Origin: a virus
Length of the DNA stretch: 34,452 nt
Virus record (IMG/VR): IMGVR_UViG_3300045988_077029
Coordinates: 1 to 34,452 of that record
Direction: 5' to 3' (one strand)
A program made the position numbers and the translations under genes. Below are positions 1-34,452 of the stretch, in pieces. The notes beneath the pieces were generated by a model. That model was not told where the DNA came from. It saw only the letters and a program-made list of their open reading frames with translations, and did not search any database. How positions within the stretch are numbered: position 1 is the stretch's first letter; each line of letters starts with the position of its first letter.

Positions 1-55
1 CGACCTCACCGGTCATGTCGCCCTCGACAACAGTCTTATCCAGATGCTCATAGTA
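1..55. repeat. 55-bp terminal direct repeat, identical to 34398-34452 (circular closure or assembly overlap)
   Basis: Read directly: cgacctcaccggtcatgtcgccctcgacaacagtcttatccagatgctcatagta is present at both window ends. Confidence 0.95.
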
Positions 56-196
56 TGTACGGATAAACTCCTCAAGCAGATCGTAATACAGCACCGCGTG
101 TGATATCCTTCCATCGCACAAGTTCGCGGCCTTAACCGCATCATTTCGGTCGCAGCCGACGCTCATCAATAGCTTGACCATACGTTTTCTTTTCAT
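1..196 (-). CDS. Small hypothetical early protein, N-terminal part. The ORF leaves the window at position 1 and finishes at 34369-34397 after circularisation (about 74 aa)
   Basis: ATG at 196-194 overlaps the TGA of the upstream ORF (ATGA). Frame is open to position 1. Joined through the terminal repeat it reads ...EGDMTGEVAGMVGSVYG, with its stop overlapping the ATG of the Rep gene. Confidence 0.55.
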   Translation of the reverse strand, partial: MKRKRMVKLLMSVGCDRNDAVKAANLCDGRISHAVLYYDLLEEFIRTYYEHLDKTVVEGDMTGEV

Positions 197-738
197 TTGA
201 CGCACCCCAGTTTCCTTTTCAACCACGCCCATAAGTTGCACCACGGGTGATCCGACAGCCATCTACAGACTGATGCGAGATGCACGGATGACTCTTGCTC
301 ACATGTCAAATCATGCCGCAGCACTGCCATTTCACTGTTCGCCTTTCCCAGCGCCGCCTCAGTGTCGGCGAGCTTTGTGCGCAGGTCCTTGCTTTCCGCA
401 ATCGCCGCATCCCTTTGATTGGTCATCGTCTCAACATTTACGCGCTCACGGCGCAGCTCCTCAGCGTCTTCTTTTATCCTTTGGCGCTGTACCTCCGTAA
501 CGTTGAAGGCGTTGTTAAACCGTCCATGCCAATATTCTGCATTACCCGTTGCGTCTCGCGCTTGATCGCGCAACTCATTTTTCTCGGCAACACACTTGGC
601 AAGCGCGTCGTTCTGTTCTTCAATCCGTTTACTTAGCGCGGCGATCTCCTCGTTGGCCCCTGCATTGGCCTGCCACGCCGTTTCCAACATGTTGAGCATT
701 TGTTCCTTCGTGGTCTTCTTCAGGTTGATTTTTTGCAT
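193..738 (-). CDS. Coiled-coil hypothetical protein (181 aa)
   Basis: ORF track. GGAG 6 nt upstream of the ATG. Heptad-like E/K/R/L/A-rich sequence. ATGA coupling to the next gene. Confidence 0.6.
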   Translation of the reverse strand: MQKINLKKTTKEQMLNMLETAWQANAGANEEIAALSKRIEEQNDALAKCVAEKNELRDQARDATGNAEYWHGRFNNAFNVTEVQRQRIKEDAEELRRERVNVETMTNQRDAAIAESKDLRTKLADTEAALGKANSEMAVLRHDLTCEQESSVHLASVCRWLSDHPWCNLWAWLKRKLGCVK

Positions 739-739
739 G

Positions 740-1048
740 TCAATCTCCGTCCATCTTCGCGCCGCAATGGCAATACGGCTGTCGTCTACTCTCTACTCTG
801 CCGCAACGTGAGCATCGGTAATATCGTTCCGGCATGATGTGGTCACCGTCCAAGAATGAGACCCACCGCGCGTGCACCACCGGCGCAACGTCAGCGGCTG
901 GAATTCTGTAAAAGTCCTCCGCCAAATCGTTATAGGCGTCTGCGTAGATTCCGCTTTCCCCGCCAAGCTCTTCAAACGCTTTTTGGCATTCTTCCGATTG
1001 CTCGCGGATATAAGCGATTGCCGCCTTGCGGCTTATGTATTCATCCAT
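740..1048 (-). CDS. Hypothetical protein with a C-terminal zinc-ribbon-like CxxC...CxC motif
   Basis: ORF track. Motif YYRCSRCGRVESRRQPYCHCG. Packed in the co-directional gene series. Confidence 0.6.
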   Translation of the reverse strand: MDEYISRKAAIAYIREQSEECQKAFEELGGESGIYADAYNDLAEDFYRIPAADVAPVVHARWVSFLDGDHIMPERYYRCSRCGRVESRRQPYCHCGAKMDGD

Positions 1049-1499
1049 CTTTCATCGCCTCCTCTGTCCGTTCAAACCTGATTTTCATTTGTGCCGGATA
1101 CAGGTCAATCTCCGGCCTGCGCTTTCCTGTCCACCGTAGCCCGCCAGCTTGACCTACGCACTTCCACCCGGCAGCCCGCAGGCTGGCCCCGTTTTCCGTG
1201 TCCAGAATATAGGTCACAAGCCGCTTGTAGCCCATAGCCCTTGCCGCTCTCCACGCAGCCGAATAAAGCATAGAGCAGGCGTTGCGGGTGCCGTCCGTGC
1301 AAAGGCGGTTGACCTCCAGCGTCCACCCATCGTCAAGGTGGCGTGCCACTGGACGTCCCACGATAGCCACGCCCACGATTTTCTCCCCGTCTGACAGGCC
1401 AATGGAAAACTTATGCCCTACCACAGGCCCGTGGTGCCGGTGGTGCTGCTCAACGTATGCGTTGGCCTCCTTGAGTGTCATTGGGCAGAGTTCAAGCAT
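1041..1499 (-). CDS. XF1762-family / GNAT-fold acetyltransferase-like protein
   Basis: N-terminus MTLKEANAYVEQHHRHHGPVVGHKFSIG matches the pattern I recall for the XF1762 family. Start codon uncertain (M1 or M7). Confidence 0.55.
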   Translation of the reverse strand: MLELCPMTLKEANAYVEQHHRHHGPVVGHKFSIGLSDGEKIVGVAIVGRPVARHLDDGWTLEVNRLCTDGTRNACSMLYSAAWRAARAMGYKRLVTYILDTENGASLRAAGWKCVGQAGGLRWTGKRRPEIDLYPAQMKIRFERTEEAMKDG

Positions 1500-1977
1500 C
1501 CTTCATCGCCTCCAATGCTTTCTCCGCCTCCTCGCGGGTAAGGAATACGGTCTTGCCAAACGCAGTAGCAGTAACCCCGTACTGCTCTCTCAGCCCATTT
1601 TTTGCCGAAAGCACAAAAGTTGTTCCAACGTTCCCAATATTCACAAAGTCAACCTTGCATTCCCTTGCACATTTTGCGCCGTCAAGACTAGACCACACCG
1701 TATCACCCACCTTGCACGGCAACACCACCAGCCGCCCGTCCTTGTCAGCTTTCAACAGCTCCCGAATCCGTTCTGCCTTTGACGTGTCATCGCTAAAGGC
1801 AGCTTCGATGATGACCTTCGCGTTTTCGCACTGCTCCGGCGTCATCCTCGTGTCTAAATACTGACGCAGTAACGGGCAGTGCGCCGCCGGAACCGCCGTG
1901 CAGAATCCGCCGATCGCAGTACAGTTCCCATTGTCCGTATGGCGAAAATTGCAACGCAAGCAATTGATCTTTCCCAT
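1492..1977 (-). CDS. Hypothetical protein with a Cys-rich N-terminus (161 aa from the internal ATG)
   Basis: Start MGKINCLRC at 1977, overlapping the upstream stop by 1 nt (TGATG). The longer ORF-track N-terminus looks non-coding. Confidence 0.6.
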   Translation of the reverse strand: MGKINCLRCNFRHTDNGNCTAIGGFCTAVPAAHCPLLRQYLDTRMTPEQCENAKVIIEAAFSDDTSKAERIRELLKADKDGRLVVLPCKVGDTVWSSLDGAKCARECKVDFVNIGNVGTTFVLSAKNGLREQYGVTATAFGKTVFLTREEAEKALEAMKDA

Positions 1978-2399
1978 CACTCCTCCTCCGGCCCATCCGG
2001 CAGCGGCCTCCAGTGCGTAACTGTTACCGGCTCCCCGCGATAAATCCACCGCCCATCGCTCAGGTGAACACACAAACACGGATTAAAAAGTGAATATTCA
2101 GAATCGTTTTTGACTATACCCAAAACAACTTTTGACATTCCTCCTCCTTCTTCAAATTCTTCGACCTCCGGCAGCCGCGCCGCCACCGGCACCCACTTCT
2201 CCCGTTCCTGCAGCACCGCGATCTCCTCGGCGTAGCGCGCGCAGCGGTCAGTCAGCTTCTCAATCAGATCCGCGGCCTCTCGCATAATTCGGCAGCCGTG
2301 GACGCCGCAGTCGTGCTCGCGTCCGCAGCCCATGCAGGCCAGCGAGCCCGTTTCCACTTTTAAGCGCCGCATCACGGCCAAAATCTCTTCTGTTTTCAT
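1977..2399 (-). CDS. Hypothetical protein with a Cys cluster and a DUF551-like C-terminus
   Basis: C-terminal VTVTHWRPLPDGPEE resembles the THWMPLPEPP ending of DUF551 phage proteins. Confidence 0.55.
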   Translation of the reverse strand: MKTEEILAVMRRLKVETGSLACMGCGREHDCGVHGCRIMREAADLIEKLTDRCARYAEEIAVLQEREKWVPVAARLPEVEEFEEGGGMSKVVLGIVKNDSEYSLFNPCLCVHLSDGRWIYRGEPVTVTHWRPLPDGPEEE

Positions 2400-2737
2400 T
2401 TTGTCCTCCTCGGCCCATAGCCTAACTGTTTGATCTCCGGATAGCGCTCCGTAAACGAGTAAAATTGATTCTCACCGATATAGCTGAGCGTCGCCCGGTC
2501 AAGCCTTTCCTGGTAGACGTCTGACTCCTCGGTGCTTTGCATCGCCGGGAAGTAGACGTCATACGTCTCGCCCCACTTTTCCGCGAGGCGGCTGAGGCGG
2601 TCATAGCCCCAGCCAAAGTCCTCGTGCATCGTGATCAGCAGCGTGTCCAGCATGTACTGCTTCATCGTCCGCTGCATCACGTCCAACAGCATCTGCGTTC
2701 TCGCGTCTCTCTGCTGCAAATACCCGGATCGCTTCAT
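2396..2737 (-). CDS. Hypothetical protein (113 aa)
   Basis: Internal start MKRSGYLQQRD at 2737 forms an ATGA overlap with the parB stop. The upstream part of the ORF-track entry overlaps parB out of frame. Confidence 0.55.
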   Translation of the reverse strand: MKRSGYLQQRDARTQMLLDVMQRTMKQYMLDTLLITMHEDFGWGYDRLSRLAEKWGETYDVYFPAMQSTEESDVYQERLDRATLSYIGENQFYSFTERYPEIKQLGYGPRRTK

Positions 2738-4155
2738 TTTTCTCCTCTCTGTCTCTCGCTGATCAGCAGCCAGCTGTCGCATTTGCACTCGACGATATCC
2801 TGCACCGAGATCCCCGCGTCGGTCGAGACGAAAGGGTACTGGTCGCTTGCGCTGCCGCCGCACCGCGCCGTTAGATAGGCGCTGCCGCCTAACCCCGTGG
2901 GATAGCTCAGCACGACCAACGCGCCTTCCTCCGGCCAGTGCTCCGCATCCAGCGGCAACCATCCCGGCAAAATCACCGTCTTATCCTGCTCTGGATCATC
3001 GGTCAGACCGCAAAGATAATCCATCGTCGTGCCGAGCGTCAGGGCCAGCTTGGGCAGCGACCCTGCACCGGCAAGGCTGTTGTTCTCCCACGCGCTGTAG
3101 GTGCCGGGGTACTCGCCGATACTTTCGGCGAACTCCTTGCGCGTCAGTCCGGTCGCCTCGCGCAGCGCCTTGACGCGCTCGCAGAATTTTGGGGTCATAT
3201 TTTTGAGCCGTGGGTCGTCTGCTGCCGGATTTCGGGGCACGGCAGGCTCCGGTTCCTTCGGCGGCCGTTCGATGACCACAAAGTGGCAGGCGGTAGAGCA
3301 GGTGTCGCGGTTAAGACATTCACGGCAGCAGCCGGCACAGCGCCACTCGCCATTGCGATAGTGGTCGGCATACATCCTCGTGGCGTTCGGGCAGAAGCCG
3401 CCGGTATCCGGGCACTTATGCTTGCAGCAGGTCCAACAGGTCCGGAACTCGCGCACGTTGTTGATCGACCATGTGCGGCAGTGGTCAATAATCCAGTCGA
3501 GCAGCCGGTACTGCGTCTCGTCGTCCATGCGGGCGATCTCAAGTGCCGCGGCCTCGGGCAGCTCGCCCTCCTCCCACTTGCGCACGATCCCCGGGACCTT
3601 GAGCCCGCGCTTGATCGCGCTGAGGTTGGCGAGCTTGGTCTTGTTGACCTGCATCGCCTCGGCCACACGGTCGCGGATGCGCCCCGGAAGATCTTCGCCC
3701 GCCTCGCGGCGCTTAATGTAAATTTTCGTCAAGCGCTCTGCCTCTTCTGCCAGCAATGCAGGGGACTTCACGCGCTGTCGGTTGGCCTCGATCACGGCGC
3801 AGAGCTCCTGCTCCTCCGTCATCGCCGGCAGCACGCGGCAGAGCACGGTGAAGAACTGCTTTGCGACGTCCTCGTTCCGGTTCGCCGCGAGCAGCCGCAG
3901 CGCCGCCATGCGGCTGTGGCCAGAAATCAGGCGGTACTTGCCGTCCGTGCCCGGCACGACGGTCGGAGGCTCCAGCAGGCCATTCGCCTGAATAGATTCC
4001 ATCAGCTCGGCAAGCTTTCCGTTGTCTGGTCTCGGGTAAAAGTTCAGCGGATTGTCAAGGATGTCATCGACCGCGATCTCCCGCGTCGTGTCCGATTCGG
4101 GTACGCCCTCAACCGGCGTGAGGAACTCGCTCATATCAAACTTACCCTTAGCCAT
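2734..4155 (-). CDS. parB: ParB-like protein. ParB/Srx N-terminal domain fused to a Cys-rich middle region and an XRE-type HTH
   Basis: ParB box-like YRLISGHSRMAAL. Cys cluster CWTCCKHKCPDTGGFCPN...CAGCCRECLNRDTCSTAC. XRE HTH LREATGLTRKEFAESIGEYPGTYSAWENN...MDYLCGLTDD. 8-nt overlap with parA. Confidence 0.8.
   Translation of the reverse strand: MAKGKFDMSEFLTPVEGVPESDTTREIAVDDILDNPLNFYPRPDNGKLAELMESIQANGLLEPPTVVPGTDGKYRLISGHSRMAALRLLAANRNEDVAKQFFTVLCRVLPAMTEEQELCAVIEANRQRVKSPALLAEEAERLTKIYIKRREAGEDLPGRIRDRVAEAMQVNKTKLANLSAIKRGLKVPGIVRKWEEGELPEAAALEIARMDDETQYRLLDWIIDHCRTWSINNVREFRTCWTCCKHKCPDTGGFCPNATRMYADHYRNGEWRCAGCCRECLNRDTCSTACHFVVIERPPKEPEPAVPRNPAADDPRLKNMTPKFCERVKALREATGLTRKEFAESIGEYPGTYSAWENNSLAGAGSLPKLALTLGTTMDYLCGLTDDPEQDKTVILPGWLPLDAEHWPEEGALVVLSYPTGLGGSAYLTARCGGSASDQYPFVSTDAGISVQDIVECKCDSWLLISERQRGEK
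4088..4104 (-). repeat. Dispersed pseudo-palindrome copy S6 (GTACCCGAATCGGACAC on the minus strand), inside the 5' end of parB
   Basis: Read directly. 15/17 identical to S1-S3. Confidence 0.6.
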
Positions 4156-4933
4156 TGACCGCGCCTCCCTTGCTCAGATACTCCCGCGTGAAATCGTGAT
4201 ACGCCTTTGTCGCGGCATCCTTGGGCGCGTACCCTCTCAACGTCTTGCTCGCGTTGAGGTTGGACATGCTTGCCGGCACGGAAGCCCGCAGCGGGATCGC
4301 CGCCTCAAATGCCGGAATGCCGCTCACGCGCAAGGCCTGCTCTGCGGCCTCCTGGATGCGCGTGCTGCGCCGTTTGGTGATCAGCGCGCCCGCGATACGC
4401 AGCCGCGAATTGACCGTGCGCATGTTGGCGACCTGGCTGCGGATCTCGCCCGCGCCGTGGAGCGAGAACCCCTCCAGCTCGACGGGAATGATGATCTCAT
4501 CCGCAGCGCCCAGCGCCGCCACCGTGGCCGCATTGTAGGCGGTCGGGCAGTCGATGAGGATATAGTCTGCGCCCTCATCCTCTGCCACAGCAAGGCAAAA
4601 ATCACGGATGCCGTTTTTTGCCAGCCGCTCGCCGGTCAGGGCGGCGATGTCCGCCTTCGGCAGCTCTGCGCTGGCCGGGACGATCTTCACGCCATCGACA
4701 GGCGTATCCTGCACCAGCTCATCCCAGCAGCAGCCTGTCTCACCGGTCAGCACCTCATAGGTCGTGCCGCCGTGAATCGTGTCCGCGCGGAAAATGTCGC
4801 TCAGATTGCACTGGCCGTCCGCATCCATCACGATGACGCGCTTTCCCGCGGCCGCGAGCTCGGCCGCGAAGTTGATCGTCGTGACCGTCTTGCCGACGCC
4901 GCCCTTGTAGTTCATGATCGCAATCGTTTTCAT
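4148..4933 (-). CDS. parA: ParA/Soj-family partition ATPase
   Basis: Deviant Walker A MNYKGGVGKTVT. MDADGQCNLS. AGGAGG Shine-Dalgarno upstream. Confidence 0.9.
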   Translation of the reverse strand: MKTIAIMNYKGGVGKTVTTINFAAELAAAGKRVIVMDADGQCNLSDIFRADTIHGGTTYEVLTGETGCCWDELVQDTPVDGVKIVPASAELPKADIAALTGERLAKNGIRDFCLAVAEDEGADYILIDCPTAYNAATVAALGAADEIIIPVELEGFSLHGAGEIRSQVANMRTVNSRLRIAGALITKRRSTRIQEAAEQALRVSGIPAFEAAIPLRASVPASMSNLNASKTLRGYAPKDAATKAYHDFTREYLSKGGAVNG

Positions 4934-4951
4934 TTCGTCCTCCTGTTTTTT

Positions 4952-5143
4952 CTATTTCCGCAGCCGCTTGGCTGTCTCGTACTGGTAATTCCCGATGTCT
5001 TCATACTCTTTTTTCGCGTCCTTGATTTTCGCATTCGTCGCATCAAGGTTCGCTTTCCATGCGAGATAATCAGGGCATTTGTCCTGACACGCCGGATGAC
5101 GGCGCTCGCACATGTAGCACTTGCTGTTGACTTTCTTTCTCAT
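4952..5143 (-). CDS. Small Cys-rich hypothetical protein (63 aa)
   Basis: ORF track. CYMCERRHPACQDKCPDY. GAGGG upstream. Confidence 0.55.
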   Translation of the reverse strand: MRKKVNSKCYMCERRHPACQDKCPDYLAWKANLDATNAKIKDAKKEYEDIGNYQYETAKRLRK

Positions 5144-5152
5144 GCGCCGCCC

Positions 5153-5347
5153 TCAAAATTTGAAGCACTCGCGCATCGTGTACCCGAAGACCTGCGCCTC
5201 CACCAGGAAAAAGTGGTGCAGCTCGTTGATCCACACGATTTTGCCGCGCACCTTCTTCCGCGCTCGCGTGCTCTTTGGGTTCTCCCTGCCGTCCAGATTG
5301 CAGTACGCGCAGGGCGTCCAGGCGATCGGCTGTCCAATATACGGCAT
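5153..5347 (-). CDS. Small hypothetical protein (64 aa)
   Basis: ORF track. AAAGGAGAA Shine-Dalgarno 6 nt upstream. Confidence 0.55.
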   Translation of the reverse strand: MPYIGQPIAWTPCAYCNLDGRENPKSTRARKKVRGKIVWINELHHFFLVEAQVFGYTMRECFKF

Positions 5348-5363
5348 GATGTTTCTCCTTTCT

Positions 5364-6713
5364 CTACCGGCGCTTTGCGCCGCTCATGCGCTCATTGCGA
5401 GCATTCCGCTCGACGAGTTTCTTGTCTTCCTCGACCTCGCGTGCCGATGTCATCGTCATCGGCGTAAAGGTCTGCTTGTCGCCATCGAACCACAGCAGCG
5501 TCCGCAGCAGCAGGCCCTCTTTGTTCTTCACGATCCGCAGAAATCGGGACGTTGTTGGGTTATAGTCCCCGCCCTCGACGGGGCGGTAGATCATGAAGAT
5601 CATGTCCGCGTCCTGCTCCAGCTGGCCGGACTCCTTGAGGTCGCTCATACGCGGCTCATTCTGCTGCGGCTTGCCCTTTTTGGGCGTCACGGCGCGATCC
5701 TCGCGCGTCAGCTGCGCCAGCTCGATCACGAGCTTTTTCCGGCTCTGGGCGAAGGCGTGCAGCTCGCGGGAGATCTCCGCCACCTGCTCACTGCGCATAA
5801 TGCGCGTCGAGCTTGGCCGGATCAGCTGCACGTAGTCGATAAAGATCACGTCGAAGTCAAACGCCTCGGCCGCGCCGGTAATATCGCTGACGCTCCACCC
5901 GGCCGCCTCGATCAGCGTAAACTTGAGCGCGGATGCCGAGGCGCTCTTGGCCGCGAACCGCTCCCAGTCCTTGTCCGTCAGCTCTCTGCGTTTGATGGCC
6001 GTAAAGCTGATATCGTTCAGCGCCGCGACTACGCGGTCAGTTACCTTGCGCCGGTCAGTCTCCAGCGAGAAGAATCCCACGCGCCACTCCCGCGCCATCC
6101 GCAGCGCCATCTGGAGGGCCAGCGCCGTCTTGCCGTCGCTCGGATACCCGCCGATGATGACCACGTCGCCCGGCTGCGTGTATGTACCGGCGTCCACCTC
6201 GGCGAGACCATAGCGGACATATCGCACCGGATCTTTGGCCGTCTGGCGCGCCGCAAAGTCCTGTATCATGTCCTCCATCGTGTAGGCCGTGATCTGCCGC
6301 CCGCCGCTCCGCTCCTGCTGGAGCTTCGCCGCCAGCTCGCGGCACTCCTGCGCTGTGCCGGCTGCGGCCACCTGCATCGCAAGCTCCTGCATGCGCCGCA
6401 TGCTGGCCTGCTCGGCCATGATGGTGGCATACTCGCGCCAGTTGGCGCTGGTCGTCGTGATCTCAAGCAGCTGCGCGAGATACTCGCTCGACTCCTTGCC
6501 GACCTTGTCGCGGATCGTCACCGGCGTCACCGGCTTTGCCCGCAGATACAGGTCGCGGGCCGCGCGGAAGATCTGCCGGTTGATCTCAATGCGGAAGTCC
6601 TGCTCGCGGACGGCAAACAGCACGTCCTTGACGATCTCCGGCGCGGCGACCATCGCGCCGATGACCGCGGTCTCGGCTTCCAGCCCCGGCTGCACCTTCG
6701 TCGTGTTTGCCAT
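5364..6713 (-). CDS. dnaB: Replicative DNA helicase, DnaB family
   Basis: Walker A GGYPSDGKTALAL. Typical N-terminal EAETAVIGAMV. ELAQLTRE and FIDYVQL motifs. ATG at 6713 lies 2 nt after the upstream stop (a GTG at 6719 is also possible). Confidence 0.9.
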   Translation of the reverse strand: MANTTKVQPGLEAETAVIGAMVAAPEIVKDVLFAVREQDFRIEINRQIFRAARDLYLRAKPVTPVTIRDKVGKESSEYLAQLLEITTTSANWREYATIMAEQASMRRMQELAMQVAAAGTAQECRELAAKLQQERSGGRQITAYTMEDMIQDFAARQTAKDPVRYVRYGLAEVDAGTYTQPGDVVIIGGYPSDGKTALALQMALRMAREWRVGFFSLETDRRKVTDRVVAALNDISFTAIKRRELTDKDWERFAAKSASASALKFTLIEAAGWSVSDITGAAEAFDFDVIFIDYVQLIRPSSTRIMRSEQVAEISRELHAFAQSRKKLVIELAQLTREDRAVTPKKGKPQQNEPRMSDLKESGQLEQDADMIFMIYRPVEGGDYNPTTSRFLRIVKNKEGLLLRTLLWFDGDKQTFTPMTMTSAREVEEDKKLVERNARNERMSGAKRR

Positions 6714-6715
6714 AC

Positions 6716-7480
6716 TCACACCCCCCAGCCGAGCGGCAGCGCTGCGCTGCCCTCGTTCTCGACCGGCGGCATTTCGTCAGGCTTAAGCTCAAAGACAGTC
6801 AGCCAGTTGTACGTGATGGCCTTGCGCAGCATTGCGAGTTTTACCTCGCGCCGCCCGTCCGACAGTCTGTCCAACTTGCGGAGAATGAGCTTCATCGCCG
6901 CATCGGTTACAACGGCTTTCTTTCGGTTGACCTTGATGCGATTCTCCAGCAGCCCCATGATCGCCTCGCGCAGCTCATCGTCCTCGCCGCAGTAATCCAC
7001 GACGCACTTTTCGACCTCCGCGGGGGTTATAGGGGTTTGATTCTTTCTGTCTTTGGTTCTTTTAGTATTTATTTGGGTCGGAAAACCCGATGACGGTTTT
7101 TCCCGTTGTCGGGTTTCACCGTTGTCGGGTTTCCCCGACAACGGTGGCGCTTCGTCCTGCAAAACGTAGACATTACCGGCAAAATAACCGTTCTCGTCGT
7201 GCGTCTGCTCGCGGGTTAAGTACCCCACTTTTTCCAGCTTTTCAAGCAGCCTGCGGATGGTATCCTTGCTCACGCCCACATAGGCCGCGAGGCCCCTGAC
7301 AGAGTATTGCCACCCGTCCGGCAGGCCGACCATAATGGCAAGCAGTCCGCGCGCGTCCAGCGGCAGGCGCTTGTCCTCAATGGCGCTCTTGTAGAGCACG
7401 GTAAAGCGCTGTTTCCGGCCGGACTTGATTCGGCTCTCGCTCATGTCATCGCATGGCCGCGTGTCTTTTTCTTCCGCCAT
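6716..7480 (-). CDS. Replisome organizer / replication initiator (N-terminal winged HTH, DnaD-like C-terminus)
   Basis: GGAGGAG Shine-Dalgarno before MAEEKDTRP. wHTH-like LAAYVGVSKDTIRRLLEKLEKVGYLTRE. Sits immediately upstream of dnaB. Confidence 0.7.
   Translation of the reverse strand: MAEEKDTRPCDDMSESRIKSGRKQRFTVLYKSAIEDKRLPLDARGLLAIMVGLPDGWQYSVRGLAAYVGVSKDTIRRLLEKLEKVGYLTREQTHDENGYFAGNVYVLQDEAPPLSGKPDNGETRQREKPSSGFPTQINTKRTKDRKNQTPITPAEVEKCVVDYCGEDDELREAIMGLLENRIKVNRKKAVVTDAAMKLILRKLDRLSDGRREVKLAMLRKAITYNWLTVFELKPDEMPPVENEGSAALPLGWGV
7086..7144. repeat. Ori-like iteron/inverted-repeat cluster inside the organizer gene
   Basis: CCCGATGACGG (7086-7096), CCGTTGTCGGG (7103-7113), CCGTTGTCGGG (7119-7129), CCCGACAACGG (7134-7144). 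The last two form a perfect 11-bp inverted repeat with a 4-nt spacer. Confidence 0.6.
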
Positions 7481-7570
7481 GTACATCTCCTCCGATAATC
7501 TCGACAAAGTCCACAAACTTCGTCACCAACGTACCCACGCCGACGAATGTAAAGAAAATCGCCCATCCGC

Positions 7571-8143
7571 TCATCGTGCATACACCCCCTTTGCCAAAAC
7601 GGGGCTTGCATTTCCGCGTGAGTATGATATACTGTTCTTGCAATCGTTTTCAGACTCGAACCTCTGAGAACATGAACGCTTCGACGTGCCACCGTCGGGG
7701 CGTTCTTTTTTTGCGCCGTCAGCGTAGATCACTTGATAGGCCGCGGCAATGGTCTCGCGCAGCTCTTGCACGATGACGTCGAATTCTGATCGCTCGCTCT
7801 CGTCGATCACGCCGTCCTCGGCGATGCGCAGCAGCCCGTTGATGCAGTCCGCCGCGTCTCGCAGCCGGTTGGTCAGTGTGATCGTCGCCTGCGGCAGGGG
7901 CTTTGTCTCCACCTCCGGCAGCACGCCCAGCTGATCCGTCGCGCGGCTGTGCTCCAGCGCGAGCCACGGCAGATCGTAGACCTCAACCATCTTTGCGACC
8001 ACGCCGTCCGGTGGCACGCGTCGGCCGCTCTCATATTGTTTCAGACTTTCCGCCGAAAGTCCAAGCCGCTCGGCTGCCTCTTCCTGCGATAATCGGGTAG
8101 CCTTTCTTGCCCTTTGGTATAAATTTTGGTATTTGGGATGCAT
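7571..8143 (-). CDS. XRE-family HTH transcriptional regulator (190 aa)
   Basis: RLSQEEAAERLGLSAESLKQYESGRRVP. AAAGGAGAA Shine-Dalgarno. Confidence 0.75.
   Translation of the reverse strand: MHPKYQNLYQRARKATRLSQEEAAERLGLSAESLKQYESGRRVPPDGVVAKMVEVYDLPWLALEHSRATDQLGVLPEVETKPLPQATITLTNRLRDAADCINGLLRIAEDGVIDESERSEFDVIVQELRETIAAAYQVIYADGAKKERPDGGTSKRSCSQRFESENDCKNSISYSRGNASPVLAKGVYAR
7606..7633 (+). promoter_or_regulatory. Sigma70-type promoter TTGCAT-16-TGaTATACT (extended -10)
   Basis: Read directly on the plus strand. No plus-strand CDS follows, only a hairpin terminator about 40 nt downstream. Confidence 0.55.
7640..7712 (+). ncRNA. Candidate ~70-nt antisense sRNA (lambda oop-like), antisense to the 3' end of the XRE gene
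   Basis: Bounded by the promoter at 7606-7633 and the intrinsic terminator at 7674-7712. Confidence 0.5.
7674..7712 (+). terminator. Rho-independent terminator (13-bp stem with two G-U pairs, 6-nt loop, U7)
   Basis: gaacgcttcgacg-tgccac-cgtcggggcgttc followed by ttttttt. Confidence 0.7.
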
Positions 8144-8172
8144 GGATATTTTCTCCTTTCTGTGCTATGGTT

Positions 8173-8385
8173 TTACCAGGTTGACATCCACCGTGCCAGA
8201 GGCACAATGGGGATGATGTACCGTCTTCCGACCTTCTTGACGGGGAAAGTCTTGTCGTTGAGCAGCGCCATGCGGTCGACGCACAACAGCTTTTCGCTTT
8301 GTTCCATCGTCAGCACCTCCTGCCCCTCGTAGCGCTCGCGCAGCGCTTGCAGCTGGTCGCGAAAATCCTCTCGCTCTCGCGGCAT
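8173..8385 (-). CDS. Excisionase-family / MerR-like HTH DNA-binding protein (70 aa)
   Basis: LTMEQSEKLLCVDRMALLNDKTFPVKKVGRRYIIPIVPLARWM fits the HTH_17 pattern. ATG at 8385 lies just after the cro-like stop. Confidence 0.6.
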   Translation of the reverse strand: MPREREDFRDQLQALRERYEGQEVLTMEQSEKLLCVDRMALLNDKTFPVKKVGRRYIIPIVPLARWMSTW

Positions 8386-8387
8386 GT

Positions 8388-8591
8388 TTACTCGCTCCTT
8401 TCGTCTCGATAAAGATCGTTGATCGTGCACCCGAGCAGCTGTGCGATCTGCGGCAGCGTCTCGGACGACGGCGCGTTCACGCCGCGCTCCCAGGCGCTCA
8501 CAGTCTGCACCGTCACGCCCAGATGCTTGGCAAGGTAGCTCTGGGAGACGCCCTTGCGCTCGCGCATCGCCTTGACATTCAGTTTCAGCAA
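8388..8591 (-). CDS. Cro-like XRE HTH regulator (67 aa), first gene of the early operon
   Basis: RERKGVSQSYLAKHLGVTVQTVSAWERGVNAPS. TTG start with AAAGGAG 8 nt upstream. Divergent from the cI-like gene. Confidence 0.8.
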   Translation of the reverse strand: MLKLNVKAMRERKGVSQSYLAKHLGVTVQTVSAWERGVNAPSSETLPQIAQLLGCTINDLYRDERSE

Positions 8592-8643
8592 AATATCGGC
8601 TCCTTTCTTCCTCTTGATTTTTTCGCCGTGCCGTGATACTCTC

Positions 8644-8660
8644 TAAATTGTAAATTGATA
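8644..8660 (+). repeat. Switch-region box A, TAAATTGTAAATTGATA
   Basis: Direct repeat of box B (the 13-mer TAAAYTGTAAATT has one mismatch). Confidence 0.5.
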
Positions 8661-8800
8661 CCCAGTCAAAAAGAAAAAGAACGGGGGAGCGAGGACGAGT
8701 CGAACGCCCTTCTGGCAGTGGAGGAGACCATCCAAGCGATAGCCCAGGGAGAGAAACAGCAAGAGTATCCAATCATTTGCCGCGCACCGGCCGCTCCGTA

Positions 8801-8828
8801 TTCAATTCCTAAACTGTAAATTTATGAT
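8801..8828 (+). promoter_or_regulatory. Possible promoter of the cI-like gene, TTCAAT-16-TATGAT
   Basis: Read directly. The predicted start falls in the first ATCGGA/TCCGAT palindrome. Confidence 0.35.
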
Positions 8829-8829
8829 A
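8810..8829 (+). repeat. Switch-region box B, TAAACTGTAAATTTATGATA
   Basis: Direct repeat of box A, 166 bp away. Confidence 0.5.
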
Positions 8830-8830
8830 A

Positions 8831-8875
8831 ATCGGATTTTTCCGATTGTCAATACCGCAATCGGACTTTTCCGAA
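8831..8875. promoter_or_regulatory. Two operator-like palindromes, ATCGGA-tttt-TCCGAT (8831-8846) and ATCGGA-cttt-TCCGAA (8860-8875)
   Basis: Read directly. 29-bp centre-to-centre spacing, between the divergent cro-like and cI-like genes. Confidence 0.6.
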
Positions 8876-8908
8876 GTTTTGTCTAATTGTCCAATTACAT
8901 ATAGGTAG

Positions 8909-9247
8909 GTGATCCCCATAGAAACAGAAATCTTTGTGCAGAATGTCATAAAATACTGCGACATCAAGGGGATTAAGCCAACTATTGCGTGCGCAGAGAG
9001 CGGAGCCGGAAAAGATTTACTTGGACAGCTAAAAAATCGCGGGACGATCCCGTCTGTCGCCAAGGTGCAGCTCCTCGCGCAATACCTCGGCTGCACCGTC
9101 TCCGACTTGCTGGGTGAAAAAGCAACGAGCAGCCCGCCGTCCGAAGACAGCGAGCTGCTGCAAAAGATCAGCGCTCTTGCACCGGAACGGCGCAAGCAGG
9201 CGGAAGAATATCTGGACTTTTTGATAACTCAGCAAGGAAATCAGTAA
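8909..9247 (+). CDS. cI-like XRE HTH repressor (112 aa, no S24 peptidase domain)
   Basis: GKDLLGQLKNRGTIPSVAKVQLLAQYLGCTVSDLLGE. GTG start, uncertain. Divergent from the cro-like gene. Confidence 0.7.
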   Translation: MIPIETEIFVQNVIKYCDIKGIKPTIACAESGAGKDLLGQLKNRGTIPSVAKVQLLAQYLGCTVSDLLGEKATSSPPSEDSELLQKISALAPERRKQAEEYLDFLITQQGNQ

Positions 9248-9338
9248 ACCGCGCCCGGCTCTCGGGCGTCAGCTGACGGAGCTTGTCTTGGATGCGCTGG
9301 AGATCTGCGGACTTGCCGCAGTCATTTGGCTCATGCAT
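9168..9338 (-). CDS. Unlisted 56-aa ORF, convergent with and overlapping the 3' end of the cI-like gene
   Basis: GGAGGG Shine-Dalgarno 7 nt before the ATG. MHEPNDCGKSADLQRIQDKLRQLTPESRARFTDFLAELSK... Below the 60-aa cutoff of the ORF track. Confidence 0.3.
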   Translation of the reverse strand: MHEPNDCGKSADLQRIQDKLRQLTPESRARFTDFLAELSKSPDILPPACAVPVQER

Positions 9339-9354
9339 GATAGGTCCCTCCGTT

Positions 9355-9397
9355 AAAAAAATCGCCCTCTCCGCCTCTGCAACACCGAAGAGGGCGG
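9355..9397 (-). terminator. Terminator/attenuator-like hairpin with U7 on the minus strand, directly upstream of the small-ORF RBS
   Basis: Minus strand: CCGCCCUCU ... AGAGGCGG ... AGAGGGCG-A-UUUUUUU. The 5' arm can pair with either of two near-duplicate 3' arms. Confidence 0.4.
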
Positions 9398-9418
9398 CAG
9401 GCTTGCGCCTGCACCATC

Positions 9419-9427
9419 ATTGTACCA
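9419..9427 (-). promoter_or_regulatory. Extended -10 element TGGTACAAT on the minus strand
   Basis: Read directly. Would start a transcript through the 9355-9397 hairpin and the small ORF. Confidence 0.35.
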
Positions 9428-9472
9428 GCGCCGTCCGGCCTTTTTGGTCGAAACGGCTGGTAAATAAAAACG

Positions 9473-9489
9473 GTGCCCAAATCGGACAC
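9473..9489 (+). repeat. Dispersed pseudo-palindrome copy S1, GTGCCCAAATCGGACAC
   Basis: The 19-mer 9473-9491 is identical to 15031-15049. Lies 16 nt upstream of the DUF4236 gene ATG. Confidence 0.8.
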
Positions 9490-9506
9490 CGGAAAGGAAG
9501 CGTCAC

Positions 9507-10190
9507 ATGGGCAGACGATACCGCAAGAGCATCAAGCTCGGCCCGCTGCGAATCAATCTCTCGAAGTCTGGCGTTGGCTACAGCGTCGGCAATAAATTTT
9601 ACCGCGTCACCAAAAAGGCCAACGGCGGCATGCGCACGACTGCGACGCTGCCCGGCACCGGCATCAGCGATGTCAAAGACTACAGCAAAGATCAGGTAGA
9701 GGAGGCGGCTCAAATGGCCCGCACAAGAAGAAAGAAAAAAGTTCCCGCAATTGTCAGTGGCGCGGCCGCGCTGTTGGTGCTCATCGGTGTCGTCACCGGT
9801 GACGGCGATGACGCGTCTAAGGATAAGGATGACACGCCCTCTACCCGTCAGGAGCAGACGGTCAAGCCATCGACTTCCACCAAGACCACAACGACCACCA
9901 AGACGGACACGACTACACCGTCCACGTCGACCGAGACCAAGACTGAAACGACCACGCCGTCCACACCAACCGAAACCCCTGCCCCCGCGCCTCAGCCGTC
10001 TACCAAGACGGACGCAAACGCGCAGGACTCCCAGCCCGCCACGCAAAACGAGCGCAAGGTTTATCGCACCAAGACCGGCAAGCGTTATCACTATGACTCA
10101 CATTGTAACGACGGCGACTATTACGAGGTCACGCTCTCCGATGCTCAAAACGCCGGTCTGACGCCGTGCAAAAAGTGCGCGGGCGGCTGA
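9507..10190 (+). CDS. Membrane protein. DUF4236-like N-terminus, TM helix, Thr/Pro-rich linker, C-terminal Ada-like Zn motif
   Basis: MGRRYRKSIKLGPLRINLSKSGVGYSVG...LPGTGIS. AIVSGAAALLVLIGVV. TTTTTKTDTTTPSTSTETKTETTTPSTPTE. KRYHYDSHC...GLTPCKKC. Confidence 0.7.
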   Translation: MGRRYRKSIKLGPLRINLSKSGVGYSVGNKFYRVTKKANGGMRTTATLPGTGISDVKDYSKDQVEEAAQMARTRRKKKVPAIVSGAAALLVLIGVVTGDGDDASKDKDDTPSTRQEQTVKPSTSTKTTTTTKTDTTTPSTSTETKTETTTPSTPTETPAPAPQPSTKTDANAQDSQPATQNERKVYRTKTGKRYHYDSHCNDGDYYEVTLSDAQNAGLTPCKKCAGG

Positions 10191-10191
10191 T

Positions 10192-11241
10192 ATGGCCAAA
10201 TATCCAAAATACTACGTCCGGCCGGACGGCCTGCATGAGACGATCATCCGTATCAACGGCAAGCGCAAAGCCTTCCGCGGCAAGACCGACCGCGAGGTCT
10301 GGGAGAAAGTCAAGGCGTTCGACCGCGCCGCCGCCGAGGCCGAGGCCAAACAGGAAACCATAGAAGCGACCACTTTTGCCTCCCTCGCGGATGCCTGGTG
10401 GGACGAGATCGAGCCAACGCTCGAGCACAACTCAACCAAAAACTACCGCCCTGCCCTCAAGCGGGCAAAGGACGAGTTCGGCGACTGCCAGGTCTCGGAG
10501 ATCACCGCGCAGATGATCGACGCTTATATCCACGACTTTTCGGCCACTCGTGCCCGCAAAACGGCCGCGACGCAGTTGCAGATCATCAGGCAGATTTTGC
10601 GCTTTGCCGTTGTGCAAGGCGCATTGCCATATAATCCGGCCGAGGCGCTGCGCCTGCCCAAGGGCCTGAAAGTGACTTACCGCATGCCGCCGGACGAAAG
10701 CCAGGTCAAGCTTATCAAAGCCCACGCCAAAGATACCCCCTTCGGCCTGTTTGCGGCGCTGGTCTACTATACCGGCTGCCGCCGCGGCGAGGCGCTGGCC
10801 CTCACCGGCGCGGACATCGACCGCAAGGCAAAGCGGATCAGCATCACCAAATCCGTGTACTACGTCGGCAACCATGCGCAGATCAAGCAGCCGAAGACCG
10901 AAAAGGGCACGCGCGAGGTGCCGCTCCTCGACGCTCTCGACAAGTTGCTGCCGAAGCGCCTGCCCAAAGGCTACCTTTTCGCCGAGCCCAATGGTGAGCC
11001 CATGACGGACGACCATTTTTTCGATGCGTACAAAAAGTATCAACAGGCATCCGGCGTCACGGTTACCCCGCATCAGATCCGCCACGGCTACGCGACCGCA
11101 CTTTACGAGTGCGGCGTTGACTTTAAGGCGATGCAGGCCCTTCTCGGCCACGCTCAGCTCTCCACGACGATGGATATCTATACCCACGTCCGGCAAAACT
11201 CCATCAAAGCCGCCGAGGAGAAAATGCAGGAGAATTTTTAA
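10192..11241 (+). CDS. int: Tyrosine recombinase / phage integrase
   Basis: YYTGCRRGEALAL, HQIRHGYATAL, LLGHAQLSTTMDIYTHV (R-H-R-Y catalytic pattern). The start lies 1 nt after the upstream stop. Confidence 0.92.
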   Translation: MAKYPKYYVRPDGLHETIIRINGKRKAFRGKTDREVWEKVKAFDRAAAEAEAKQETIEATTFASLADAWWDEIEPTLEHNSTKNYRPALKRAKDEFGDCQVSEITAQMIDAYIHDFSATRARKTAATQLQIIRQILRFAVVQGALPYNPAEALRLPKGLKVTYRMPPDESQVKLIKAHAKDTPFGLFAALVYYTGCRRGEALALTGADIDRKAKRISITKSVYYVGNHAQIKQPKTEKGTREVPLLDALDKLLPKRLPKGYLFAEPNGEPMTDDHFFDAYKKYQQASGVTVTPHQIRHGYATALYECGVDFKAMQALLGHAQLSTTMDIYTHVRQNSIKAAEEKMQENF

Positions 11242-11253
11242 TGCTCCTCCGCA

Positions 11254-11273
11254 TGAACACACCCTTGAACACA
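11254..11273 (+). promoter_or_regulatory. attP arm-type repeats, TGAACACA x2 (12-bp spacing)
   Basis: tgaacacacccttgaacaca read directly. Same octamer pair repeated at 11443-11462. Confidence 0.55.
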
Positions 11274-11309
11274 GAATCCATTTTACCCTTGAAATTCCAC
11301 AAGTTAAAT

Positions 11310-11336
11310 AGAGTTCGAATCTCTCCTGCTGCGCCA
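11310..11336 (+). other. attP core candidate, a tRNA gene 3'-end fragment (T-loop, 3' T-stem, 3' acceptor strand, discriminator, CCA)
   Basis: AGAG-TTCGAAT-CTCTC-CTGCTGC-G-CCA. No D or anticodon arm upstream, so it is a fragment, as expected for tRNA-targeting integrases. Confidence 0.65.
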
Positions 11337-11345
11337 AAGCGAAAA

Positions 11346-11388
11346 GCCTTGGTATTACTGGAAAAACCAGTGATGCCAAGGCTTTTTT
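11346..11388 (+). terminator. Rho-independent terminator (16-bp stem, U6)
   Basis: gccttggtattactgg-aaaaa-ccagtgatgccaaggc-tttttt. Confidence 0.75.
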
Positions 11389-11413
11389 GCGTTTTCTGAA
11401 CGCTTTGTTACTG

Positions 11414-11462
11414 CCAGTTACAACCAGTTATAACCAGTTGTGTGAACACAGCCGCGAACACA
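11414..11462 (+). promoter_or_regulatory. attP arm repeats, CCAGTTA/CCAGTTA/CCAGTTG at 10-bp phase, then TGAACACA and CGAACACA
   Basis: Read directly. Confidence 0.55.
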
Positions 11463-11463
11463 G

Positions 11464-11775
11464 TCACGCGCCGCGATACATGTCCTGCAGGCGTCTGACG
11501 TCGGCAGCTCTCTCAATCTGTTTCTCGTGCAGATAGTCATAGATGGCTTTCATTTTCTCGGGCGGCTCGCCGTGCTCTTGCCGGTACTTCTGGATGACCG
11601 CCTCGACCTCTGCATGCAGCATGGTCATGTGCCGCATTTCTTCGCCGGAAAGATCGTAAAACATCTTCGCCAGCGCCGGACGCTCGTCCTTGTACTTGAG
11701 CGCGCATTTCGCGTATTTCTTCGCATCCTCGATCTCTTCGTCGACCATTTCCGACAGTTTTTCAATGAGTTTCAT
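11464..11775 (-). CDS. Four-helix-bundle / ferritin-like hypothetical protein (103 aa)
   Basis: Internal ATG with GAGGA Shine-Dalgarno. EIEDAKKYAKCAL...GEEMRHMTMLHAEVE... helical E/H-rich pattern. Confidence 0.5.
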   Translation of the reverse strand: MKLIEKLSEMVDEEIEDAKKYAKCALKYKDERPALAKMFYDLSGEEMRHMTMLHAEVEAVIQKYRQEHGEPPEKMKAIYDYLHEKQIERAADVRRLQDMYRGA

Positions 11776-11920
11776 TTTTTTCCTCGCTTTCTGCGGTCGG
11801 CTTCGGCATTGCTTTTTTGATCTCAGCGATCGCCGCGTCGCCGATCTGATTGCCGATGCTGCGCCCTGTGGGCGTGGCCACCATCGCGCCAAGCAGCATC
11901 CCGATCAAGAGCTGCACCAT
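11762..11920 (-). CDS. Small membrane peptide (52 aa)
   Basis: MVQLLIGMLLGAMVATP hydrophobic N-terminus. GAGAGGTG Shine-Dalgarno. Confidence 0.5.
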   Translation of the reverse strand: MVQLLIGMLLGAMVATPTGRSIGNQIGDAAIAEIKKAMPKPTAESEEKNETH

Positions 11921-11930
11921 CGCGCACCTC

Positions 11931-12332
11931 TCAGATCCGCTGCACGCGCAGCGCCACATTATTGACCGTAGCAGCGGCACCGGTGAGCACCAGCGTCAAA
12001 GCGGAGCCCGCAGCGCAGCAGACCTGACGCACAAGCGCCGGAATGCTGAGATCGACCGTGCCGTTGGCGGCAGCAGTCTCGGATGCAGTCGCGCCGGGAA
12101 CGGCGACGCCGTCCTTGTAGAGTGTAACGGTGACGGTTCCGGCAGCGGTAGGCGTGACGGTAACTGAGGCGTCGACATCGTAGTAGCCTGCGCCGGTAAT
12201 GTTGACAGCATTTCCGTTGAGCGCCACATCACAGCCGTAGCGGCGGATAAGGCTGCCAAGAGGGATGACACCGTCGACCGCGACTGCAGTGGGCGTCTGC
12301 ATGGCAGCGTAAAGAGCGGATTTACAAGACAT
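11931..12332 (-). CDS. Beta-sandwich protein resembling BclA C-terminal / C1q-TNF-like domains (133 aa)
   Basis: GGAGGA Shine-Dalgarno before MSCKSALY. ITGAGYYDVDASVTVTPTAAGTVTVTLYKDGVAVPGATA pattern. Confidence 0.45.
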   Translation of the reverse strand: MSCKSALYAAMQTPTAVAVDGVIPLGSLIRRYGCDVALNGNAVNITGAGYYDVDASVTVTPTAAGTVTVTLYKDGVAVPGATASETAAANGTVDLSIPALVRQVCCAAGSALTLVLTGAAATVNNVALRVQRI

Positions 12333-12427
12333 TGTTTTGTCCTCCATTCAAAAAATGGCGGGGCTTTTGCCCCGCCTGTTACCCGGCCATAGGGGCCTGC
12401 CATGTCCCCCAAGCGGGGAATATGGTA

Positions 12428-12970
12428 TTAAAGGTTGACGTTGCCGTTGCAGCCGCAAGACGCGGGGATGATCTGGCCTGCGCCGGTCGAAGCCACGCCG
12501 TACAGCGCGGGCTTGGTCAGCATGCGGCCCTCGATCGCGTCCAGACGGCGGTTGAAACCGCAGCAGCAATCGGAGATCTTCGCCGCCAAGGCGTCCGTCT
12601 GCTCCTTGGTAAAGATCCCATTCTTGAGGCTCTGGTTCTCCATCTTGAGGTCTAAGATGGTCTCCTGCAGGCGCTGCTCATAGATGCGGCTGGCCTGACT
12701 GGTGATCGCCTCGGTGCTGGCGTTGATTGCCATGCGCGTGTCGTTGCTCTGCTGCTCGATGAGATACTGCGTGCGGGACGTGTCGATGATCCCCCGCTTT
12801 TCGACCTCGCAGTTGCTCACGCGGTTGCAGCCGGTGTCATTGACGGGATACGGCATATTGCCGCGGCCAAAGCCAAAGCCGTTGCCAAAGCCGCCAAACA
12901 GCGCCGTGATGACGATGATGATAAACAGTACCGCGAGCCAGCTCATGCCGGTGCTCTGATCGTTGTTCAT
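12428..12970 (-). CDS. Membrane-anchored coiled-coil protein with a Gly-rich segment and C-terminal Cys clusters (180 aa)
   Basis: AAAGGAGA Shine-Dalgarno. WLAVLFIIIVITALFGGFGNGFGFGRG, central coiled coil, CCCGF...SCGCNGN. Confidence 0.55.
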   Translation of the reverse strand: MNNDQSTGMSWLAVLFIIIVITALFGGFGNGFGFGRGNMPYPVNDTGCNRVSNCEVEKRGIIDTSRTQYLIEQQSNDTRMAINASTEAITSQASRIYEQRLQETILDLKMENQSLKNGIFTKEQTDALAAKISDCCCGFNRRLDAIEGRMLTKPALYGVASTGAGQIIPASCGCNGNVNL

Positions 12971-13008
12971 AGTGCATTCTCCTTTCCTCAAAAAAATTAT
13001 TCCAACGG

Positions 13009-13353
13009 CTATTTCAGCCGGGGGAATTTGGTTGAGCGCCCCGCTTTGCCCTTTTGCGGGGCCTGTGAGGCGTTCTGTGCGCCGCCGAGTATCTTGTTGG
13101 CATCGGAGCGCAAAGCCTCCGGCGTCGTACCGAGAAGGCCACACAAGGCCTTTGCTTGCATTGTGCGCCCGTAGCGCGCGTAGAGGCTGTTAGCGATGTT
13201 GGGGTCGATGCCGAGGCGGCGCGCCGTGCTCTGCACGCCCTCGAGCGTGTCAGCCGTCCCGCTGATCGCCTGCTCCGCTCTCGCCGCCGCGCCTTGCAGG
13301 TTTGCGGAAGGGAACATTTTCGCCGCTGCCGCTAAGAGTTGCTTGAGGTCCAT
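13009..13353 (-). CDS. Hypothetical protein (114 aa)
   Basis: ORF track. Start overlaps the previous gene by 104 nt in another frame. Confidence 0.45.
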   Translation of the reverse strand: MDLKQLLAAAAKMFPSANLQGAAARAEQAISGTADTLEGVQSTARRLGIDPNIANSLYARYGRTMQAKALCGLLGTTPEALRSDANKILGGAQNASQAPQKGKAGRSTKFPRLK

Positions 13354-13654
13354 TTTCCTTCAGCTCCTTTACTTGGTCCGAGAGGCCCTTGATGACCTCG
13401 GCCATGTCGCTCATGGCCGACTGCATCTCGCTCATCAGCTGCTCCTGCGTTTTTGGCGGCGTGATGACGCCAAGCTCGACGAGCTTGTCGTAATACTCCT
13501 GCGTGGTGGCTTCCAGCTCGGCGTATGCCGAGGTAGTCTTGCCGATGAGCTGCTGGCGGTTGCCGAAATAGTCGGCCTGGAAAATATCACCGTTGTCGAT
13601 AACACACATCATGCAGTTTCCGCCGCTGTATCCGGCAATTGCAAACTGGTCCAT
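13250..13654 (-). CDS. Hypothetical protein (134 aa), first gene of the minus-strand accessory cassette
   Basis: AAAGGAGGTG Shine-Dalgarno 7 nt upstream of the ATG. Confidence 0.6.
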   Translation of the reverse strand: MDQFAIAGYSGGNCMMCVIDNGDIFQADYFGNRQQLIGKTTSAYAELEATTQEYYDKLVELGVITPPKTQEQLMSEMQSAMSDMAEVIKGLSDQVKELKENGPQATLSGSGENVPFRKPARRGGESGAGDQRDG

Positions 13655-13708
13655 GCGCGCGCACCTCCTTTTGTTGCCTCTATCATACCGTGGATCGCGC
13701 CCCGCAAA

Positions 13709-13736
13709 TGGTCATCGTTTGGTCATTATTTGGTCA
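13709..13736 (+). repeat. Three TGGTCA boxes at exact 11-bp phase in the divergent control region
   Basis: TGGTCA at 13709, 13720 and 13731. Confidence 0.6.
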
Positions 13737-13758
13737 AAAAATATTTTGCAAAATCCTC

Positions 13759-13787
13759 TTGACAACGCGCTAATATTAGCGTATAAT
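13759..13787 (+). promoter_or_regulatory. Perfect sigma70 consensus promoter TTGACA-17-TATAAT, with the 14-bp palindrome CGCTAATATTAGCG in the spacer
   Basis: Read directly. Palindrome at 13768-13781. Confidence 0.8.
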
Positions 13788-13832
13788 AAGCATGTAAACA
13801 AGAGAGGGGCAACACCTTGGGAGGATACAACA

Positions 13833-14219
13833 ATGACTAAGACTTATGCTTGGACGACCGCAAGAGGCGCTAAGATCTCTGCAACGATCACCTCTAACCA
13901 TATCACCCGCGAGACCGTTTATGCTGATGGCTGGAACGTCGAATGCGATTGCAGCAAGTACACGTACAGCGTGGACGAGCTCACCGTCAACGGCAAGCCG
14001 ACCGAGCTTAAAGAAATGTGGAACGAGCGCGGTATCCCCTGCATCCTGATCGCCCGCAAAGGCAACGACCGCGTGCTGGCTGCTATCCCTGATGACATTG
14101 CCGCTGATATCTATGGCGAGGAGCGCGAAGAAAACAAGCGGAAATTCGAGGCTGCCAAGAAGGCCGAGGAAATCTACGACGCGCACTGTGAAATGATGCG
14201 CAAGGCCATGAGTTACTAA
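13833..14219 (+). CDS. Hypothetical protein (128 aa), first gene behind the consensus promoter
   Basis: GGGAGGA Shine-Dalgarno. MTKTYAWTTARGAKISATI... No motif recognised. Confidence 0.65.
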   Translation: MTKTYAWTTARGAKISATITSNHITRETVYADGWNVECDCSKYTYSVDELTVNGKPTELKEMWNERGIPCILIARKGNDRVLAAIPDDIAADIYGEEREENKRKFEAAKKAEEIYDAHCEMMRKAMSY

Positions 14220-14238
14220 TGGAGGCAAGATAACCGAT

Positions 14239-14520
14239 ATGCGAAAAAAATATGCCGACTGCAAGCAGGCTGACGGTGACTGCACGACGTGCTCGCTCGT
14301 CTCTTATGGCCGCGACTGCCATAACCGCGTGATATCAAAATTGGAATGGTCGCGCCGCATGGCCGAGCTGACGCAAGCCAGCCTTGCTGAGAGGTCCGGC
14401 GTGAACGTCCGCCAGATCCAGCGTGTAGAGCTGGGGGAGGCCGAAGCCGGGAACTTGACAGCCAGAAACCTGATTGCCATTGCCGACGTGCTCGGCGTAG
14501 ATGCAAAATCTTTGTTATAA
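14239..14520 (+). CDS. XRE HTH regulator with an N-terminal 4-Cys cluster (93 aa)
   Basis: CKQADGDCTTCSLVSYGRDC, then MAELTQASLAERSGVNVRQIQRVELGE. Confidence 0.7.
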   Translation: MRKKYADCKQADGDCTTCSLVSYGRDCHNRVISKLEWSRRMAELTQASLAERSGVNVRQIQRVELGEAEAGNLTARNLIAIADVLGVDAKSLL

Positions 14521-14536
14521 CAAGGGAGTGGATCAA

Positions 14537-14710
14537 ATGAGTAGCTTTTTTATTGCAAGCAAGGCCCAGGCGGAAGCGATCCTCGAAGAGTTTGAAAGGT
14601 GCTGCGACTGCGGTAGTTGCGGCTTGAACACCGCCGAAGGGTGGAAATGCAGTTACCTCGCGGAACGTGCCAAAGAATACCTGGAAAAGCACCGCAACAA
14701 GAAAGAATAA
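14537..14710 (+). CDS. Small Cys-rich protein (57 aa)
   Basis: AAGGGAG Shine-Dalgarno. FERCCDCGSCGLNTAEGWKC. Confidence 0.5.
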   Translation: MSSFFIASKAQAEAILEEFERCCDCGSCGLNTAEGWKCSYLAERAKEYLEKHRNKKE

Positions 14711-14750
14711 AAAAAGAGAGCGCCGATTAACCTCGGTGCTCTCTTTGTCC
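14709..14750. terminator. Bidirectional hairpin terminator between convergent units (A-run, 12-bp stem, short T-run)
   Basis: aaaaa-agagagcgccga-ttaacc-tcggtgctctct-tt. Strong U-run on the minus-strand reading. Confidence 0.65.
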
Positions 14751-15047
14751 ATCTGCGATTTTTTCGTATGCCCGCCTGCGGCAGCGGTTGACTGCCTCCG
14801 GCGACAGGTGCAGCGCTGCACACACTTGCGCGTAGCTCTTGCGCCGCACGTCGCACTCGATAAGGCATGCCATCTCATCGGGAGGCAGGTCATAAGATTG
14901 GATGTATGCTATAGCCCTGCGTGGGGCCATAGAGGATAGTTGCGCGCGGATCGCTCGGTGCTGACTATTCATGCCCGTGTAAGGCTTGCAGAGGCGCTTG
15001 CGCGTGGGCTTTCGCCGCCCGCTCCTTCCTGTGCCCAAATCGGACAC
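14727..15047 (-). CDS. Sigma-70 region-4-like HTH protein (106 aa)
   Basis: LPPDEMACLIECDVRRKSYAQVCAALHLSPEAVNRCRRRAYEKI. GTG start 2 nt after the endolysin stop (an alternative ATG lies at 14972). Confidence 0.55.
   Translation of the reverse strand: MSDLGTGRSGRRKPTRKRLCKPYTGMNSQHRAIRAQLSSMAPRRAIAYIQSYDLPPDEMACLIECDVRRKSYAQVCAALHLSPEAVNRCRRRAYEKIADGQREHRG
15031..15047 (+). repeat. Dispersed pseudo-palindrome copy S2, GTGCCCAAATCGGACAC
   Basis: Identical 19-mer to S1. Covers the start codon of the sigma-like gene. Confidence 0.8.
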
Positions 15048-15049
15048 CG

Positions 15050-15664
15050 TTATTTTGTTGATCTCTGGATCATCGTCACGACTTCCTGCCGCGTGATAAA
15101 TCTCTGCGGCGCGCTGCCGTCCGTGATCTTTTCGGCCTTTGCCTTTTCCCAGTCTGCCTTTGCCCAGGTCGCCACGGGCTTCGTGCCGAGCTGCGCAAGG
15201 TAGTTGTCCATCATCTTGTTAAACGTTGCCTGATCCATGTACTCCTCCATTTCCGGCGGGTACTTGCCCGCCAAAATCATACTGCCGGAATATCTCCCGT
15301 GGTCATCCCACTGGATGTGCGGCTTATCGGGGAATTTCGTCCAGTCCCCGCCCCACGAAAAGCCCACCTGCTTGCCGATCTGCCCGCAGCGGGCGAAGAA
15401 CGACGGATCGTCGTACTCATGCCCCTTGACGTTTTTGCAAATGTCGAACGCAAGCCCCGCCTTGACAGAGTGGAACGTCGGGCGCGTCGCGGTCTTTGCC
15501 GCGTAGCCCATGCGCGCAAGATAGCGCTGGTACTCGTCGTCTCGCACCGTCTCCGTCACGAGCACCGGAAGACCCGCCTCCTTGCAGAGGTCGAGGAAGA
15601 TGGCGCAGTTTGCCCGCACGTCGGCGCGCAGGTCGGCAATGTCCCTACTGTGATACATTGTCAA
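15050..15664 (-). CDS. Endolysin, peptidase M15 (VanY / L-Ala-D-Glu peptidase-like)
   Basis: FHSVKAGLAFDI, WGGDW, DKPHIQW (H-D-H zinc ligand pattern). Follows holin-like genes. Confidence 0.8.
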   Translation of the reverse strand: MTMYHSRDIADLRADVRANCAIFLDLCKEAGLPVLVTETVRDDEYQRYLARMGYAAKTATRPTFHSVKAGLAFDICKNVKGHEYDDPSFFARCGQIGKQVGFSWGGDWTKFPDKPHIQWDDHGRYSGSMILAGKYPPEMEEYMDQATFNKMMDNYLAQLGTKPVATWAKADWEKAKAEKITDGSAPQRFITRQEVVTMIQRSTK

Positions 15665-15873
15665 TCTCCCTTTGCATCGATGACGTCCTGATTCTTCTGC
15701 GACTGAGTTCCGAAGTAGAACGCAATAATAGAGCTGTAGATCAGCATGAGCTGCTCGCCCGTGATCTTGTCAACGACAAAGCCGTAGATCACCGCGCCGG
15801 TGGCGGCGATCGTCACAATGCTCTTCACGCTGCACAGGTTCGCCAGTCTCTTTTTCAGCAAATCGTTATTCAT
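15661..15873 (-). CDS. Holin-like protein, two TM segments (70 aa)
   Basis: SIVTIAATGAVIYGFVV and LMLIYSSIIAFYFG. 4-nt overlap with the endolysin gene. Confidence 0.6.
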   Translation of the reverse strand: MNNDLLKKRLANLCSVKSIVTIAATGAVIYGFVVDKITGEQLMLIYSSIIAFYFGTQSQKNQDVIDAKGD

Positions 15874-16121
15874 AGTGTCGTTTCGTCCTTTCTGAAAATC
15901 TTGATGCCTGCCACAATGACAAGCTCTGTTGTCCATGCCTTGAACCAGCGTTCCGTCAGTACGTCCGGCGGCGGCACGCCGAGCGCCGTCATGGTGAGCG
16001 AGGCGACGGTGTACCACGTCAGGCTGAAAATAGCGATGGATATGTACCTGTCCCGCTTTCTCATTCTGCCCCAGCACTCCCGCGCCGCCGTCCACGCCTT
16101 TCTCACGACCGAACCTCCCAC
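15870..16121 (-). CDS. Small membrane protein (holin/antiholin-like). Start uncertain (16121 GTG or 16064 ATG)
   Basis: ISIAIFSLTWYTVASLTMTALG and ELVIVAGIKIF hydrophobic segments. Confidence 0.5.
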   Translation of the reverse strand: MGGSVVRKAWTAARECWGRMRKRDRYISIAIFSLTWYTVASLTMTALGVPPPDVLTERWFKAWTTELVIVAGIKIFRKDETTL

Positions 16122-16408
16122 TCGTCGATTTCGGACTTGATCTTGTCAATAAAACTGTTGCCGCCCAGCGCCTTATAGCCTTTGTAAAGGTAGATAAAAT
16201 CCTCAAGCTCATACTGACGGATCGTCTGGCTCTCGCGGTTTTTGTAGTATGTGTGCAGCATATCGTGCCGAAGCCCGCACTTTAGCGCGTCTTTGAGCTT
16301 GTCAAAGCCCAGCACCCGGTCCCGCACGGGCTTGATGAACAGCGCTGCCGCCCCGATGATGATCGTCACCTCGGAGCACAGCGCCGCGATGCTTGCCAAA
16401 TCTCCCAT
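16103..16408 (-). CDS. Hypothetical protein with an N-terminal TM helix (101 aa)
   Basis: AAGGAGAGG Shine-Dalgarno. VTIIIGAAALFI. Confidence 0.6.
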   Translation of the reverse strand: MGDLASIAALCSEVTIIIGAAALFIKPVRDRVLGFDKLKDALKCGLRHDMLHTYYKNRESQTIRQYELEDFIYLYKGYKALGGNSFIDKIKSEIDEWEVRS

Positions 16409-16419
16409 ATTCCTCTCCT

Positions 16420-16581
16420 TTACTCTTCGATTTCCACCCCATACCGCTCAAACATAGCGCGGATGGCGGGGTTGCGCAGCAGTTTCTTCCGCTGGCCATG
16501 GTTAAGGTCGTCGTAGACTGCTTGTAGTGCGGCCTTGACTTCCTTATTGTACGAGATGACTCGTTCCCTCAGAGTGTTCAT
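16420..16581 (-). CDS. Unlisted 53-aa ORF, MNTLRERVISYNKEVKAALQAVYDDLNHGQRKKLLRNPAIRAMFERYGVEIEE
   Basis: ATGA overlap with the upstream stop. Fills the otherwise empty gap. Its stop precedes the Shine-Dalgarno of the next gene. Confidence 0.5.
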   Translation of the reverse strand: MNTLRERVISYNKEVKAALQAVYDDLNHGQRKKLLRNPAIRAMFERYGVEIEE

Positions 16582-16772
16582 GCCGTCACCCCCGTCAGCA
16601 GCGCATCCAAAGCTTCGCGCAGCTCGGCATTGTCCTTTTCCAACGCCGCAATGCGTTCTTCGGGCGATGGTTCGGGCGTGGGCGCTTCTGCCGCCAGTTT
16701 TTCAAACTCCGCGACTTCTTCCGCTGTCATGTCACGGATTATGCCGTTTTCACAAATTTTCATGCTCGTCAT
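16578..16772 (-). CDS. Small coiled-coil hypothetical protein (64 aa)
   Basis: ORF track. EERIAALEKDNAELREALDALL. Confidence 0.55.
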   Translation of the reverse strand: MTSMKICENGIIRDMTAEEVAEFEKLAAEAPTPEPSPEERIAALEKDNAELREALDALLTGVTA

Positions 16773-17449
16773 TTCCTCCCATACAGTAATATCTTTCCGC
16801 CTGCAATTTTGTATGTCGCGTGACCGGAAAGTTTTACGCTTGTAATACTGTCTCCGTCAAACGGGATTGCGTTATACATCGTCGACAACCCCCCCGAGGC
16901 ATAGTTTGTTGGAGAGTTTGCATTAGGAGAACAAACGTGAACCCATCCGAATGGAAACGTCAAAATCTTGCCCCAACCATTAAATTGCCCGCCTTTTTTG
17001 GAATACGCCATACCGCTGAATTGTGGAAGGCTGTTATTGATAGAAATTGTTATACCAGAGTTAGTCTCAGTACTGCCAACCAAGCTTACTTTTCTGTACA
17101 GGAGTTCTTTATAATTTGGGAGGTTTTTGTATTCCCACACGAAAACATCGTTTGCGGCATCGACATCGACATCGATTTCCGCAATCTTTTCCCACGTCTC
17201 GCCCCTCGCAGCATCCACCGCTTCCCACGCAGTTGGCTTTCCCTCGGTGTCAACGGCCTTGACTTTGACAGTCTGACCCACGGTGGCGGCGGTTAGGCCA
17301 AGAGAGATATCAGTCCCGCCCGACGGGATACCCCTCACCGCCTTAGCCATCCCCGCCGGAAAGCTCAGTGGCGCGGTCGTCCCGCCTTTCTCGCGGATAG
17401 CGTCGGCGACTGCCGTAATGCTTTCGCCCTGTACCAGATATTCCGCCAT
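16769..17449 (-). CDS. Tail fibre / receptor-binding-region protein (226 aa)
   Basis: Internal ATG (MAEYLVQGES) overlapping the upstream stop. Position in the distal tail module. Confidence 0.5.
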   Translation of the reverse strand: MAEYLVQGESITAVADAIREKGGTTAPLSFPAGMAKAVRGIPSGGTDISLGLTAATVGQTVKVKAVDTEGKPTAWEAVDAARGETWEKIAEIDVDVDAANDVFVWEYKNLPNYKELLYRKVSLVGSTETNSGITISINNSLPQFSGMAYSKKGGQFNGWGKILTFPFGWVHVCSPNANSPTNYASGGLSTMYNAIPFDGDSITSVKLSGHATYKIAGGKILLYGRK

Positions 17450-18087
17450 CAGAACGTCCCTCCTTCCGCCGCGGGCACGGTTTCCGCCACCCACTCTTGC
17501 TGTTCAATGCTCCATCGCAGAAACGCCCCGTCGTCAGCCGCTTCCGGTAGCCGCGGTTGGTCGATTGTGCAGAAAGAGGATATTCTACTATTTTGCAGAT
17601 TCATATCGAAAAAAATATTGACGCCCCACTGATCGTAAAACGCCTTGCCATAGAACTGGTACGTTTCCACGCCTTCGATCATGATCCCAACAAAATATGC
17701 CTGTACCGGTAAGCGATCTTGATTATCCAAGAACCCGAATTTGAGCAATGCCCCACCGTTCTTGGCGGCAGCCGCAAGCTGAGTCCCGATGTCTGTAGAT
17801 ACATCGAATGAGATGGGTGTCCCAAGTCGCGATGGGTCTGCATTTACACCCGCGGAATACAGGTCGATGAGAACAGGTGATTTTTCCGCCACCCATTTCT
17901 TATTCCGTATGCGGAGAAAAGACCCTTCTTCCGCGCCATCAGGCTTTGGTAAACCGGCCTCCGCCCCCAAATATCTGCGCAAAGTGTCACCAGACACCTT
18001 TTTTGCCGTCCCATTTTGTTGCGCCACAAAGAGATCATCCGCCGATACAGCCTCCGCCGCAAGCAGATCGTCAATGGTTTTGTCCAT
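17449..18087 (-). CDS. Tail-fibre-region hypothetical protein (212 aa)
   Basis: AAGGAGGG Shine-Dalgarno before MDKTIDDLLAAE. Confidence 0.5.
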   Translation of the reverse strand: MDKTIDDLLAAEAVSADDLFVAQQNGTAKKVSGDTLRRYLGAEAGLPKPDGAEEGSFLRIRNKKWVAEKSPVLIDLYSAGVNADPSRLGTPISFDVSTDIGTQLAAAAKNGGALLKFGFLDNQDRLPVQAYFVGIMIEGVETYQFYGKAFYDQWGVNIFFDMNLQNSRISSFCTIDQPRLPEAADDGAFLRWSIEQQEWVAETVPAAEGGTF

Positions 18088-18101
18088 GTTGCCCTCCTTT
18101 A

Positions 18102-18377
18102 TCATAAAATGTTGATTATATGGTACACGTCCACCGCTCCGTAGACCACGGCAGCAACGTATAGCGCATACCGCGCCGCCCTCTCCCGTTGGCGGGACAG
18201 CCACCACAGCAGCCCCCACACGATGATGACCTTGTAACCTACCATCACCGTGACCTCCCGCATCAGCGGGTTTAGCTCCACCGCCCCGCCATGCAGCGCC
18301 CAGAGCGTGCATGATAGGTCGATCAGGTTGAGCGCGTAAGCGATGACAGCGGCATGTGCTCTTTTATAACTGTCCAT
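18102..18377 (-). CDS. DUF5658-like small membrane protein (91 aa)
   Basis: LIDLSCTLWALHGGAVELNPLM plus further TM helices. Overlaps the upstream gene by 55 nt. Confidence 0.5.
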   Translation of the reverse strand: MDSYKRAHAAVIAYALNLIDLSCTLWALHGGAVELNPLMREVTVMVGYKVIIVWGLLWWLSRQRERAARYALYVAAVVYGAVDVYHIINIL

Positions 18378-18886
18378 ATATCCTCCGCAGTAATCCCATA
18401 GTCGCTCAATGCACCAGGAATTTTAGCCATCGGTTTCGTGCACAGTTCCCGGATGGTCGTCATATCCGAATTGATGGAAAAATGCACTACCGTCTGGGTA
18501 TATCCGCGATCGCTTGTGCGAGCCCAGGAACCGCATTTCCGTCCGTCTACCATTAAGTCGTTTCCATCAATAAGAGCATCTATCTTACGACTTTCTAGCA
18601 TATCGCGCACAGCAGAAATGGATTCGTAACCGAAATTGCTTCCACCATTTTTTAGCTCCATGATGGATAAATCTCCCGGGAAGCAAATAATAGCCCCTCC
18701 GAGGTGCCACGCCTGATACAAAAATGCCCCATTGCGTGCACATACATTTGTGTCGATGTATTGAGGATGCCCGTAAACTACGGCTAGCTCACTCGAAAAC
18801 AAAAGCACAAGTCCATCTGATTGCCTTTCCATCAAATCCTTTGCAGCAGCCATTGCACCCTGATTATCAACGGTTCTATAAATCAT
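18323..18886 (-). CDS. Lipoate/biotin protein ligase-fold (BPL_LplA_LipB) catalytic-domain homologue (187 aa)
   Basis: By-eye alignment to E. coli LplA. HLGGAIICFPGDL aligns with SGGGAVFHDLGN. GNDLMVDGRKCGSWAR aligns with RNDLVV..GDRKVSGSAYR (Lys retained). VVHFSINSDMTTIREL aligns with HGTLLLNADLSRLANYL. Confidence 0.6.
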   Translation of the reverse strand: MIYRTVDNQGAMAAAKDLMERQSDGLVLLFSSELAVVYGHPQYIDTNVCARNGAFLYQAWHLGGAIICFPGDLSIMELKNGGSNFGYESISAVRDMLESRKIDALIDGNDLMVDGRKCGSWARTSDRGYTQTVVHFSINSDMTTIRELCTKPMAKIPGALSDYGITAEDIWTVIKEHMPLSSLTRST

Positions 18887-20403
18887 CACGTTACCCTCCT
18901 TATCCCAACACTAAAAGAGCTACTTACAGTTAATCCTTTGCTGTCCTTTTCTGTTGAGTATAAGCGGAAAATAGGCTTTGAATATACCTTCTCGTTTGTA
19001 AACTCATAGTCGCAAGATTTAACAACAGTTATCTTTTCATGCTCTTCAGTCTTTCCGTCTACGTAGTCTGTCCATTTGAATAACCGCATATATTCAGGAT
19101 CATCGTTTTCGGCTAATAGTTCCATAGTCCCATCAGTTTTATCGTATCTGTAATTTTTTGCAGAATACTTTACATCAGGCTGTACTTTTCCGTTATTGGC
19201 TATTCTAACTTTTTCGATGTCTCGTATCGTAACGGGGTCGTTGTCGATTAACAACATTGGTAATAGAGTCTTCCCATCGGTGATGGATTGATAGTATAGC
19301 CCGGACCTATCTGCCGCTTTTAACACATCTGCAAGAGACGCTTTTTCGTCTGGGATGGGGTCATAAATTTCAAGCAATTCAAGTGAGTATTCCACCGATG
19401 CGGTATATGTCGTATTGGGGGCAAATTTAATTTCTCGACCAAGATACGAGTTTGGTATCGAGGTTTCGTCTCTGCTCGAAGATATAGAGCAAACGTAAAA
19501 AGAAAATTCAGCGCCATTGACTTTGGTATCAAATTCGATGTAGTTGCCGGGTGGAAATCCACGAATCATAATCGTGTTGTAACTGTTGTGTTTAACCCCA
19601 GCGGTCTCTTTGGTAACGGTATATCCTGGATCTTTGTTGTACGGGTGCTGAAGCTGTATACCAGCCCATAACCCATCCGCATTAGCCAAAGGTGCCGGTG
19701 TGCATGCCTGTGCGCTGACGCACGATAGCCTATATTTTCCCCGTGGCAGCACTCCACACGTAATTTTGATCGTGTTATCTCCAATCAACTCTCCGGGGAT
19801 TGTTTCTGGCATCGTAAATTTCGAGCGAACATTTGCGCCGCGCGTCGAGCCATCATCTTCAATCGAGGCTACCTGTTGCTCCCCATAAGATGACCCGTAA
19901 GGAAAGTATTTCCAATAGCCGGAACTATCGCTGGATTTAATGCTGGTCATATCTTTTATTTTTAGGGGTAAGTCAACACCGCCATAAGCAGATAACTTAA
20001 ATCCCTTTTTATAAAAGTACCAAGCAATTTCCTGACCGAATTTTTTGCGCCTTTCCGCATACTCGCTCGGGTCCGTAAAACTTTCTTCTTTTAGCCATGT
20101 TTGAAGATCTGTCATACCGGGCAGCTTTGGGACAACAAGCTTGCCGAGCATATCCAGGATGTACAGTTCTACGAGCATTTCGTCTGTGGACGATACCCTT
20201 GTACTGATTACGCCTAGCAATGCTGCCCACCGCAGTGCCCCCTGCGTGCTCATGCCAACGGCAAGCCCCGCTAAAAAGCTTGCCTTGTCGTAACCGGCGG
20301 CGCTGGACGGCGTGACGGATACAGCACTCGCCGGTATCCCAACATTCCGCGTCTTGAGCATTTTCCCCGCCATAATGCCCTTAACAAAGCAATTTTTGTC
20401 CAT
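18886..20403 (-). CDS. Tail fibre / receptor-binding protein (505 aa), visibly AT-richer than the rest of the genome
   Basis: GGAG Shine-Dalgarno before MDKNCFVKG. Position after the Tal-like gene. 1-nt stop/start overlap with the LplA-like gene. Confidence 0.55.
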   Translation of the reverse strand: MDKNCFVKGIMAGKMLKTRNVGIPASAVSVTPSSAAGYDKASFLAGLAVGMSTQGALRWAALLGVISTRVSSTDEMLVELYILDMLGKLVVPKLPGMTDLQTWLKEESFTDPSEYAERRKKFGQEIAWYFYKKGFKLSAYGGVDLPLKIKDMTSIKSSDSSGYWKYFPYGSSYGEQQVASIEDDGSTRGANVRSKFTMPETIPGELIGDNTIKITCGVLPRGKYRLSCVSAQACTPAPLANADGLWAGIQLQHPYNKDPGYTVTKETAGVKHNSYNTIMIRGFPPGNYIEFDTKVNGAEFSFYVCSISSSRDETSIPNSYLGREIKFAPNTTYTASVEYSLELLEIYDPIPDEKASLADVLKAADRSGLYYQSITDGKTLLPMLLIDNDPVTIRDIEKVRIANNGKVQPDVKYSAKNYRYDKTDGTMELLAENDDPEYMRLFKWTDYVDGKTEEHEKITVVKSCDYEFTNEKVYSKPIFRLYSTEKDSKGLTVSSSFSVGIRRVT

Positions 20404-20408
20404 CCCTA

Positions 20409-21779
20409 TCACTCCGTCCACTGGATTGCCATTTCCGCCCCGTCTGAGTAGATGATCTTGACGGGAACTTTCTTTCCACCAACCGTCGCAAACTCTACTC
20501 CATACTTAAGCGGCTCTGAAATACCCTCTACCGTCTCAAAAAAGCTTCCCTGCTCCCAACTTGCGAAATTAAGTCCCACGGTTTTCCGCAGCCCGAAGAG
20601 GTCCAAATACCCCTCGTCCAGCGCGGCAAGACCGAGCTGTTTGCCCATGCTCGTCTCATACGTCAGCTCCAGCGAGTTCTGCCGCTTGACGAGGTAGCCG
20701 CGCTGCTTGCCGTTGTTGTCGCCCGCGCCGAAGACGTCCACAGGGTAGTAGTATTGGCCGTCCGATTGGAACGAAATCGCGCGCTTGACCTGCTCCTCGT
20801 ACTGATAGACCATCACCGGCCAGCTCGTCTGCTTGGTGGTGGTAAAAATGCGCTCGCCATTGGCATAGGGATAGCCGTCCGAGCCGATAGACGCGCCCGC
20901 GGGGTCTGCCTCCCAGTAGATCAGCTCCCCGTTCGGGTTTTTTGCCTGCTCCGTCGTGCTTTTGGCGATGCCCGCGACGAACTCAAGGCTCTGCCCCTCC
21001 ACGCGAATAAAATTGTCGTCCGTTGTGTCTTTAGCAAGGTACTTGACCACCCGGCGCGAGGTCGACAGCCGGTTGACGCTCAAGTCCGCGATCTCGCCGA
21101 AGGCGGAATACAGCGCGTCCGCCGAAAGCTGCCCGGAGACGTCCACATTGCCGTCGAGCTTAATGTAGCCGGTGTAGTTATTGGGCCCAACTTTGAGCGT
21201 GATCGTCGCGGTCGTCTGGCCATCCGGGCTGGACGCTGATGTGACGGATAGGCTGATTTTATCGACCGTTTGCGTGATGTCCGACACCCGCCCGTCAATG
21301 CCCTCCACCTTGAGGTTGATCTCCTCGCTGGTTTTGGTAATGAGCGACCGCGTCTTTGCCATGTTGCGCTCGATCTGCCGCTGCGTCGGCGATTTGTACG
21401 GGTATTCGTCGTCCAGCTCGTCCGCGTCCGGCGCGGAGATGTCCGGCGCGAGCAACGGATCAAACGTCATGTCCAGCGCAATGAGCGGCACATAATGCCC
21501 GTCCACCGTCACCGCGTCGCCAAGCTCCACCGCAGGGTCGAGCAGCGCCTTGCTGCCCTCGTATCCAATGTGCTTGTATCCGGAGACTTTGGCGAGGATC
21601 GCCGCCGCCATTGCATTCGTGCCGTCCGGCTGCAAGGCCGTCAGCGTCCGCCCGGTGTCCGATCCGGACACACCGACCACATCGCCGGTATCGTTCAGCA
21701 GCTCCACTTTGGAGATAGGCTTCGACGCGATGCCGGGGGAAAACTTCGCCAGCCGCCGCCCTAAATAGGTTTTGTCCAT
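20409..21779 (-). CDS. Tail-associated (Tal-like / minor structural) protein (456 aa)
   Basis: Position downstream of the Dit-like gene. Start MDKTYLGRRLAKF. Confidence 0.55.
   Translation of the reverse strand: MDKTYLGRRLAKFSPGIASKPISKVELLNDTGDVVGVSGSDTGRTLTALQPDGTNAMAAAILAKVSGYKHIGYEGSKALLDPAVELGDAVTVDGHYVPLIALDMTFDPLLAPDISAPDADELDDEYPYKSPTQRQIERNMAKTRSLITKTSEEINLKVEGIDGRVSDITQTVDKISLSVTSASSPDGQTTATITLKVGPNNYTGYIKLDGNVDVSGQLSADALYSAFGEIADLSVNRLSTSRRVVKYLAKDTTDDNFIRVEGQSLEFVAGIAKSTTEQAKNPNGELIYWEADPAGASIGSDGYPYANGERIFTTTKQTSWPVMVYQYEEQVKRAISFQSDGQYYYPVDVFGAGDNNGKQRGYLVKRQNSLELTYETSMGKQLGLAALDEGYLDLFGLRKTVGLNFASWEQGSFFETVEGISEPLKYGVEFATVGGKKVPVKIIYSDGAEMAIQWTE
21655..21671 (-). repeat. Dispersed pseudo-palindrome copy S5 (plus strand GTGTCCGATCCGGACAC, 7-3-7 perfect arms)
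   Basis: Read directly. Minus strand reads GTGTCCGGATCGGACACCGG. Confidence 0.6.
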
Positions 21780-21789
21780 GTTGCCCTCC

Positions 21790-22494
21790 TCACACAAGGA
21801 TGCGCACGCCGCCAAAGGTGATGGCTTTTCCGGTCTCCGTGATAAGATAGTGGGTCTCAGCGGGCATGGAGTTCAAGCCTACCAACAGAAGCTTGCCCTC
21901 GTCCGTGAGGGTCCAGTTGCCCGCGTTGGCGACTGCGATACGCCCAAGCGCCTCGCGCATCGTCATATCTCCCTTGTCGTCCACGGGATACTGCACGGGG
22001 AACGCCGCATCCAATACCGTGCGGCTGTCCACTGCTACGCCCATGCGCGCCGCGATATCCGCGACCGCCGTCGCCGCCGGCATCGGCCAAGTCTTTGCGT
22101 CATAGCTGCTGTCGAGCCACGTCTCCTCGGCCTTGAGCATCGCATCATACCCGTGCACACTCAAAACGCCCGTGACCCGGTCAGTCTTGCGCGTGGAAAA
22201 GAAAAACACTCCCTTCGGGATCCACTCGCTCACCTGCTCGCCCAGCCGCAGCCGCATGTAGACCTCAATTTTTGCCTGCCGCGGGATCGTCCCCTGCGGA
22301 TAGATCTCAAAGTCGATCTGCCGCGCGCAGCAGTTTCCGATGCCGAAATCAGAGTACAGTCCGCCGTCGATCCGCAGCGATCCATCTACAATCTTGTCCT
22401 CGCCGTAGGTGACGCCCGCGATCACAAGCTTGACCTCCTTACGGTGCCCTGGACTGGCAAGCAGCGTCCGCCATAAATCACTTACACTGTGCAT
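21790..22494 (-). CDS. Distal tail protein (Dit-like), 234 aa
   Basis: Size and position after the tape measure protein. Confidence 0.55.
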   Translation of the reverse strand: MHSVSDLWRTLLASPGHRKEVKLVIAGVTYGEDKIVDGSLRIDGGLYSDFGIGNCCARQIDFEIYPQGTIPRQAKIEVYMRLRLGEQVSEWIPKGVFFFSTRKTDRVTGVLSVHGYDAMLKAEETWLDSSYDAKTWPMPAATAVADIAARMGVAVDSRTVLDAAFPVQYPVDDKGDMTMREALGRIAVANAGNWTLTDEGKLLLVGLNSMPAETHYLITETGKAITFGGVRILV

Positions 22495-22498
22495 GCGC

Positions 22499-22870
22499 TC
22501 ACCTCTGCGTAAAGTTGAGCGTCTTGCCGCTCCAGTATCGGCCCGTCTGGTCGCGCAGCAAATACGCGAGCTCCAGCCCGTCCACGGTCATGTCCTGCGT
22601 CACCGGCGTGCTGCCGAGCGCAGGGTTCTCATAGGTCACGCTCAGCGTCGCGCTGCGCAGATCTGCGGCCAGCGCCGCCACCTCTGCGTCGGTGATGTCG
22701 TTGAGCTGTGCGCTGCACCAGCCCTGCCAGCGGATCACCGTACTGTGCCGTTTTTTGTCCATCGTCACGACCTCGTCGCTGTATACCGGCGTAATGCCCG
22801 CGCCGAACCCGTACTGGTTAAAAAGTGCCGTGCGGTCGTTGCCGTTGATTTGAAAAGTAAAATTCTTCAT
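22499..22870 (-). CDS. Tail component hypothetical protein (123 aa)
   Basis: ORF track. 4-nt overlap with the tape measure stop. Confidence 0.55.
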   Translation of the reverse strand: MKNFTFQINGNDRTALFNQYGFGAGITPVYSDEVVTMDKKRHSTVIRWQGWCSAQLNDITDAEVAALAADLRSATLSVTYENPALGSTPVTQDMTVDGLELAYLLRDQTGRYWSGKTLNFTQR

Positions 22871-24414
22871 TGTCTTGCCCTCTGGTCCTGCTGCTGGTAC
22901 CGCGTCACCGTCTTGCTCACGGCCTTGCCGTCCAGCGTGGTCGTCAGGTTGATGACGATGTCAGCCGGCTTGCCGCTGCCGCGGTCGCTGCGGTAGTCGT
23001 CCGCCTCGCGCCGCGTCAGCACGCGTTCGCCCTCGTGCAGGATCGCCGGATAGCCGTCATATGGGACGTAATCAAGGCCGTTGGCGTACTGCCGCACGGT
23101 AGACGTCGTCTTTCTCGTGGTCTTTGATTGCCCCTTGGTTTTAGTCGTTTTCTGCTTTTCCTCCACGCCGGCGAGTTTCTTAAAGGCGGCGATCGCGCTG
23201 TTGACAAAGCCGATCAGTTTGGTCACAGCGTCGGCCGCGATATTCACCGCGCCTGCAAACACGCTTTTCATCTTCGCAGCCACCGGCGCGAGCGCCTCGC
23301 CCAGGCGGCCCATTGCCTCGTCCAGCTCGCCCTGCGCCTCGTTGTACTCGATGATATCCTCGTTGGCGTCTCGCCATGCCTGGCCCGCCTGCGGCAGGTT
23401 TTGCTTGGAAAGCTGGTCCAGCACGATCTGCGCGCGCTCGGACGAAGTATTCGCCGCCGCGAGTTTCTCGTTGAAATCGTCTTCGCTCTCGCCCGCCCAG
23501 TTGAGCACGTCAGCAAAGGTGCCCGTCACCTTGCCGGTCTGGATCGTCTCATTGATAGCCTCGGACAGGCCGTCGATCGGGATGCTGTCGCCGTAGGTGG
23601 CCCACGCGCCGGTCGTCGCGTCAATCAGCGTCATGAGGTCGCCCTGCTCCAGCCCAATGGCCTGCAGGTTGGCCACGGTCGTCGCCGCCGTCTGCGAGTC
23701 GCCCAGCACGCCATTCAGGCGGGTGTAGGCCTCTGCCGTCTGCTCGGTTGTGTAACCGGCCTCTTTCGAGCTGGTCTCCAGCGTGCCCATGATCTTGCGG
23801 TATTCCGCCGTATCGTCGACCACGCCGATGATCGCGTCGCCCAGCTCTTTGAGCCCGCCGACGATCGCGCCGCCGATCAGCGCACCCTTGAGGTTGGTGA
23901 GCATCCCCAGCAGGTCGCCGCCTTTGCCCTTGACGCTGAAACCGTTCTGCAGCACGTCCGTAAACTTCTCGATGCCGCTCTGCGCACCGTCAGTTTCTTT
24001 GCCGAACTCGTCGATGGACTTCGCGCACTTGTCGGCGCTCTTGCGCGCCTCGTCGAGATACTTCTCGTTGTCATCCAGCGCATCGTTCATGTCGATCAGC
24101 TCTTTTTTTGCCCGGTTGAGCTGCTGGCGGTAGTTGTCCGTGCGCTTGTCGTTCTCGCCGTAGGCATCGGCGGCGTCCTCTACAGCTTGTTCCAGGGCCT
24201 TGACCTTCTCGGTCTGCTGCTCCTGAGCACGGCGCAGCAGCTCATTCTTCTTGGTCAGGGCTTCCATCGTGTTCGCCTGGCCCTTGAATTCTGCGTCGGC
24301 AAGGCTCATTTCGCTGCGCAGCGTCTTGAGCTCGCTGTTTGCGTCCGACATGGAGCGCTTGAATTCAGTTTCGCCCTCGATCGCCAGCCGCGTCGTGATT
24401 GTCCTCGTCGCCAT
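22867..24414 (-). CDS. Tail tape measure protein (515 aa)
   Basis: Long coiled-coil N-terminus, G/A-rich centre, position after the G/GT chaperones. Confidence 0.8.
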   Translation of the reverse strand: MATRTITTRLAIEGETEFKRSMSDANSELKTLRSEMSLADAEFKGQANTMEALTKKNELLRRAQEQQTEKVKALEQAVEDAADAYGENDKRTDNYRQQLNRAKKELIDMNDALDDNEKYLDEARKSADKCAKSIDEFGKETDGAQSGIEKFTDVLQNGFSVKGKGGDLLGMLTNLKGALIGGAIVGGLKELGDAIIGVVDDTAEYRKIMGTLETSSKEAGYTTEQTAEAYTRLNGVLGDSQTAATTVANLQAIGLEQGDLMTLIDATTGAWATYGDSIPIDGLSEAINETIQTGKVTGTFADVLNWAGESEDDFNEKLAAANTSSERAQIVLDQLSKQNLPQAGQAWRDANEDIIEYNEAQGELDEAMGRLGEALAPVAAKMKSVFAGAVNIAADAVTKLIGFVNSAIAAFKKLAGVEEKQKTTKTKGQSKTTRKTTSTVRQYANGLDYVPYDGYPAILHEGERVLTRREADDYRSDRGSGKPADIVINLTTTLDGKAVSKTVTRYQQQDQRARQ

Positions 24415-24953
24415 TTACGCCTCATCCTCCTCTCTGCGCAGCCCGCGCCGCCTGGTCTCAAGCTCCTGCAAGTCGAGCACTTGCCCGACCGTCAGCAGCA
24501 TCCCCTCGCGGACGCTCAGCCGAAGAAATTGCGTTGTCAGATCCAGCCACCACGCGCGTGTCACGTGATTTCTTTCGTTTTTTTTTGAAGCTCTTCGAGA
24601 AAGAGGTCGCGCTCGCGGTTTTCCTCCTCTTCGCGGGCAAATCCCAACGCAATGGCCTCGCGGATGGCCTTTTTTGCGTCCGAGACCTCCAGCGGTTTGA
24701 GATTTACGCGGAAATACTGCTCCGGCGCGATCGGCCCGCGGTCGAGCCCCTGCCACCGCCGCACCAGCTCGCCCTGCTCGGCGAGCTTTGCGAGCAGCCA
24801 GCACGTATTTTCAAAGCTCTTTTTATCCTTGCTCTCGATGTGCTGCGTAAGAAAGCCCTCGTAGCCGAATTTATCGTAGGCGTCAAAAAGCGCCTGCCCG
24901 TTCAGGCACAGATAGAACGTGTGCCCATTCAGTTCATAAGGAATTGTCTTCAT
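24415..24953 (-). CDS. Tail assembly chaperone, -1 frameshift-extended form (gpGT-like)
   Basis: The -1 frame after the A-run reads KKNERNHVTRAWWLDLTTQ... and stays open to the TAA at 24415, directly abutting the tape measure ATG. Confidence 0.6.
24561..24953 (-). CDS. Tail assembly chaperone (gpG-like, 130 aa)
   Basis: Position between the major tail and tape measure genes. Ends just after an A9 slippery run. Confidence 0.7.
   Translation of the reverse strand: MKTIPYELNGHTFYLCLNGQALFDAYDKFGYEGFLTQHIESKDKKSFENTCWLLAKLAEQGELVRRWQGLDRGPIAPEQYFRVNLKPLEVSDAKKAIREAIALGFAREEEENRERDLFLEELQKKTKEIT
24578..24586 (-). other. Slippery A9 tract for programmed -1 frameshifting
   Basis: Minus strand CTT CAA AAA AAA ACG. 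Confidence 0.6.
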
Positions 24954-25005
24954 TTTTTCCTCCGAATACAAAAGAGACGCAGCGGGTGCCGCGTCTCTTC
25001 GCTTC

Positions 25006-25593
25006 TCAGCCGCCCGCTGCGGCCTTGATTTTTTCATTGACCCACGCCGCGGCCTTGGCCTCGGTGTCGAACTCCTCGCTCTTGTGCTTGTACTTGCCAT
25101 AGAGCGGCTCGAAAACGGTAAACGTGAGCTTGGCATTGCTCAGCACAATGCTGTCGCCCTTGGTCTCGTACTCCTCGCCCTCCATGTTGGCCTTGACCTT
25201 CGGGTAGAAAATGCCCTGATAGTATTTCGTCCCGTCGTCCCTCATGTGGTTGGTGTAAAAGGCGAGGCTGCCATAGGGCGCAGTGTCATTGCTGCCGAAC
25301 TTGAGGTCTTTGTCCCCGTCCGTCGTGCCCAGCTCCGCGCCGGTCACCGCCGCTGCGTTCGCGTTCGAAAGATACAGCGTCTCCACAGCCAGCGAGCCGT
25401 CCTTGAATTCCACGATCTCAACCTTCTTCACGTTGTCGCCGAAGGCGCTCGTGCGGTTGAAATTGATCGTTTCCGTCACCTTGTTCAGCGCGCCGAGATT
25501 TGCCGGCGTGCCGAGCTTTGGGGGCGCGCTGGCCGTCTCGGGATCCGTCGCGGAAAGCGGTGCCCACTGGATCATCTTTGCTCCGTACTGCAT
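25006..25593 (-). CDS. Major tail protein (195 aa)
   Basis: Size, position and composition. Confidence 0.7.
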   Translation of the reverse strand: MQYGAKMIQWAPLSATDPETASAPPKLGTPANLGALNKVTETINFNRTSAFGDNVKKVEIVEFKDGSLAVETLYLSNANAAAVTGAELGTTDGDKDLKFGSNDTAPYGSLAFYTNHMRDDGTKYYQGIFYPKVKANMEGEEYETKGDSIVLSNAKLTFTVFEPLYGKYKHKSEEFDTEAKAAAWVNEKIKAAAGG

Positions 25594-25604
25594 GTTAATC
25601 CTTT

Positions 25605-26057
25605 CTACAGCCCTTTTTCTTTAAGGTAGCGGCTGTACACCTCAAACTCCGCCGCCGTCGCGGCGTCCGCGCTTTGTTCGTTCGCTTTTCGCAAAAAGTG
25701 CCGCGCTTGGATCGTCTTCGTGCCGAACTCGTTCAAAAAGGCGATCTCCGCGTTTCGCGTCACGGTCTTGCCGCGCTTTCTGCTGCCGACCGGCGTGATG
25801 TACAGCACTCGCTGCCCGTTTTTGACCTTGACCTTGCCCTTCCGGATCGAGTTTGCCGTCATGCCCGTGGCGTAGTTCTTCTTCTGGCCCTTGTTGCGGT
25901 ACTCCGTGCCGAGCTTACGCGCCTCGGCGCGCTGTGCCTCAACAACCACGTCGGCGCGGGCGTTGAGCATCGCGTCGATTACCTCGTCCGGCAGCTCAGA
26001 AAGCTCCGTCAGCGATGTCACGACCTCGTCAATTCCCTTAAACTCGACCTTGGCCAT
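25605..26057 (-). CDS. HK97 gp10-like head-tail joining / tail completion protein (150 aa)
   Basis: MAKVEFKGIDEV...RNAEIAFLNEFGT pattern. GGGAGG Shine-Dalgarno. Confidence 0.6.
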   Translation of the reverse strand: MAKVEFKGIDEVVTSLTELSELPDEVIDAMLNARADVVVEAQRAEARKLGTEYRNKGQKKNYATGMTANSIRKGKVKVKNGQRVLYITPVGSRKRGKTVTRNAEIAFLNEFGTKTIQARHFLRKANEQSADAATAAEFEVYSRYLKEKGL

Positions 26058-26394
26058 CATCTGCCTCCCAGCGTCCCACGGCGTCAAATTCCAGCACATA
26101 GTGCTGTCCTGTCTCGTCCGTGGCGGGCTCGATGCTCGGCATGGTAAAGTTGTCCACCGCCGCGATCGCGTCGCGCAGCGCGTGCCGCACGGCCAGCGTA
26201 GAGGCTTTGAGCGGCGCGAAGTAGTGCACCTGCACAAGCGCCCGCGTCAGATGCGCAGCGTTGTCCCCGATTCCCTCCGCCAGCTCCGTGTAATTAAACG
26301 TGCAGTAGCGCACGCTCTCTCCAGTGTAGAGGTTCGGCACGACCGGCTTGACCACCGGCGACACGGTCTTGATAATGATGTCATCCAGTGTCAT
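26038..26394 (-). CDS. Head-tail joining protein (118 aa)
   Basis: Start MTLDDIIIK overlapping the upstream TAA. Position in the connector module. Confidence 0.5.
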   Translation of the reverse strand: MTLDDIIIKTVSPVVKPVVPNLYTGESVRYCTFNYTELAEGIGDNAAHLTRALVQVHYFAPLKASTLAVRHALRDAIAAVDNFTMPSIEPATDETGQHYVLEFDAVGRWEADDGQGRV

Positions 26395-26750
26395 TAGCGT
26401 TCCCTCCATGCAATGTCCGAATCGGACACCGGCCCTTTCATCTGCCCGACCGTCAGCTCGCACGTACCGTCGCCCGCCTTGTAGACGCGCAGGATGTGAT
26501 AGCGTCTCCCGAGATATTCCACCAGCTTCTCGTCGTGATAATCGTCCGCAAAGCTCGGCAAGATGATCTTAAGCTCCGGCGCAAGGCCGATCGCCTGCGC
26601 GTTATAGGTCTCCTGCGAGCCAACGCTGCGGATCTCGGCATAGCTCTCGCTCGTCTGCTCCGTGGTCTGCACGCGGCCGATTTCGTCATAACCGGTCTCA
26701 ACCTCGCGGATTAGCGTCACGACGTCTGAAAACGTGTAGGCCTCAGCCAT
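26394..26750 (-). CDS. Head closure / head-tail adaptor protein (118 aa)
   Basis: Position. YHILRVYKAGDGTCELTV pattern typical of SPP1 gp16-like adaptors. Confidence 0.6.
   Translation of the reverse strand: MAEAYTFSDVVTLIREVETGYDEIGRVQTTEQTSESYAEIRSVGSQETYNAQAIGLAPELKIILPSFADDYHDEKLVEYLGRRYHILRVYKAGDGTCELTVGQMKGPVSDSDIAWRER
26413..26429 (+). repeat. Dispersed pseudo-palindrome copy S4, ATGTCCGAATCGGACAC (contains the perfect 15-bp palindrome TGTCCGAATCGGACA)
   Basis: Read directly. Confidence 0.6.
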
Positions 26751-27036
26751 CGCTTTCCCCGCCTTTCTCCTGGATCAGGCGGTCGTGGAGATCCATGCGC
26801 AGGTAGGCCGGCAGCGCCGGCCCCGTGCTCTGGTTGCGCCTGCGGTAGATCCACGCCGCCATGCTCACCTGGAGCTGCGTGTCGTCCAGGTCGTCTCTCA
26901 GCGTGATCCCGTACCGCTCAATGCGGGAGGCCGCGACGGTGAGCAGCTGCTTGAGCTGCGCCTCGCGCTTCTCGTCAGCGTGGCGCATATCAAGCTCGGC
27001 CTCAAGCATTTTGAGCTTATCCTCGTCTGTCATCAT
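26743..27036 (-). CDS. gp6-like head-tail connector protein (97 aa)
   Basis: Position right after the capsid gene. Helical DE-rich sequence. Confidence 0.6.
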   Translation of the reverse strand: MMTDEDKLKMLEAELDMRHADEKREAQLKQLLTVAASRIERYGITLRDDLDDTQLQVSMAAWIYRRRNQSTGPALPAYLRMDLHDRLIQEKGGESDG

Positions 27037-27057
27037 CGTCCGCGGCCTCCTCTCTTA

Positions 27058-28737
27058 TCAGGCCGTGGCAACCAGCGCTGCGCCGATGCCGATCACGCGG
27101 CCGCTGGCGTCAATGTCGCATACGGTGACATAGTTACCGCTCGCCGCGGCAACGCCCTTGTCCGCGGGCACATCCTTCCAGCTCTCGCCCAGGGCCGCGC
27201 CCTTGGCCACGCTGACGGGCACGCCGGCGACCATGTACTTGAGCTTGCTGCCGGTGTTGCCGGTCACGGTCAGCGTGCTCTTGCCGCTTGCGGGCTTCGC
27301 CGCGGTCACGACCAGCGCGGCCGGATCGCCGTTATAATCGGTCGCAAAGCTCAGCGACGTGGTCGGCGCCGTGTTGTTGTAGTTGACGATCACAAAGCCC
27401 TCGCCAAAGACCGGCTTGCCGTCGAATCTCTGGAGGCCCTTGAAGATCGTGCAGTTCTGGATGAAGAGCGGAATGTCGCTCGATTCGATCTTCGCGCCGC
27501 TGCGCTCGACCCAGCGCTCAAGATCCATGTAGCCGCCCGCGATGTCGTAGTCGCTCATAAAGTCGCATTCGACGATCGTGCCGCCTACGACGGGCATCGT
27601 GTCCTCCATGCCGGGCAGCAGCATCGCCGCGCTGTTCCACGCCATCGCGCGGGCCTTGAGGTCCATGTGCGTTGCGCGGTTCATGACCCACACGAGATTG
27701 CCGTTGGAATAGTTGGGCTTTGCCTTGCTCAGCGCCGCGACCAGCGGACGGAAGAATGCAGCGCCCTCCGCGCTGAAGAGGTCGAGCTTTACGACGTTGC
27801 TCGTGTGCAGGTCAGTAAATGCCCCCTGTTTGGAGCCCCACCAGGACGGCTTGCTATCCGCGGCAAGGCGATGGACAAAGCCAACCGGCTTGTTGTCGCC
27901 GTCGCCGTAAACGCCCGCCTTATCCACAGCAAGTCCGATCGCCTGGCCGAGATAGTCGATGACGGTGGCGAGCAGCTCAAGGTTGTCGTCGTCCTCCAGC
28001 GTGGGGTTAGGCACGACCACAAAGCCGCCGACCATGTAGCCGTCCAGCTCGATCTGGGAGAAGTCGATGTCCAGCTCGTTGAGTCTACCAAGCGCCTCCG
28101 TCCAAACCGCCTCGGGGATCTTGCCCGCGATATTCTGGCGGGCCGTGCCCTTGAGCGGCGTGACGTGCATGTACTGGTACAGCTTGCTGTAGCGCTCCGT
28201 CGTGTCGCGCAGGATTGGCAGCAGCGTGTCGGGGATGCCAAGATCGGCGCCCTTGACGTCGCGCTTCTCGTTCTTCATCTCACGCACGCGCGTCAGAAAC
28301 GCCTTGACATCGTCGCGCTCCATCTGTGCGCTCAGGTCGCGGACAGCAATGCCGCGGATTTTCTCACGGGTTTCAGTAGGCATTTTCATCGCTCCTCTCT
28401 TCTTCATACCGCCCTTGCGGCCGCGGGCCTCATCGCCCTCATCAGCGCCGTCTACAGCATCCTGCACGGTGCTTTCCAGTTCGTCGATTTGGTCGGTCAG
28501 ATCCTGCGCAGCCTCTTCCGCGGCGTCCAGCGCATCTTCGACGTTTTTCTTTTCCTCCTCAAAGGCCGCAACGGCTTCTTCGACCGCCGTTTTCTCCTCG
28601 TCGGTGGCAGCAGCCTCGATGTCGGCCGCGAGCTCGTCCTCGCGCTTCTTAAATCCGGCCTGCTGCTTGCGCAGTTCCTTGATCTCCGCGTTCTTCTCGT
28701 TCAGCTTCTTGCGCAGGAGCAAAACTTTCAGTGCCAT
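27058..28737 (-). CDS. Major capsid protein, HK97 fold, with an N-terminal coiled-coil scaffold (delta) domain (559 aa)
   Basis: Start MALKVLLLRKKLNEK 3 nt after the protease stop. Long coiled coil followed by a capsid-like domain. Confidence 0.85.
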   Translation of the reverse strand: MALKVLLLRKKLNEKNAEIKELRKQQAGFKKREDELAADIEAAATDEEKTAVEEAVAAFEEEKKNVEDALDAAEEAAQDLTDQIDELESTVQDAVDGADEGDEARGRKGGMKKRGAMKMPTETREKIRGIAVRDLSAQMERDDVKAFLTRVREMKNEKRDVKGADLGIPDTLLPILRDTTERYSKLYQYMHVTPLKGTARQNIAGKIPEAVWTEALGRLNELDIDFSQIELDGYMVGGFVVVPNPTLEDDDNLELLATVIDYLGQAIGLAVDKAGVYGDGDNKPVGFVHRLAADSKPSWWGSKQGAFTDLHTSNVVKLDLFSAEGAAFFRPLVAALSKAKPNYSNGNLVWVMNRATHMDLKARAMAWNSAAMLLPGMEDTMPVVGGTIVECDFMSDYDIAGGYMDLERWVERSGAKIESSDIPLFIQNCTIFKGLQRFDGKPVFGEGFVIVNYNNTAPTTSLSFATDYNGDPAALVVTAAKPASGKSTLTVTGNTGSKLKYMVAGVPVSVAKGAALGESWKDVPADKGVAAASGNYVTVCDIDASGRVIGIGAALVATA

Positions 28738-28739
28738 AA

Positions 28740-29324
28740 TCAGTGTGCCTCCAGTCTTTTTTTCATATTTTCGCGCCAGACCTGCGTCTCGCGCTGCCTG
28801 ATGGTCTCGAGCTGCTTCCGTCTGGCGCTCACGCTCGTCGCCTCGTAGGCGGGAAACGTGCAGACGCTTACCTCGTACAGCGGATTGACCTTTTCGATTT
28901 CCCAGCGGCACCGGCCGTCGCCGAGATCCACAAAGGTCTCTCTCTCGATATCAAAACCAAACGAGCACTGGCTGACGTCACCCCGCTGGACGCGGGCATA
29001 GAGGTTCATGGCGTCGGTATCGTCTCGGTTGACTTCAATCTGTCCCCAAAGGCCGGTCTCGTCCTGCTTCAGCAGGAGCGTGCCGGCTGTCGTGCGTCCC
29101 ATGACGAGCGTCGTGTCGTGGTTGACCAGCGCGCGCACGTCCTGTGTTAAAACGCCCTCGAATGCGCCCGGCTTGATGACCTCCTCCGCGCCGTCCCACA
29201 GGGGATAGGGGGAGTCGAACACGGCAAAATAGCCCTCGATATAGAGCTTGCCGTCCGCGTCGCGGGTCTTAAAGTTCTGCGGCAGCGAGCGTACCTGTCG
29301 CTGCTTGCGGTCATTCGTTTCCAT
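28740..29324 (-). CDS. Prohead maturation protease, HK97 family
   Basis: IEGYFAVFDSPY...LVNHD...G pattern. Lies between the portal and capsid genes. Confidence 0.8.
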   Translation of the reverse strand: METNDRKQRQVRSLPQNFKTRDADGKLYIEGYFAVFDSPYPLWDGAEEVIKPGAFEGVLTQDVRALVNHDTTLVMGRTTAGTLLLKQDETGLWGQIEVNRDDTDAMNLYARVQRGDVSQCSFGFDIERETFVDLGDGRCRWEIEKVNPLYEVSVCTFPAYEATSVSARRKQLETIRQRETQVWRENMKKRLEAH

Positions 29325-30507
29325 CGTCGCTGTCTCCTTTCAGCTTTTTCTGGTTGCCGATCATCTCGGCCGGGATATAGTTTTCCAGCATGACCAGCTC
29401 TTCCAGACCGTCGATTGGGCCGAGGTCGAGCCAGTCGCGCACCTCGTTGCCGCTCATCAGGCCGCGCACATACTGCGCATCGCCTACGTCGGCCAGCTCC
29501 GTCAGCGTGTAAGCATAGAGCTTGCGCGTCGAGAACTTAAAATACATCTCTGGCGAGAGCAGCAGCTTTTTCGTCAGCTCCTGCGCGATCGTCGTCGCCA
29601 GCGGAACCACCATGCGCCGGATGTAGTTGTTATACTCCGGCTGATTATACGCGCCCACGCCGATCAAAAAGGGCGGCACGCCCAGTGTCGCGGCAACGGT
29701 CTTGCGATCCAGCTCGACCGTCTCGTTGATGGCGAGATCGGCCAGCGTCAGCGGCTTGACCTGCTGCACGTCGATCAGATCTGCTGGAATGATCCATGGC
29801 GCGCCCGTCTCGTCTTCGGAGAGGTACTGCTCCGCGAGGCGCTTGCGGCCCGCCTCGCTGCTGAATTCATCGGCCATCGCGTCGACCTTGACAATGACGC
29901 TCGGCTTCCACTTATCCGCCATAAAGCGGTTGGTCGTCGCTGCCGCCTGCTTGAGGTTTTGCAGCACGTCCCGCAGCTGGATCGTCACGCCGCGGCCGCG
30001 CCACGGCTGCGCCGGATCTACGTTGAACGGAAAGTGCAGCACCTCGCCTGGCTCAAACACGTTGCCTTTCCACAGCACTTGATAGCTGTTATCCGCCGTC
30101 GCATTCGCGCTGGCCCCCGGCATGGGGACGAGGTCAGCGAGCTTGCCGCTCTGCGTCACCGGCAGCACAAAGGCATTGCCCGTCGATAGCATCTGCGTCA
30201 CGATCCACTCGACAAACGTCTTGCGTGTCGACAAAGAGTATGGCGTCACGTCGATAAACCGGCTCAGCTCATTTTTCTCGCGCACGTCTCCGGCCTTGCC
30301 GTTGCGCATCAGCTGGATAGTTGATGCGCCAATGATGGACGCCGTCACCGCAATCCCCGTCGCCGCGTCCGGCGATTGCAGCAGCGAGGAATAGCCGCTC
30401 ACGCTCAGGCTGTCAAAGCTATCTCCTAAAAACAGACCCAGCGCCGAGTTATCGCCGCGGATGCGGGGCGGCGCTTTCCGCACCCGGCTTTTAATATGCT
30501 TTGTCAT
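29311..30507 (-). CDS. Portal protein, HK97 family (398 aa)
   Basis: Size and position. ATGA overlap with the terminase stop. Confidence 0.8.
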
Positions 30508-32639
30508 GCTTCTTTGCCTTTCTCATCGTCGTCATACCATCCCTTGCCCTTGTTGCTGGCTTCCAGGTCTTCGAGGTACGTGCACGCCGCAAACACCGCA
30601 CAGTCAAACACGTCGATGCGCAGGTGCTCCGCCATCTTTTCATACTGGATCATGTCGTCAGCCTTTTCGATCGCGTGCACGTTCTGCACGCAGTACTCAA
30701 AAGGCTCGGCGTGGCAGTAGTACAGCGTGCCGCGCTTTGCGCTCGCCTCAAGGTAACGGAAGCCCTCGCTTTTGCGCGTGAATAGCTGTGGCTGGTCCTT
30801 GATCGGGAAGTGCTTGTTTTTCATCTCAATGAAGTACTCGCGGCAGAATTTGCGGTCATGTCCGATACGCCGCAGCTTAAAGCCCTCCGTGCGCCGCGCG
30901 ATGTACCACCGAACAACGTCGGAATAGTTGAGCACCTTGTCGTTGCACATGTCGAGCCAGCCGTCATCTTTCCAGCCGAAGAGTGGGATCTCGTCTTCCT
31001 GCGCTTTCTGCGTCGCGGCCACGACGGGAAACCAGCAGTGCGGGATGATGATATCCACGCCCTTGTAGTTGCCAAACAGGCACGTCGCCGTCAGATCGTG
31101 CAGCTTGGACAGGTCGCTGCCGCCGTACCAGCGGATCGGCAGCCGGCGCAGCTCGTCGAGCGTCCAGTTGTACTTGCTGTCGCTTGCGCGGAATTCGTCG
31201 ATGTTGAAATACGCCTTGAGATCCGCCGTGAAGACGTTCAGCGACTTTTGCAGGAATTCAGGCCGCATCTGTGGGTCATCCTTGGCCTGCATTGCGTCGT
31301 TGATCATGTCCTGCGGTCGGATGGACTGTCCCCAACCGGGATTGCAGCCTTGCAGCACATCTGGATTGGTATAATCCACGTCGCCGCTGTCCATGCGCGG
31401 CGCGCAGGCGAGAAAAATAAACAGGCTGTCGGCCGCGTCGCCGGTGATCGTTCCCTTGAGGATCTTCCGGCAGTACTCCACGCGCCGTGCCAGAAAGCCG
31501 TGCGCCAGCTTACCACCGGACGAAATGCCAATGACGAGCTTGTTGGAGTACGCCTTGGTCGCGTCTTTCAGTACCTGGTACTGCTGCGGGCTCTTGTAGG
31601 TGTGCTCCTCGTCCGCGATGACAATGTTGCAGTTAAAAGAGTCCTGCTTGTCCGGACTGGCCGCCAGCGCGTTGATGCTGATAAACCCACCTTCGCCGAT
31701 GTCGCCAGTGATTGAGTGCTCAGAGTTGCTGTTGAGGATGCGCAGTCCGTTTTCTGGGTCGTCCGTAGTCGAAATACGCAGCCTGCGGATGTTGTACGAG
31801 AGGAAATCAAAGCCCTCCATCGCCTGTTTGAGCGCGCCGCCGACCTCGTAGACCTTTGATCCGCTCGGCGCGTAGTAAAGCGCCAGGGCCCACGCCAGCG
31901 CCGCGGCGAAGGTGGTCTTGATATTTTTTCGCGGGATGAAGTCTTGCGCTTCCGTAAAGCGTCTGAGCTGCGTGCCGGCACGGTAAAAGCCCATAATGTT
32001 GAACACAATGAACTTGTGATACCGCAGCAGCAGGAACGGCGTGCCGCGCAGCGGCCGGCCATCCATAAACTCGCCCTGCTGGTGGCACATCATTGTCTCA
32101 ATGATGGCAAGCACTTCGCAAGCCGGCTCACTGCGGAATTCCCACTTGGGGTTTCCCAGGTCGCGCACATACCGCTCACAAGCGAGGCGGATTTCTTCAC
32201 AGGCGACAATCTCGCCCGAAAGCACGTCCTCGACGTACCCGTCCACATCCGCCTGGTACCTGCCCGCGTTCTCGGCCGCGTACTCTTTGGCCGCGTCGAT
32301 CAACTCTTCAAGTTTCGACCGCCGCTCCACCTCGGGATTCGCGAGCTTTGCTTTCATGGCTTTCAGGCTTTTGGGCGTCAATCCGAGCTGTGCGCGCTGT
32401 GCCAGAATATCCTTGCGCAGCTGGTCGACTACCGCGTAGTTGGGATCTTTGGCCGTGTACGTTGCGCCCGTCTTGTTCACAAGCTCAGCGACCATTTTTC
32501 CGCCCGCGGCTTTCCACGCCTTTTCAGCGCGTGCGAGCTCTCGCTCCTGCTTCGCCAGTTCGTGGATCGCTTTGTCAAATATCGGCGAGTACGTCCCGAC
32601 CGCTTCCATATCCGCCTTGATCATGGCCTCGCGGCCCAT
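30504..32639 (-). CDS. terL: Terminase, a single ORF with a P27-type small-subunit-like N-terminus fused to the large subunit (711 aa)
   Basis: GGAGGTGAGG Shine-Dalgarno. N-terminal ...[31 protein letters not shown] (TerS P27 pattern), then [27 protein letters not shown] and the rest of a Terminase_1-like protein. Confidence 0.8.
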
Positions 32640-32661
32640 CGCCTCACCTCCGTGTTTTCTC

Positions 32662-32751
32662 CGGCGCATTCCCCGCTCTTCGCCTTGGCCGCGAAGAACG
32701 AGGACTGAAAGGAAGATCATCCATGTCCGCCGCAAAGAGCGGGGAACGCGC
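32662..32751. repeat. Long-range 22-bp inverted repeat (19/22 complementary) in the terminase leader
   Basis: GGCGCATTCCCCGCTCTTCGCC (32662-32683) and CGCAAAGAGCGGGGAACGCGCC (32730-32751). Confidence 0.6.
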
Positions 32752-32763
32752 CGGAAATTTTCT

Positions 32764-32780
32764 CGTGTCCGATTTGGGCA
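32764..32780 (-). repeat. Dispersed pseudo-palindrome copy S3 (minus strand GTGCCCAAATCGGACAC)
   Basis: Plus strand GTGTCCGATTTGGGCAC. Lies 125 nt upstream of the terminase ATG in the HNH-terminase gap. Confidence 0.8.
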
Positions 32781-32852
32781 CCGCCGCCAGAGCCGGGAAC
32801 GGCCAGCCGGCCGAACCGACAGCGTCCAAGAGTGGTGGGCAAAGTGACCTTC

Positions 32853-32872
32853 GCGCGGCTGCGCGCAGCCGC
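32853..32872. repeat. Perfect 20-bp palindrome CGCGGCTGCGCGCAGCCGCG
   Basis: Read directly, in the non-coding HNH-terminase gap. Confidence 0.7.
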
Positions 32873-32980
32873 GTCGTTTGCGCACGCGCCGCACCCGATC
32901 GCGTTTTCTTGTTGCTTACCCCCTCGCACTTTTTCCTCGCCGTCGGAAATGGGGGGGCGCTCGGTTCCTGAGCCGTTTGA

Positions 32981-33277
32981 TCACTTCCCCCAATTCGAGG
33001 GGGGGATCGTTTTTCTCCGCCAACTCTCACCGAGCGGCGTGAGCTTGTGCGTCAGCCGGTCATGCATCGCGTCGTGCTTCTCCGCGGACAGGCTCAGCAA
33101 ATTCCACGGAGCCAAAGCATATTCCGGATAATCCTCGGCAGGCCAGATGTGATGCACCGTGGTCGCCTCAACGGTTTTGCCGTAGCGTGCCGATTCCCTG
33201 CACTTGCCCTTGTCTCTGCGCAGGATCTTCGCCCGCAGCTTCCGCCACCTGGCTGTCCTGTACCCATCCCACGACAT
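32981..33277 (-). CDS. HNH endonuclease (terminase-associated type), 98 aa from the internal ATG
   Basis: TVHHIWPAEDYPEYALAPWNLLSLSAEKHDAMH. AAGGAGGA before MSWDGYRTARW. Confidence 0.8.
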   Translation of the reverse strand: MSWDGYRTARWRKLRAKILRRDKGKCRESARYGKTVEATTVHHIWPAEDYPEYALAPWNLLSLSAEKHDAMHDRLTHKLTPLGESWRRKTIPPSNWGK

Positions 33278-33374
33278 ACGTCCTCCTTGCTGGCACAGCT
33301 CTTTTCTGCTCACGGGCTATCACCTCCGGGCAAAAACAAAAGCCACCGCCGACACTCCCCGAGATCCGGGTTTG

Positions 33375-33572
33375 TCAGCAGTGGCTACTAAGCGAGCACG
33401 CGCCATGTTCGATATTCACGATGTTCGATGCTTTGCATCTCCGGCACCAGAGGACGAGATTCCGCGCCTCCGTGTCTGGCCGAACGGCCTGCGATGTGAG
33501 CCGCCCGCAGTTCGGGCAGACAATCAATCCGTTCTTTGTGTCTAGTTTAGCAGTCTTTGTGCTGTTTTGCAA
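33375..33572 (-). CDS. Cysteine-rich KTR-type zinc-ribbon protein (65 aa)
   Basis: IVCPNCGRLTSQAVRPDTEARNLVLWCRRCKASNIV. Confidence 0.6.
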   Translation of the reverse strand: MQNSTKTAKLDTKNGLIVCPNCGRLTSQAVRPDTEARNLVLWCRRCKASNIVNIEHGACSLSSHC

Positions 33573-33631
33573 TACTTTTCACCCTCTTTTCTGCGTTTGT
33601 CACTAAAAAGCCATTAGGTTACAAGTAATGT

Positions 33632-33651
33632 CGCGCGCACGCGCGCACGCG
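33632..33651. repeat. Alternating purine-pyrimidine tract cgcgcgcacgcgcgcacgcg
   Basis: Read directly, 6 nt downstream of the Rep stop codon. Confidence 0.6.
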
Positions 33652-33656
33652 ATTCC

Positions 33657-34376
33657 TTATGCCTCGATCCAGCTCGCCACCCGGTAGCTACCAAATTGAC
33701 TTCCGCCGGTCCGCACCTGTGGGAGCATCGCGTCGAACGGTATCGTAATCGCATCGCTCTCGTCGAGCCACACCTCCGGCGGCGGCAGCTTCGCGCGCAG
33801 ACTGCGCGAGCAGCTCCAAGGATGCCGCCCCACCGGAATGATGATCCCGTCGCTGCGCTCCTTGGTGAGATAGCGCGCGAGGTAGCGGTAGCCGAGCGCC
33901 TTGCCGTGCCGCTTAAATACTGGCCAGTCCGTTACCTCGCCGCACTGCCACAGGGCCCGCACCTCCGCCGGCGAGAGCTGCCGGTAGTCCGCGACAAGGT
34001 GGATGTGATACCTGTGCGCCCCGTGCAGGCCCTCAATGGCCGGGATGTAGTCAAGTCCGCCCTTGCCTCGATAGCGCTCCACGCGCCGCAGGAAGGCCCG
34101 CAGCGCCTTTCGCACGTCGGCAAATCGCTCCGGCAGATGCTCGTTGTCGAACTCCAGAATGTAGTGCGTGGCGTACTTGCCCATGAGCGCGATCATCAGC
34201 TCGAGCCGGTCGGTGGAGTCGCGGTTGAGCACCGTGCGCCGCTGCGCCTTAAGATCGGCCTTGGCGCGCCGGTCCTCGTCGGTGTCGGAGGGCGCATAGC
34301 GCGGCGGCATCGTCCCGCGGTACTCCTTGACAAGATTCCCAGCGCGCTGGCGCACGCAGTAGAACAGCTCAGCCAT
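33657..34376 (-). CDS. HUH-superfamily rolling-circle replication initiator (Rep), 239 aa
   Basis: Motif-1-like THYILEF, HUH motif HRYHIHLVAD, Tyr motif YRYLARYLTKE. ATG at 34376 overlaps the upstream stop. Confidence 0.65.
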   Translation of the reverse strand: MAELFYCVRQRAGNLVKEYRGTMPPRYAPSDTDEDRRAKADLKAQRRTVLNRDSTDRLELMIALMGKYATHYILEFDNEHLPERFADVRKALRAFLRRVERYRGKGGLDYIPAIEGLHGAHRYHIHLVADYRQLSPAEVRALWQCGEVTDWPVFKRHGKALGYRYLARYLTKERSDGIIIPVGRHPWSCSRSLRAKLPPPEVWLDESDAITIPFDAMLPQVRTGGSQFGSYRVASWIEA

Positions 34377-34452
34377 ATACGCTCCCGACCATCCCGGCGA
34401 CCTCACCGGTCATGTCGCCCTCGACAACAGTCTTATCCAGATGCTCATAGTA
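34369..34452 (-). CDS. C-terminal part of the junction-spanning small ORF (includes the duplicated 55 bp)
   Basis: Same frame as 1-196 across the repeat. Stop TGA at 34371-34369. Confidence 0.5.
   Translation of the reverse strand, partial: YYEHLDKTVVEGDMTGEVAGMVGSVYG
34398..34452. repeat. Second copy of the 55-bp terminal direct repeat
   Basis: Identical to positions 1-55. Confidence 0.95.

Follow-up and report, generated by a model that had tools for sequence, protein, structure and literature searches.

Phage-encoded ParABS systems such as P1 ParAB-parS and the parABS cassettes of mycobacteriophages maintain an extrachromosomal prophage; they replace integration, and each has one clustered parS region beside the operon. 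The system described here differs from them in that its sites are spread genome-wide and an integrase is present. The SopAB system of phage N15 has four dispersed centromere sites, IR1–IR4, according to the summary in PMC7205306, which cites Ravin and Lane 1999. ParB-like CTP clamps also serve long-range gene control, as for KorB-OB on RK2 (PMC11790492) and BisD-bisS on ICEclc (PMC12409273). In its treatment of ParB-CTPase-DUF3850 fusions, a 2025 survey (PMC12704722) reports that one such phage fusion binds CTP and that the fusion type always adjoins parA; that account names no DNA site for the fusions and suggests an RNA-related role.

The window, meaning the whole 34,452-nucleotide stretch of DNA analyzed here (IMG/VR record IMGVR_UViG_3300045988_077029), assembles as a complete circle whose ends overlap by 55 nt, leaving an actual length of 34,397 bp. 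It represents a temperate siphophage from the human gut with an Oscillospiraceae-type host, encodes a tyrosine integrase, and carries parAB in its early (Cro-side) replication operon. The features on which the analysis turns are as follows.

parB, 2734..4155, minus strand: 473 aa, with a ParB/Srx N-terminal domain, a central helix-turn-helix (HTH), a Cys-rich stretch and a C-terminal XRE-type HTH_3; the proposed site binder.
Predicted helix-turn-helix part of parB, 3601..3684, minus strand: aa 158-185, GRIRDRVAEAMQVNKTKLANLSAIKRGL.
parA, 4148..4933, minus strand: 261 aa, Walker-type partition ATPase (KGGVGKT); overlaps the parB start.
Site S6, 4088..4104: GTACCCGAATCGGACAC read on the minus strand, within parB codons 18-23 (VPESDT).
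Site S1, 9473..9489: GTGCCCAAATCGGACAC, intergenic, its end 17 nt upstream of the ATG that opens the DUF4236-integrase operon.
Site S2, 15031..15047: the same 17-mer as S1, beginning 2 nt past the endolysin stop, upstream of a sigma-r4-like ORF.
Site S5, 21655..21671: GTGTCCGGATCGGACAC, inside a gene for a minor tail protein, at codons 37-42.
Site S4, 26413..26429: ATGTCCGAATCGGACAC, within the 3′-terminal 36 nt of the gene for the head-tail adaptor, with the ribosome-binding site of the next gene just downstream.
Site S3, 32765..32781: GTGCCCAAATCGGACAC read on the minus strand, intergenic between an HNH gene and terS, whose ATG (32639) lies 125 nt downstream.

A first-pass annotation had described six dispersed copies of a 17-bp pseudo-palindrome, and these copies are real: ATCGGACAC occurs exactly six times compared to 0.25 expected, and none of 100 shuffles reached six. 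Searching the window for the relaxed core GTGYCC-N5-GGRCAC with at most one mismatch returned the identical six sites and nothing further (0.37 expected), and the expectation ranged from about 0.04 to 0.4 across estimates. The site sequences, the identity of the S1, S2, and S3 17-mers, and that of the S1 and S2 19-mers (the 17-mer plus CG) are all as originally claimed, as are the positions of S1, S2, S4, S5, and S6; S3, given earlier as 32764–32780, lies one nucleotide further on. The placements of S1 at the start of the DUF4236-integrase operon, S3 125 nt from the terminase gene, and S6 in the 5′ end of parB likewise agree with the list above. S2 had been said to cover the start codon of the sigma-like gene. 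The GTG in question, however, is simply the earliest start codon that the maximal ORF allows, and relatives carry frame-breaking indels between S2 and Met-26 (14972), so S2 is most likely intergenic, as judged from these comparisons. Gaps between the six sites around the circle are 4758–6624 nt, and the probability of a minimum gap this large by chance is 1.5e-4; gaps in relatives range from 0.8 to 10 kb, and strict regularity is thus no trait of the family.

To place ParB, we compared its sequence and predicted structure with known families. The window protein scored 26.0 bits against Pfam ParB_N (cut-off 26.3), and the homologue at locus L071 passed HTH_ParB at 24.0 bits (cut-off 22.6); the subfamily profile matched Noc and ParB structures at about 1e-18 to 4e-12. 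Residues 21–240 of the AlphaFold2 model (pLDDT 81–96) matched ParB-parS (6t1f), Noc, and KorB with TM-scores of 0.65–0.70 and Foldseek E ≤ 1e-8, and alignment to the 6t1f ParB-parS complex extended over ~220 columns, HTH included. The model thereby matches the ParB/Noc/KorB fold over the N-terminal domain plus HTH. Helices of the HTH were predicted at 160–168 and 172–184 (pLDDT 85–95), and this element is the most conserved block in the subfamily, reading GRxRDxVAEAxxxSxxKLAxLxxIxxxL. No clear residue-to-base specificity code emerged from comparing HTH variants with arm variants. ParA scored 1e-33 against AAA_31, 3e-18 against CbiA, and 6e-49 against phrog_164, and its deviant Walker A sequence KGGVGKT is invariant. 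Profile searches with ParB yielded 527 protein clusters at E ≤ 1e-10 among the scored candidates, and no homologue was found in 72,556 plasmids.

These proteins resemble the chromosomal ParABS system of Firmicutes (Spo0J/Soj, with the 16-bp parS TGTTNCACGTGAAACA) in the ParB/Srx N-terminal domain plus HTH fold, in the Soj-sized Walker ParA encoded immediately upstream, in a 16–17 bp palindrome present at several sites per replicon, and in a site within parB itself, as B. subtilis has one parS inside spo0J. They differ in that the phage site is unrelated in sequence and is distributed across the entire replicon; the window contains no parS of the host type. Box II of the phage protein reads GHSR or GHRR (G79 and R82 invariant, H80 nearly so) rather than GERR, and its C-terminus is Cys-rich plus HTH_3, or DUF3850, rather than the canonical dimerization domain. 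The canonical LG(R/K)GL ParA-binding motif is absent from ParB, whose N-terminus has instead a conserved M-x-K-x-K-F-D/N motif (F6 invariant). Where a diverged ParB (31–41% identity) has been swapped in beside a ParA that is 94–98% identical, the first 12 residues of ParB are retained, which fits a putative ParA-contact peptide. C-terminal effector domains vary among relatives between DUF3850 and a Cys-rich stretch, to which the window protein adds an XRE-type HTH. ParBs at loci L042, L056, and L071 carry DUF3850, lie downstream of parA in motif-bearing loci, and belong to the same protein subfamily as the surveyed fusions (PMC12704722), from which the window ParB differs by carrying the Cys-rich stretch and HTH_3 in place of DUF3850. 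The loci examined here point to a DNA site for DUF3850-type ParBs, contrary to the RNA-related role suggested in the survey's account of them.

The motif family GTGYCC-N5-GGRCAC is widespread, the same site recurring across hundreds of relatives of the phage. It most often takes the form of the perfect palindrome GTGTCCGAATCGGACAC, and in a viral scan one perfect palindrome, out of eight allowed variants, made up 95 of 137 exact matches. When relatives were retrieved by ParB alone, blind to the motif, they held 107 sites in 821 kb, with fewer than one expected by our own estimate. A site lies at the parA/parB junction or early in parB nearly always, even where ParB is only 26–40% identical, and does so in contigs of 27–66% GC: across ParBs of 26–90% identity, one site falls either +59 to +68 nt inside parB or 27–225 nt upstream at the parA end, and the parB-internal position homologous to S6 is kept in relatives of 31–90% identity. 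The GC-rich arms are unchanged across contigs of 27–66% GC. S1 is kept in relatives with variable flanks; at S2 the arms are kept, and changes, indels among them, fall in the center, at the Y/R positions, and in the flanks. S5 is invariant in five relatives (92–97% nucleotide identity) and also occurs in L268 and L269. Cormatin, a Flavonifractor phage related to the window phage, carries a site within the 3′-terminal part of its adaptor gene (compare S4) and another 20 nt upstream of its terS (compare S3). A few ParB-bearing loci (such as L271) have degenerate sites alone, and head-module relatives in which the upstream 10 kb encode no ParB show either no site or a single weak one.

Retrieval by ParA, again blind to the motif, gave 60 loci with both this ParB subfamily and the motif, 11 with neither, 3 with the motif only (2 of them truncated at parB), and 2 with ParB only (both short), so that the motif was found in 60 of 62 loci carrying this ParB (Fisher p = 5e-9); the 11 negative loci form a single lineage at 95–97% identity. 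In these 11 loci the gene after parA encodes an unrelated 362-aa protein in place of ParB. The motif thus follows one ParB subfamily in motif-blind searches, the co-variation in related phages that the first-pass annotation had proposed looking for. An alternative in that annotation was that the sites are operators of an HTH protein, here an XRE/Cro-type repressor or the sigma-r4-like protein, forming a master-operator network unrelated to ParB. The phage does encode several HTH proteins, typical operators are 17-bp palindromes, and in many loci the site adjoins the sigma-r4-like gene, upstream or downstream. The motif-free sister lineage, however, has neither such a ParB nor the motif and yet keeps XRE (43%), Cro-like (41%), DnaB, and DnaD-like homologues at the similarity seen in motif-bearing phages (the same identity for the XRE and Cro-like proteins), which disfavors this explanation. 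Moreover, Cormatin and MT835558, two complete genomes, have sites and lack the sigma-like gene, and ParA and ParB are the sole proteins always held in common among complete or distant motif-bearing phages, the most distant lineages sharing just these two with the window. The switch region contains no copy of the six-site motif and has palindromes of its own. The half-site AATCGGA does occur there, at 8830–8848 and 8858–8876, as had been noted; these palindromes are nonetheless distinct from the 17-mer, because their two arms are swapped (AATCGGA-N4-TCCGATT) and they lack the GTG/CAC ends. We consider an operator network very improbable.

Because three window copies (S4, S5, and S6) are coding and one frame of the palindrome reads VSESDT or VSDSDT, the motif might also be a by-product of a recurrent V-S/P-E/D-S-D/G-T peptide, or else a host-factor site or chance. 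The other three copies are intergenic, however, and the coding copies are in unrelated proteins, always close to a terminus and sometimes as insertions, as in L047, where the site lies within a 9-codon insertion in the parA tail. At the parB site, third codon positions have an entropy of 0.36 bit within the motif, compared with 0.91 bit in the flanking sequence; the codons CCC and TCG do not vary, and the D/G amino-acid change tracks motif position 14. Synonymous positions are therefore constrained while amino acids change, the reverse of the peptide by-product that the first-pass annotation had named as its refuting case, and by this codon-level measure the constraint on the coding copies acts on the DNA sequence. 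Tracking of ParB would not be expected of a host-factor site, and the window has no host-type parS. A by-product origin is vanishingly improbable.

We also weighed whether the palindromes act as structures, either as RNA hairpins that terminate transcription or affect translation or as cruciforms in the DNA, with symmetric changes being compensatory. Arm variants are often symmetric (T..A versus C..G, GTGTCA..TGACAC, GTGTTC..GAACAC), S1 read on the minus strand scores as a terminator-like hairpin followed by a T-run, and purine-rich stretches resembling Shine-Dalgarno sequences closely follow S1, S2, and S4. Against this, hybrid sites with unequal arms are common, S1–S3 among them; orientation relative to transcription is mixed, with a C-A mismatch on the mRNA strand at S1 and S3; motif position +17 is almost never T, and five of the six sites have no T-run after them, S1 being the exception; and no site has an Rfam match. 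Structure would also leave the exclusive link with ParB unexplained, and we judge it extremely improbable.

A parS is expected to be a palindrome of about 16 bp, located in or near a par operon and varying together with the lineage of ParB, and this is the pattern found here. The six palindromes are probably cognate parS-type sites of the phage-encoded ParB, as judged from comparative sequence data; the motif-blind co-occurrence, the anchoring of one copy at parA/parB, and the ParB/Noc/KorB fold with its conserved HTH all support the earlier proposal that they are parS sites for the encoded ParAB. Binding of ParB to the sites, nucleotide-dependent sliding, stimulation by ParA, and the biological role are inferred. 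In the mechanism we propose, a ParB dimer would recognize the two GTGYCC arms via its central HTH, and the N-terminal nucleotide-binding domain (G-H-x-R box) would mediate clamp closure and spreading from each site, by analogy with ParB, Noc, and KorB. The Lys-rich N-terminal peptide of ParB (MAKGKFDM) would contact the adjacent ParA ATPase. Loading at 4–6 dispersed sites may place ParB over most of the 34-kb circle, and ParA may then position or segregate the circular phage form following infection or excision, or while that form replicates or is carried as an episome. The system could serve to partition the circular form, or it could act as a sliding-clamp regulator of the KorB/BisD kind.

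How far partition applies depends on lifestyle. Cormatin is an integrated, inducible prophage in F. plautii of the OMM12 model community, with no Hi-C domain signal, and a relative with an 84% identical ParB lies within a 76-kb contig and appears integrated. The window lineage itself has been assembled solely as 34.4-kb circles or as one 68.7-kb scaffold resembling a dimer, which makes an episomal phase possible. Plasmid prophages are extrachromosomal and carry no integration module; since the window encodes an integrase, Cormatin is integrated, and another relative apparently is too, a classical plasmid-prophage centromere role is not established. The earlier analogy with N15 is accordingly uncertain. 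It holds for a temperate phage with a ParA/ParB pair and palindromic centromere sites that are scattered rather than clustered; it breaks down in that N15 is a linear plasmid prophage with no integration, its site is GTGCGACC-N2-GGTCGCAC, SopA is a type Ia ParA as opposed to the short type here, and the hosts are unrelated.

The same lifestyle evidence bears on the possibility that ParB-bound sites are mainly regulatory, with sliding clamps silencing or activating modules such as the integrase and late operons and lysis, and with ParA accessory. The sites coincide with borders between modules, namely where parA meets parB, ahead of DUF4236-int, at the end of the endolysin gene, and ahead of terS, and in relatives that are or appear integrated the need for a centromere is not obvious. 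KorB on RK2 and BisD on ICEclc (PMC11790492, PMC12409273) are precedents: these, too, are dispersed ParB-type sites on a mobile element, with extra effector domains fused to a ParB core, the BisD element is normally integrated, and the ParB model also matches KorB (8qa9, TM 0.67). The extra XRE-type HTH of the window ParB and the variable C-terminal domains of its relatives fit the same picture. S1–S3, however, had been described as lying at control points, and no sigma-70-like promoter was found at these three sites in a scan that is crude for Clostridia. Half of the window sites (S4, S5, and S6) are inside structural or other coding regions, near coding termini; no KorA- or BisC-like partner was identified; and a ParA partner occurs throughout the family, together with a conserved N-terminal peptide of ParB that may contact it, which argues for ParA-driven positioning. 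A mainly regulatory role is unlikely on this balance.

The parS-type sites provide a concrete candidate DNA target for a large uncharacterized clade of phage ParBs, including the ParB-DUF3850/ParA operons that the 2025 survey, in its discussion of them, singled out as puzzling (PMC12704722). The site sequence had no match in the literature searched, and a 17-bp site constant across host GC, together with a compact ParB, could be an orthogonal ParB/parS pair for DNA labeling. The finding raises the question of why integrating phages, Cormatin included, keep a ParABS system with sites dispersed genome-wide. One answer, which we offer tentatively and regard as unlikely, is that in integrating temperate gut phages ParB is a genome-wide organizer and not mainly a plasmid-style centromere protein. 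If so, clamps would load at 4–6 sites across the genome, which in this phage are almost evenly spaced at 4.8–6.6 kb, and coat the entire 34-kb element. Such a coat would control phage modules over long range, compact or position circles that are replicating or have been excised, or shield the phage DNA, and one universal site would serve phages in hosts of 27% to 66% GC.

The 9-mer ATCGGACAC occurs six times in the window against 0.25 expected, a count reached in no shuffle, and a relaxed search for the core GTGYCC-N5-GGRCAC with at most one mismatch returned the same six sites only (0.37 expected). All six 17-bp copies reported in the first-pass annotation are present with the sequences quoted there, and their coordinates are correct except for S3, which was one base off and lies at 32765–32781.

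Positions and settings of the six copies of the palindrome (S1–S6) in the window.
S6: 4088–4104; coding; codons 18–23 of parB
S1: 9473–9489; intergenic; last base 17 nt before the DUF4236 ATG
S2: 15031–15047; intergenic; first base 2 nt past the endolysin stop codon
S5: 21655–21671; coding; codons 37–42 of the minor-tail-protein gene
S4: 26413–26429; coding; within the final 36 nt of the head-tail adaptor gene
S3: 32765–32781; intergenic; last base 125 nt before the terS ATG

Intergenic DNA makes up only 10% of the genome, and each of the six sites has a gene end no more than 116 nt away (P about 0.007). The window carries the same 55 nt at both ends (1–55 = 34398–34452) and is therefore a complete, circularly assembled genome of 34,397 bp. 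Gaps between sites on this circle are 5385, 5558, 6624, 4758, 6352, and 5720 nt; a minimum gap of that size would arise by chance with probability 1.5e-4. Even spacing as a family rule is ruled out by gaps of 0.8–10 kb in relatives and by the long site-free tail and lysis region of Cormatin, a related Flavonifractor phage; thus, dispersal of the sites is general and strict regularity is not.

Entropy at third codon positions, computed over 31 distinct parB 5′ regions, is 0.36 bit in the motif versus 0.91 bit in its flanks, the CCC and TCG codons of the parB site are invariant, and an Asp/Gly switch in the encoded residue exactly tracks an A/G switch at motif position 14. At S1 and S2, relatives retain the arms, and the centre and flanks vary, with indels. 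Selection at the sites acts on DNA, and what the coding copies preserve is not a peptide; the concern in the first-pass annotation that they might reflect a recurrent peptide lacking synonymous conservation is answered by the low entropy and the fixed codons. An origin of the sites as the product of a peptide, a host factor, or chance is disfavoured, as are RNA or cruciform structures; Rfam and tRNA scans gave no match. On the minus strand, S1 and its flanks (9471–9491) form a 9-bp hairpin followed by TTTTTATTT, a terminator-like arrangement antisense to the DUF4236-integrase operon. The stretch from S3 to the start of terS also contains a perfect 10-bp inverted repeat, CCCCGCTCTT / AAGAGCGGGG (minus strand; 32671–32680 and 32735–32744), with arms 54 nt apart, perhaps a structure of a leader RNA or one related to cos.

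An exact scan of viral contigs for the motif found at least 120 loci, and motif-bearing contigs range from 27 to 66% GC. Because 95 of the 137 matches listed are one perfect palindrome, GTGTCCGAATCGGACAC, out of eight permitted variants, most matches are taken to be real; among the same matches, the flanks are unconstrained except that A is avoided at −1 and T at +17. The symmetric C/G variant GTGCCCGAATCGGGCAC is frequent in relatives retrieved via ParB, and half-sites of different types within one phage are common. Cormatin carries one perfect site and three of the form GTGTCCAACTTGGACAC, so the core is GTGYCC-N5-GGRCAC with a lineage-variable centre. A literature search for the 15-mer and 17-mer site sequences gave no match among the papers searched. 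Two palindromes of the form AATCGGA-N4-TCCGATT (8830–8848 and 8858–8876), in the divergent switch region that separates the Cro-like gene from the plus-strand operon, had been linked to the 17-mer through their half-site; they proved unrelated and are probably CI/Cro operators.

Using the window ParB as a motif-blind query, we retrieved 54 loci with 107 sites (at most two mismatches) in 821 kb, where by our own estimate fewer than one is expected by chance. One site is anchored in position: where ParB is 31–90% identical to that of the window, it falls within parB at +59 to +68 nt, and for ParBs of 26–36% identity it falls either 27–28 nt upstream or in the 3′ end of parA; in one locus (L047) a 9-residue insertion in the ParA tail, LVSDSDTEE, carries it. 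A second motif-blind search, with a ParA alignment as query, yielded 76 new loci. With the ParB subfamily present, the motif was found in 60 loci and absent from 2, both short; with the subfamily absent, it was found in 3 loci, 2 of them cut off at the parB start, and absent from 11 (Fisher p = 5e-9). Thus, parB and the motif co-vary in relatives, a comparison that the first-pass annotation had suggested, and its proposal that the palindromes are candidate parS sites of the encoded ParAB is the best-supported reading, as the motif tracks the ParB subfamily in motif-blind retrievals. We consider it likely that these are parS-type sites, which the phage ParB would bind, acting with ParA on the circular form of the phage.

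The 11 negative loci belong to a single lineage that encodes an unrelated 362-aa protein after parA, and they keep XRE (43%), Cro-like (41%), DnaB, and DnaD-like homologues at similarities like those in positive loci. A small sigma-70 region-4-like ORF (14727–14972, minus strand; Sigma70_r4_2, E = 3e-6), which public gene callers miss, is conserved at 47–86% identity in other phages, and almost all loci have a motif copy beside it, on its upstream side in one group and on its downstream side in a second. The alternative that the sites are operators of one of the phage HTH proteins, either XRE or sigma-like, is disfavoured, because the motif-free lineage retains the XRE and Cro-like proteins and because the sigma-like gene is absent from both complete relative genomes, Cormatin and MT835558, which rejects its product as the site binder. 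Of the window's proteins, only ParA and ParB are shared in every case with Cormatin, MT835558, and several distant lineages. Head-module relatives (portal 43–47% identical) with no ParB in 10 kb upstream have zero sites or one weak site. No alternative repeated palindrome was found in four ParB-poor or motif-poor loci (L271, L272, L273, and L204), the first of which has degenerate sites only, and tblastn of ParB against 72,556 plasmids gave no match. The 362-aa protein (MTVPFDVSRILQD...GGWLDFLKNETEFS...) replaces ParB in L204, L206, L208, and others at locus position about 6800–7888 and presumably acts as another centromere-binding protein that has its own site.

The ParB part common to the subfamily, residues 1 to about 290, matches phrog_27290, phrog_15982, and phrog_4715. 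Window ParB scores 26.0 bits against Pfam ParB_N, slightly below the 26.3 cut-off, and a profile of 16 diverse members matched structures of Noc and ParB/Spo0J at 7e-18 to 4e-12. An AlphaFold2 model (pLDDT 81–96 over residues 21–240) aligned over about 220 columns with Caulobacter ParB-parS (6t1f, TM 0.69), Noc (7nfu, 0.65), and KorB (8qa9, 0.67). The best-conserved block is a predicted HTH, GRxRDxVAEAxxxSxxKLAxLxxIxxxL, and one subfamily member passes the Pfam HTH_ParB cut-off. A specificity code relating the R/N/K residue after 'KLA' to the T, C, and A arm variants gave no consistent rule, and the C-terminal HTH_3 of window ParB was rejected as a shared recognition module: it is missing from distant ParBs that go with the same site, some of which have DUF3850 instead. 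Box II reads G-H/E-x-R in the subfamily (GHSR in the window, aa 79–82, 3910–3921, minus strand); its nearly invariant His occupies the position of the GERR catalytic Glu, so hydrolysis or nucleotide specificity may differ from canonical ParB. A Cys-rich stretch, CWTCCKHKCPDTGGFCPN...WRCAGCCRECLNRDTCSTAC (aa about 240–300, window about 3256–3436, minus strand), has Cys spacing conserved in many subfamily relatives and low AlphaFold2 confidence, and might bind a metal or an Fe-S cluster. ParA is a Soj-sized Walker ATPase, and the ParB N-terminus bears a conserved K-x-K-F-D motif. In three loci (L166, L168, and L172) compared with window 2734–4933, ParA is 94–98% identical to that of the window, and ParA together with the flanking genes is 90–100% identical to the window, whereas ParB is only 31–41% identical, with its first 12 residues and the DNA motif kept. 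This is a module swap at ParB, and retention of the 12 residues is what a ParA-contact peptide would predict.

Functionally, the system is a ParABS with candidate parS sites. Like chromosomal Spo0J/parS, it has a site within parB, and its dispersed sites recall those of N15 (PMC7205306); it differs from characterised ParABS in site sequence, box II, N-terminal motif, and C-terminal domains, and in having sites genome-wide in integrase-bearing phages. Phage ParB-DUF3850/ParA operons belong to the same protein clade as window ParB, and one such fusion binds CTP, with no DNA site for these fusions named in the portion of the source consulted (PMC12704722). The chief competing reading is that ParB might instead bind the same sites for a regulatory purpose, as KorB- and BisD-like precedents illustrate (PMC11790492, PMC12409273); we regard this as unlikely to be the main role, and promoter scans at S1–S3 found none. 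The partition and regulatory readings are not mutually exclusive and can both hold.

The window phage is a temperate siphophage of human-gut origin (58% GC), and whole-window megablast against phages and plasmids gave short, unannotated gut-virome matches only. Its minus strand runs Cro-like, XRE, DnaD-like, DnaB, ParA, ParB, Rep initiator, HNH, terminase, portal, protease, capsid, connectors, tail, M15 endolysin, and the sigma-like ORF; the plus strand carries the DUF4236-integrase operon. Both terminase subunits lie in a single continuous 711-aa ORF (30504–32639, minus strand) with Terminase_4, TerL_ATPase, and TerL_nuclease domains; in a close relative, these domains likewise lie in one gene call of 712 aa, and terS and terL are separate genes in more distant relatives. 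Directly upstream of terS, two relative loci (L186, 17821–19814; L265, 9054–10352) have a second, orphan ParB_N-domain gene, beside a radical-SAM-like gene in one and fused to an N6_N4 methyltransferase in the other; the window has no such gene.

Separate assemblies of this phage gave permuted contigs of 34,423, 34,452, and 34,516 nt (the last twice), and no larger contig was found to contain it. A 68,715-nt scaffold of a relative with a 92% identical ParB continues the gene order circularly over about twice the genome length and looks like a head-to-tail dimer. ParB relatives in genome collections come from Oscillospiraceae MAGs, and a ParB scan of representative genomes returned only small fragments of such MAGs, uninformative on integration. 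Cormatin has the same genome layout, a 34% identical ParB, and sites upstream of terS, in the 5′ end of parB, and in the 3′ end of the adaptor gene. [quoted passage not shown] A relative with an 84% identical ParB lies on a 76-kb contig, with its integrase beside an Rce1-like gene and 23 kb more contig beyond, which suggests an integrated prophage, and other relatives lie on contigs of 111–180 kb. Thus, the family is not a set of obligate plasmid prophages, and since parAB belong to the Cro-side early replication operon, their expression probably falls in the phase when the genome replicates as a circle.

Follow-up and report, generated by a model that had tools for sequence, protein, structure and literature searches.

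What is a group of three small genes, headed by a promoter of its own and set against all of the lytic genes of a phage, likely to do for that phage? The question arises at about positions 13759-14746 of the viral DNA IMGVR_UViG_3300045988_077029, of which a stretch of 34,452 nt was analysed as a whole and is called the window here (Table 1). The three plus-strand genes, g1, g2 and g3, are separated by gaps of 19 and 16 nt. The flanking genes (13250-13654, and 14727-15047 followed by the endolysin gene at 15050-15664) are on the minus strand, and the early, structural and lysis genes of the phage all lie on the strand opposite to the cassette. An earlier note, made from the letters of this DNA, had described a plus-strand operon of 128-, 93- and 57-aa proteins running against its neighbours. 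That layout was recovered, with gene starts at most one base off. We put at slightly better than even, roughly 0.55, the account in which the region is a self-repressed accessory cassette, a 'moron' with its own switch, of a temperate phage of gut Oscillospiraceae, with cargo that is likely anti-defence.

Table 1. Features of the cassette and its promoter region, in positions of the window
Feature	Positions	Strand	Description
Direct repeats	13706-13737	+	three TGGTCA(T/A), 11-bp period, just 5' of an A/T-rich stretch at -40 to -60
Promoter	13759-13787	+	consensus sigma-70/sigma-A; TTGACA (13759-13764), 17-nt spacer, TATAAT (13782-13787)
Putative operator O1	13768-13781		CGCTAATATTAGCG, perfect 14-bp palindrome in the promoter spacer
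5' UTR	13794-13832	+	about 40 nt; SD GGGAGG (13819-13824); start estimated from the -10 hexamer
g1	13833-14219	+	128 aa; SD GGGAGG; first cargo gene
g2	14239-14520	+	93 aa; Cys4 N-terminal mini-domain and XRE/Cro-type HTH
g3	14537-14710	+	57 aa; motif CCDCGSC...C; C-x2-C-x2-C-x9-C between two predicted helices
Hairpin	14713-14746		14 base pairs, 6-nt loop; closes the cassette

The promoter matches the consensus at 12 of 12 positions and is the sole such match in the window, where 0.0028 would be expected from base composition. Both this promoter and the perfect palindrome in its spacer had been claimed in the earlier note, and both are present. The palindrome by itself is unremarkable, since the window holds five perfect 14-bp palindromes against 2.3 expected. 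The chance of finding one inside a given 17-nt spacer is about 2.7e-4, and CGCTAATATTAGCG occurs only once in the window, with 0.06 matches expected at up to two mismatches. We infer that O1 is a putative binding site for a dimer of the g2 protein. In 20 of 72 related loci, a second copy of the operator lies exactly 31 bp upstream, a distance of three helical turns. In another locus, L001, the promoter and operator are duplicated, one copy preceding the HTH gene and the other preceding g1, which form two separate transcription units.

The repeats upstream of the A/T-rich stretch have a counterpart in other phage lineages with the same promoter, where three copies of TGCCCGC/TGCCCTC show the identical period and position. 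They are possibly the site of a second regulator, and it is uncertain that they belong to the cassette. A G4/C4 hairpin before the SD was considered as a regulatory RNA and rejected, as it showed no covariation, a z of -1.4 in the window and no Rfam family.

The argument for a cassette with a constant switch rests on comparison across phages. The promoter and operator pattern is kept in 72 IMG/VR viral contigs, in which it stands ahead of differing genes. Sixty of these loci are informative, having at least 1.3 kb of downstream sequence or an HTH gene in view, and 59 of the 60 carry an HTH gene of the g2 type downstream of the operator, on the same strand and 0.5-1.2 kb away, a proportion that overstates the independent support given the phylogenetic relatedness of the loci. 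Between the promoter and this HTH gene are found at least 10 unrelated first-gene families (F3, F5, F6, F8, which is g1, F10 with F32, F11 with F12, F16 with F13, F13 alone, F29 and F30), all uncharacterised and mostly acidic. The 5' UTR is conserved together with the promoter right to the start codon, whichever first gene follows. These observations suggest, with high probability as far as sequence can tell, that the region is an autoregulated cassette with exchangeable cargo. The acr-aca-like architecture proposed in the earlier note is borne out by the pairing of operator and HTH gene, by the second operator in 20 loci, by the at least 10 cargo families and by the recurrence of g1 with other palindromes and other HTH genes.

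The cargo proteins are small and soluble, mostly of pI 4.0-5.5, and most families are acidic proteins of 70-130 aa. The cargo families tested gave no functional match in Pfam or PHROGs, and searches of PDB sequences with g1, g3, F3, F5, F6, F10 and F32 returned nothing significant. In the general databases searched, no cargo family matched a known Acr or anti-defence family or a solved Acr structure. As hosts these phages have gut Oscillospiraceae (Flavonifractor and Pseudoflavonifractor). The same switch is present in Flavonifractor phage Cormatin, which is cultured and is an active prophage of Flavonifractor plautii YL31, a gnotobiotic-model strain.

The position of the cassette varies among these phages. 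In the window, L001 and L102 it neighbours the lysis genes close to the end of the prophage, in L004 it adjoins the small terminase gene, and in Cormatin it is found among the early genes. In nearly all of these loci it is counter-oriented to its neighbours. Elsewhere in the window, a 190-aa HTH protein (7571-8143) is a candidate for the main repressor of the phage.

The g2 protein consists of a Cys mini-domain at about residues 5-30 and a C-terminal HTH domain at about residues 33-93. The HTH is recognised by Pfam as HTH_3 (PF01381; residues 39-89) with an E of 2.4e-8 and a score of 34.3 bits, where the gathering threshold is 23. Cys8, Cys15, Cys18 and Cys27, in the spacing C-x6-C-x2-C-x8-C, are invariant in 26 homologues, in agreement with the earlier description of a four-Cys XRE-HTH protein. 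The recognition region SGVN(I/V)RQIQRVE is conserved. The family is large, with 836 clusters at 90% identity as compared to 46 for g1, and among relatives the HTH domain is constant and the N-terminal domain is swapped. The AF2 model of g2 was poor (pLDDT 60), the alignment being too shallow. In PDB sequences, g2 showed no significant likeness to Aca or Acr-HTH proteins of solved structure, the best match being the HTH of AcrIIA15 (E 0.14). PADLOC matches to 'Control_protein' were weak (E 0.0036), and the restriction endonuclease or methyltransferase gene that would be expected next to a controller (C) protein was not found among the cassette genes or the scanned neighbours. The g2 protein is probably the autorepressor of the cassette.

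The first cargo protein, g1, was said in the earlier note to have no recognisable motif, and indeed it has no match in Pfam, NCBIfam or PADLOC; its best match in PHROGs is not significant (E 0.083). At 90% identity its family falls into 46 clusters, and at 50% it has 134 representatives. The AF2 model, with a pLDDT of 91, consists of a six-stranded beta domain (residues 1-84) and a long C-terminal helix (87-127). A fold search of the PDB with this model gave nothing better than E 0.23 or TM 0.24, and weak rows resembling SSB/PriB (OB-fold) were judged to be noise. In BFVD, the fold search found two uncharacterised phage proteins and nothing else, and the g1 family profile found nothing in PDB sequences. 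Thus, g1 is a confidently predicted fold for which these searches gave no solved analogue. It has many invariant polar residues, which could likewise be those of an enzyme or a ligand-binding protein with a different role.

Homologues of g1 are found in a variety of settings. No g1 was found in plasmids, and the search of cultured phages gave a single match, to an uncultured gut phage record. Two long multi-repeat matches in the search for g1 representatives, P0061 and P0135, proved to be Ig-like repeat proteins and were discarded as spurious. Distant homologues carry an N-terminal fusion, 'EIMKxAW...ALKxAW', that corresponds to the N-terminal part of Pfam Phage_Gp111, a family of unknown function. 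Neither this module nor the two other fusions, a C-terminal Cys tail and an 'NEGGEGYVP' tail, offered a functional clue. Elsewhere, g1 homologues follow near-consensus promoters with other palindromes (CCATATATGTGG, ACCGTTACGGT and TTTATATAAA) and lie next to other HTH regulators. The earlier note had reasoned that its proposal would be contradicted if homologues of g1 were ordinary structural or metabolic proteins with no linkage to HTH genes; in other genomes, HTH genes are linked to g1.

The third gene is restricted to a lineage, with just 12 clusters that are each at least 77% identical. The CC-x-C-x2-C pattern reported for g3 is present. The protein has no family match in Pfam or PHROGs, none in PADLOC or NCBIfam, and nothing significant in a search of PDB sequences. 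In other loci, the slot after the HTH gene is filled by other Cys-rich basic proteins (F1, F17 and F36). The g3 gene, lying downstream of the regulator, is a second cargo or accessory gene and probably exchangeable as well. The genes 3' of the HTH gene are all Cys-rich and, save g3, basic, and they may be regulators rather than inhibitors.

The hairpin that closes the cassette is stable on both strands, with a dG of -23.8 kcal/mol (z -6.0) on the plus strand and -22.2 kcal/mol (z -5.5) on the minus strand. The claim of a bidirectional hairpin stands in part. The hairpin and the U-tract of the minus-strand transcript (UUUUUUU) are there, whereas a proper U-tract is lacking on the plus strand, which has just UUUGU. 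From its sequence, the element is predicted to act as a canonical intrinsic terminator on the minus-strand transcript that converges from the lysis side; for the cassette it is a hairpin whose U-tract is weak. The minus-strand gene at 14727-15047 has its stop codon within the hairpin loop.

Taken together, the features of the cassette suggest how it could work. A host-type consensus promoter would need no phage factor, so that transcription of the cassette could begin as soon as the DNA enters the cell, or could take place from the prophage. Counter-orientation and the terminator would insulate it from lytic transcription of the opposite strand. By analogy with Aca-controlled operons, a g2 dimer on the palindrome between the -35 and -10 hexamers could block RNA polymerase. 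The co-occurrence of operator and regulator, the phasing of the two operator copies and the same analogy suggest an expression burst, followed by shut-down by g2. The exchangeability of g1, and probably that of g3, is apparent from the comparison of loci, and their function would be that of cargo. As in acr-aca operons, this cargo would most likely inhibit, at an early stage of infection, some function of the host, probably one of its defence systems. We give an anti-defence role of the cargo somewhat less than an even chance, and we consider a specifically anti-CRISPR role distinctly unlikely.

The acr-aca operons (Birkholz 2019, PMC6765145; Shehreen 2022, PMC9410906; Feussner 2026, PMC13551039) share these traits with the cassette: a strong consensus promoter with an inverted repeat in its core, a second upstream repeat in related loci, one or more small unknown genes with an HTH regulator after them, and a constant regulator and operator with varying cargo, one regulator in L001 serving two adjacent promoters. 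The binding sites of Aca proteins are one or two inverted repeats, and at strong acr promoters there is always one in the core promoter (PMC9410906); neighbouring operons, too, are often under Aca control (PMC13551039). The unit is a putative Aca-controlled type of cassette, by sequence and analogy. It differs from acr-aca operons in that no recognisable or validated anti-CRISPR gene was seen in it with Pfam, PHROGs, PADLOC, NCBIfam or PDB sequences, and in that g2, which has no significant match among those members of the described Aca families (Aca1-Aca14) and Acr-HTH proteins that have solved structures, carries an invariant Cys4 mini-domain at its N terminus. Further Cys-rich genes after the regulator, the nearly constant counter-orientation and the gut Oscillospiraceae hosts also set the cassette apart.

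Other phage loci share some of its traits. Human-gut clostridial prophages of CAG-217 have short hypervariable stretches of small ORFs near the prophage-host junction, the AcrIIA22 regions, with cargo turnover via recombination between phages (Forsberg 2021, PMC8545432), and anti-CRISPR genes of clostridial prophages lie in hypervariable regions at the prophage ends (PMC8545432). The constant element there is AcrIIA22, with no dedicated regulator reported, whereas here it is the regulator with its operator. Searches with g1, g2 and g3 against PDB sequences, where any deposited AcrIIA22 chain would show, gave nothing significant. The window and the acr loci of Listeria and Staphylococcus phages have in common a Firmicutes temperate phage, an accessory locus by the lysis genes near the prophage end, and a palindrome with an XRE-type HTH protein. 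The Listeria prophage locus lies beside the lysis genes and is controlled through a promoter palindrome by the N-terminal HTH of AcrIIA1, and the Staphylococcus AcrIIA13-15 proteins are HTH fusions. Those proteins combine their HTH with an inhibitor domain, whereas that of g2 is fused to a 30-residue Cys4 motif and those of its relatives to other N-terminal domains. The morons of lambdoid phages (HK97 and HK022) are promoter-gene-terminator units, usually of a single gene and without a dedicated autorepressor. Like them, the cassette is an autonomous unit with its own promoter and terminator, lying between conserved genes and variable among related phages; unlike them, it holds several genes and a putative autorepressor. 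AcrIIA1 is mentioned in PMC9410906.

The resemblance to morons bears on another account of the cassette, in which it is expressed from the prophage for lysogenic conversion or prophage defence, g1 and/or g3 being of benefit to the lysogen (they might exclude or abort superinfecting phages, for instance) and g2 only tuning their level. The spot that the cassette occupies, with the lysis genes on one side and the end of the prophage on the other, is the classical one for such a gene, and the cassette has a promoter and a terminator of its own; the antiparallel orientation to the lytic genes is expected of genes expressed in lysogeny; and hypervariable cargo is typical of defence hotspots too. 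Known defence effectors, like known exclusion proteins, tend to be of greater size, to be enzymes or to sit in the membrane. The cassette proteins, on the other hand, are small (57-128 aa) and soluble, their maximal 19-residue Kyte-Doolittle hydropathy being 0.81 for g1, which has no transmembrane segment, 1.04 for g2 and 0.53 for g3. The earlier note had offered anti-defence or superinfection exclusion as the role of g1 and/or g3; exclusion of the membrane type is unlikely, because all three proteins lack a hydrophobic segment. Furthermore, g1 and g3 matched no PADLOC family, most of the cargo has the acidic, 70-130-aa profile usual for inhibitors, and the cassette lies beside a terminase gene and among early genes too, beyond prophage ends. 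We therefore regard a prophage-defence moron as unlikely, if the most serious of the competing accounts. A switch like P22 immI, with g1 an antirepressor or modulator of the repressor of its own or a co-resident prophage and g2 keeping g1 off, is highly unlikely. It would account for a strong promoter under a small dedicated repressor outside the main immunity region, and the marginal PHROGs match of g1 is to an 'anti-repressor' (phrog_1726). That match, not significant, is the sole basis of an antirepressor reading. That at least 10 unrelated families stand in the place of g1 under the same switch is hard to square with a specific repressor-binding partner, and where the cassette lies with respect to the lysogeny module varies.

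A small gene followed by a Cys4 and XRE-HTH protein, with a palindrome in the promoter, superficially recalls mqsRA, in which a Cys4 zinc motif and XRE HTH protein binds such a palindrome. The locus could then be a toxin-first type II toxin-antitoxin pair (MqsRA/HigBA-like), g1 being the toxin and g2 a zinc and HTH antitoxin that represses its own operon through the palindrome. The matches of g2 to antitoxin models are far under the cut-offs, with 29.4 bits for the Y4mF/HipB-coupled model and 14.8 bits, against a cut-off of 61.8, for the MqsA model TIGR03830, and its Cys spacing is unlike CxxC...CxxC. The g1 protein is not MqsR-like and matches no toxin family or solved toxin fold. Above all, the pairing is variable: g2, its Cys4 domain unaltered, is found after at least 10 genes that are unrelated to one another; g1 for its part is accompanied by unrelated regulators and in L001 is transcribed separately from the HTH gene; and in L013 and the short contig L090, g1 has no adjacent HTH gene in the stretch examined. 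We rejected the toxin-antitoxin account on this variable pairing and give it hardly any probability.

If the self-repressed cassette with anti-defence cargo is the right account, a further claim can be put forward tentatively, as a possibility that we rate below that of anti-defence cargo as such. The g2 regulator and CGCTAATATTAGCG would mark a hypervariable anti-defence locus, not described before, that belongs to phages of gut Oscillospiraceae. In that case, g1 would found a new inhibitor family, on a predicted fold without a solved analogue, and a dozen more cargo families (F3, F5, F6, F10, F11-F13, F16, F29, F30 and F32) would also be new inhibitors. A literature search found no description of the g2 regulator, the CGCTAATATTAGCG operator or g1. 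As a bolder extension, the Cys4 of g2 could sense metal or redox state and so tie expression to the condition of the host. The g2 of a resident prophage might also shut the same locus on incoming related phages, amounting to 'anti-anti-defence'.

Almost nothing is known about anti-defence by phages of strictly anaerobic gut Clostridia. The signature of regulator and operator is searchable as a 29-nt DNA pattern, which already retrieves 72 viral contigs and gives a handle on at least 10 uncharacterised small families, g1 included, that are good inhibitor candidates. Cormatin in F. plautii YL31 makes the hypothesis testable at the bench. Even if the cargo is not anti-defence, the cassette would be a clean case of modular gene exchange, breaking precisely at the start codon.

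The promoter of the cassette is a perfect consensus, as the earlier note had stated, with a 17-nt spacer between TTGACA and TATAAT, and the spacer contains the perfect 14-bp palindrome CGCTAATATTAGCG described there, the putative operator. This promoter is the single 12/12 match in the 34-kb window, where 0.0028 would be expected from base composition, and CGCTAATATTAGCG itself occurs only once within the window. Perfect 14-bp palindromes are not rare in themselves (5 in the window vs 2.3 expected), and the probability of one inside any given 17-nt spacer is about 2.7e-4. The proposed three-gene operon is present, with g1 (the first gene), g2 (the HTH protein) and g3 (the third gene) separated by gaps of 19 and 16 nt, and its counter-orientation holds, as the immediate neighbours are all on the minus strand. 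The closing hairpin is indeed very stable, but the label "bidirectional" stands only in part, since a true U-tract is found in the minus-strand transcript only. It therefore serves chiefly to terminate the converging transcript from the lysis side, and stops cassette transcription less strongly. The stop codon of the sigma-70 region 4/ArpU-like gene lies inside the hairpin loop; this gene follows that of the endolysin, where a late-gene regulator is not usually found.

Features of the cassette and of the surrounding phage genome (positions in the window)
Feature	Position	Strand	Details
ParA and ParB-HTH fusion	2734-4933
Early/replication genes	0.2-8.8 kb		ParB-HTH protein, ParA, DnaB, replication initiator-like HTH protein, 190-aa XRE protein
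190-aa XRE protein	7571-8143
Second near-consensus promoter	8824-8852	-	TTGACA-ATCGGAAAAATCCGATT-TATCAT, 11/12
DUF4236 protein and tyrosine integrase	9.5-11.2 kb	+	integrase at 10192-11241
Hairpin	11341-11387		perfect 20-bp stem, T-runs on both sides
Cluster of small genes (11.4-13.6 kb)	11464-13654	-	unknown 134-aa protein, 238-aa Cys-rich ORF, rubrerythrin-like 142-aa protein, BclA_C-like protein, unknowns
BclA C-terminal-domain-like protein	11931-12347	-	E 3.4e-6, below Pfam cut-off
Unknown 134-aa gene	13250-13654	-	cassette neighbour
Direct repeats	13706-13737		TGGTCA(T/A) x3, 11-bp period
-35 hexamer	13759-13764	+	TTGACA
Palindrome	13768-13781		inside the spacer
-10 hexamer	13782-13787	+	TATAAT
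5' UTR hairpin	13806-13825		GGGG...CCTT
g1	13833-14219	+	128 aa
g2	14239-14520	+	93 aa
g3	14537-14710	+	57 aa
Closing hairpin	14713-14746	both	14-bp stem; dG -23.8 and -22.2 kcal/mol, z about -6
Sigma-70 region 4/ArpU-like gene	14727-15047	-	cassette neighbour
M15 endolysin	15050-15664	-	next after the ArpU-like gene
Structural and lysis genes	15-34 kb

When IMG/VR was searched with the promoter/operator as the DNA pattern TTGACANNNYGCTAATATTRGCGTAYAAT, 72 contigs were found to carry it, and g1 is downstream in only nine of them. Sixty of the loci have sufficient sequence 3' of the promoter, and in 59 of these a g2-type HTH domain is encoded 0.5-1.2 kb away on the same strand; its recognition region, SGVN(I/V)RQIQRVE, is near-invariant. 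The genes between the promoter and the HTH gene, in contrast, are unrelated families, and the cargo is thus exchangeable. Single first genes are g1 and the families F3 (108 aa), F5 (86 aa), F6 (115 aa), F29 and F30 (ParB-like), while F10 is paired with F32, F11 with F12 and F16 with F13, the last of which also occurs alone as a first gene. Most cargo families have a pI of 4.0-5.5, and no known function was found for any of them. The regulator keeps its HTH domain but varies in its N-terminal part, which is either the Cys4 motif or an unrelated domain, the latter making proteins of about 144-154 aa. It is usually followed by a Cys-rich protein: F1 (16 Cys), g3, F17 or F36.

Whatever the first gene, conservation of the upstream DNA extends exactly to its start codon. 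In 20 of the 72 loci (including L019, L025, L031 and L041), and also in L103 (at 3273-3286), a second operator, GCTAATATTAGC or GCTAATTTTAGC, lies exactly 31 bp, or three helical turns, 5' of the spacer operator; the window lacks it. In another related locus, L001, promoter and operator are duplicated, with one copy before the HTH gene and one before g1. Directly before the Shine-Dalgarno sequence, a G4-N4-5-C4 hairpin is found in the window, in weakened form, and in the 5' UTRs of L018-L089, conserved along with the promoter irrespective of the first gene; it showed no covariation and no significant folding energy. In the divergent intergenic region just 5' of the window promoter are three direct repeats, and three copies of TGCCCGC/TGCCCTC occupy the same position with the same spacing in other phage lineages sharing the promoter. 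These repeats may be sites for a second regulator or may control the divergent minus-strand genes.

Conversely, g1 also occurs apart from this switch. As the first gene in other phages, it lies behind other near-consensus promoters, with the spacer palindromes CCATATATGTGG in L002, ACCGTTACGGT in L011 and TTTATATAAA in L012 and L013, and is there followed by other short ORFs and by a distinct family of regulators, about 157 aa long, whose HTH is C-terminal. In L092, a 155-aa HTH protein precedes g1, and no HTH gene was seen adjoining it in L013 or the short contig L090. The linkage of g1 homologues to HTH genes in other genomes, on which the earlier note had laid weight, is thus observed.

The g1 protein, previously described as lacking a recognisable motif, matched nothing in Pfam, NCBIfam or PADLOC. 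It does have a genuine family, though a small one (46 clusters at 90% identity, 134 representatives at 50%), with many polar residues among the invariant positions T4, W7, T9, T18, T20, T25, D32, G33, G54, P86 and E97. The AlphaFold2 model is confident (pLDDT 91) and shows a six-stranded β domain followed by a 40-residue helix; the protein is soluble, with a pI of 5.5. Foldseek gave nothing better than E 0.23 against solved structures, and only two uncharacterised phage proteins in BFVD. The g2 protein is of the XRE/Cro type (HTH_3, 34.3 bits) and belongs to a large family (836 clusters); its structure model is poor (pLDDT 60). As the earlier reading had it, four cysteines precede the HTH, in a motif of about 30 residues (C-x6-C-x2-C-x8-C), and all four are invariant. 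The g3 protein, with C-x2-C-x2-C-x9-C between two predicted helices, has a tiny family of 12 clusters confined to the lineage of the window phage. Four-cysteine motifs recur in this gene network, in g2 (residues 8-27), g3 (residues 22-38) and the distant g1 homologues P0142, P0155 and P0159, which have fused C-terminal 'GYCTxCGSYCYGDC' tails. Some g1 homologues (P0033-P0035, P0062 and P0142) carry a fused N-terminal module of roughly 40 residues, 'EIMKxAW...ALKxAWAxAK', which also heads F6 and F16, cargo of the same promoter; the P0142 copy matches the N-terminal portion of Pfam Phage_Gp111 (E 7.4e-13).

The window appears to be the complete genome of a temperate phage in circularly permuted form. 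Nearly all its genes are on the minus strand, and its layout places the cassette between the lysis genes and the integrase end. The same cassette occurs in an integrated relative, L102 (an NCBI genome), about 2.6 kb away from the junction with host DNA and adjoining a CHAP lysin. Elsewhere, the cassette adjoins lysis genes or the gene for the small terminase, or lies among early genes, and its orientation opposes that of its neighbours in nearly every locus. Among GenBank phages, the only close record is MT835513 from human faeces, which is 87-91% identical in the cassette and endolysin region and does not share the structural genes; the region is therefore mosaic. ParA and the ParB-HTH fusion are co-encoded with a tyrosine integrase, so the prophage may persist either as a plasmid or in integrated form. 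The second near-consensus promoter, whose spacer carries the inverted repeat ATCGGA-N4-TCCGAT, lies 5' of early genes, first a 199-aa ORF and next the gene of the 190-aa XRE protein; it is probably the phage's early promoter with its operator, and follows the same design. The small-gene cluster is kept at the prophage end in the window and in L093-L102, where DUF7841 is the annotation at its final position; for a phage of gut Clostridia, an exosporium-like protein is a curious thing to encode. The hairpin between the integrase gene and this converging cluster terminates in both directions and may lie near the attachment site.

The same switch is carried by a cultured phage, Flavonifractor phage Cormatin (ON453905.1), which is active as a prophage in F. 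plautii YL31, a member of the OMM12 mouse consortium (PMC10197239). Its promoter is TTGACA-ATACGCCAATATTAGCG-TATAAT with an upstream second operator, and its genes, again counter-oriented, are F6, a g2-type HTH gene and an F1-like zinc-ribbon gene. Given this switch and a g1 homologue in a Pseudoflavonifractor genome, the hosts of the cassette lineage are Oscillospiraceae of the Flavonifractor group.

As to function, a g2 dimer would bind the 14-bp palindrome, the size of phage 434 operators; in that place, between the two hexamers, it would keep RNA polymerase off the promoter. Since no phage factor is required at this promoter, transcription of the cassette would begin on entry of the DNA; self-repression would follow, with a low, steady level remaining in the lysogen. 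The proteins it carries as cargo would be small soluble inhibitors of host functions, most plausibly of defence systems. Experimentally, Aca proteins (anti-CRISPR-associated regulators) act at strong promoters in which one inverted repeat is always within the core promoter and a second is often present, with repression by the cognate Aca (PMC9410906). Control of neighbouring operons by Aca proteins has also been predicted and, for some, demonstrated (PMC13551039). The cassette is alike in its strong promoter, core-promoter repeat and, in related loci, second repeat, and its placement matches the hypervariable prophage ends that hold clostridial anti-CRISPR genes (PMC8545432). The acr-aca-like architecture proposed earlier is therefore borne out. 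However, the defining functional feature of acr-aca operons is an anti-CRISPR or anti-defence gene, whereas searches of the cargo against Pfam and PHROGs recognised no cassette-associated gene as such, and g2, whose best PDB match is the AcrIIA15 HTH (E 0.14), is not placed in a described Aca family. For these reasons, we say that the cassette works like an Aca-controlled one, and do not class it as an acr-aca operon.

The main rival is a moron for lysogenic conversion or defence, which the position and the counter-orientation of the cassette also fit. Exclusion of a membrane type is unlikely, because none of g1, g2 and g3 has a hydrophobic segment, and the single point towards an antirepressor module is a non-significant PHROG match of g1. 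A toxin-antitoxin pair was rejected: the same regulator, Cys4 domain included, follows at least ten unrelated partners, g1 has different regulators elsewhere, in some loci none is seen beside it, and the MqsA model scores far under its threshold.

A search of the literature found no description of the cassette. The principle of an Aca-like switch is not surprising in itself; here it is extended to an unexplored clade, with a signature that can be searched for, and Cormatin provides a route to experiment. The cassette also yields candidates for a new regulator family and for a set of inhibitor families, in a host clade that has none characterised so far.

Follow-up and report, generated by a model that had tools for sequence, protein, structure and literature searches.

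A minimal LplA-clade protein family of Clostridia phages is encoded beside putative receptor-binding proteins

Enzymes of the lipoate/biotin-ligase fold are known as housekeeping enzymes of cofactor attachment, and none that we know of has been firmly assigned to virion assembly or to the recognition of hosts. What, then, is a gene for such a protein doing in a phage tail module, joined to the gene for a putative tail fibre? The window analysed here, the whole 34,452-nucleotide stretch of virus record IMGVR_UViG_3300045988_077029, contains such a gene. An earlier note, made from the sequence alone, had recognized the fold by eye and had offered three functions for the product: modification of the virion or fibre, manipulation of host lipoylation, or a repurposed fold acting as a fibre chaperone. 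The locus is made up of the following features.

18323..18886, minus strand: coding sequence of the 187-aa minimal LplA-clade protein (ATG 18886-18884, TGA 18325-18323), from open reading frame and sequence
18886..20403, minus strand: 505-aa putative receptor-binding protein or tail fibre, so placed because its gene comes behind those for the tape measure, the distal tail protein and the minor tail protein
18884..18888, minus strand: TGATG stop/start overlap between the upstream gene and the LplA-like gene (GTAACGTGATGATT)
18102..18377, minus strand: DUF5658 membrane protein of 91 aa with about three transmembrane helices (PF18902, E=6e-14), overlapping the 3' end of the LplA-like gene

The stop of the upstream open reading frame (...V-T-TGA, 18888-18886) and the ATG of the LplA-like gene have one base in common, as the earlier note had described, and both genes lie on the minus strand. 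The upstream frame starts at an ATG at 20403; an alternative GTG at 20421 would give a protein of 511 aa. A scan for promoters and terminators gave no signal between the genes above the shuffled expectation. The LplA-like gene is the last of the tail module and is followed by the lysis genes, in a phage that encodes an integrase and is temperate. Its product has neither a signal peptide nor a transmembrane segment. The low GC content that the note had ascribed to the pair was also seen (45–47% as against 58% for the window): it is 46.6% for the LplA-like gene and 45.0% for the 505-aa gene, both with a GC3 of 0.46, as compared with 57.9% for the window and a GC3 of 0.73-0.83 in the genes flanking the pair. 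The boundary of the low-GC segment falls exactly after the LplA-like gene, and in this window the partner and the LplA-like gene thus travel together as a cassette. The DUF5658 gene lies outside the cassette, since its composition (57.6% GC, GC3 0.73) is typical of the genome. A dN/dS of 0.11-0.19 places the LplA-like gene under purifying selection.

Assignment of the fold needed family profiles, because matches of the single sequence were marginal. A phmmer search of the PDB with the 187-aa protein alone gave only E=0.44-0.74, and Pfam PF21948 (LplA-B_cat) was matched below threshold (E=2e-4; 21.8 bits against a threshold of 27). The same Pfam model was matched by 13 of 20 relatives, the best at 2.1e-7, and family profiles retrieved from the PDB only LplA-type structures, at E=2.3e-6 and then 1.6e-11. 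The AlphaFold (AF2) model of the protein is confident (pLDDT 91.3, pTM 0.87), and Foldseek placed it at a probability of 1.0 with LplA, LipT1 and LipB structures (TM 0.72-0.78), biotin ligases being weaker; the best mutual structural fit was to the LipB structure 2qhs (TMq 0.77, TMt 0.70). Structural matches in BFVD were to LplA-like proteins only. Both the Pfam and the AlphaFold checks that the note had proposed therefore agree with its reading, the former at the level of the family, and profile, structure and residue-level tests together establish the catalytic-domain fold. We conclude that the 187-aa protein is a minimal, single-domain and highly divergent LplA-clade member of the lipoate/biotin-ligase superfamily.

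The protein is no ordinary LplA. Against the LplA equivalog model TIGR00545 (EC 6.3.1.20) it scored 13.1 bits where the cutoff is 280, and the relatives P0028 and P0031 were also far below that cutoff; the NCBIfam models for LipB, LipM and LipL were not matched by the 187-aa protein. PHROG gave no match for it at E<=0.1, and neither PHROGs nor PADLOC returned anything for the LplA-like protein, its 505-aa partner or the DUF5658 protein. The searches in these two collections thus tie none of the three to a known phage family or defence system.

The departures from LplA can be located residue by residue. Conservation was assessed in 170 family members at 20-40% identity, and the positions discussed below are as follows.

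[quoted passage not shown]
18557..18562, minus strand: N109-D110, equivalent of LplA N121-D122 ('NDL' in E. coli LplA); 100% in 170 members
18536..18538, minus strand: K117, equivalent by alignment of the catalytic/ligand-binding lysine (LplA K133, LipB K135); 100%
18416..18442, minus strand: family-specific loop C149-T-K151-P-M-A-K155-I-P157, from conservation and the secondary structure of the model

Profile alignment with E. coli LplA essentially reproduced the alignments that had been made by eye, except that the first block was one residue off against HMMER, which sets G39 opposite the G of VVIG. In the profile alignment 'HLGGAII..PGD' stands opposite 'SGGGAVFHDLGN', and 'NDLMVDGRKCGSWA' opposite 'NDLVV..GDRKVSGSA', which puts K117 on LplA K133; the pairing of 'VVHFS' with 'HHGTL' leaves an uncertainty of two residues in register. 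The lysine that the note had considered retained is invariant in all 170 members and corresponds to LipB K135 as well, the role of K133 and K135 having been described previously (PMC9307952). Residues of the hydrophobic pocket map from E. coli LplA/LipB to the phage protein as V77 to I66, W37 to F30 and V44 to V37. Among the adenine contacts, N83 maps to D72 (D or N in 92% of members) and T151 to S137 (S or T in 92%, with a register ambiguous by two). On the alignment, the adenine and ribose/phosphate contacts N83, T151 and N121-D122 are thus kept as D72, S137 and N109-D110. S137 itself is conserved in 90% of members and L160 in 98%. The family therefore keeps the part of the pocket that in LplA holds an acyl group linked to an adenine nucleotide, and the strict invariance of this pocket over 170 members tilts towards its being a working one.

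Other parts of the catalytic apparatus are gone. Of the lipoate-binding loop motif RRxxGGGxVxHD (PMC9307952), only G63, G64 and I66 are kept: LplA R69, R70 and H79 are replaced by Q58, A59 and C68, all of them variable, and D80 by F69. R71 of the LipB RGG loop is needed for full LipB activity (PMC9307952). The protein stops where the catalytic domain stops, in agreement with the earlier claim that the C-terminal accessory domain is absent; lipoate adenylation needs this domain or a separate LplB subunit in its stead. The long adenylate-binding loop has been lost together with the C-terminal domain and the Arg and His residues of the lipoate loop. In turn, the family has gained a nearly invariant Cys-x-Lys-x3-Lys-x-Pro loop, located where LipB has its catalytic cysteine. 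C149, K151 and P157 are conserved in 99% of the 170 members and K155 in 98%; the loop follows the helix 142-148, at the place of the catalytic-Cys loop of LipB and of the start of the adenylate-binding loop of LplA. Because C149 is two residues out of register with LipB C169 in an ungapped extension (32 residues after K117, where LipB has 34), its equivalence to the LipB cysteine is putative. The family HMM gave E. coli LipB only 3.8 bits, around the lysine.

How these features compare with those of characterized enzymes bears on what the protein might do. The LplA catalytic domain (Listeria monocytogenes LplA1, 8cri; Enterococcus faecalis, 5ij6; E. coli, 1x2g) has the same fold, LplA proteins are the sole relatives detectable by sequence (E=1.6e-11), and the GG loop, the N-D motif, the catalytic lysine and the D/N and S/T adenine-contact positions of LplA are kept. 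In contrast, LplA is roughly 330-340 aa long rather than 187 aa and has the C-terminal domain, the long adenylate-binding loop and R69/R70/H79; the C-x-K-x3-K-x-P loop is new in the phage family, and the phage gene lies in a tail module beside a receptor-binding protein gene and not with genes of lipoate metabolism. LipB (2qhs, 1w66), an octanoyl-ACP:protein N-octanoyltransferase with a Cys/Lys dyad, is a single domain of similar size whose lysine aligns (K135 to K117); neither protein has an adenylation apparatus, and the phage family has a conserved Cys, of putative equivalence, in the loop after the equivalent helix. However, no LipB NCBIfam model or LipB PDB chain was matched at the sequence level, the phage protein has the GG but not the Arg of the RGG loop and lacks the PCG motif, and its N-D motif is LplA-like rather than LipB-like. 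The archaeal LplA-N protein Ta0514 of Thermoplasma acidophilum (2ars/2c8m) is a further structural match (TMq 0.72-0.74, TMt 0.58-0.59). Like the phage protein as proposed below, Ta0514 and Bacillus LipM/LipL are stand-alone LplA-clade catalytic domains that move a pre-activated acyl group and have no C-terminal domain of their own. They differ from it in being about 245-280 aa long, in keeping the RRxxGGGxVxHD loop and in acting on lipoyl domains. No LplB-like partner gene was found in the phage among the best 25 of 49 Pfam families.

Clustering at 50% identity divides the large family around the 187-aa protein into at least 580 clusters, uniform at about 180 aa and stand-alone in architecture. 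The family was seen in phages and prophages of Clostridia from gut and rumen and nowhere else. Four of its members served as tblastn queries against 50,697 GenBank phage records; as there was no match, the family has no cultured-phage member among those records. A named relative is UniProt A0A8S5QKT7 of Siphoviridae sp. ctVCm11 (89% identity, TM 0.97), whose name, 'Lipoate-protein ligase A', is an automated one; A0A8S5QLB8, which adjoins it in the same virus, is a homologue of the fibre. The earlier note had been aware neither of this large phage-specific family, nor of the second kind of partner described below, nor of a near-identical UniProt protein already named LplA. Literature searches on LplA-like proteins in phages, tail fibres, receptor-binding proteins and DUF5658 gave nothing relevant, and in the literature searched no function, family definition or linkage to receptor-binding proteins was found for proteins of the A0A8S5QKT7 type. 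The family and its linkage to receptor-binding protein genes appear to be undescribed.

A survey of related loci, as the note had suggested, bore directly on this linkage. A large protein is encoded directly upstream of the LplA-like gene in 28 of 32 loci. In the 27 related loci that were informative, the two genes always meet within -14 to about +17 nt, with an overlap in 13, so that the translational coupling claimed for the window holds for essentially all of these loci. The LplA-like gene is thus almost always coupled, usually stop-to-start, to a putative receptor-binding protein. The partners are of two unrelated kinds, either the beta-sandwich type of the window or a BspA-type LRR_5 protein. 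A homologue of the 505-aa partner is encoded ahead of the LplA-like gene in L001-L003, L009 and L020-L027. It is the LRR_5 type, not the window's 'fibre' type, that is commonest in the diverse part of the sample, and this link persists where gene order or context has changed (L005, L010, L032).

The 505-aa protein itself has no Pfam or PHROG match. Its AF2 model is mediocre (pLDDT 63), with N-terminal helices and beta-sandwich domains, and Foldseek returned weak matches to the Epf adhesin and CBM-like folds (TM <= 0.2); the protein accordingly could not be assigned to a known receptor-binding fold. The label 'tail fibre' given to it by the note is therefore backed by position in the tail module and finds no backing in Pfam or PHROG. 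When the two partner families were compared by hhalign for a common segment, the probability was 0.1%, and a motif common to both was not found; at this sensitivity a single recognizable acceptor domain in both kinds of partner was rejected. Nor did Pfam or Foldseek reveal a lipoyl-domain-like acceptor in the 505-aa protein, and among the best 25 of 49 Pfam families the phage proteome contains neither a lipoyl-domain, GcvH or ACP partner nor an LplA-C/LplB-like family. Conservation is higher in the LplA-like protein than in its partner: for L001, L002 and L003 its identity is 57, 54 and 45%, as against 43, 38 and 26% for the partner. One fusion (P0130) joins an LRR_5-related N-terminus, through a Pro/Thr linker, to an LplA-like domain; it occurs once, in one assembly, and therefore carries little weight. 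Of 13 window-type loci, 12 have the DUF5658 gene after the LplA-like gene, whereas no LRR_5-type locus has it. Given this restriction and its genome-typical GC, DUF5658 was rejected as an obligate third partner.

The family is encoded beside putative host-recognition proteins, and its phages may therefore chemically modify or mature those proteins. The explanation that we prefer, with a probability of roughly 45%, is that the adjacent receptor-binding protein has a working acyl-transfer or acyl-ligand-binding protein of its own. Late in infection and inside the host cell, the LplA-like protein would transfer acyl groups in the manner of LipB/LipM enzymes, using a Cys/Lys pair. It would make no adenylate; its donor would be an already activated acyl group, as acyl-ACP, acyl-CoA or acyl-AMP. 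Its client would be the adjacent receptor-binding protein, which would be acylated on a lysine or matured in a ligand-dependent way, and in a minimal version the LplA-like protein would serve as an acyl-nucleotide-binding factor. In favour of this explanation we counted the fold, the conservation of the pocket, purifying selection, the tight junctions, the two partner families, the fusion and the cassette, as well as the lack of a promoter or terminator signal between the genes and the slower evolution relative to the partner. Counted against it were the loss of R69/R70/H79, although LipB R71 matters for full activity; the putative nature of the equivalence between C149 and the LipB Cys, LipB not being detected by sequence; and the lack of a lipoyl-domain-like acceptor or of a motif common to both partner families. 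A more specific form of the proposal, that phages of gut Clostridia covalently acylate their own receptor-binding proteins by means of a dedicated, phage-invented Cys/Lys transferase derived from LplA, the acyl group being needed for host recognition or for engagement of the membrane by the tail tip, is doubtful. In this form, the group transferred from acyl-ACP/CoA could be octanoyl, lipoyl or another. Small dedicated acyltransferases of this sort are familiar from HlyC/RtxC, which are encoded beside and co-expressed with the large HlyA-type protein and acylate its lysine with acyl-ACP. The fold of HlyC/RtxC is unrelated to that of the phage protein and the analogy is of function only; acylation of the receptor-binding protein would be a phage counterpart of HlyC-type toxin activation, and we know of no precedent for it in a phage receptor-binding protein.

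A position right after the fibre gene, with a rare C-terminal fusion, is also the classic signature of a fibre chaperone or tip adhesin. The main rival to the preferred explanation, which we consider possible but somewhat unlikely, is accordingly that an LplA fold has been recycled into a non-catalytic accessory of the receptor-binding protein, acting as a folding or assembly chaperone or as a virion-borne distal subunit or adhesin, whose conserved pocket would bind the receptor-binding protein or a host surface ligand. Lambda Tfa and T4 gp38/gp57A are examples of dedicated fibre folding and assembly chaperones, and Tfa and gp38 are positional analogues of the LplA-like protein in lying downstream of a fibre gene, in being co-inherited with it as a cassette and in occasional fusion; they share no homology with it. 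The placement of the gene, directly downstream of and translationally coupled to an RBP-like gene in essentially all loci and closing the tail module before the lysis genes, suits such an accessory, as do the single C-terminal fusion to an RBP-like protein, the movement of the pair as one low-GC cassette, and the loss of the lipoate-loop Arg/His and the adenylate loop. Unlike Tfa and gp38, however, the phage protein has an enzyme fold with an invariant active-site constellation and goes with two unrelated receptor-binding folds; without a common segment, these would make unusual clients for a fold-specific chaperone. Its most conserved positions, at 100% over 170 members, are the residues of the LplA nucleotide/acyl pocket, it lacks a hypervariable region of the kind found in tip adhesins or Tfa C-termini, it evolves more slowly than its partner, and it matched no PHROG chaperone or tail family. 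Of the functions offered by the note, both the fibre-modifying enzyme and the repurposed-fold chaperone therefore survive, and the manipulation of host lipoylation is disfavoured.

This last role is unlikely on several grounds. As an auxiliary metabolic gene, the LplA-like gene would encode a true lipoate/octanoate ligase or transferase, through which lipoylation of the host's E2/GcvH proteins would be raised or rewired during infection, and it could be so read because it is an LplA homologue with the catalytic lysine retained, because the 89% identical protein carries the name of lipoate-protein ligase A, and because LplA homologues exist in a giant virus (Bodo saltans virus). Set against this are the failure of the LplA equivalog (13 against 280 bits) and of any LipB/LipM/LipL model, the absence of the C-terminal domain, the adenylate loop and R69/R70/H79, and a linkage that is almost always to tail-module receptor-binding protein genes and not to metabolic or early genes, in a family that appears confined to phages of anaerobic Clostridia; we consider this reading very improbable. 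Also improbable is an enzyme that works inside the cell to modify the host envelope or the phage receptor, whether to exclude superinfecting phages or to keep progeny from sticking to debris. It would be co-inherited with the receptor-binding protein because the specificities of receptor and receptor-binding protein must match; cassettes of a receptor-binding protein and a receptor-blocking protein are known in other phages (e.g. T5 pb5/llp) and set a precedent, the window phage is temperate and carries an integrase, and in the window type the protein might work with the small DUF5658 membrane protein, whose gene is directly next in 12 of 13 loci. Yet no LRR_5-type locus encodes DUF5658, whose gene is also not part of the low-GC cassette, the LplA-like gene sits within the late structural operon, translationally coupled and with no promoter signal above chance, its product has no signal peptide or transmembrane segment, and we know of no LplA-fold enzyme that acts on envelope polymers.

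In conclusion, these data newly define a large and uniform phage-restricted LplA branch with 580 or more clusters, which is tied to putative receptor-binding proteins of two unrelated architectures and which keeps the nucleotide/acyl pocket while dropping the parts needed for classical activation of lipoate. If its members are enzymes, they would represent an unrecognized post-translational modification or maturation of adhesins in abundant, hard-to-culture phages of gut and rumen Clostridia, with relevance to the prediction of host range and the engineering of receptor-binding proteins. If they are non-catalytic accessories, they would represent a new class of receptor-binding protein chaperone or tip subunit that evolved from a metabolic enzyme. 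Either way, the LplA-like gene is a practical marker, whose neighbour is probably the receptor-binding protein in phage genomes that otherwise defy annotation.

The window phage is a compact temperate siphovirus. Its minus strand carries, in order, terminase, portal, protease/major head, tape measure, distal tail and minor tail genes, the 505-aa gene, the LplA-like gene, DUF5658, two unassigned genes, a holin and an M15 endolysin, with integrase and ParA/ParB-like genes elsewhere.

Genes of the window
30504-32894, minus strand: 796-aa terminase ORF; residues 90-198 match phrog_361 (small subunit), 200-784 large-subunit families
27058-28911, minus strand: 617-aa major head ORF; Peptidase_S78 (E=6e-46), Phage_capsid (E=3e-26), phrog_10 over residues 56-597
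22867-24414, minus strand: tape measure
21790-22494, minus strand: distal tail protein
20409-21815, minus strand: minor tail protein
ATG at 20403, stop at 18888-18886, minus strand: 505-aa putative receptor-binding protein (RBP), the partner ORF; 511 aa from an upstream GTG
ATG at 18886-18884, TGA at 18325-18323, minus strand: LplA-like coding sequence, 187 aa, from ORF reading
18102-18377, minus strand: DUF5658 membrane protein, 91 aa, about three TM helices (PF18902, E=6e-14)
15050-15664, minus strand: M15 endolysin
10192-11241, plus strand: tyrosine integrase
4148-4933, minus strand: ParA-type ATPase, tentatively assigned from an AAA_31/CbiA/ParA/MipZ signal, the family listing giving no matching ORF
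2734-4155, minus strand: ParB-like/HTH protein

The matches in the head ORF suggest a prohead protease-capsid fusion, and the partition genes together with the integrase hint at an episomal or dual lifestyle. The terminase ORF may be a TerS-TerL fusion; otherwise it is an over-long ORF call across two in-frame genes.

The gene that the earlier note placed at 18323-18886 is a real 187-aa ORF, read from the minus strand. The partner ORF ends GTA ACG TGA, and this TGA and the following ATG have one base in common (TGATG), so that the proposed overlap is borne out. The shared low GC was also read correctly: the LplA-like gene has 46.6% GC and the 505-aa gene 45.0%, both with GC3 of 0.46, against 57.9% GC for the window and GC3 of 0.73-0.83 in the flanking tail and head genes. 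This shift stops precisely where the LplA-like gene ends; the next gene, DUF5658, which overlaps its final 55 nt, has 57.6% GC and GC3 of 0.73. The low values in both genes and this boundary define a two-gene cassette of foreign composition, inherited as a unit in the window phage. With dN/dS of 0.11-0.19 against six relatives, the LplA-like gene is under purifying selection.

The label of tail fibre, or RBP, for the 505-aa gene derives from its position in the tail module. That position, after the tail genes, stands; the protein itself has no match in Pfam or PHROG, and its mediocre AlphaFold model (pLDDT 63), with N-terminal helices followed by beta-sandwich domains, gives only weak structural matches, to Epf adhesin and CBM-like domains. 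Its conserved N-terminal segment AAGYDKASFLAGLAVGM contains K40 (20284-20286, minus strand), invariant in 16 close-to-moderate homologues; in locus L003 the segment reads DYDAPSFKAGL. The DKAS within it is the same tetrapeptide as that around the lipoyl-lysine of E. coli E2p lipoyl domains. The model predicts a helix of low confidence here and no lipoyl-domain hairpin, and the likeness is probably a coincidence.

Assignment of the LplA fold strengthened as relatives were added. The single sequence scored E=2e-4 (21.8 bits, threshold 27) against Pfam PF21948 LplA-B_cat, and phmmer against the PDB gave two lipoate-protein ligases at E=0.4-0.7. PF21948 was matched individually by 13 of 20 homologues (best 2.1e-7). 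A 20-sequence profile found only LplA-type chains in the PDB (best 5ij6, E=2.3e-6) plus one chance C-terminal match, and a 143-sequence profile reached Listeria LplA1 (8cri) at E=1.6e-11, with ten LplA/LipT1 sequences ahead of noise. An AlphaFold model from the family alignment (pLDDT 91.3, pTM 0.87) matched LplA, bovine lipoyltransferase, Plasmodium LipL1, archaeal LplA-N and LipB in Foldseek (probability 1.0, TMq 0.72-0.78, E about 1e-12 to 1e-9), with biotin ligases much lower in the list; the best mutual fit was to the single-domain LipB 2qhs (TMq 0.77, TMt 0.70). Pfam, profile and structural comparisons thus agree on the lipoate/biotin-ligase fold proposed in the earlier note, and the protein is a divergent LplA-clade domain. 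The fold assignment as such is not new, because the top match in a viral structure library, the 89% identical A0A8S5QKT7 of Siphoviridae sp. ctVCm11, already bears the public, automated name 'Lipoate-protein ligase A'.

In E. coli LplA, K133 touches the AMP oxygens, the lipoyl pocket is lined by W37, V44, R70, V77, H79 and H149, adenine is bound by N83, T151 and the F78 backbone, and residues 69-RRxxGGG-75 form the lipoate loop; LipB, an acyltransferase with a Cys169/Lys135 dyad, requires its RGG loop for full activity (PMC9307952). The E. coli lplA and lipB sequences were aligned to an HMM of 170 family members.

Residues of the LplA-like protein at E. coli LplA and LipB positions, with conservation in the family
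LplA K133 / LipB K135: K117, 100%
LplA N121-D122: N109-D110, 100%
LplA G74-G75: G63-G64, 88% / 96%
LplA V77: I66, I in 74%
LplA W37: F30, hydrophobic
LplA V44: V37, hydrophobic
LplA N83: D72, Asp/Asn in 92%
LplA T151: S137, Ser/Thr in 92%, with the register of the strand ambiguous by two
LplA R69: Q58, not conserved
LplA R70: A59, not conserved
LplA H79: C68, not conserved
LplA D80: F69, F in 53%

The lysine noticed earlier as retained is therefore K117, and the C-terminal accessory domain of LplA is missing as described, the protein ending with the catalytic domain. Across sequences only 20-40% identical, conservation is 90-100% at the residues binding adenine, the acyl chain and the phosphate/carbonyl, whereas surfaces vary, which argues that the pocket is most likely still in use. 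The parts that LplA requires for adenylate formation are all lost. In the region of the LplA adenylate-binding loop lies a shorter family-specific loop, C149-T-K151-P-M-A-K155-I-P157-G-A-L160-S-D-Y-G, with C149, K151 and P157 conserved at 99% and K155 and L160 at 98%. The family thus combines a strictly conserved nucleotide/acyl pocket with a new conserved Cys/Lys-rich loop. In the model, C149 comes immediately behind helix 142-148 and 32 residues past K117. The catalytic C169 of E. coli LipB stands 34 residues past K135, in a loop that follows the corresponding helix. These positions hint at a LipB-like Cys/Lys pair, albeit with a sequence register off by two and with LipB undetectable by profile/HMM comparison from the family in PDB and NCBIfam. 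The protein scores 13.1 bits on TIGR00545 (cutoff 280) and matches no LipB, LipM or LipL among curated models, and so is not an ordinary pathway enzyme.

An exhaustive profile search across 1.84 billion representative proteins returned 395 clusters (50% identity) at E<=1e-10, a number that rises to 580 at E<=1e-3; nearly all are stand-alone proteins of 175-195 aa. The hosts of metagenome-assembled genomes (MAGs) with members are Oscillibacter, Ruminococcus, Christensenellaceae, Flemingiibacterium and other gut and rumen Clostridia; no members were found in GenBank phage records. One sub-branch (members P0031, P0060 and P0088; loci L029-L031 and L033) has a conserved N-terminal extension of about 30 residues, M-x-W-Y-F/Y-x-N-x-x-x-Y-x-Y-P... 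An LplA-like domain also occurs in a BFVD match, the 682-aa unnamed viral protein A0A516LAG4 (Foldseek E=1.3e-8, TMq 0.58), which may represent another case of this fold joined to a larger viral protein, independent of family protein P0130 described below.

Gene neighbourhoods were compared in 32 loci encoding a family protein, of which the window is one, and in the fusion locus L035; the sources were assemblies, MAGs and IMG/VR viral contigs. In 28 of these 32 loci the LplA-like gene is immediately preceded, in the same orientation, by a gene for a protein of at least 200 aa, mostly 400-750 aa. With HMM-chosen start codons, all 27 informative loci have -14 to about +17 nt between partner stop and LplA-like start, and 13 of them overlap; the few seemingly wider gaps belong to N-terminally extended variants with a Shine-Dalgarno sequence and ATG 10-20 nt past the stop. 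The partners form two unrelated families: homologues of the 505-aa protein (13 loci, nine of them close relatives of the window, to which the sample is skewed) and LRR_5 proteins of the BspA type, some of which carry PKD domains (13 loci; Pfam E as low as 4e-63). Profile-profile comparison found no segment common to both (probability 0.1%). The LplA-like gene is thus genetically coupled to putative RBPs of two unrelated folds. It is also more conserved than its partner: in L001, L002 and L003 identity is 57, 54 and 45% for the LplA-like protein and 43, 38 and 26% for the partner.

In LRR_5-type loci the LplA-like gene comes last before the lysis cassette (CHAP/SLH or amidase endolysin, r1t or Dp-1 holins). 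DUF5658 follows it in 12 of 13 window-type loci and in none of the LRR_5-type loci; being confined to the former, it is not a universal component, and we found no paper mentioning it. The link to LRR_5 survives rearrangement. In L005 a 503-aa protein and an LRR_5 protein lie downstream of the LplA-like gene, and in L010 the gene actually lying upstream encodes an LRR_5+PKD protein. The viral contig of L032 (IMGVR_UViG_3300028888_000045, 334 kb, possibly a jumbo phage) carries at 7944-10413 an operon headed by the LplA-like gene, with a 225-aa protein and a 406-aa LRR_5 protein (E=5e-89) after it; the LplA-like gene is divergently placed beside a SNF2-family helicase and a DUF4422 protein and does not lie in a recognisable tail module; the pairing therefore also occurs outside small siphovirus tail modules. 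P0130 (605 aa) joins an N-terminal part akin to LRR_5 partners (E=2e-9 against the LRR_5 region of the L017 partner) to a complete LplA-like domain through a Pro/Thr-rich linker in which no residual ribosome-binding site or start codon was found; as a singleton, it lends weak support.

Loss of the adenylate-making parts, the LipB-like size and an invariant Cys close to where LipB has its own make transfer of a pre-activated acyl group the most economical chemistry: the protein would transfer an already activated acyl group, forming no adenylate itself. Because an RBP-like gene is its sole constant genomic partner, with stoichiometric coupling, the adjacent putative RBP would be the most likely client. 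We give acyl transfer, or at least acyl-nucleotide binding, in service of the adjacent RBP a probability of about 0.45; the narrower prediction that the RBP is covalently acylated is unlikely. The main rival, itself doubtful, would have the protein serve the RBP non-catalytically, as a chaperone or as a tip subunit borne on the virion. Position after a fibre gene, cassette behaviour and occasional C-terminal fusion are classic marks of such proteins, but one family serves two unrelated partner folds, has no variable region and concentrates its conservation on the active site.

Modification of the receptor or host envelope is improbable, since the gene is coupled within the late operon, a scan found no promoter signal and DUF5658 is not universal. 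An auxiliary role in host lipoylation is more improbable still, given the LplA features that the protein lacks and the invariable RBP context. Our literature search did not find the family delineated as a large phage-restricted group; nor did it find a description of the reduced architecture (conserved pocket plus C-x-K-x3-K-x-P loop) or of the fixed linkage to RBP genes, especially those of the BspA-type LRR_5 kind. The family leads to the prediction that phage adhesins would undergo a step of maturation or modification.
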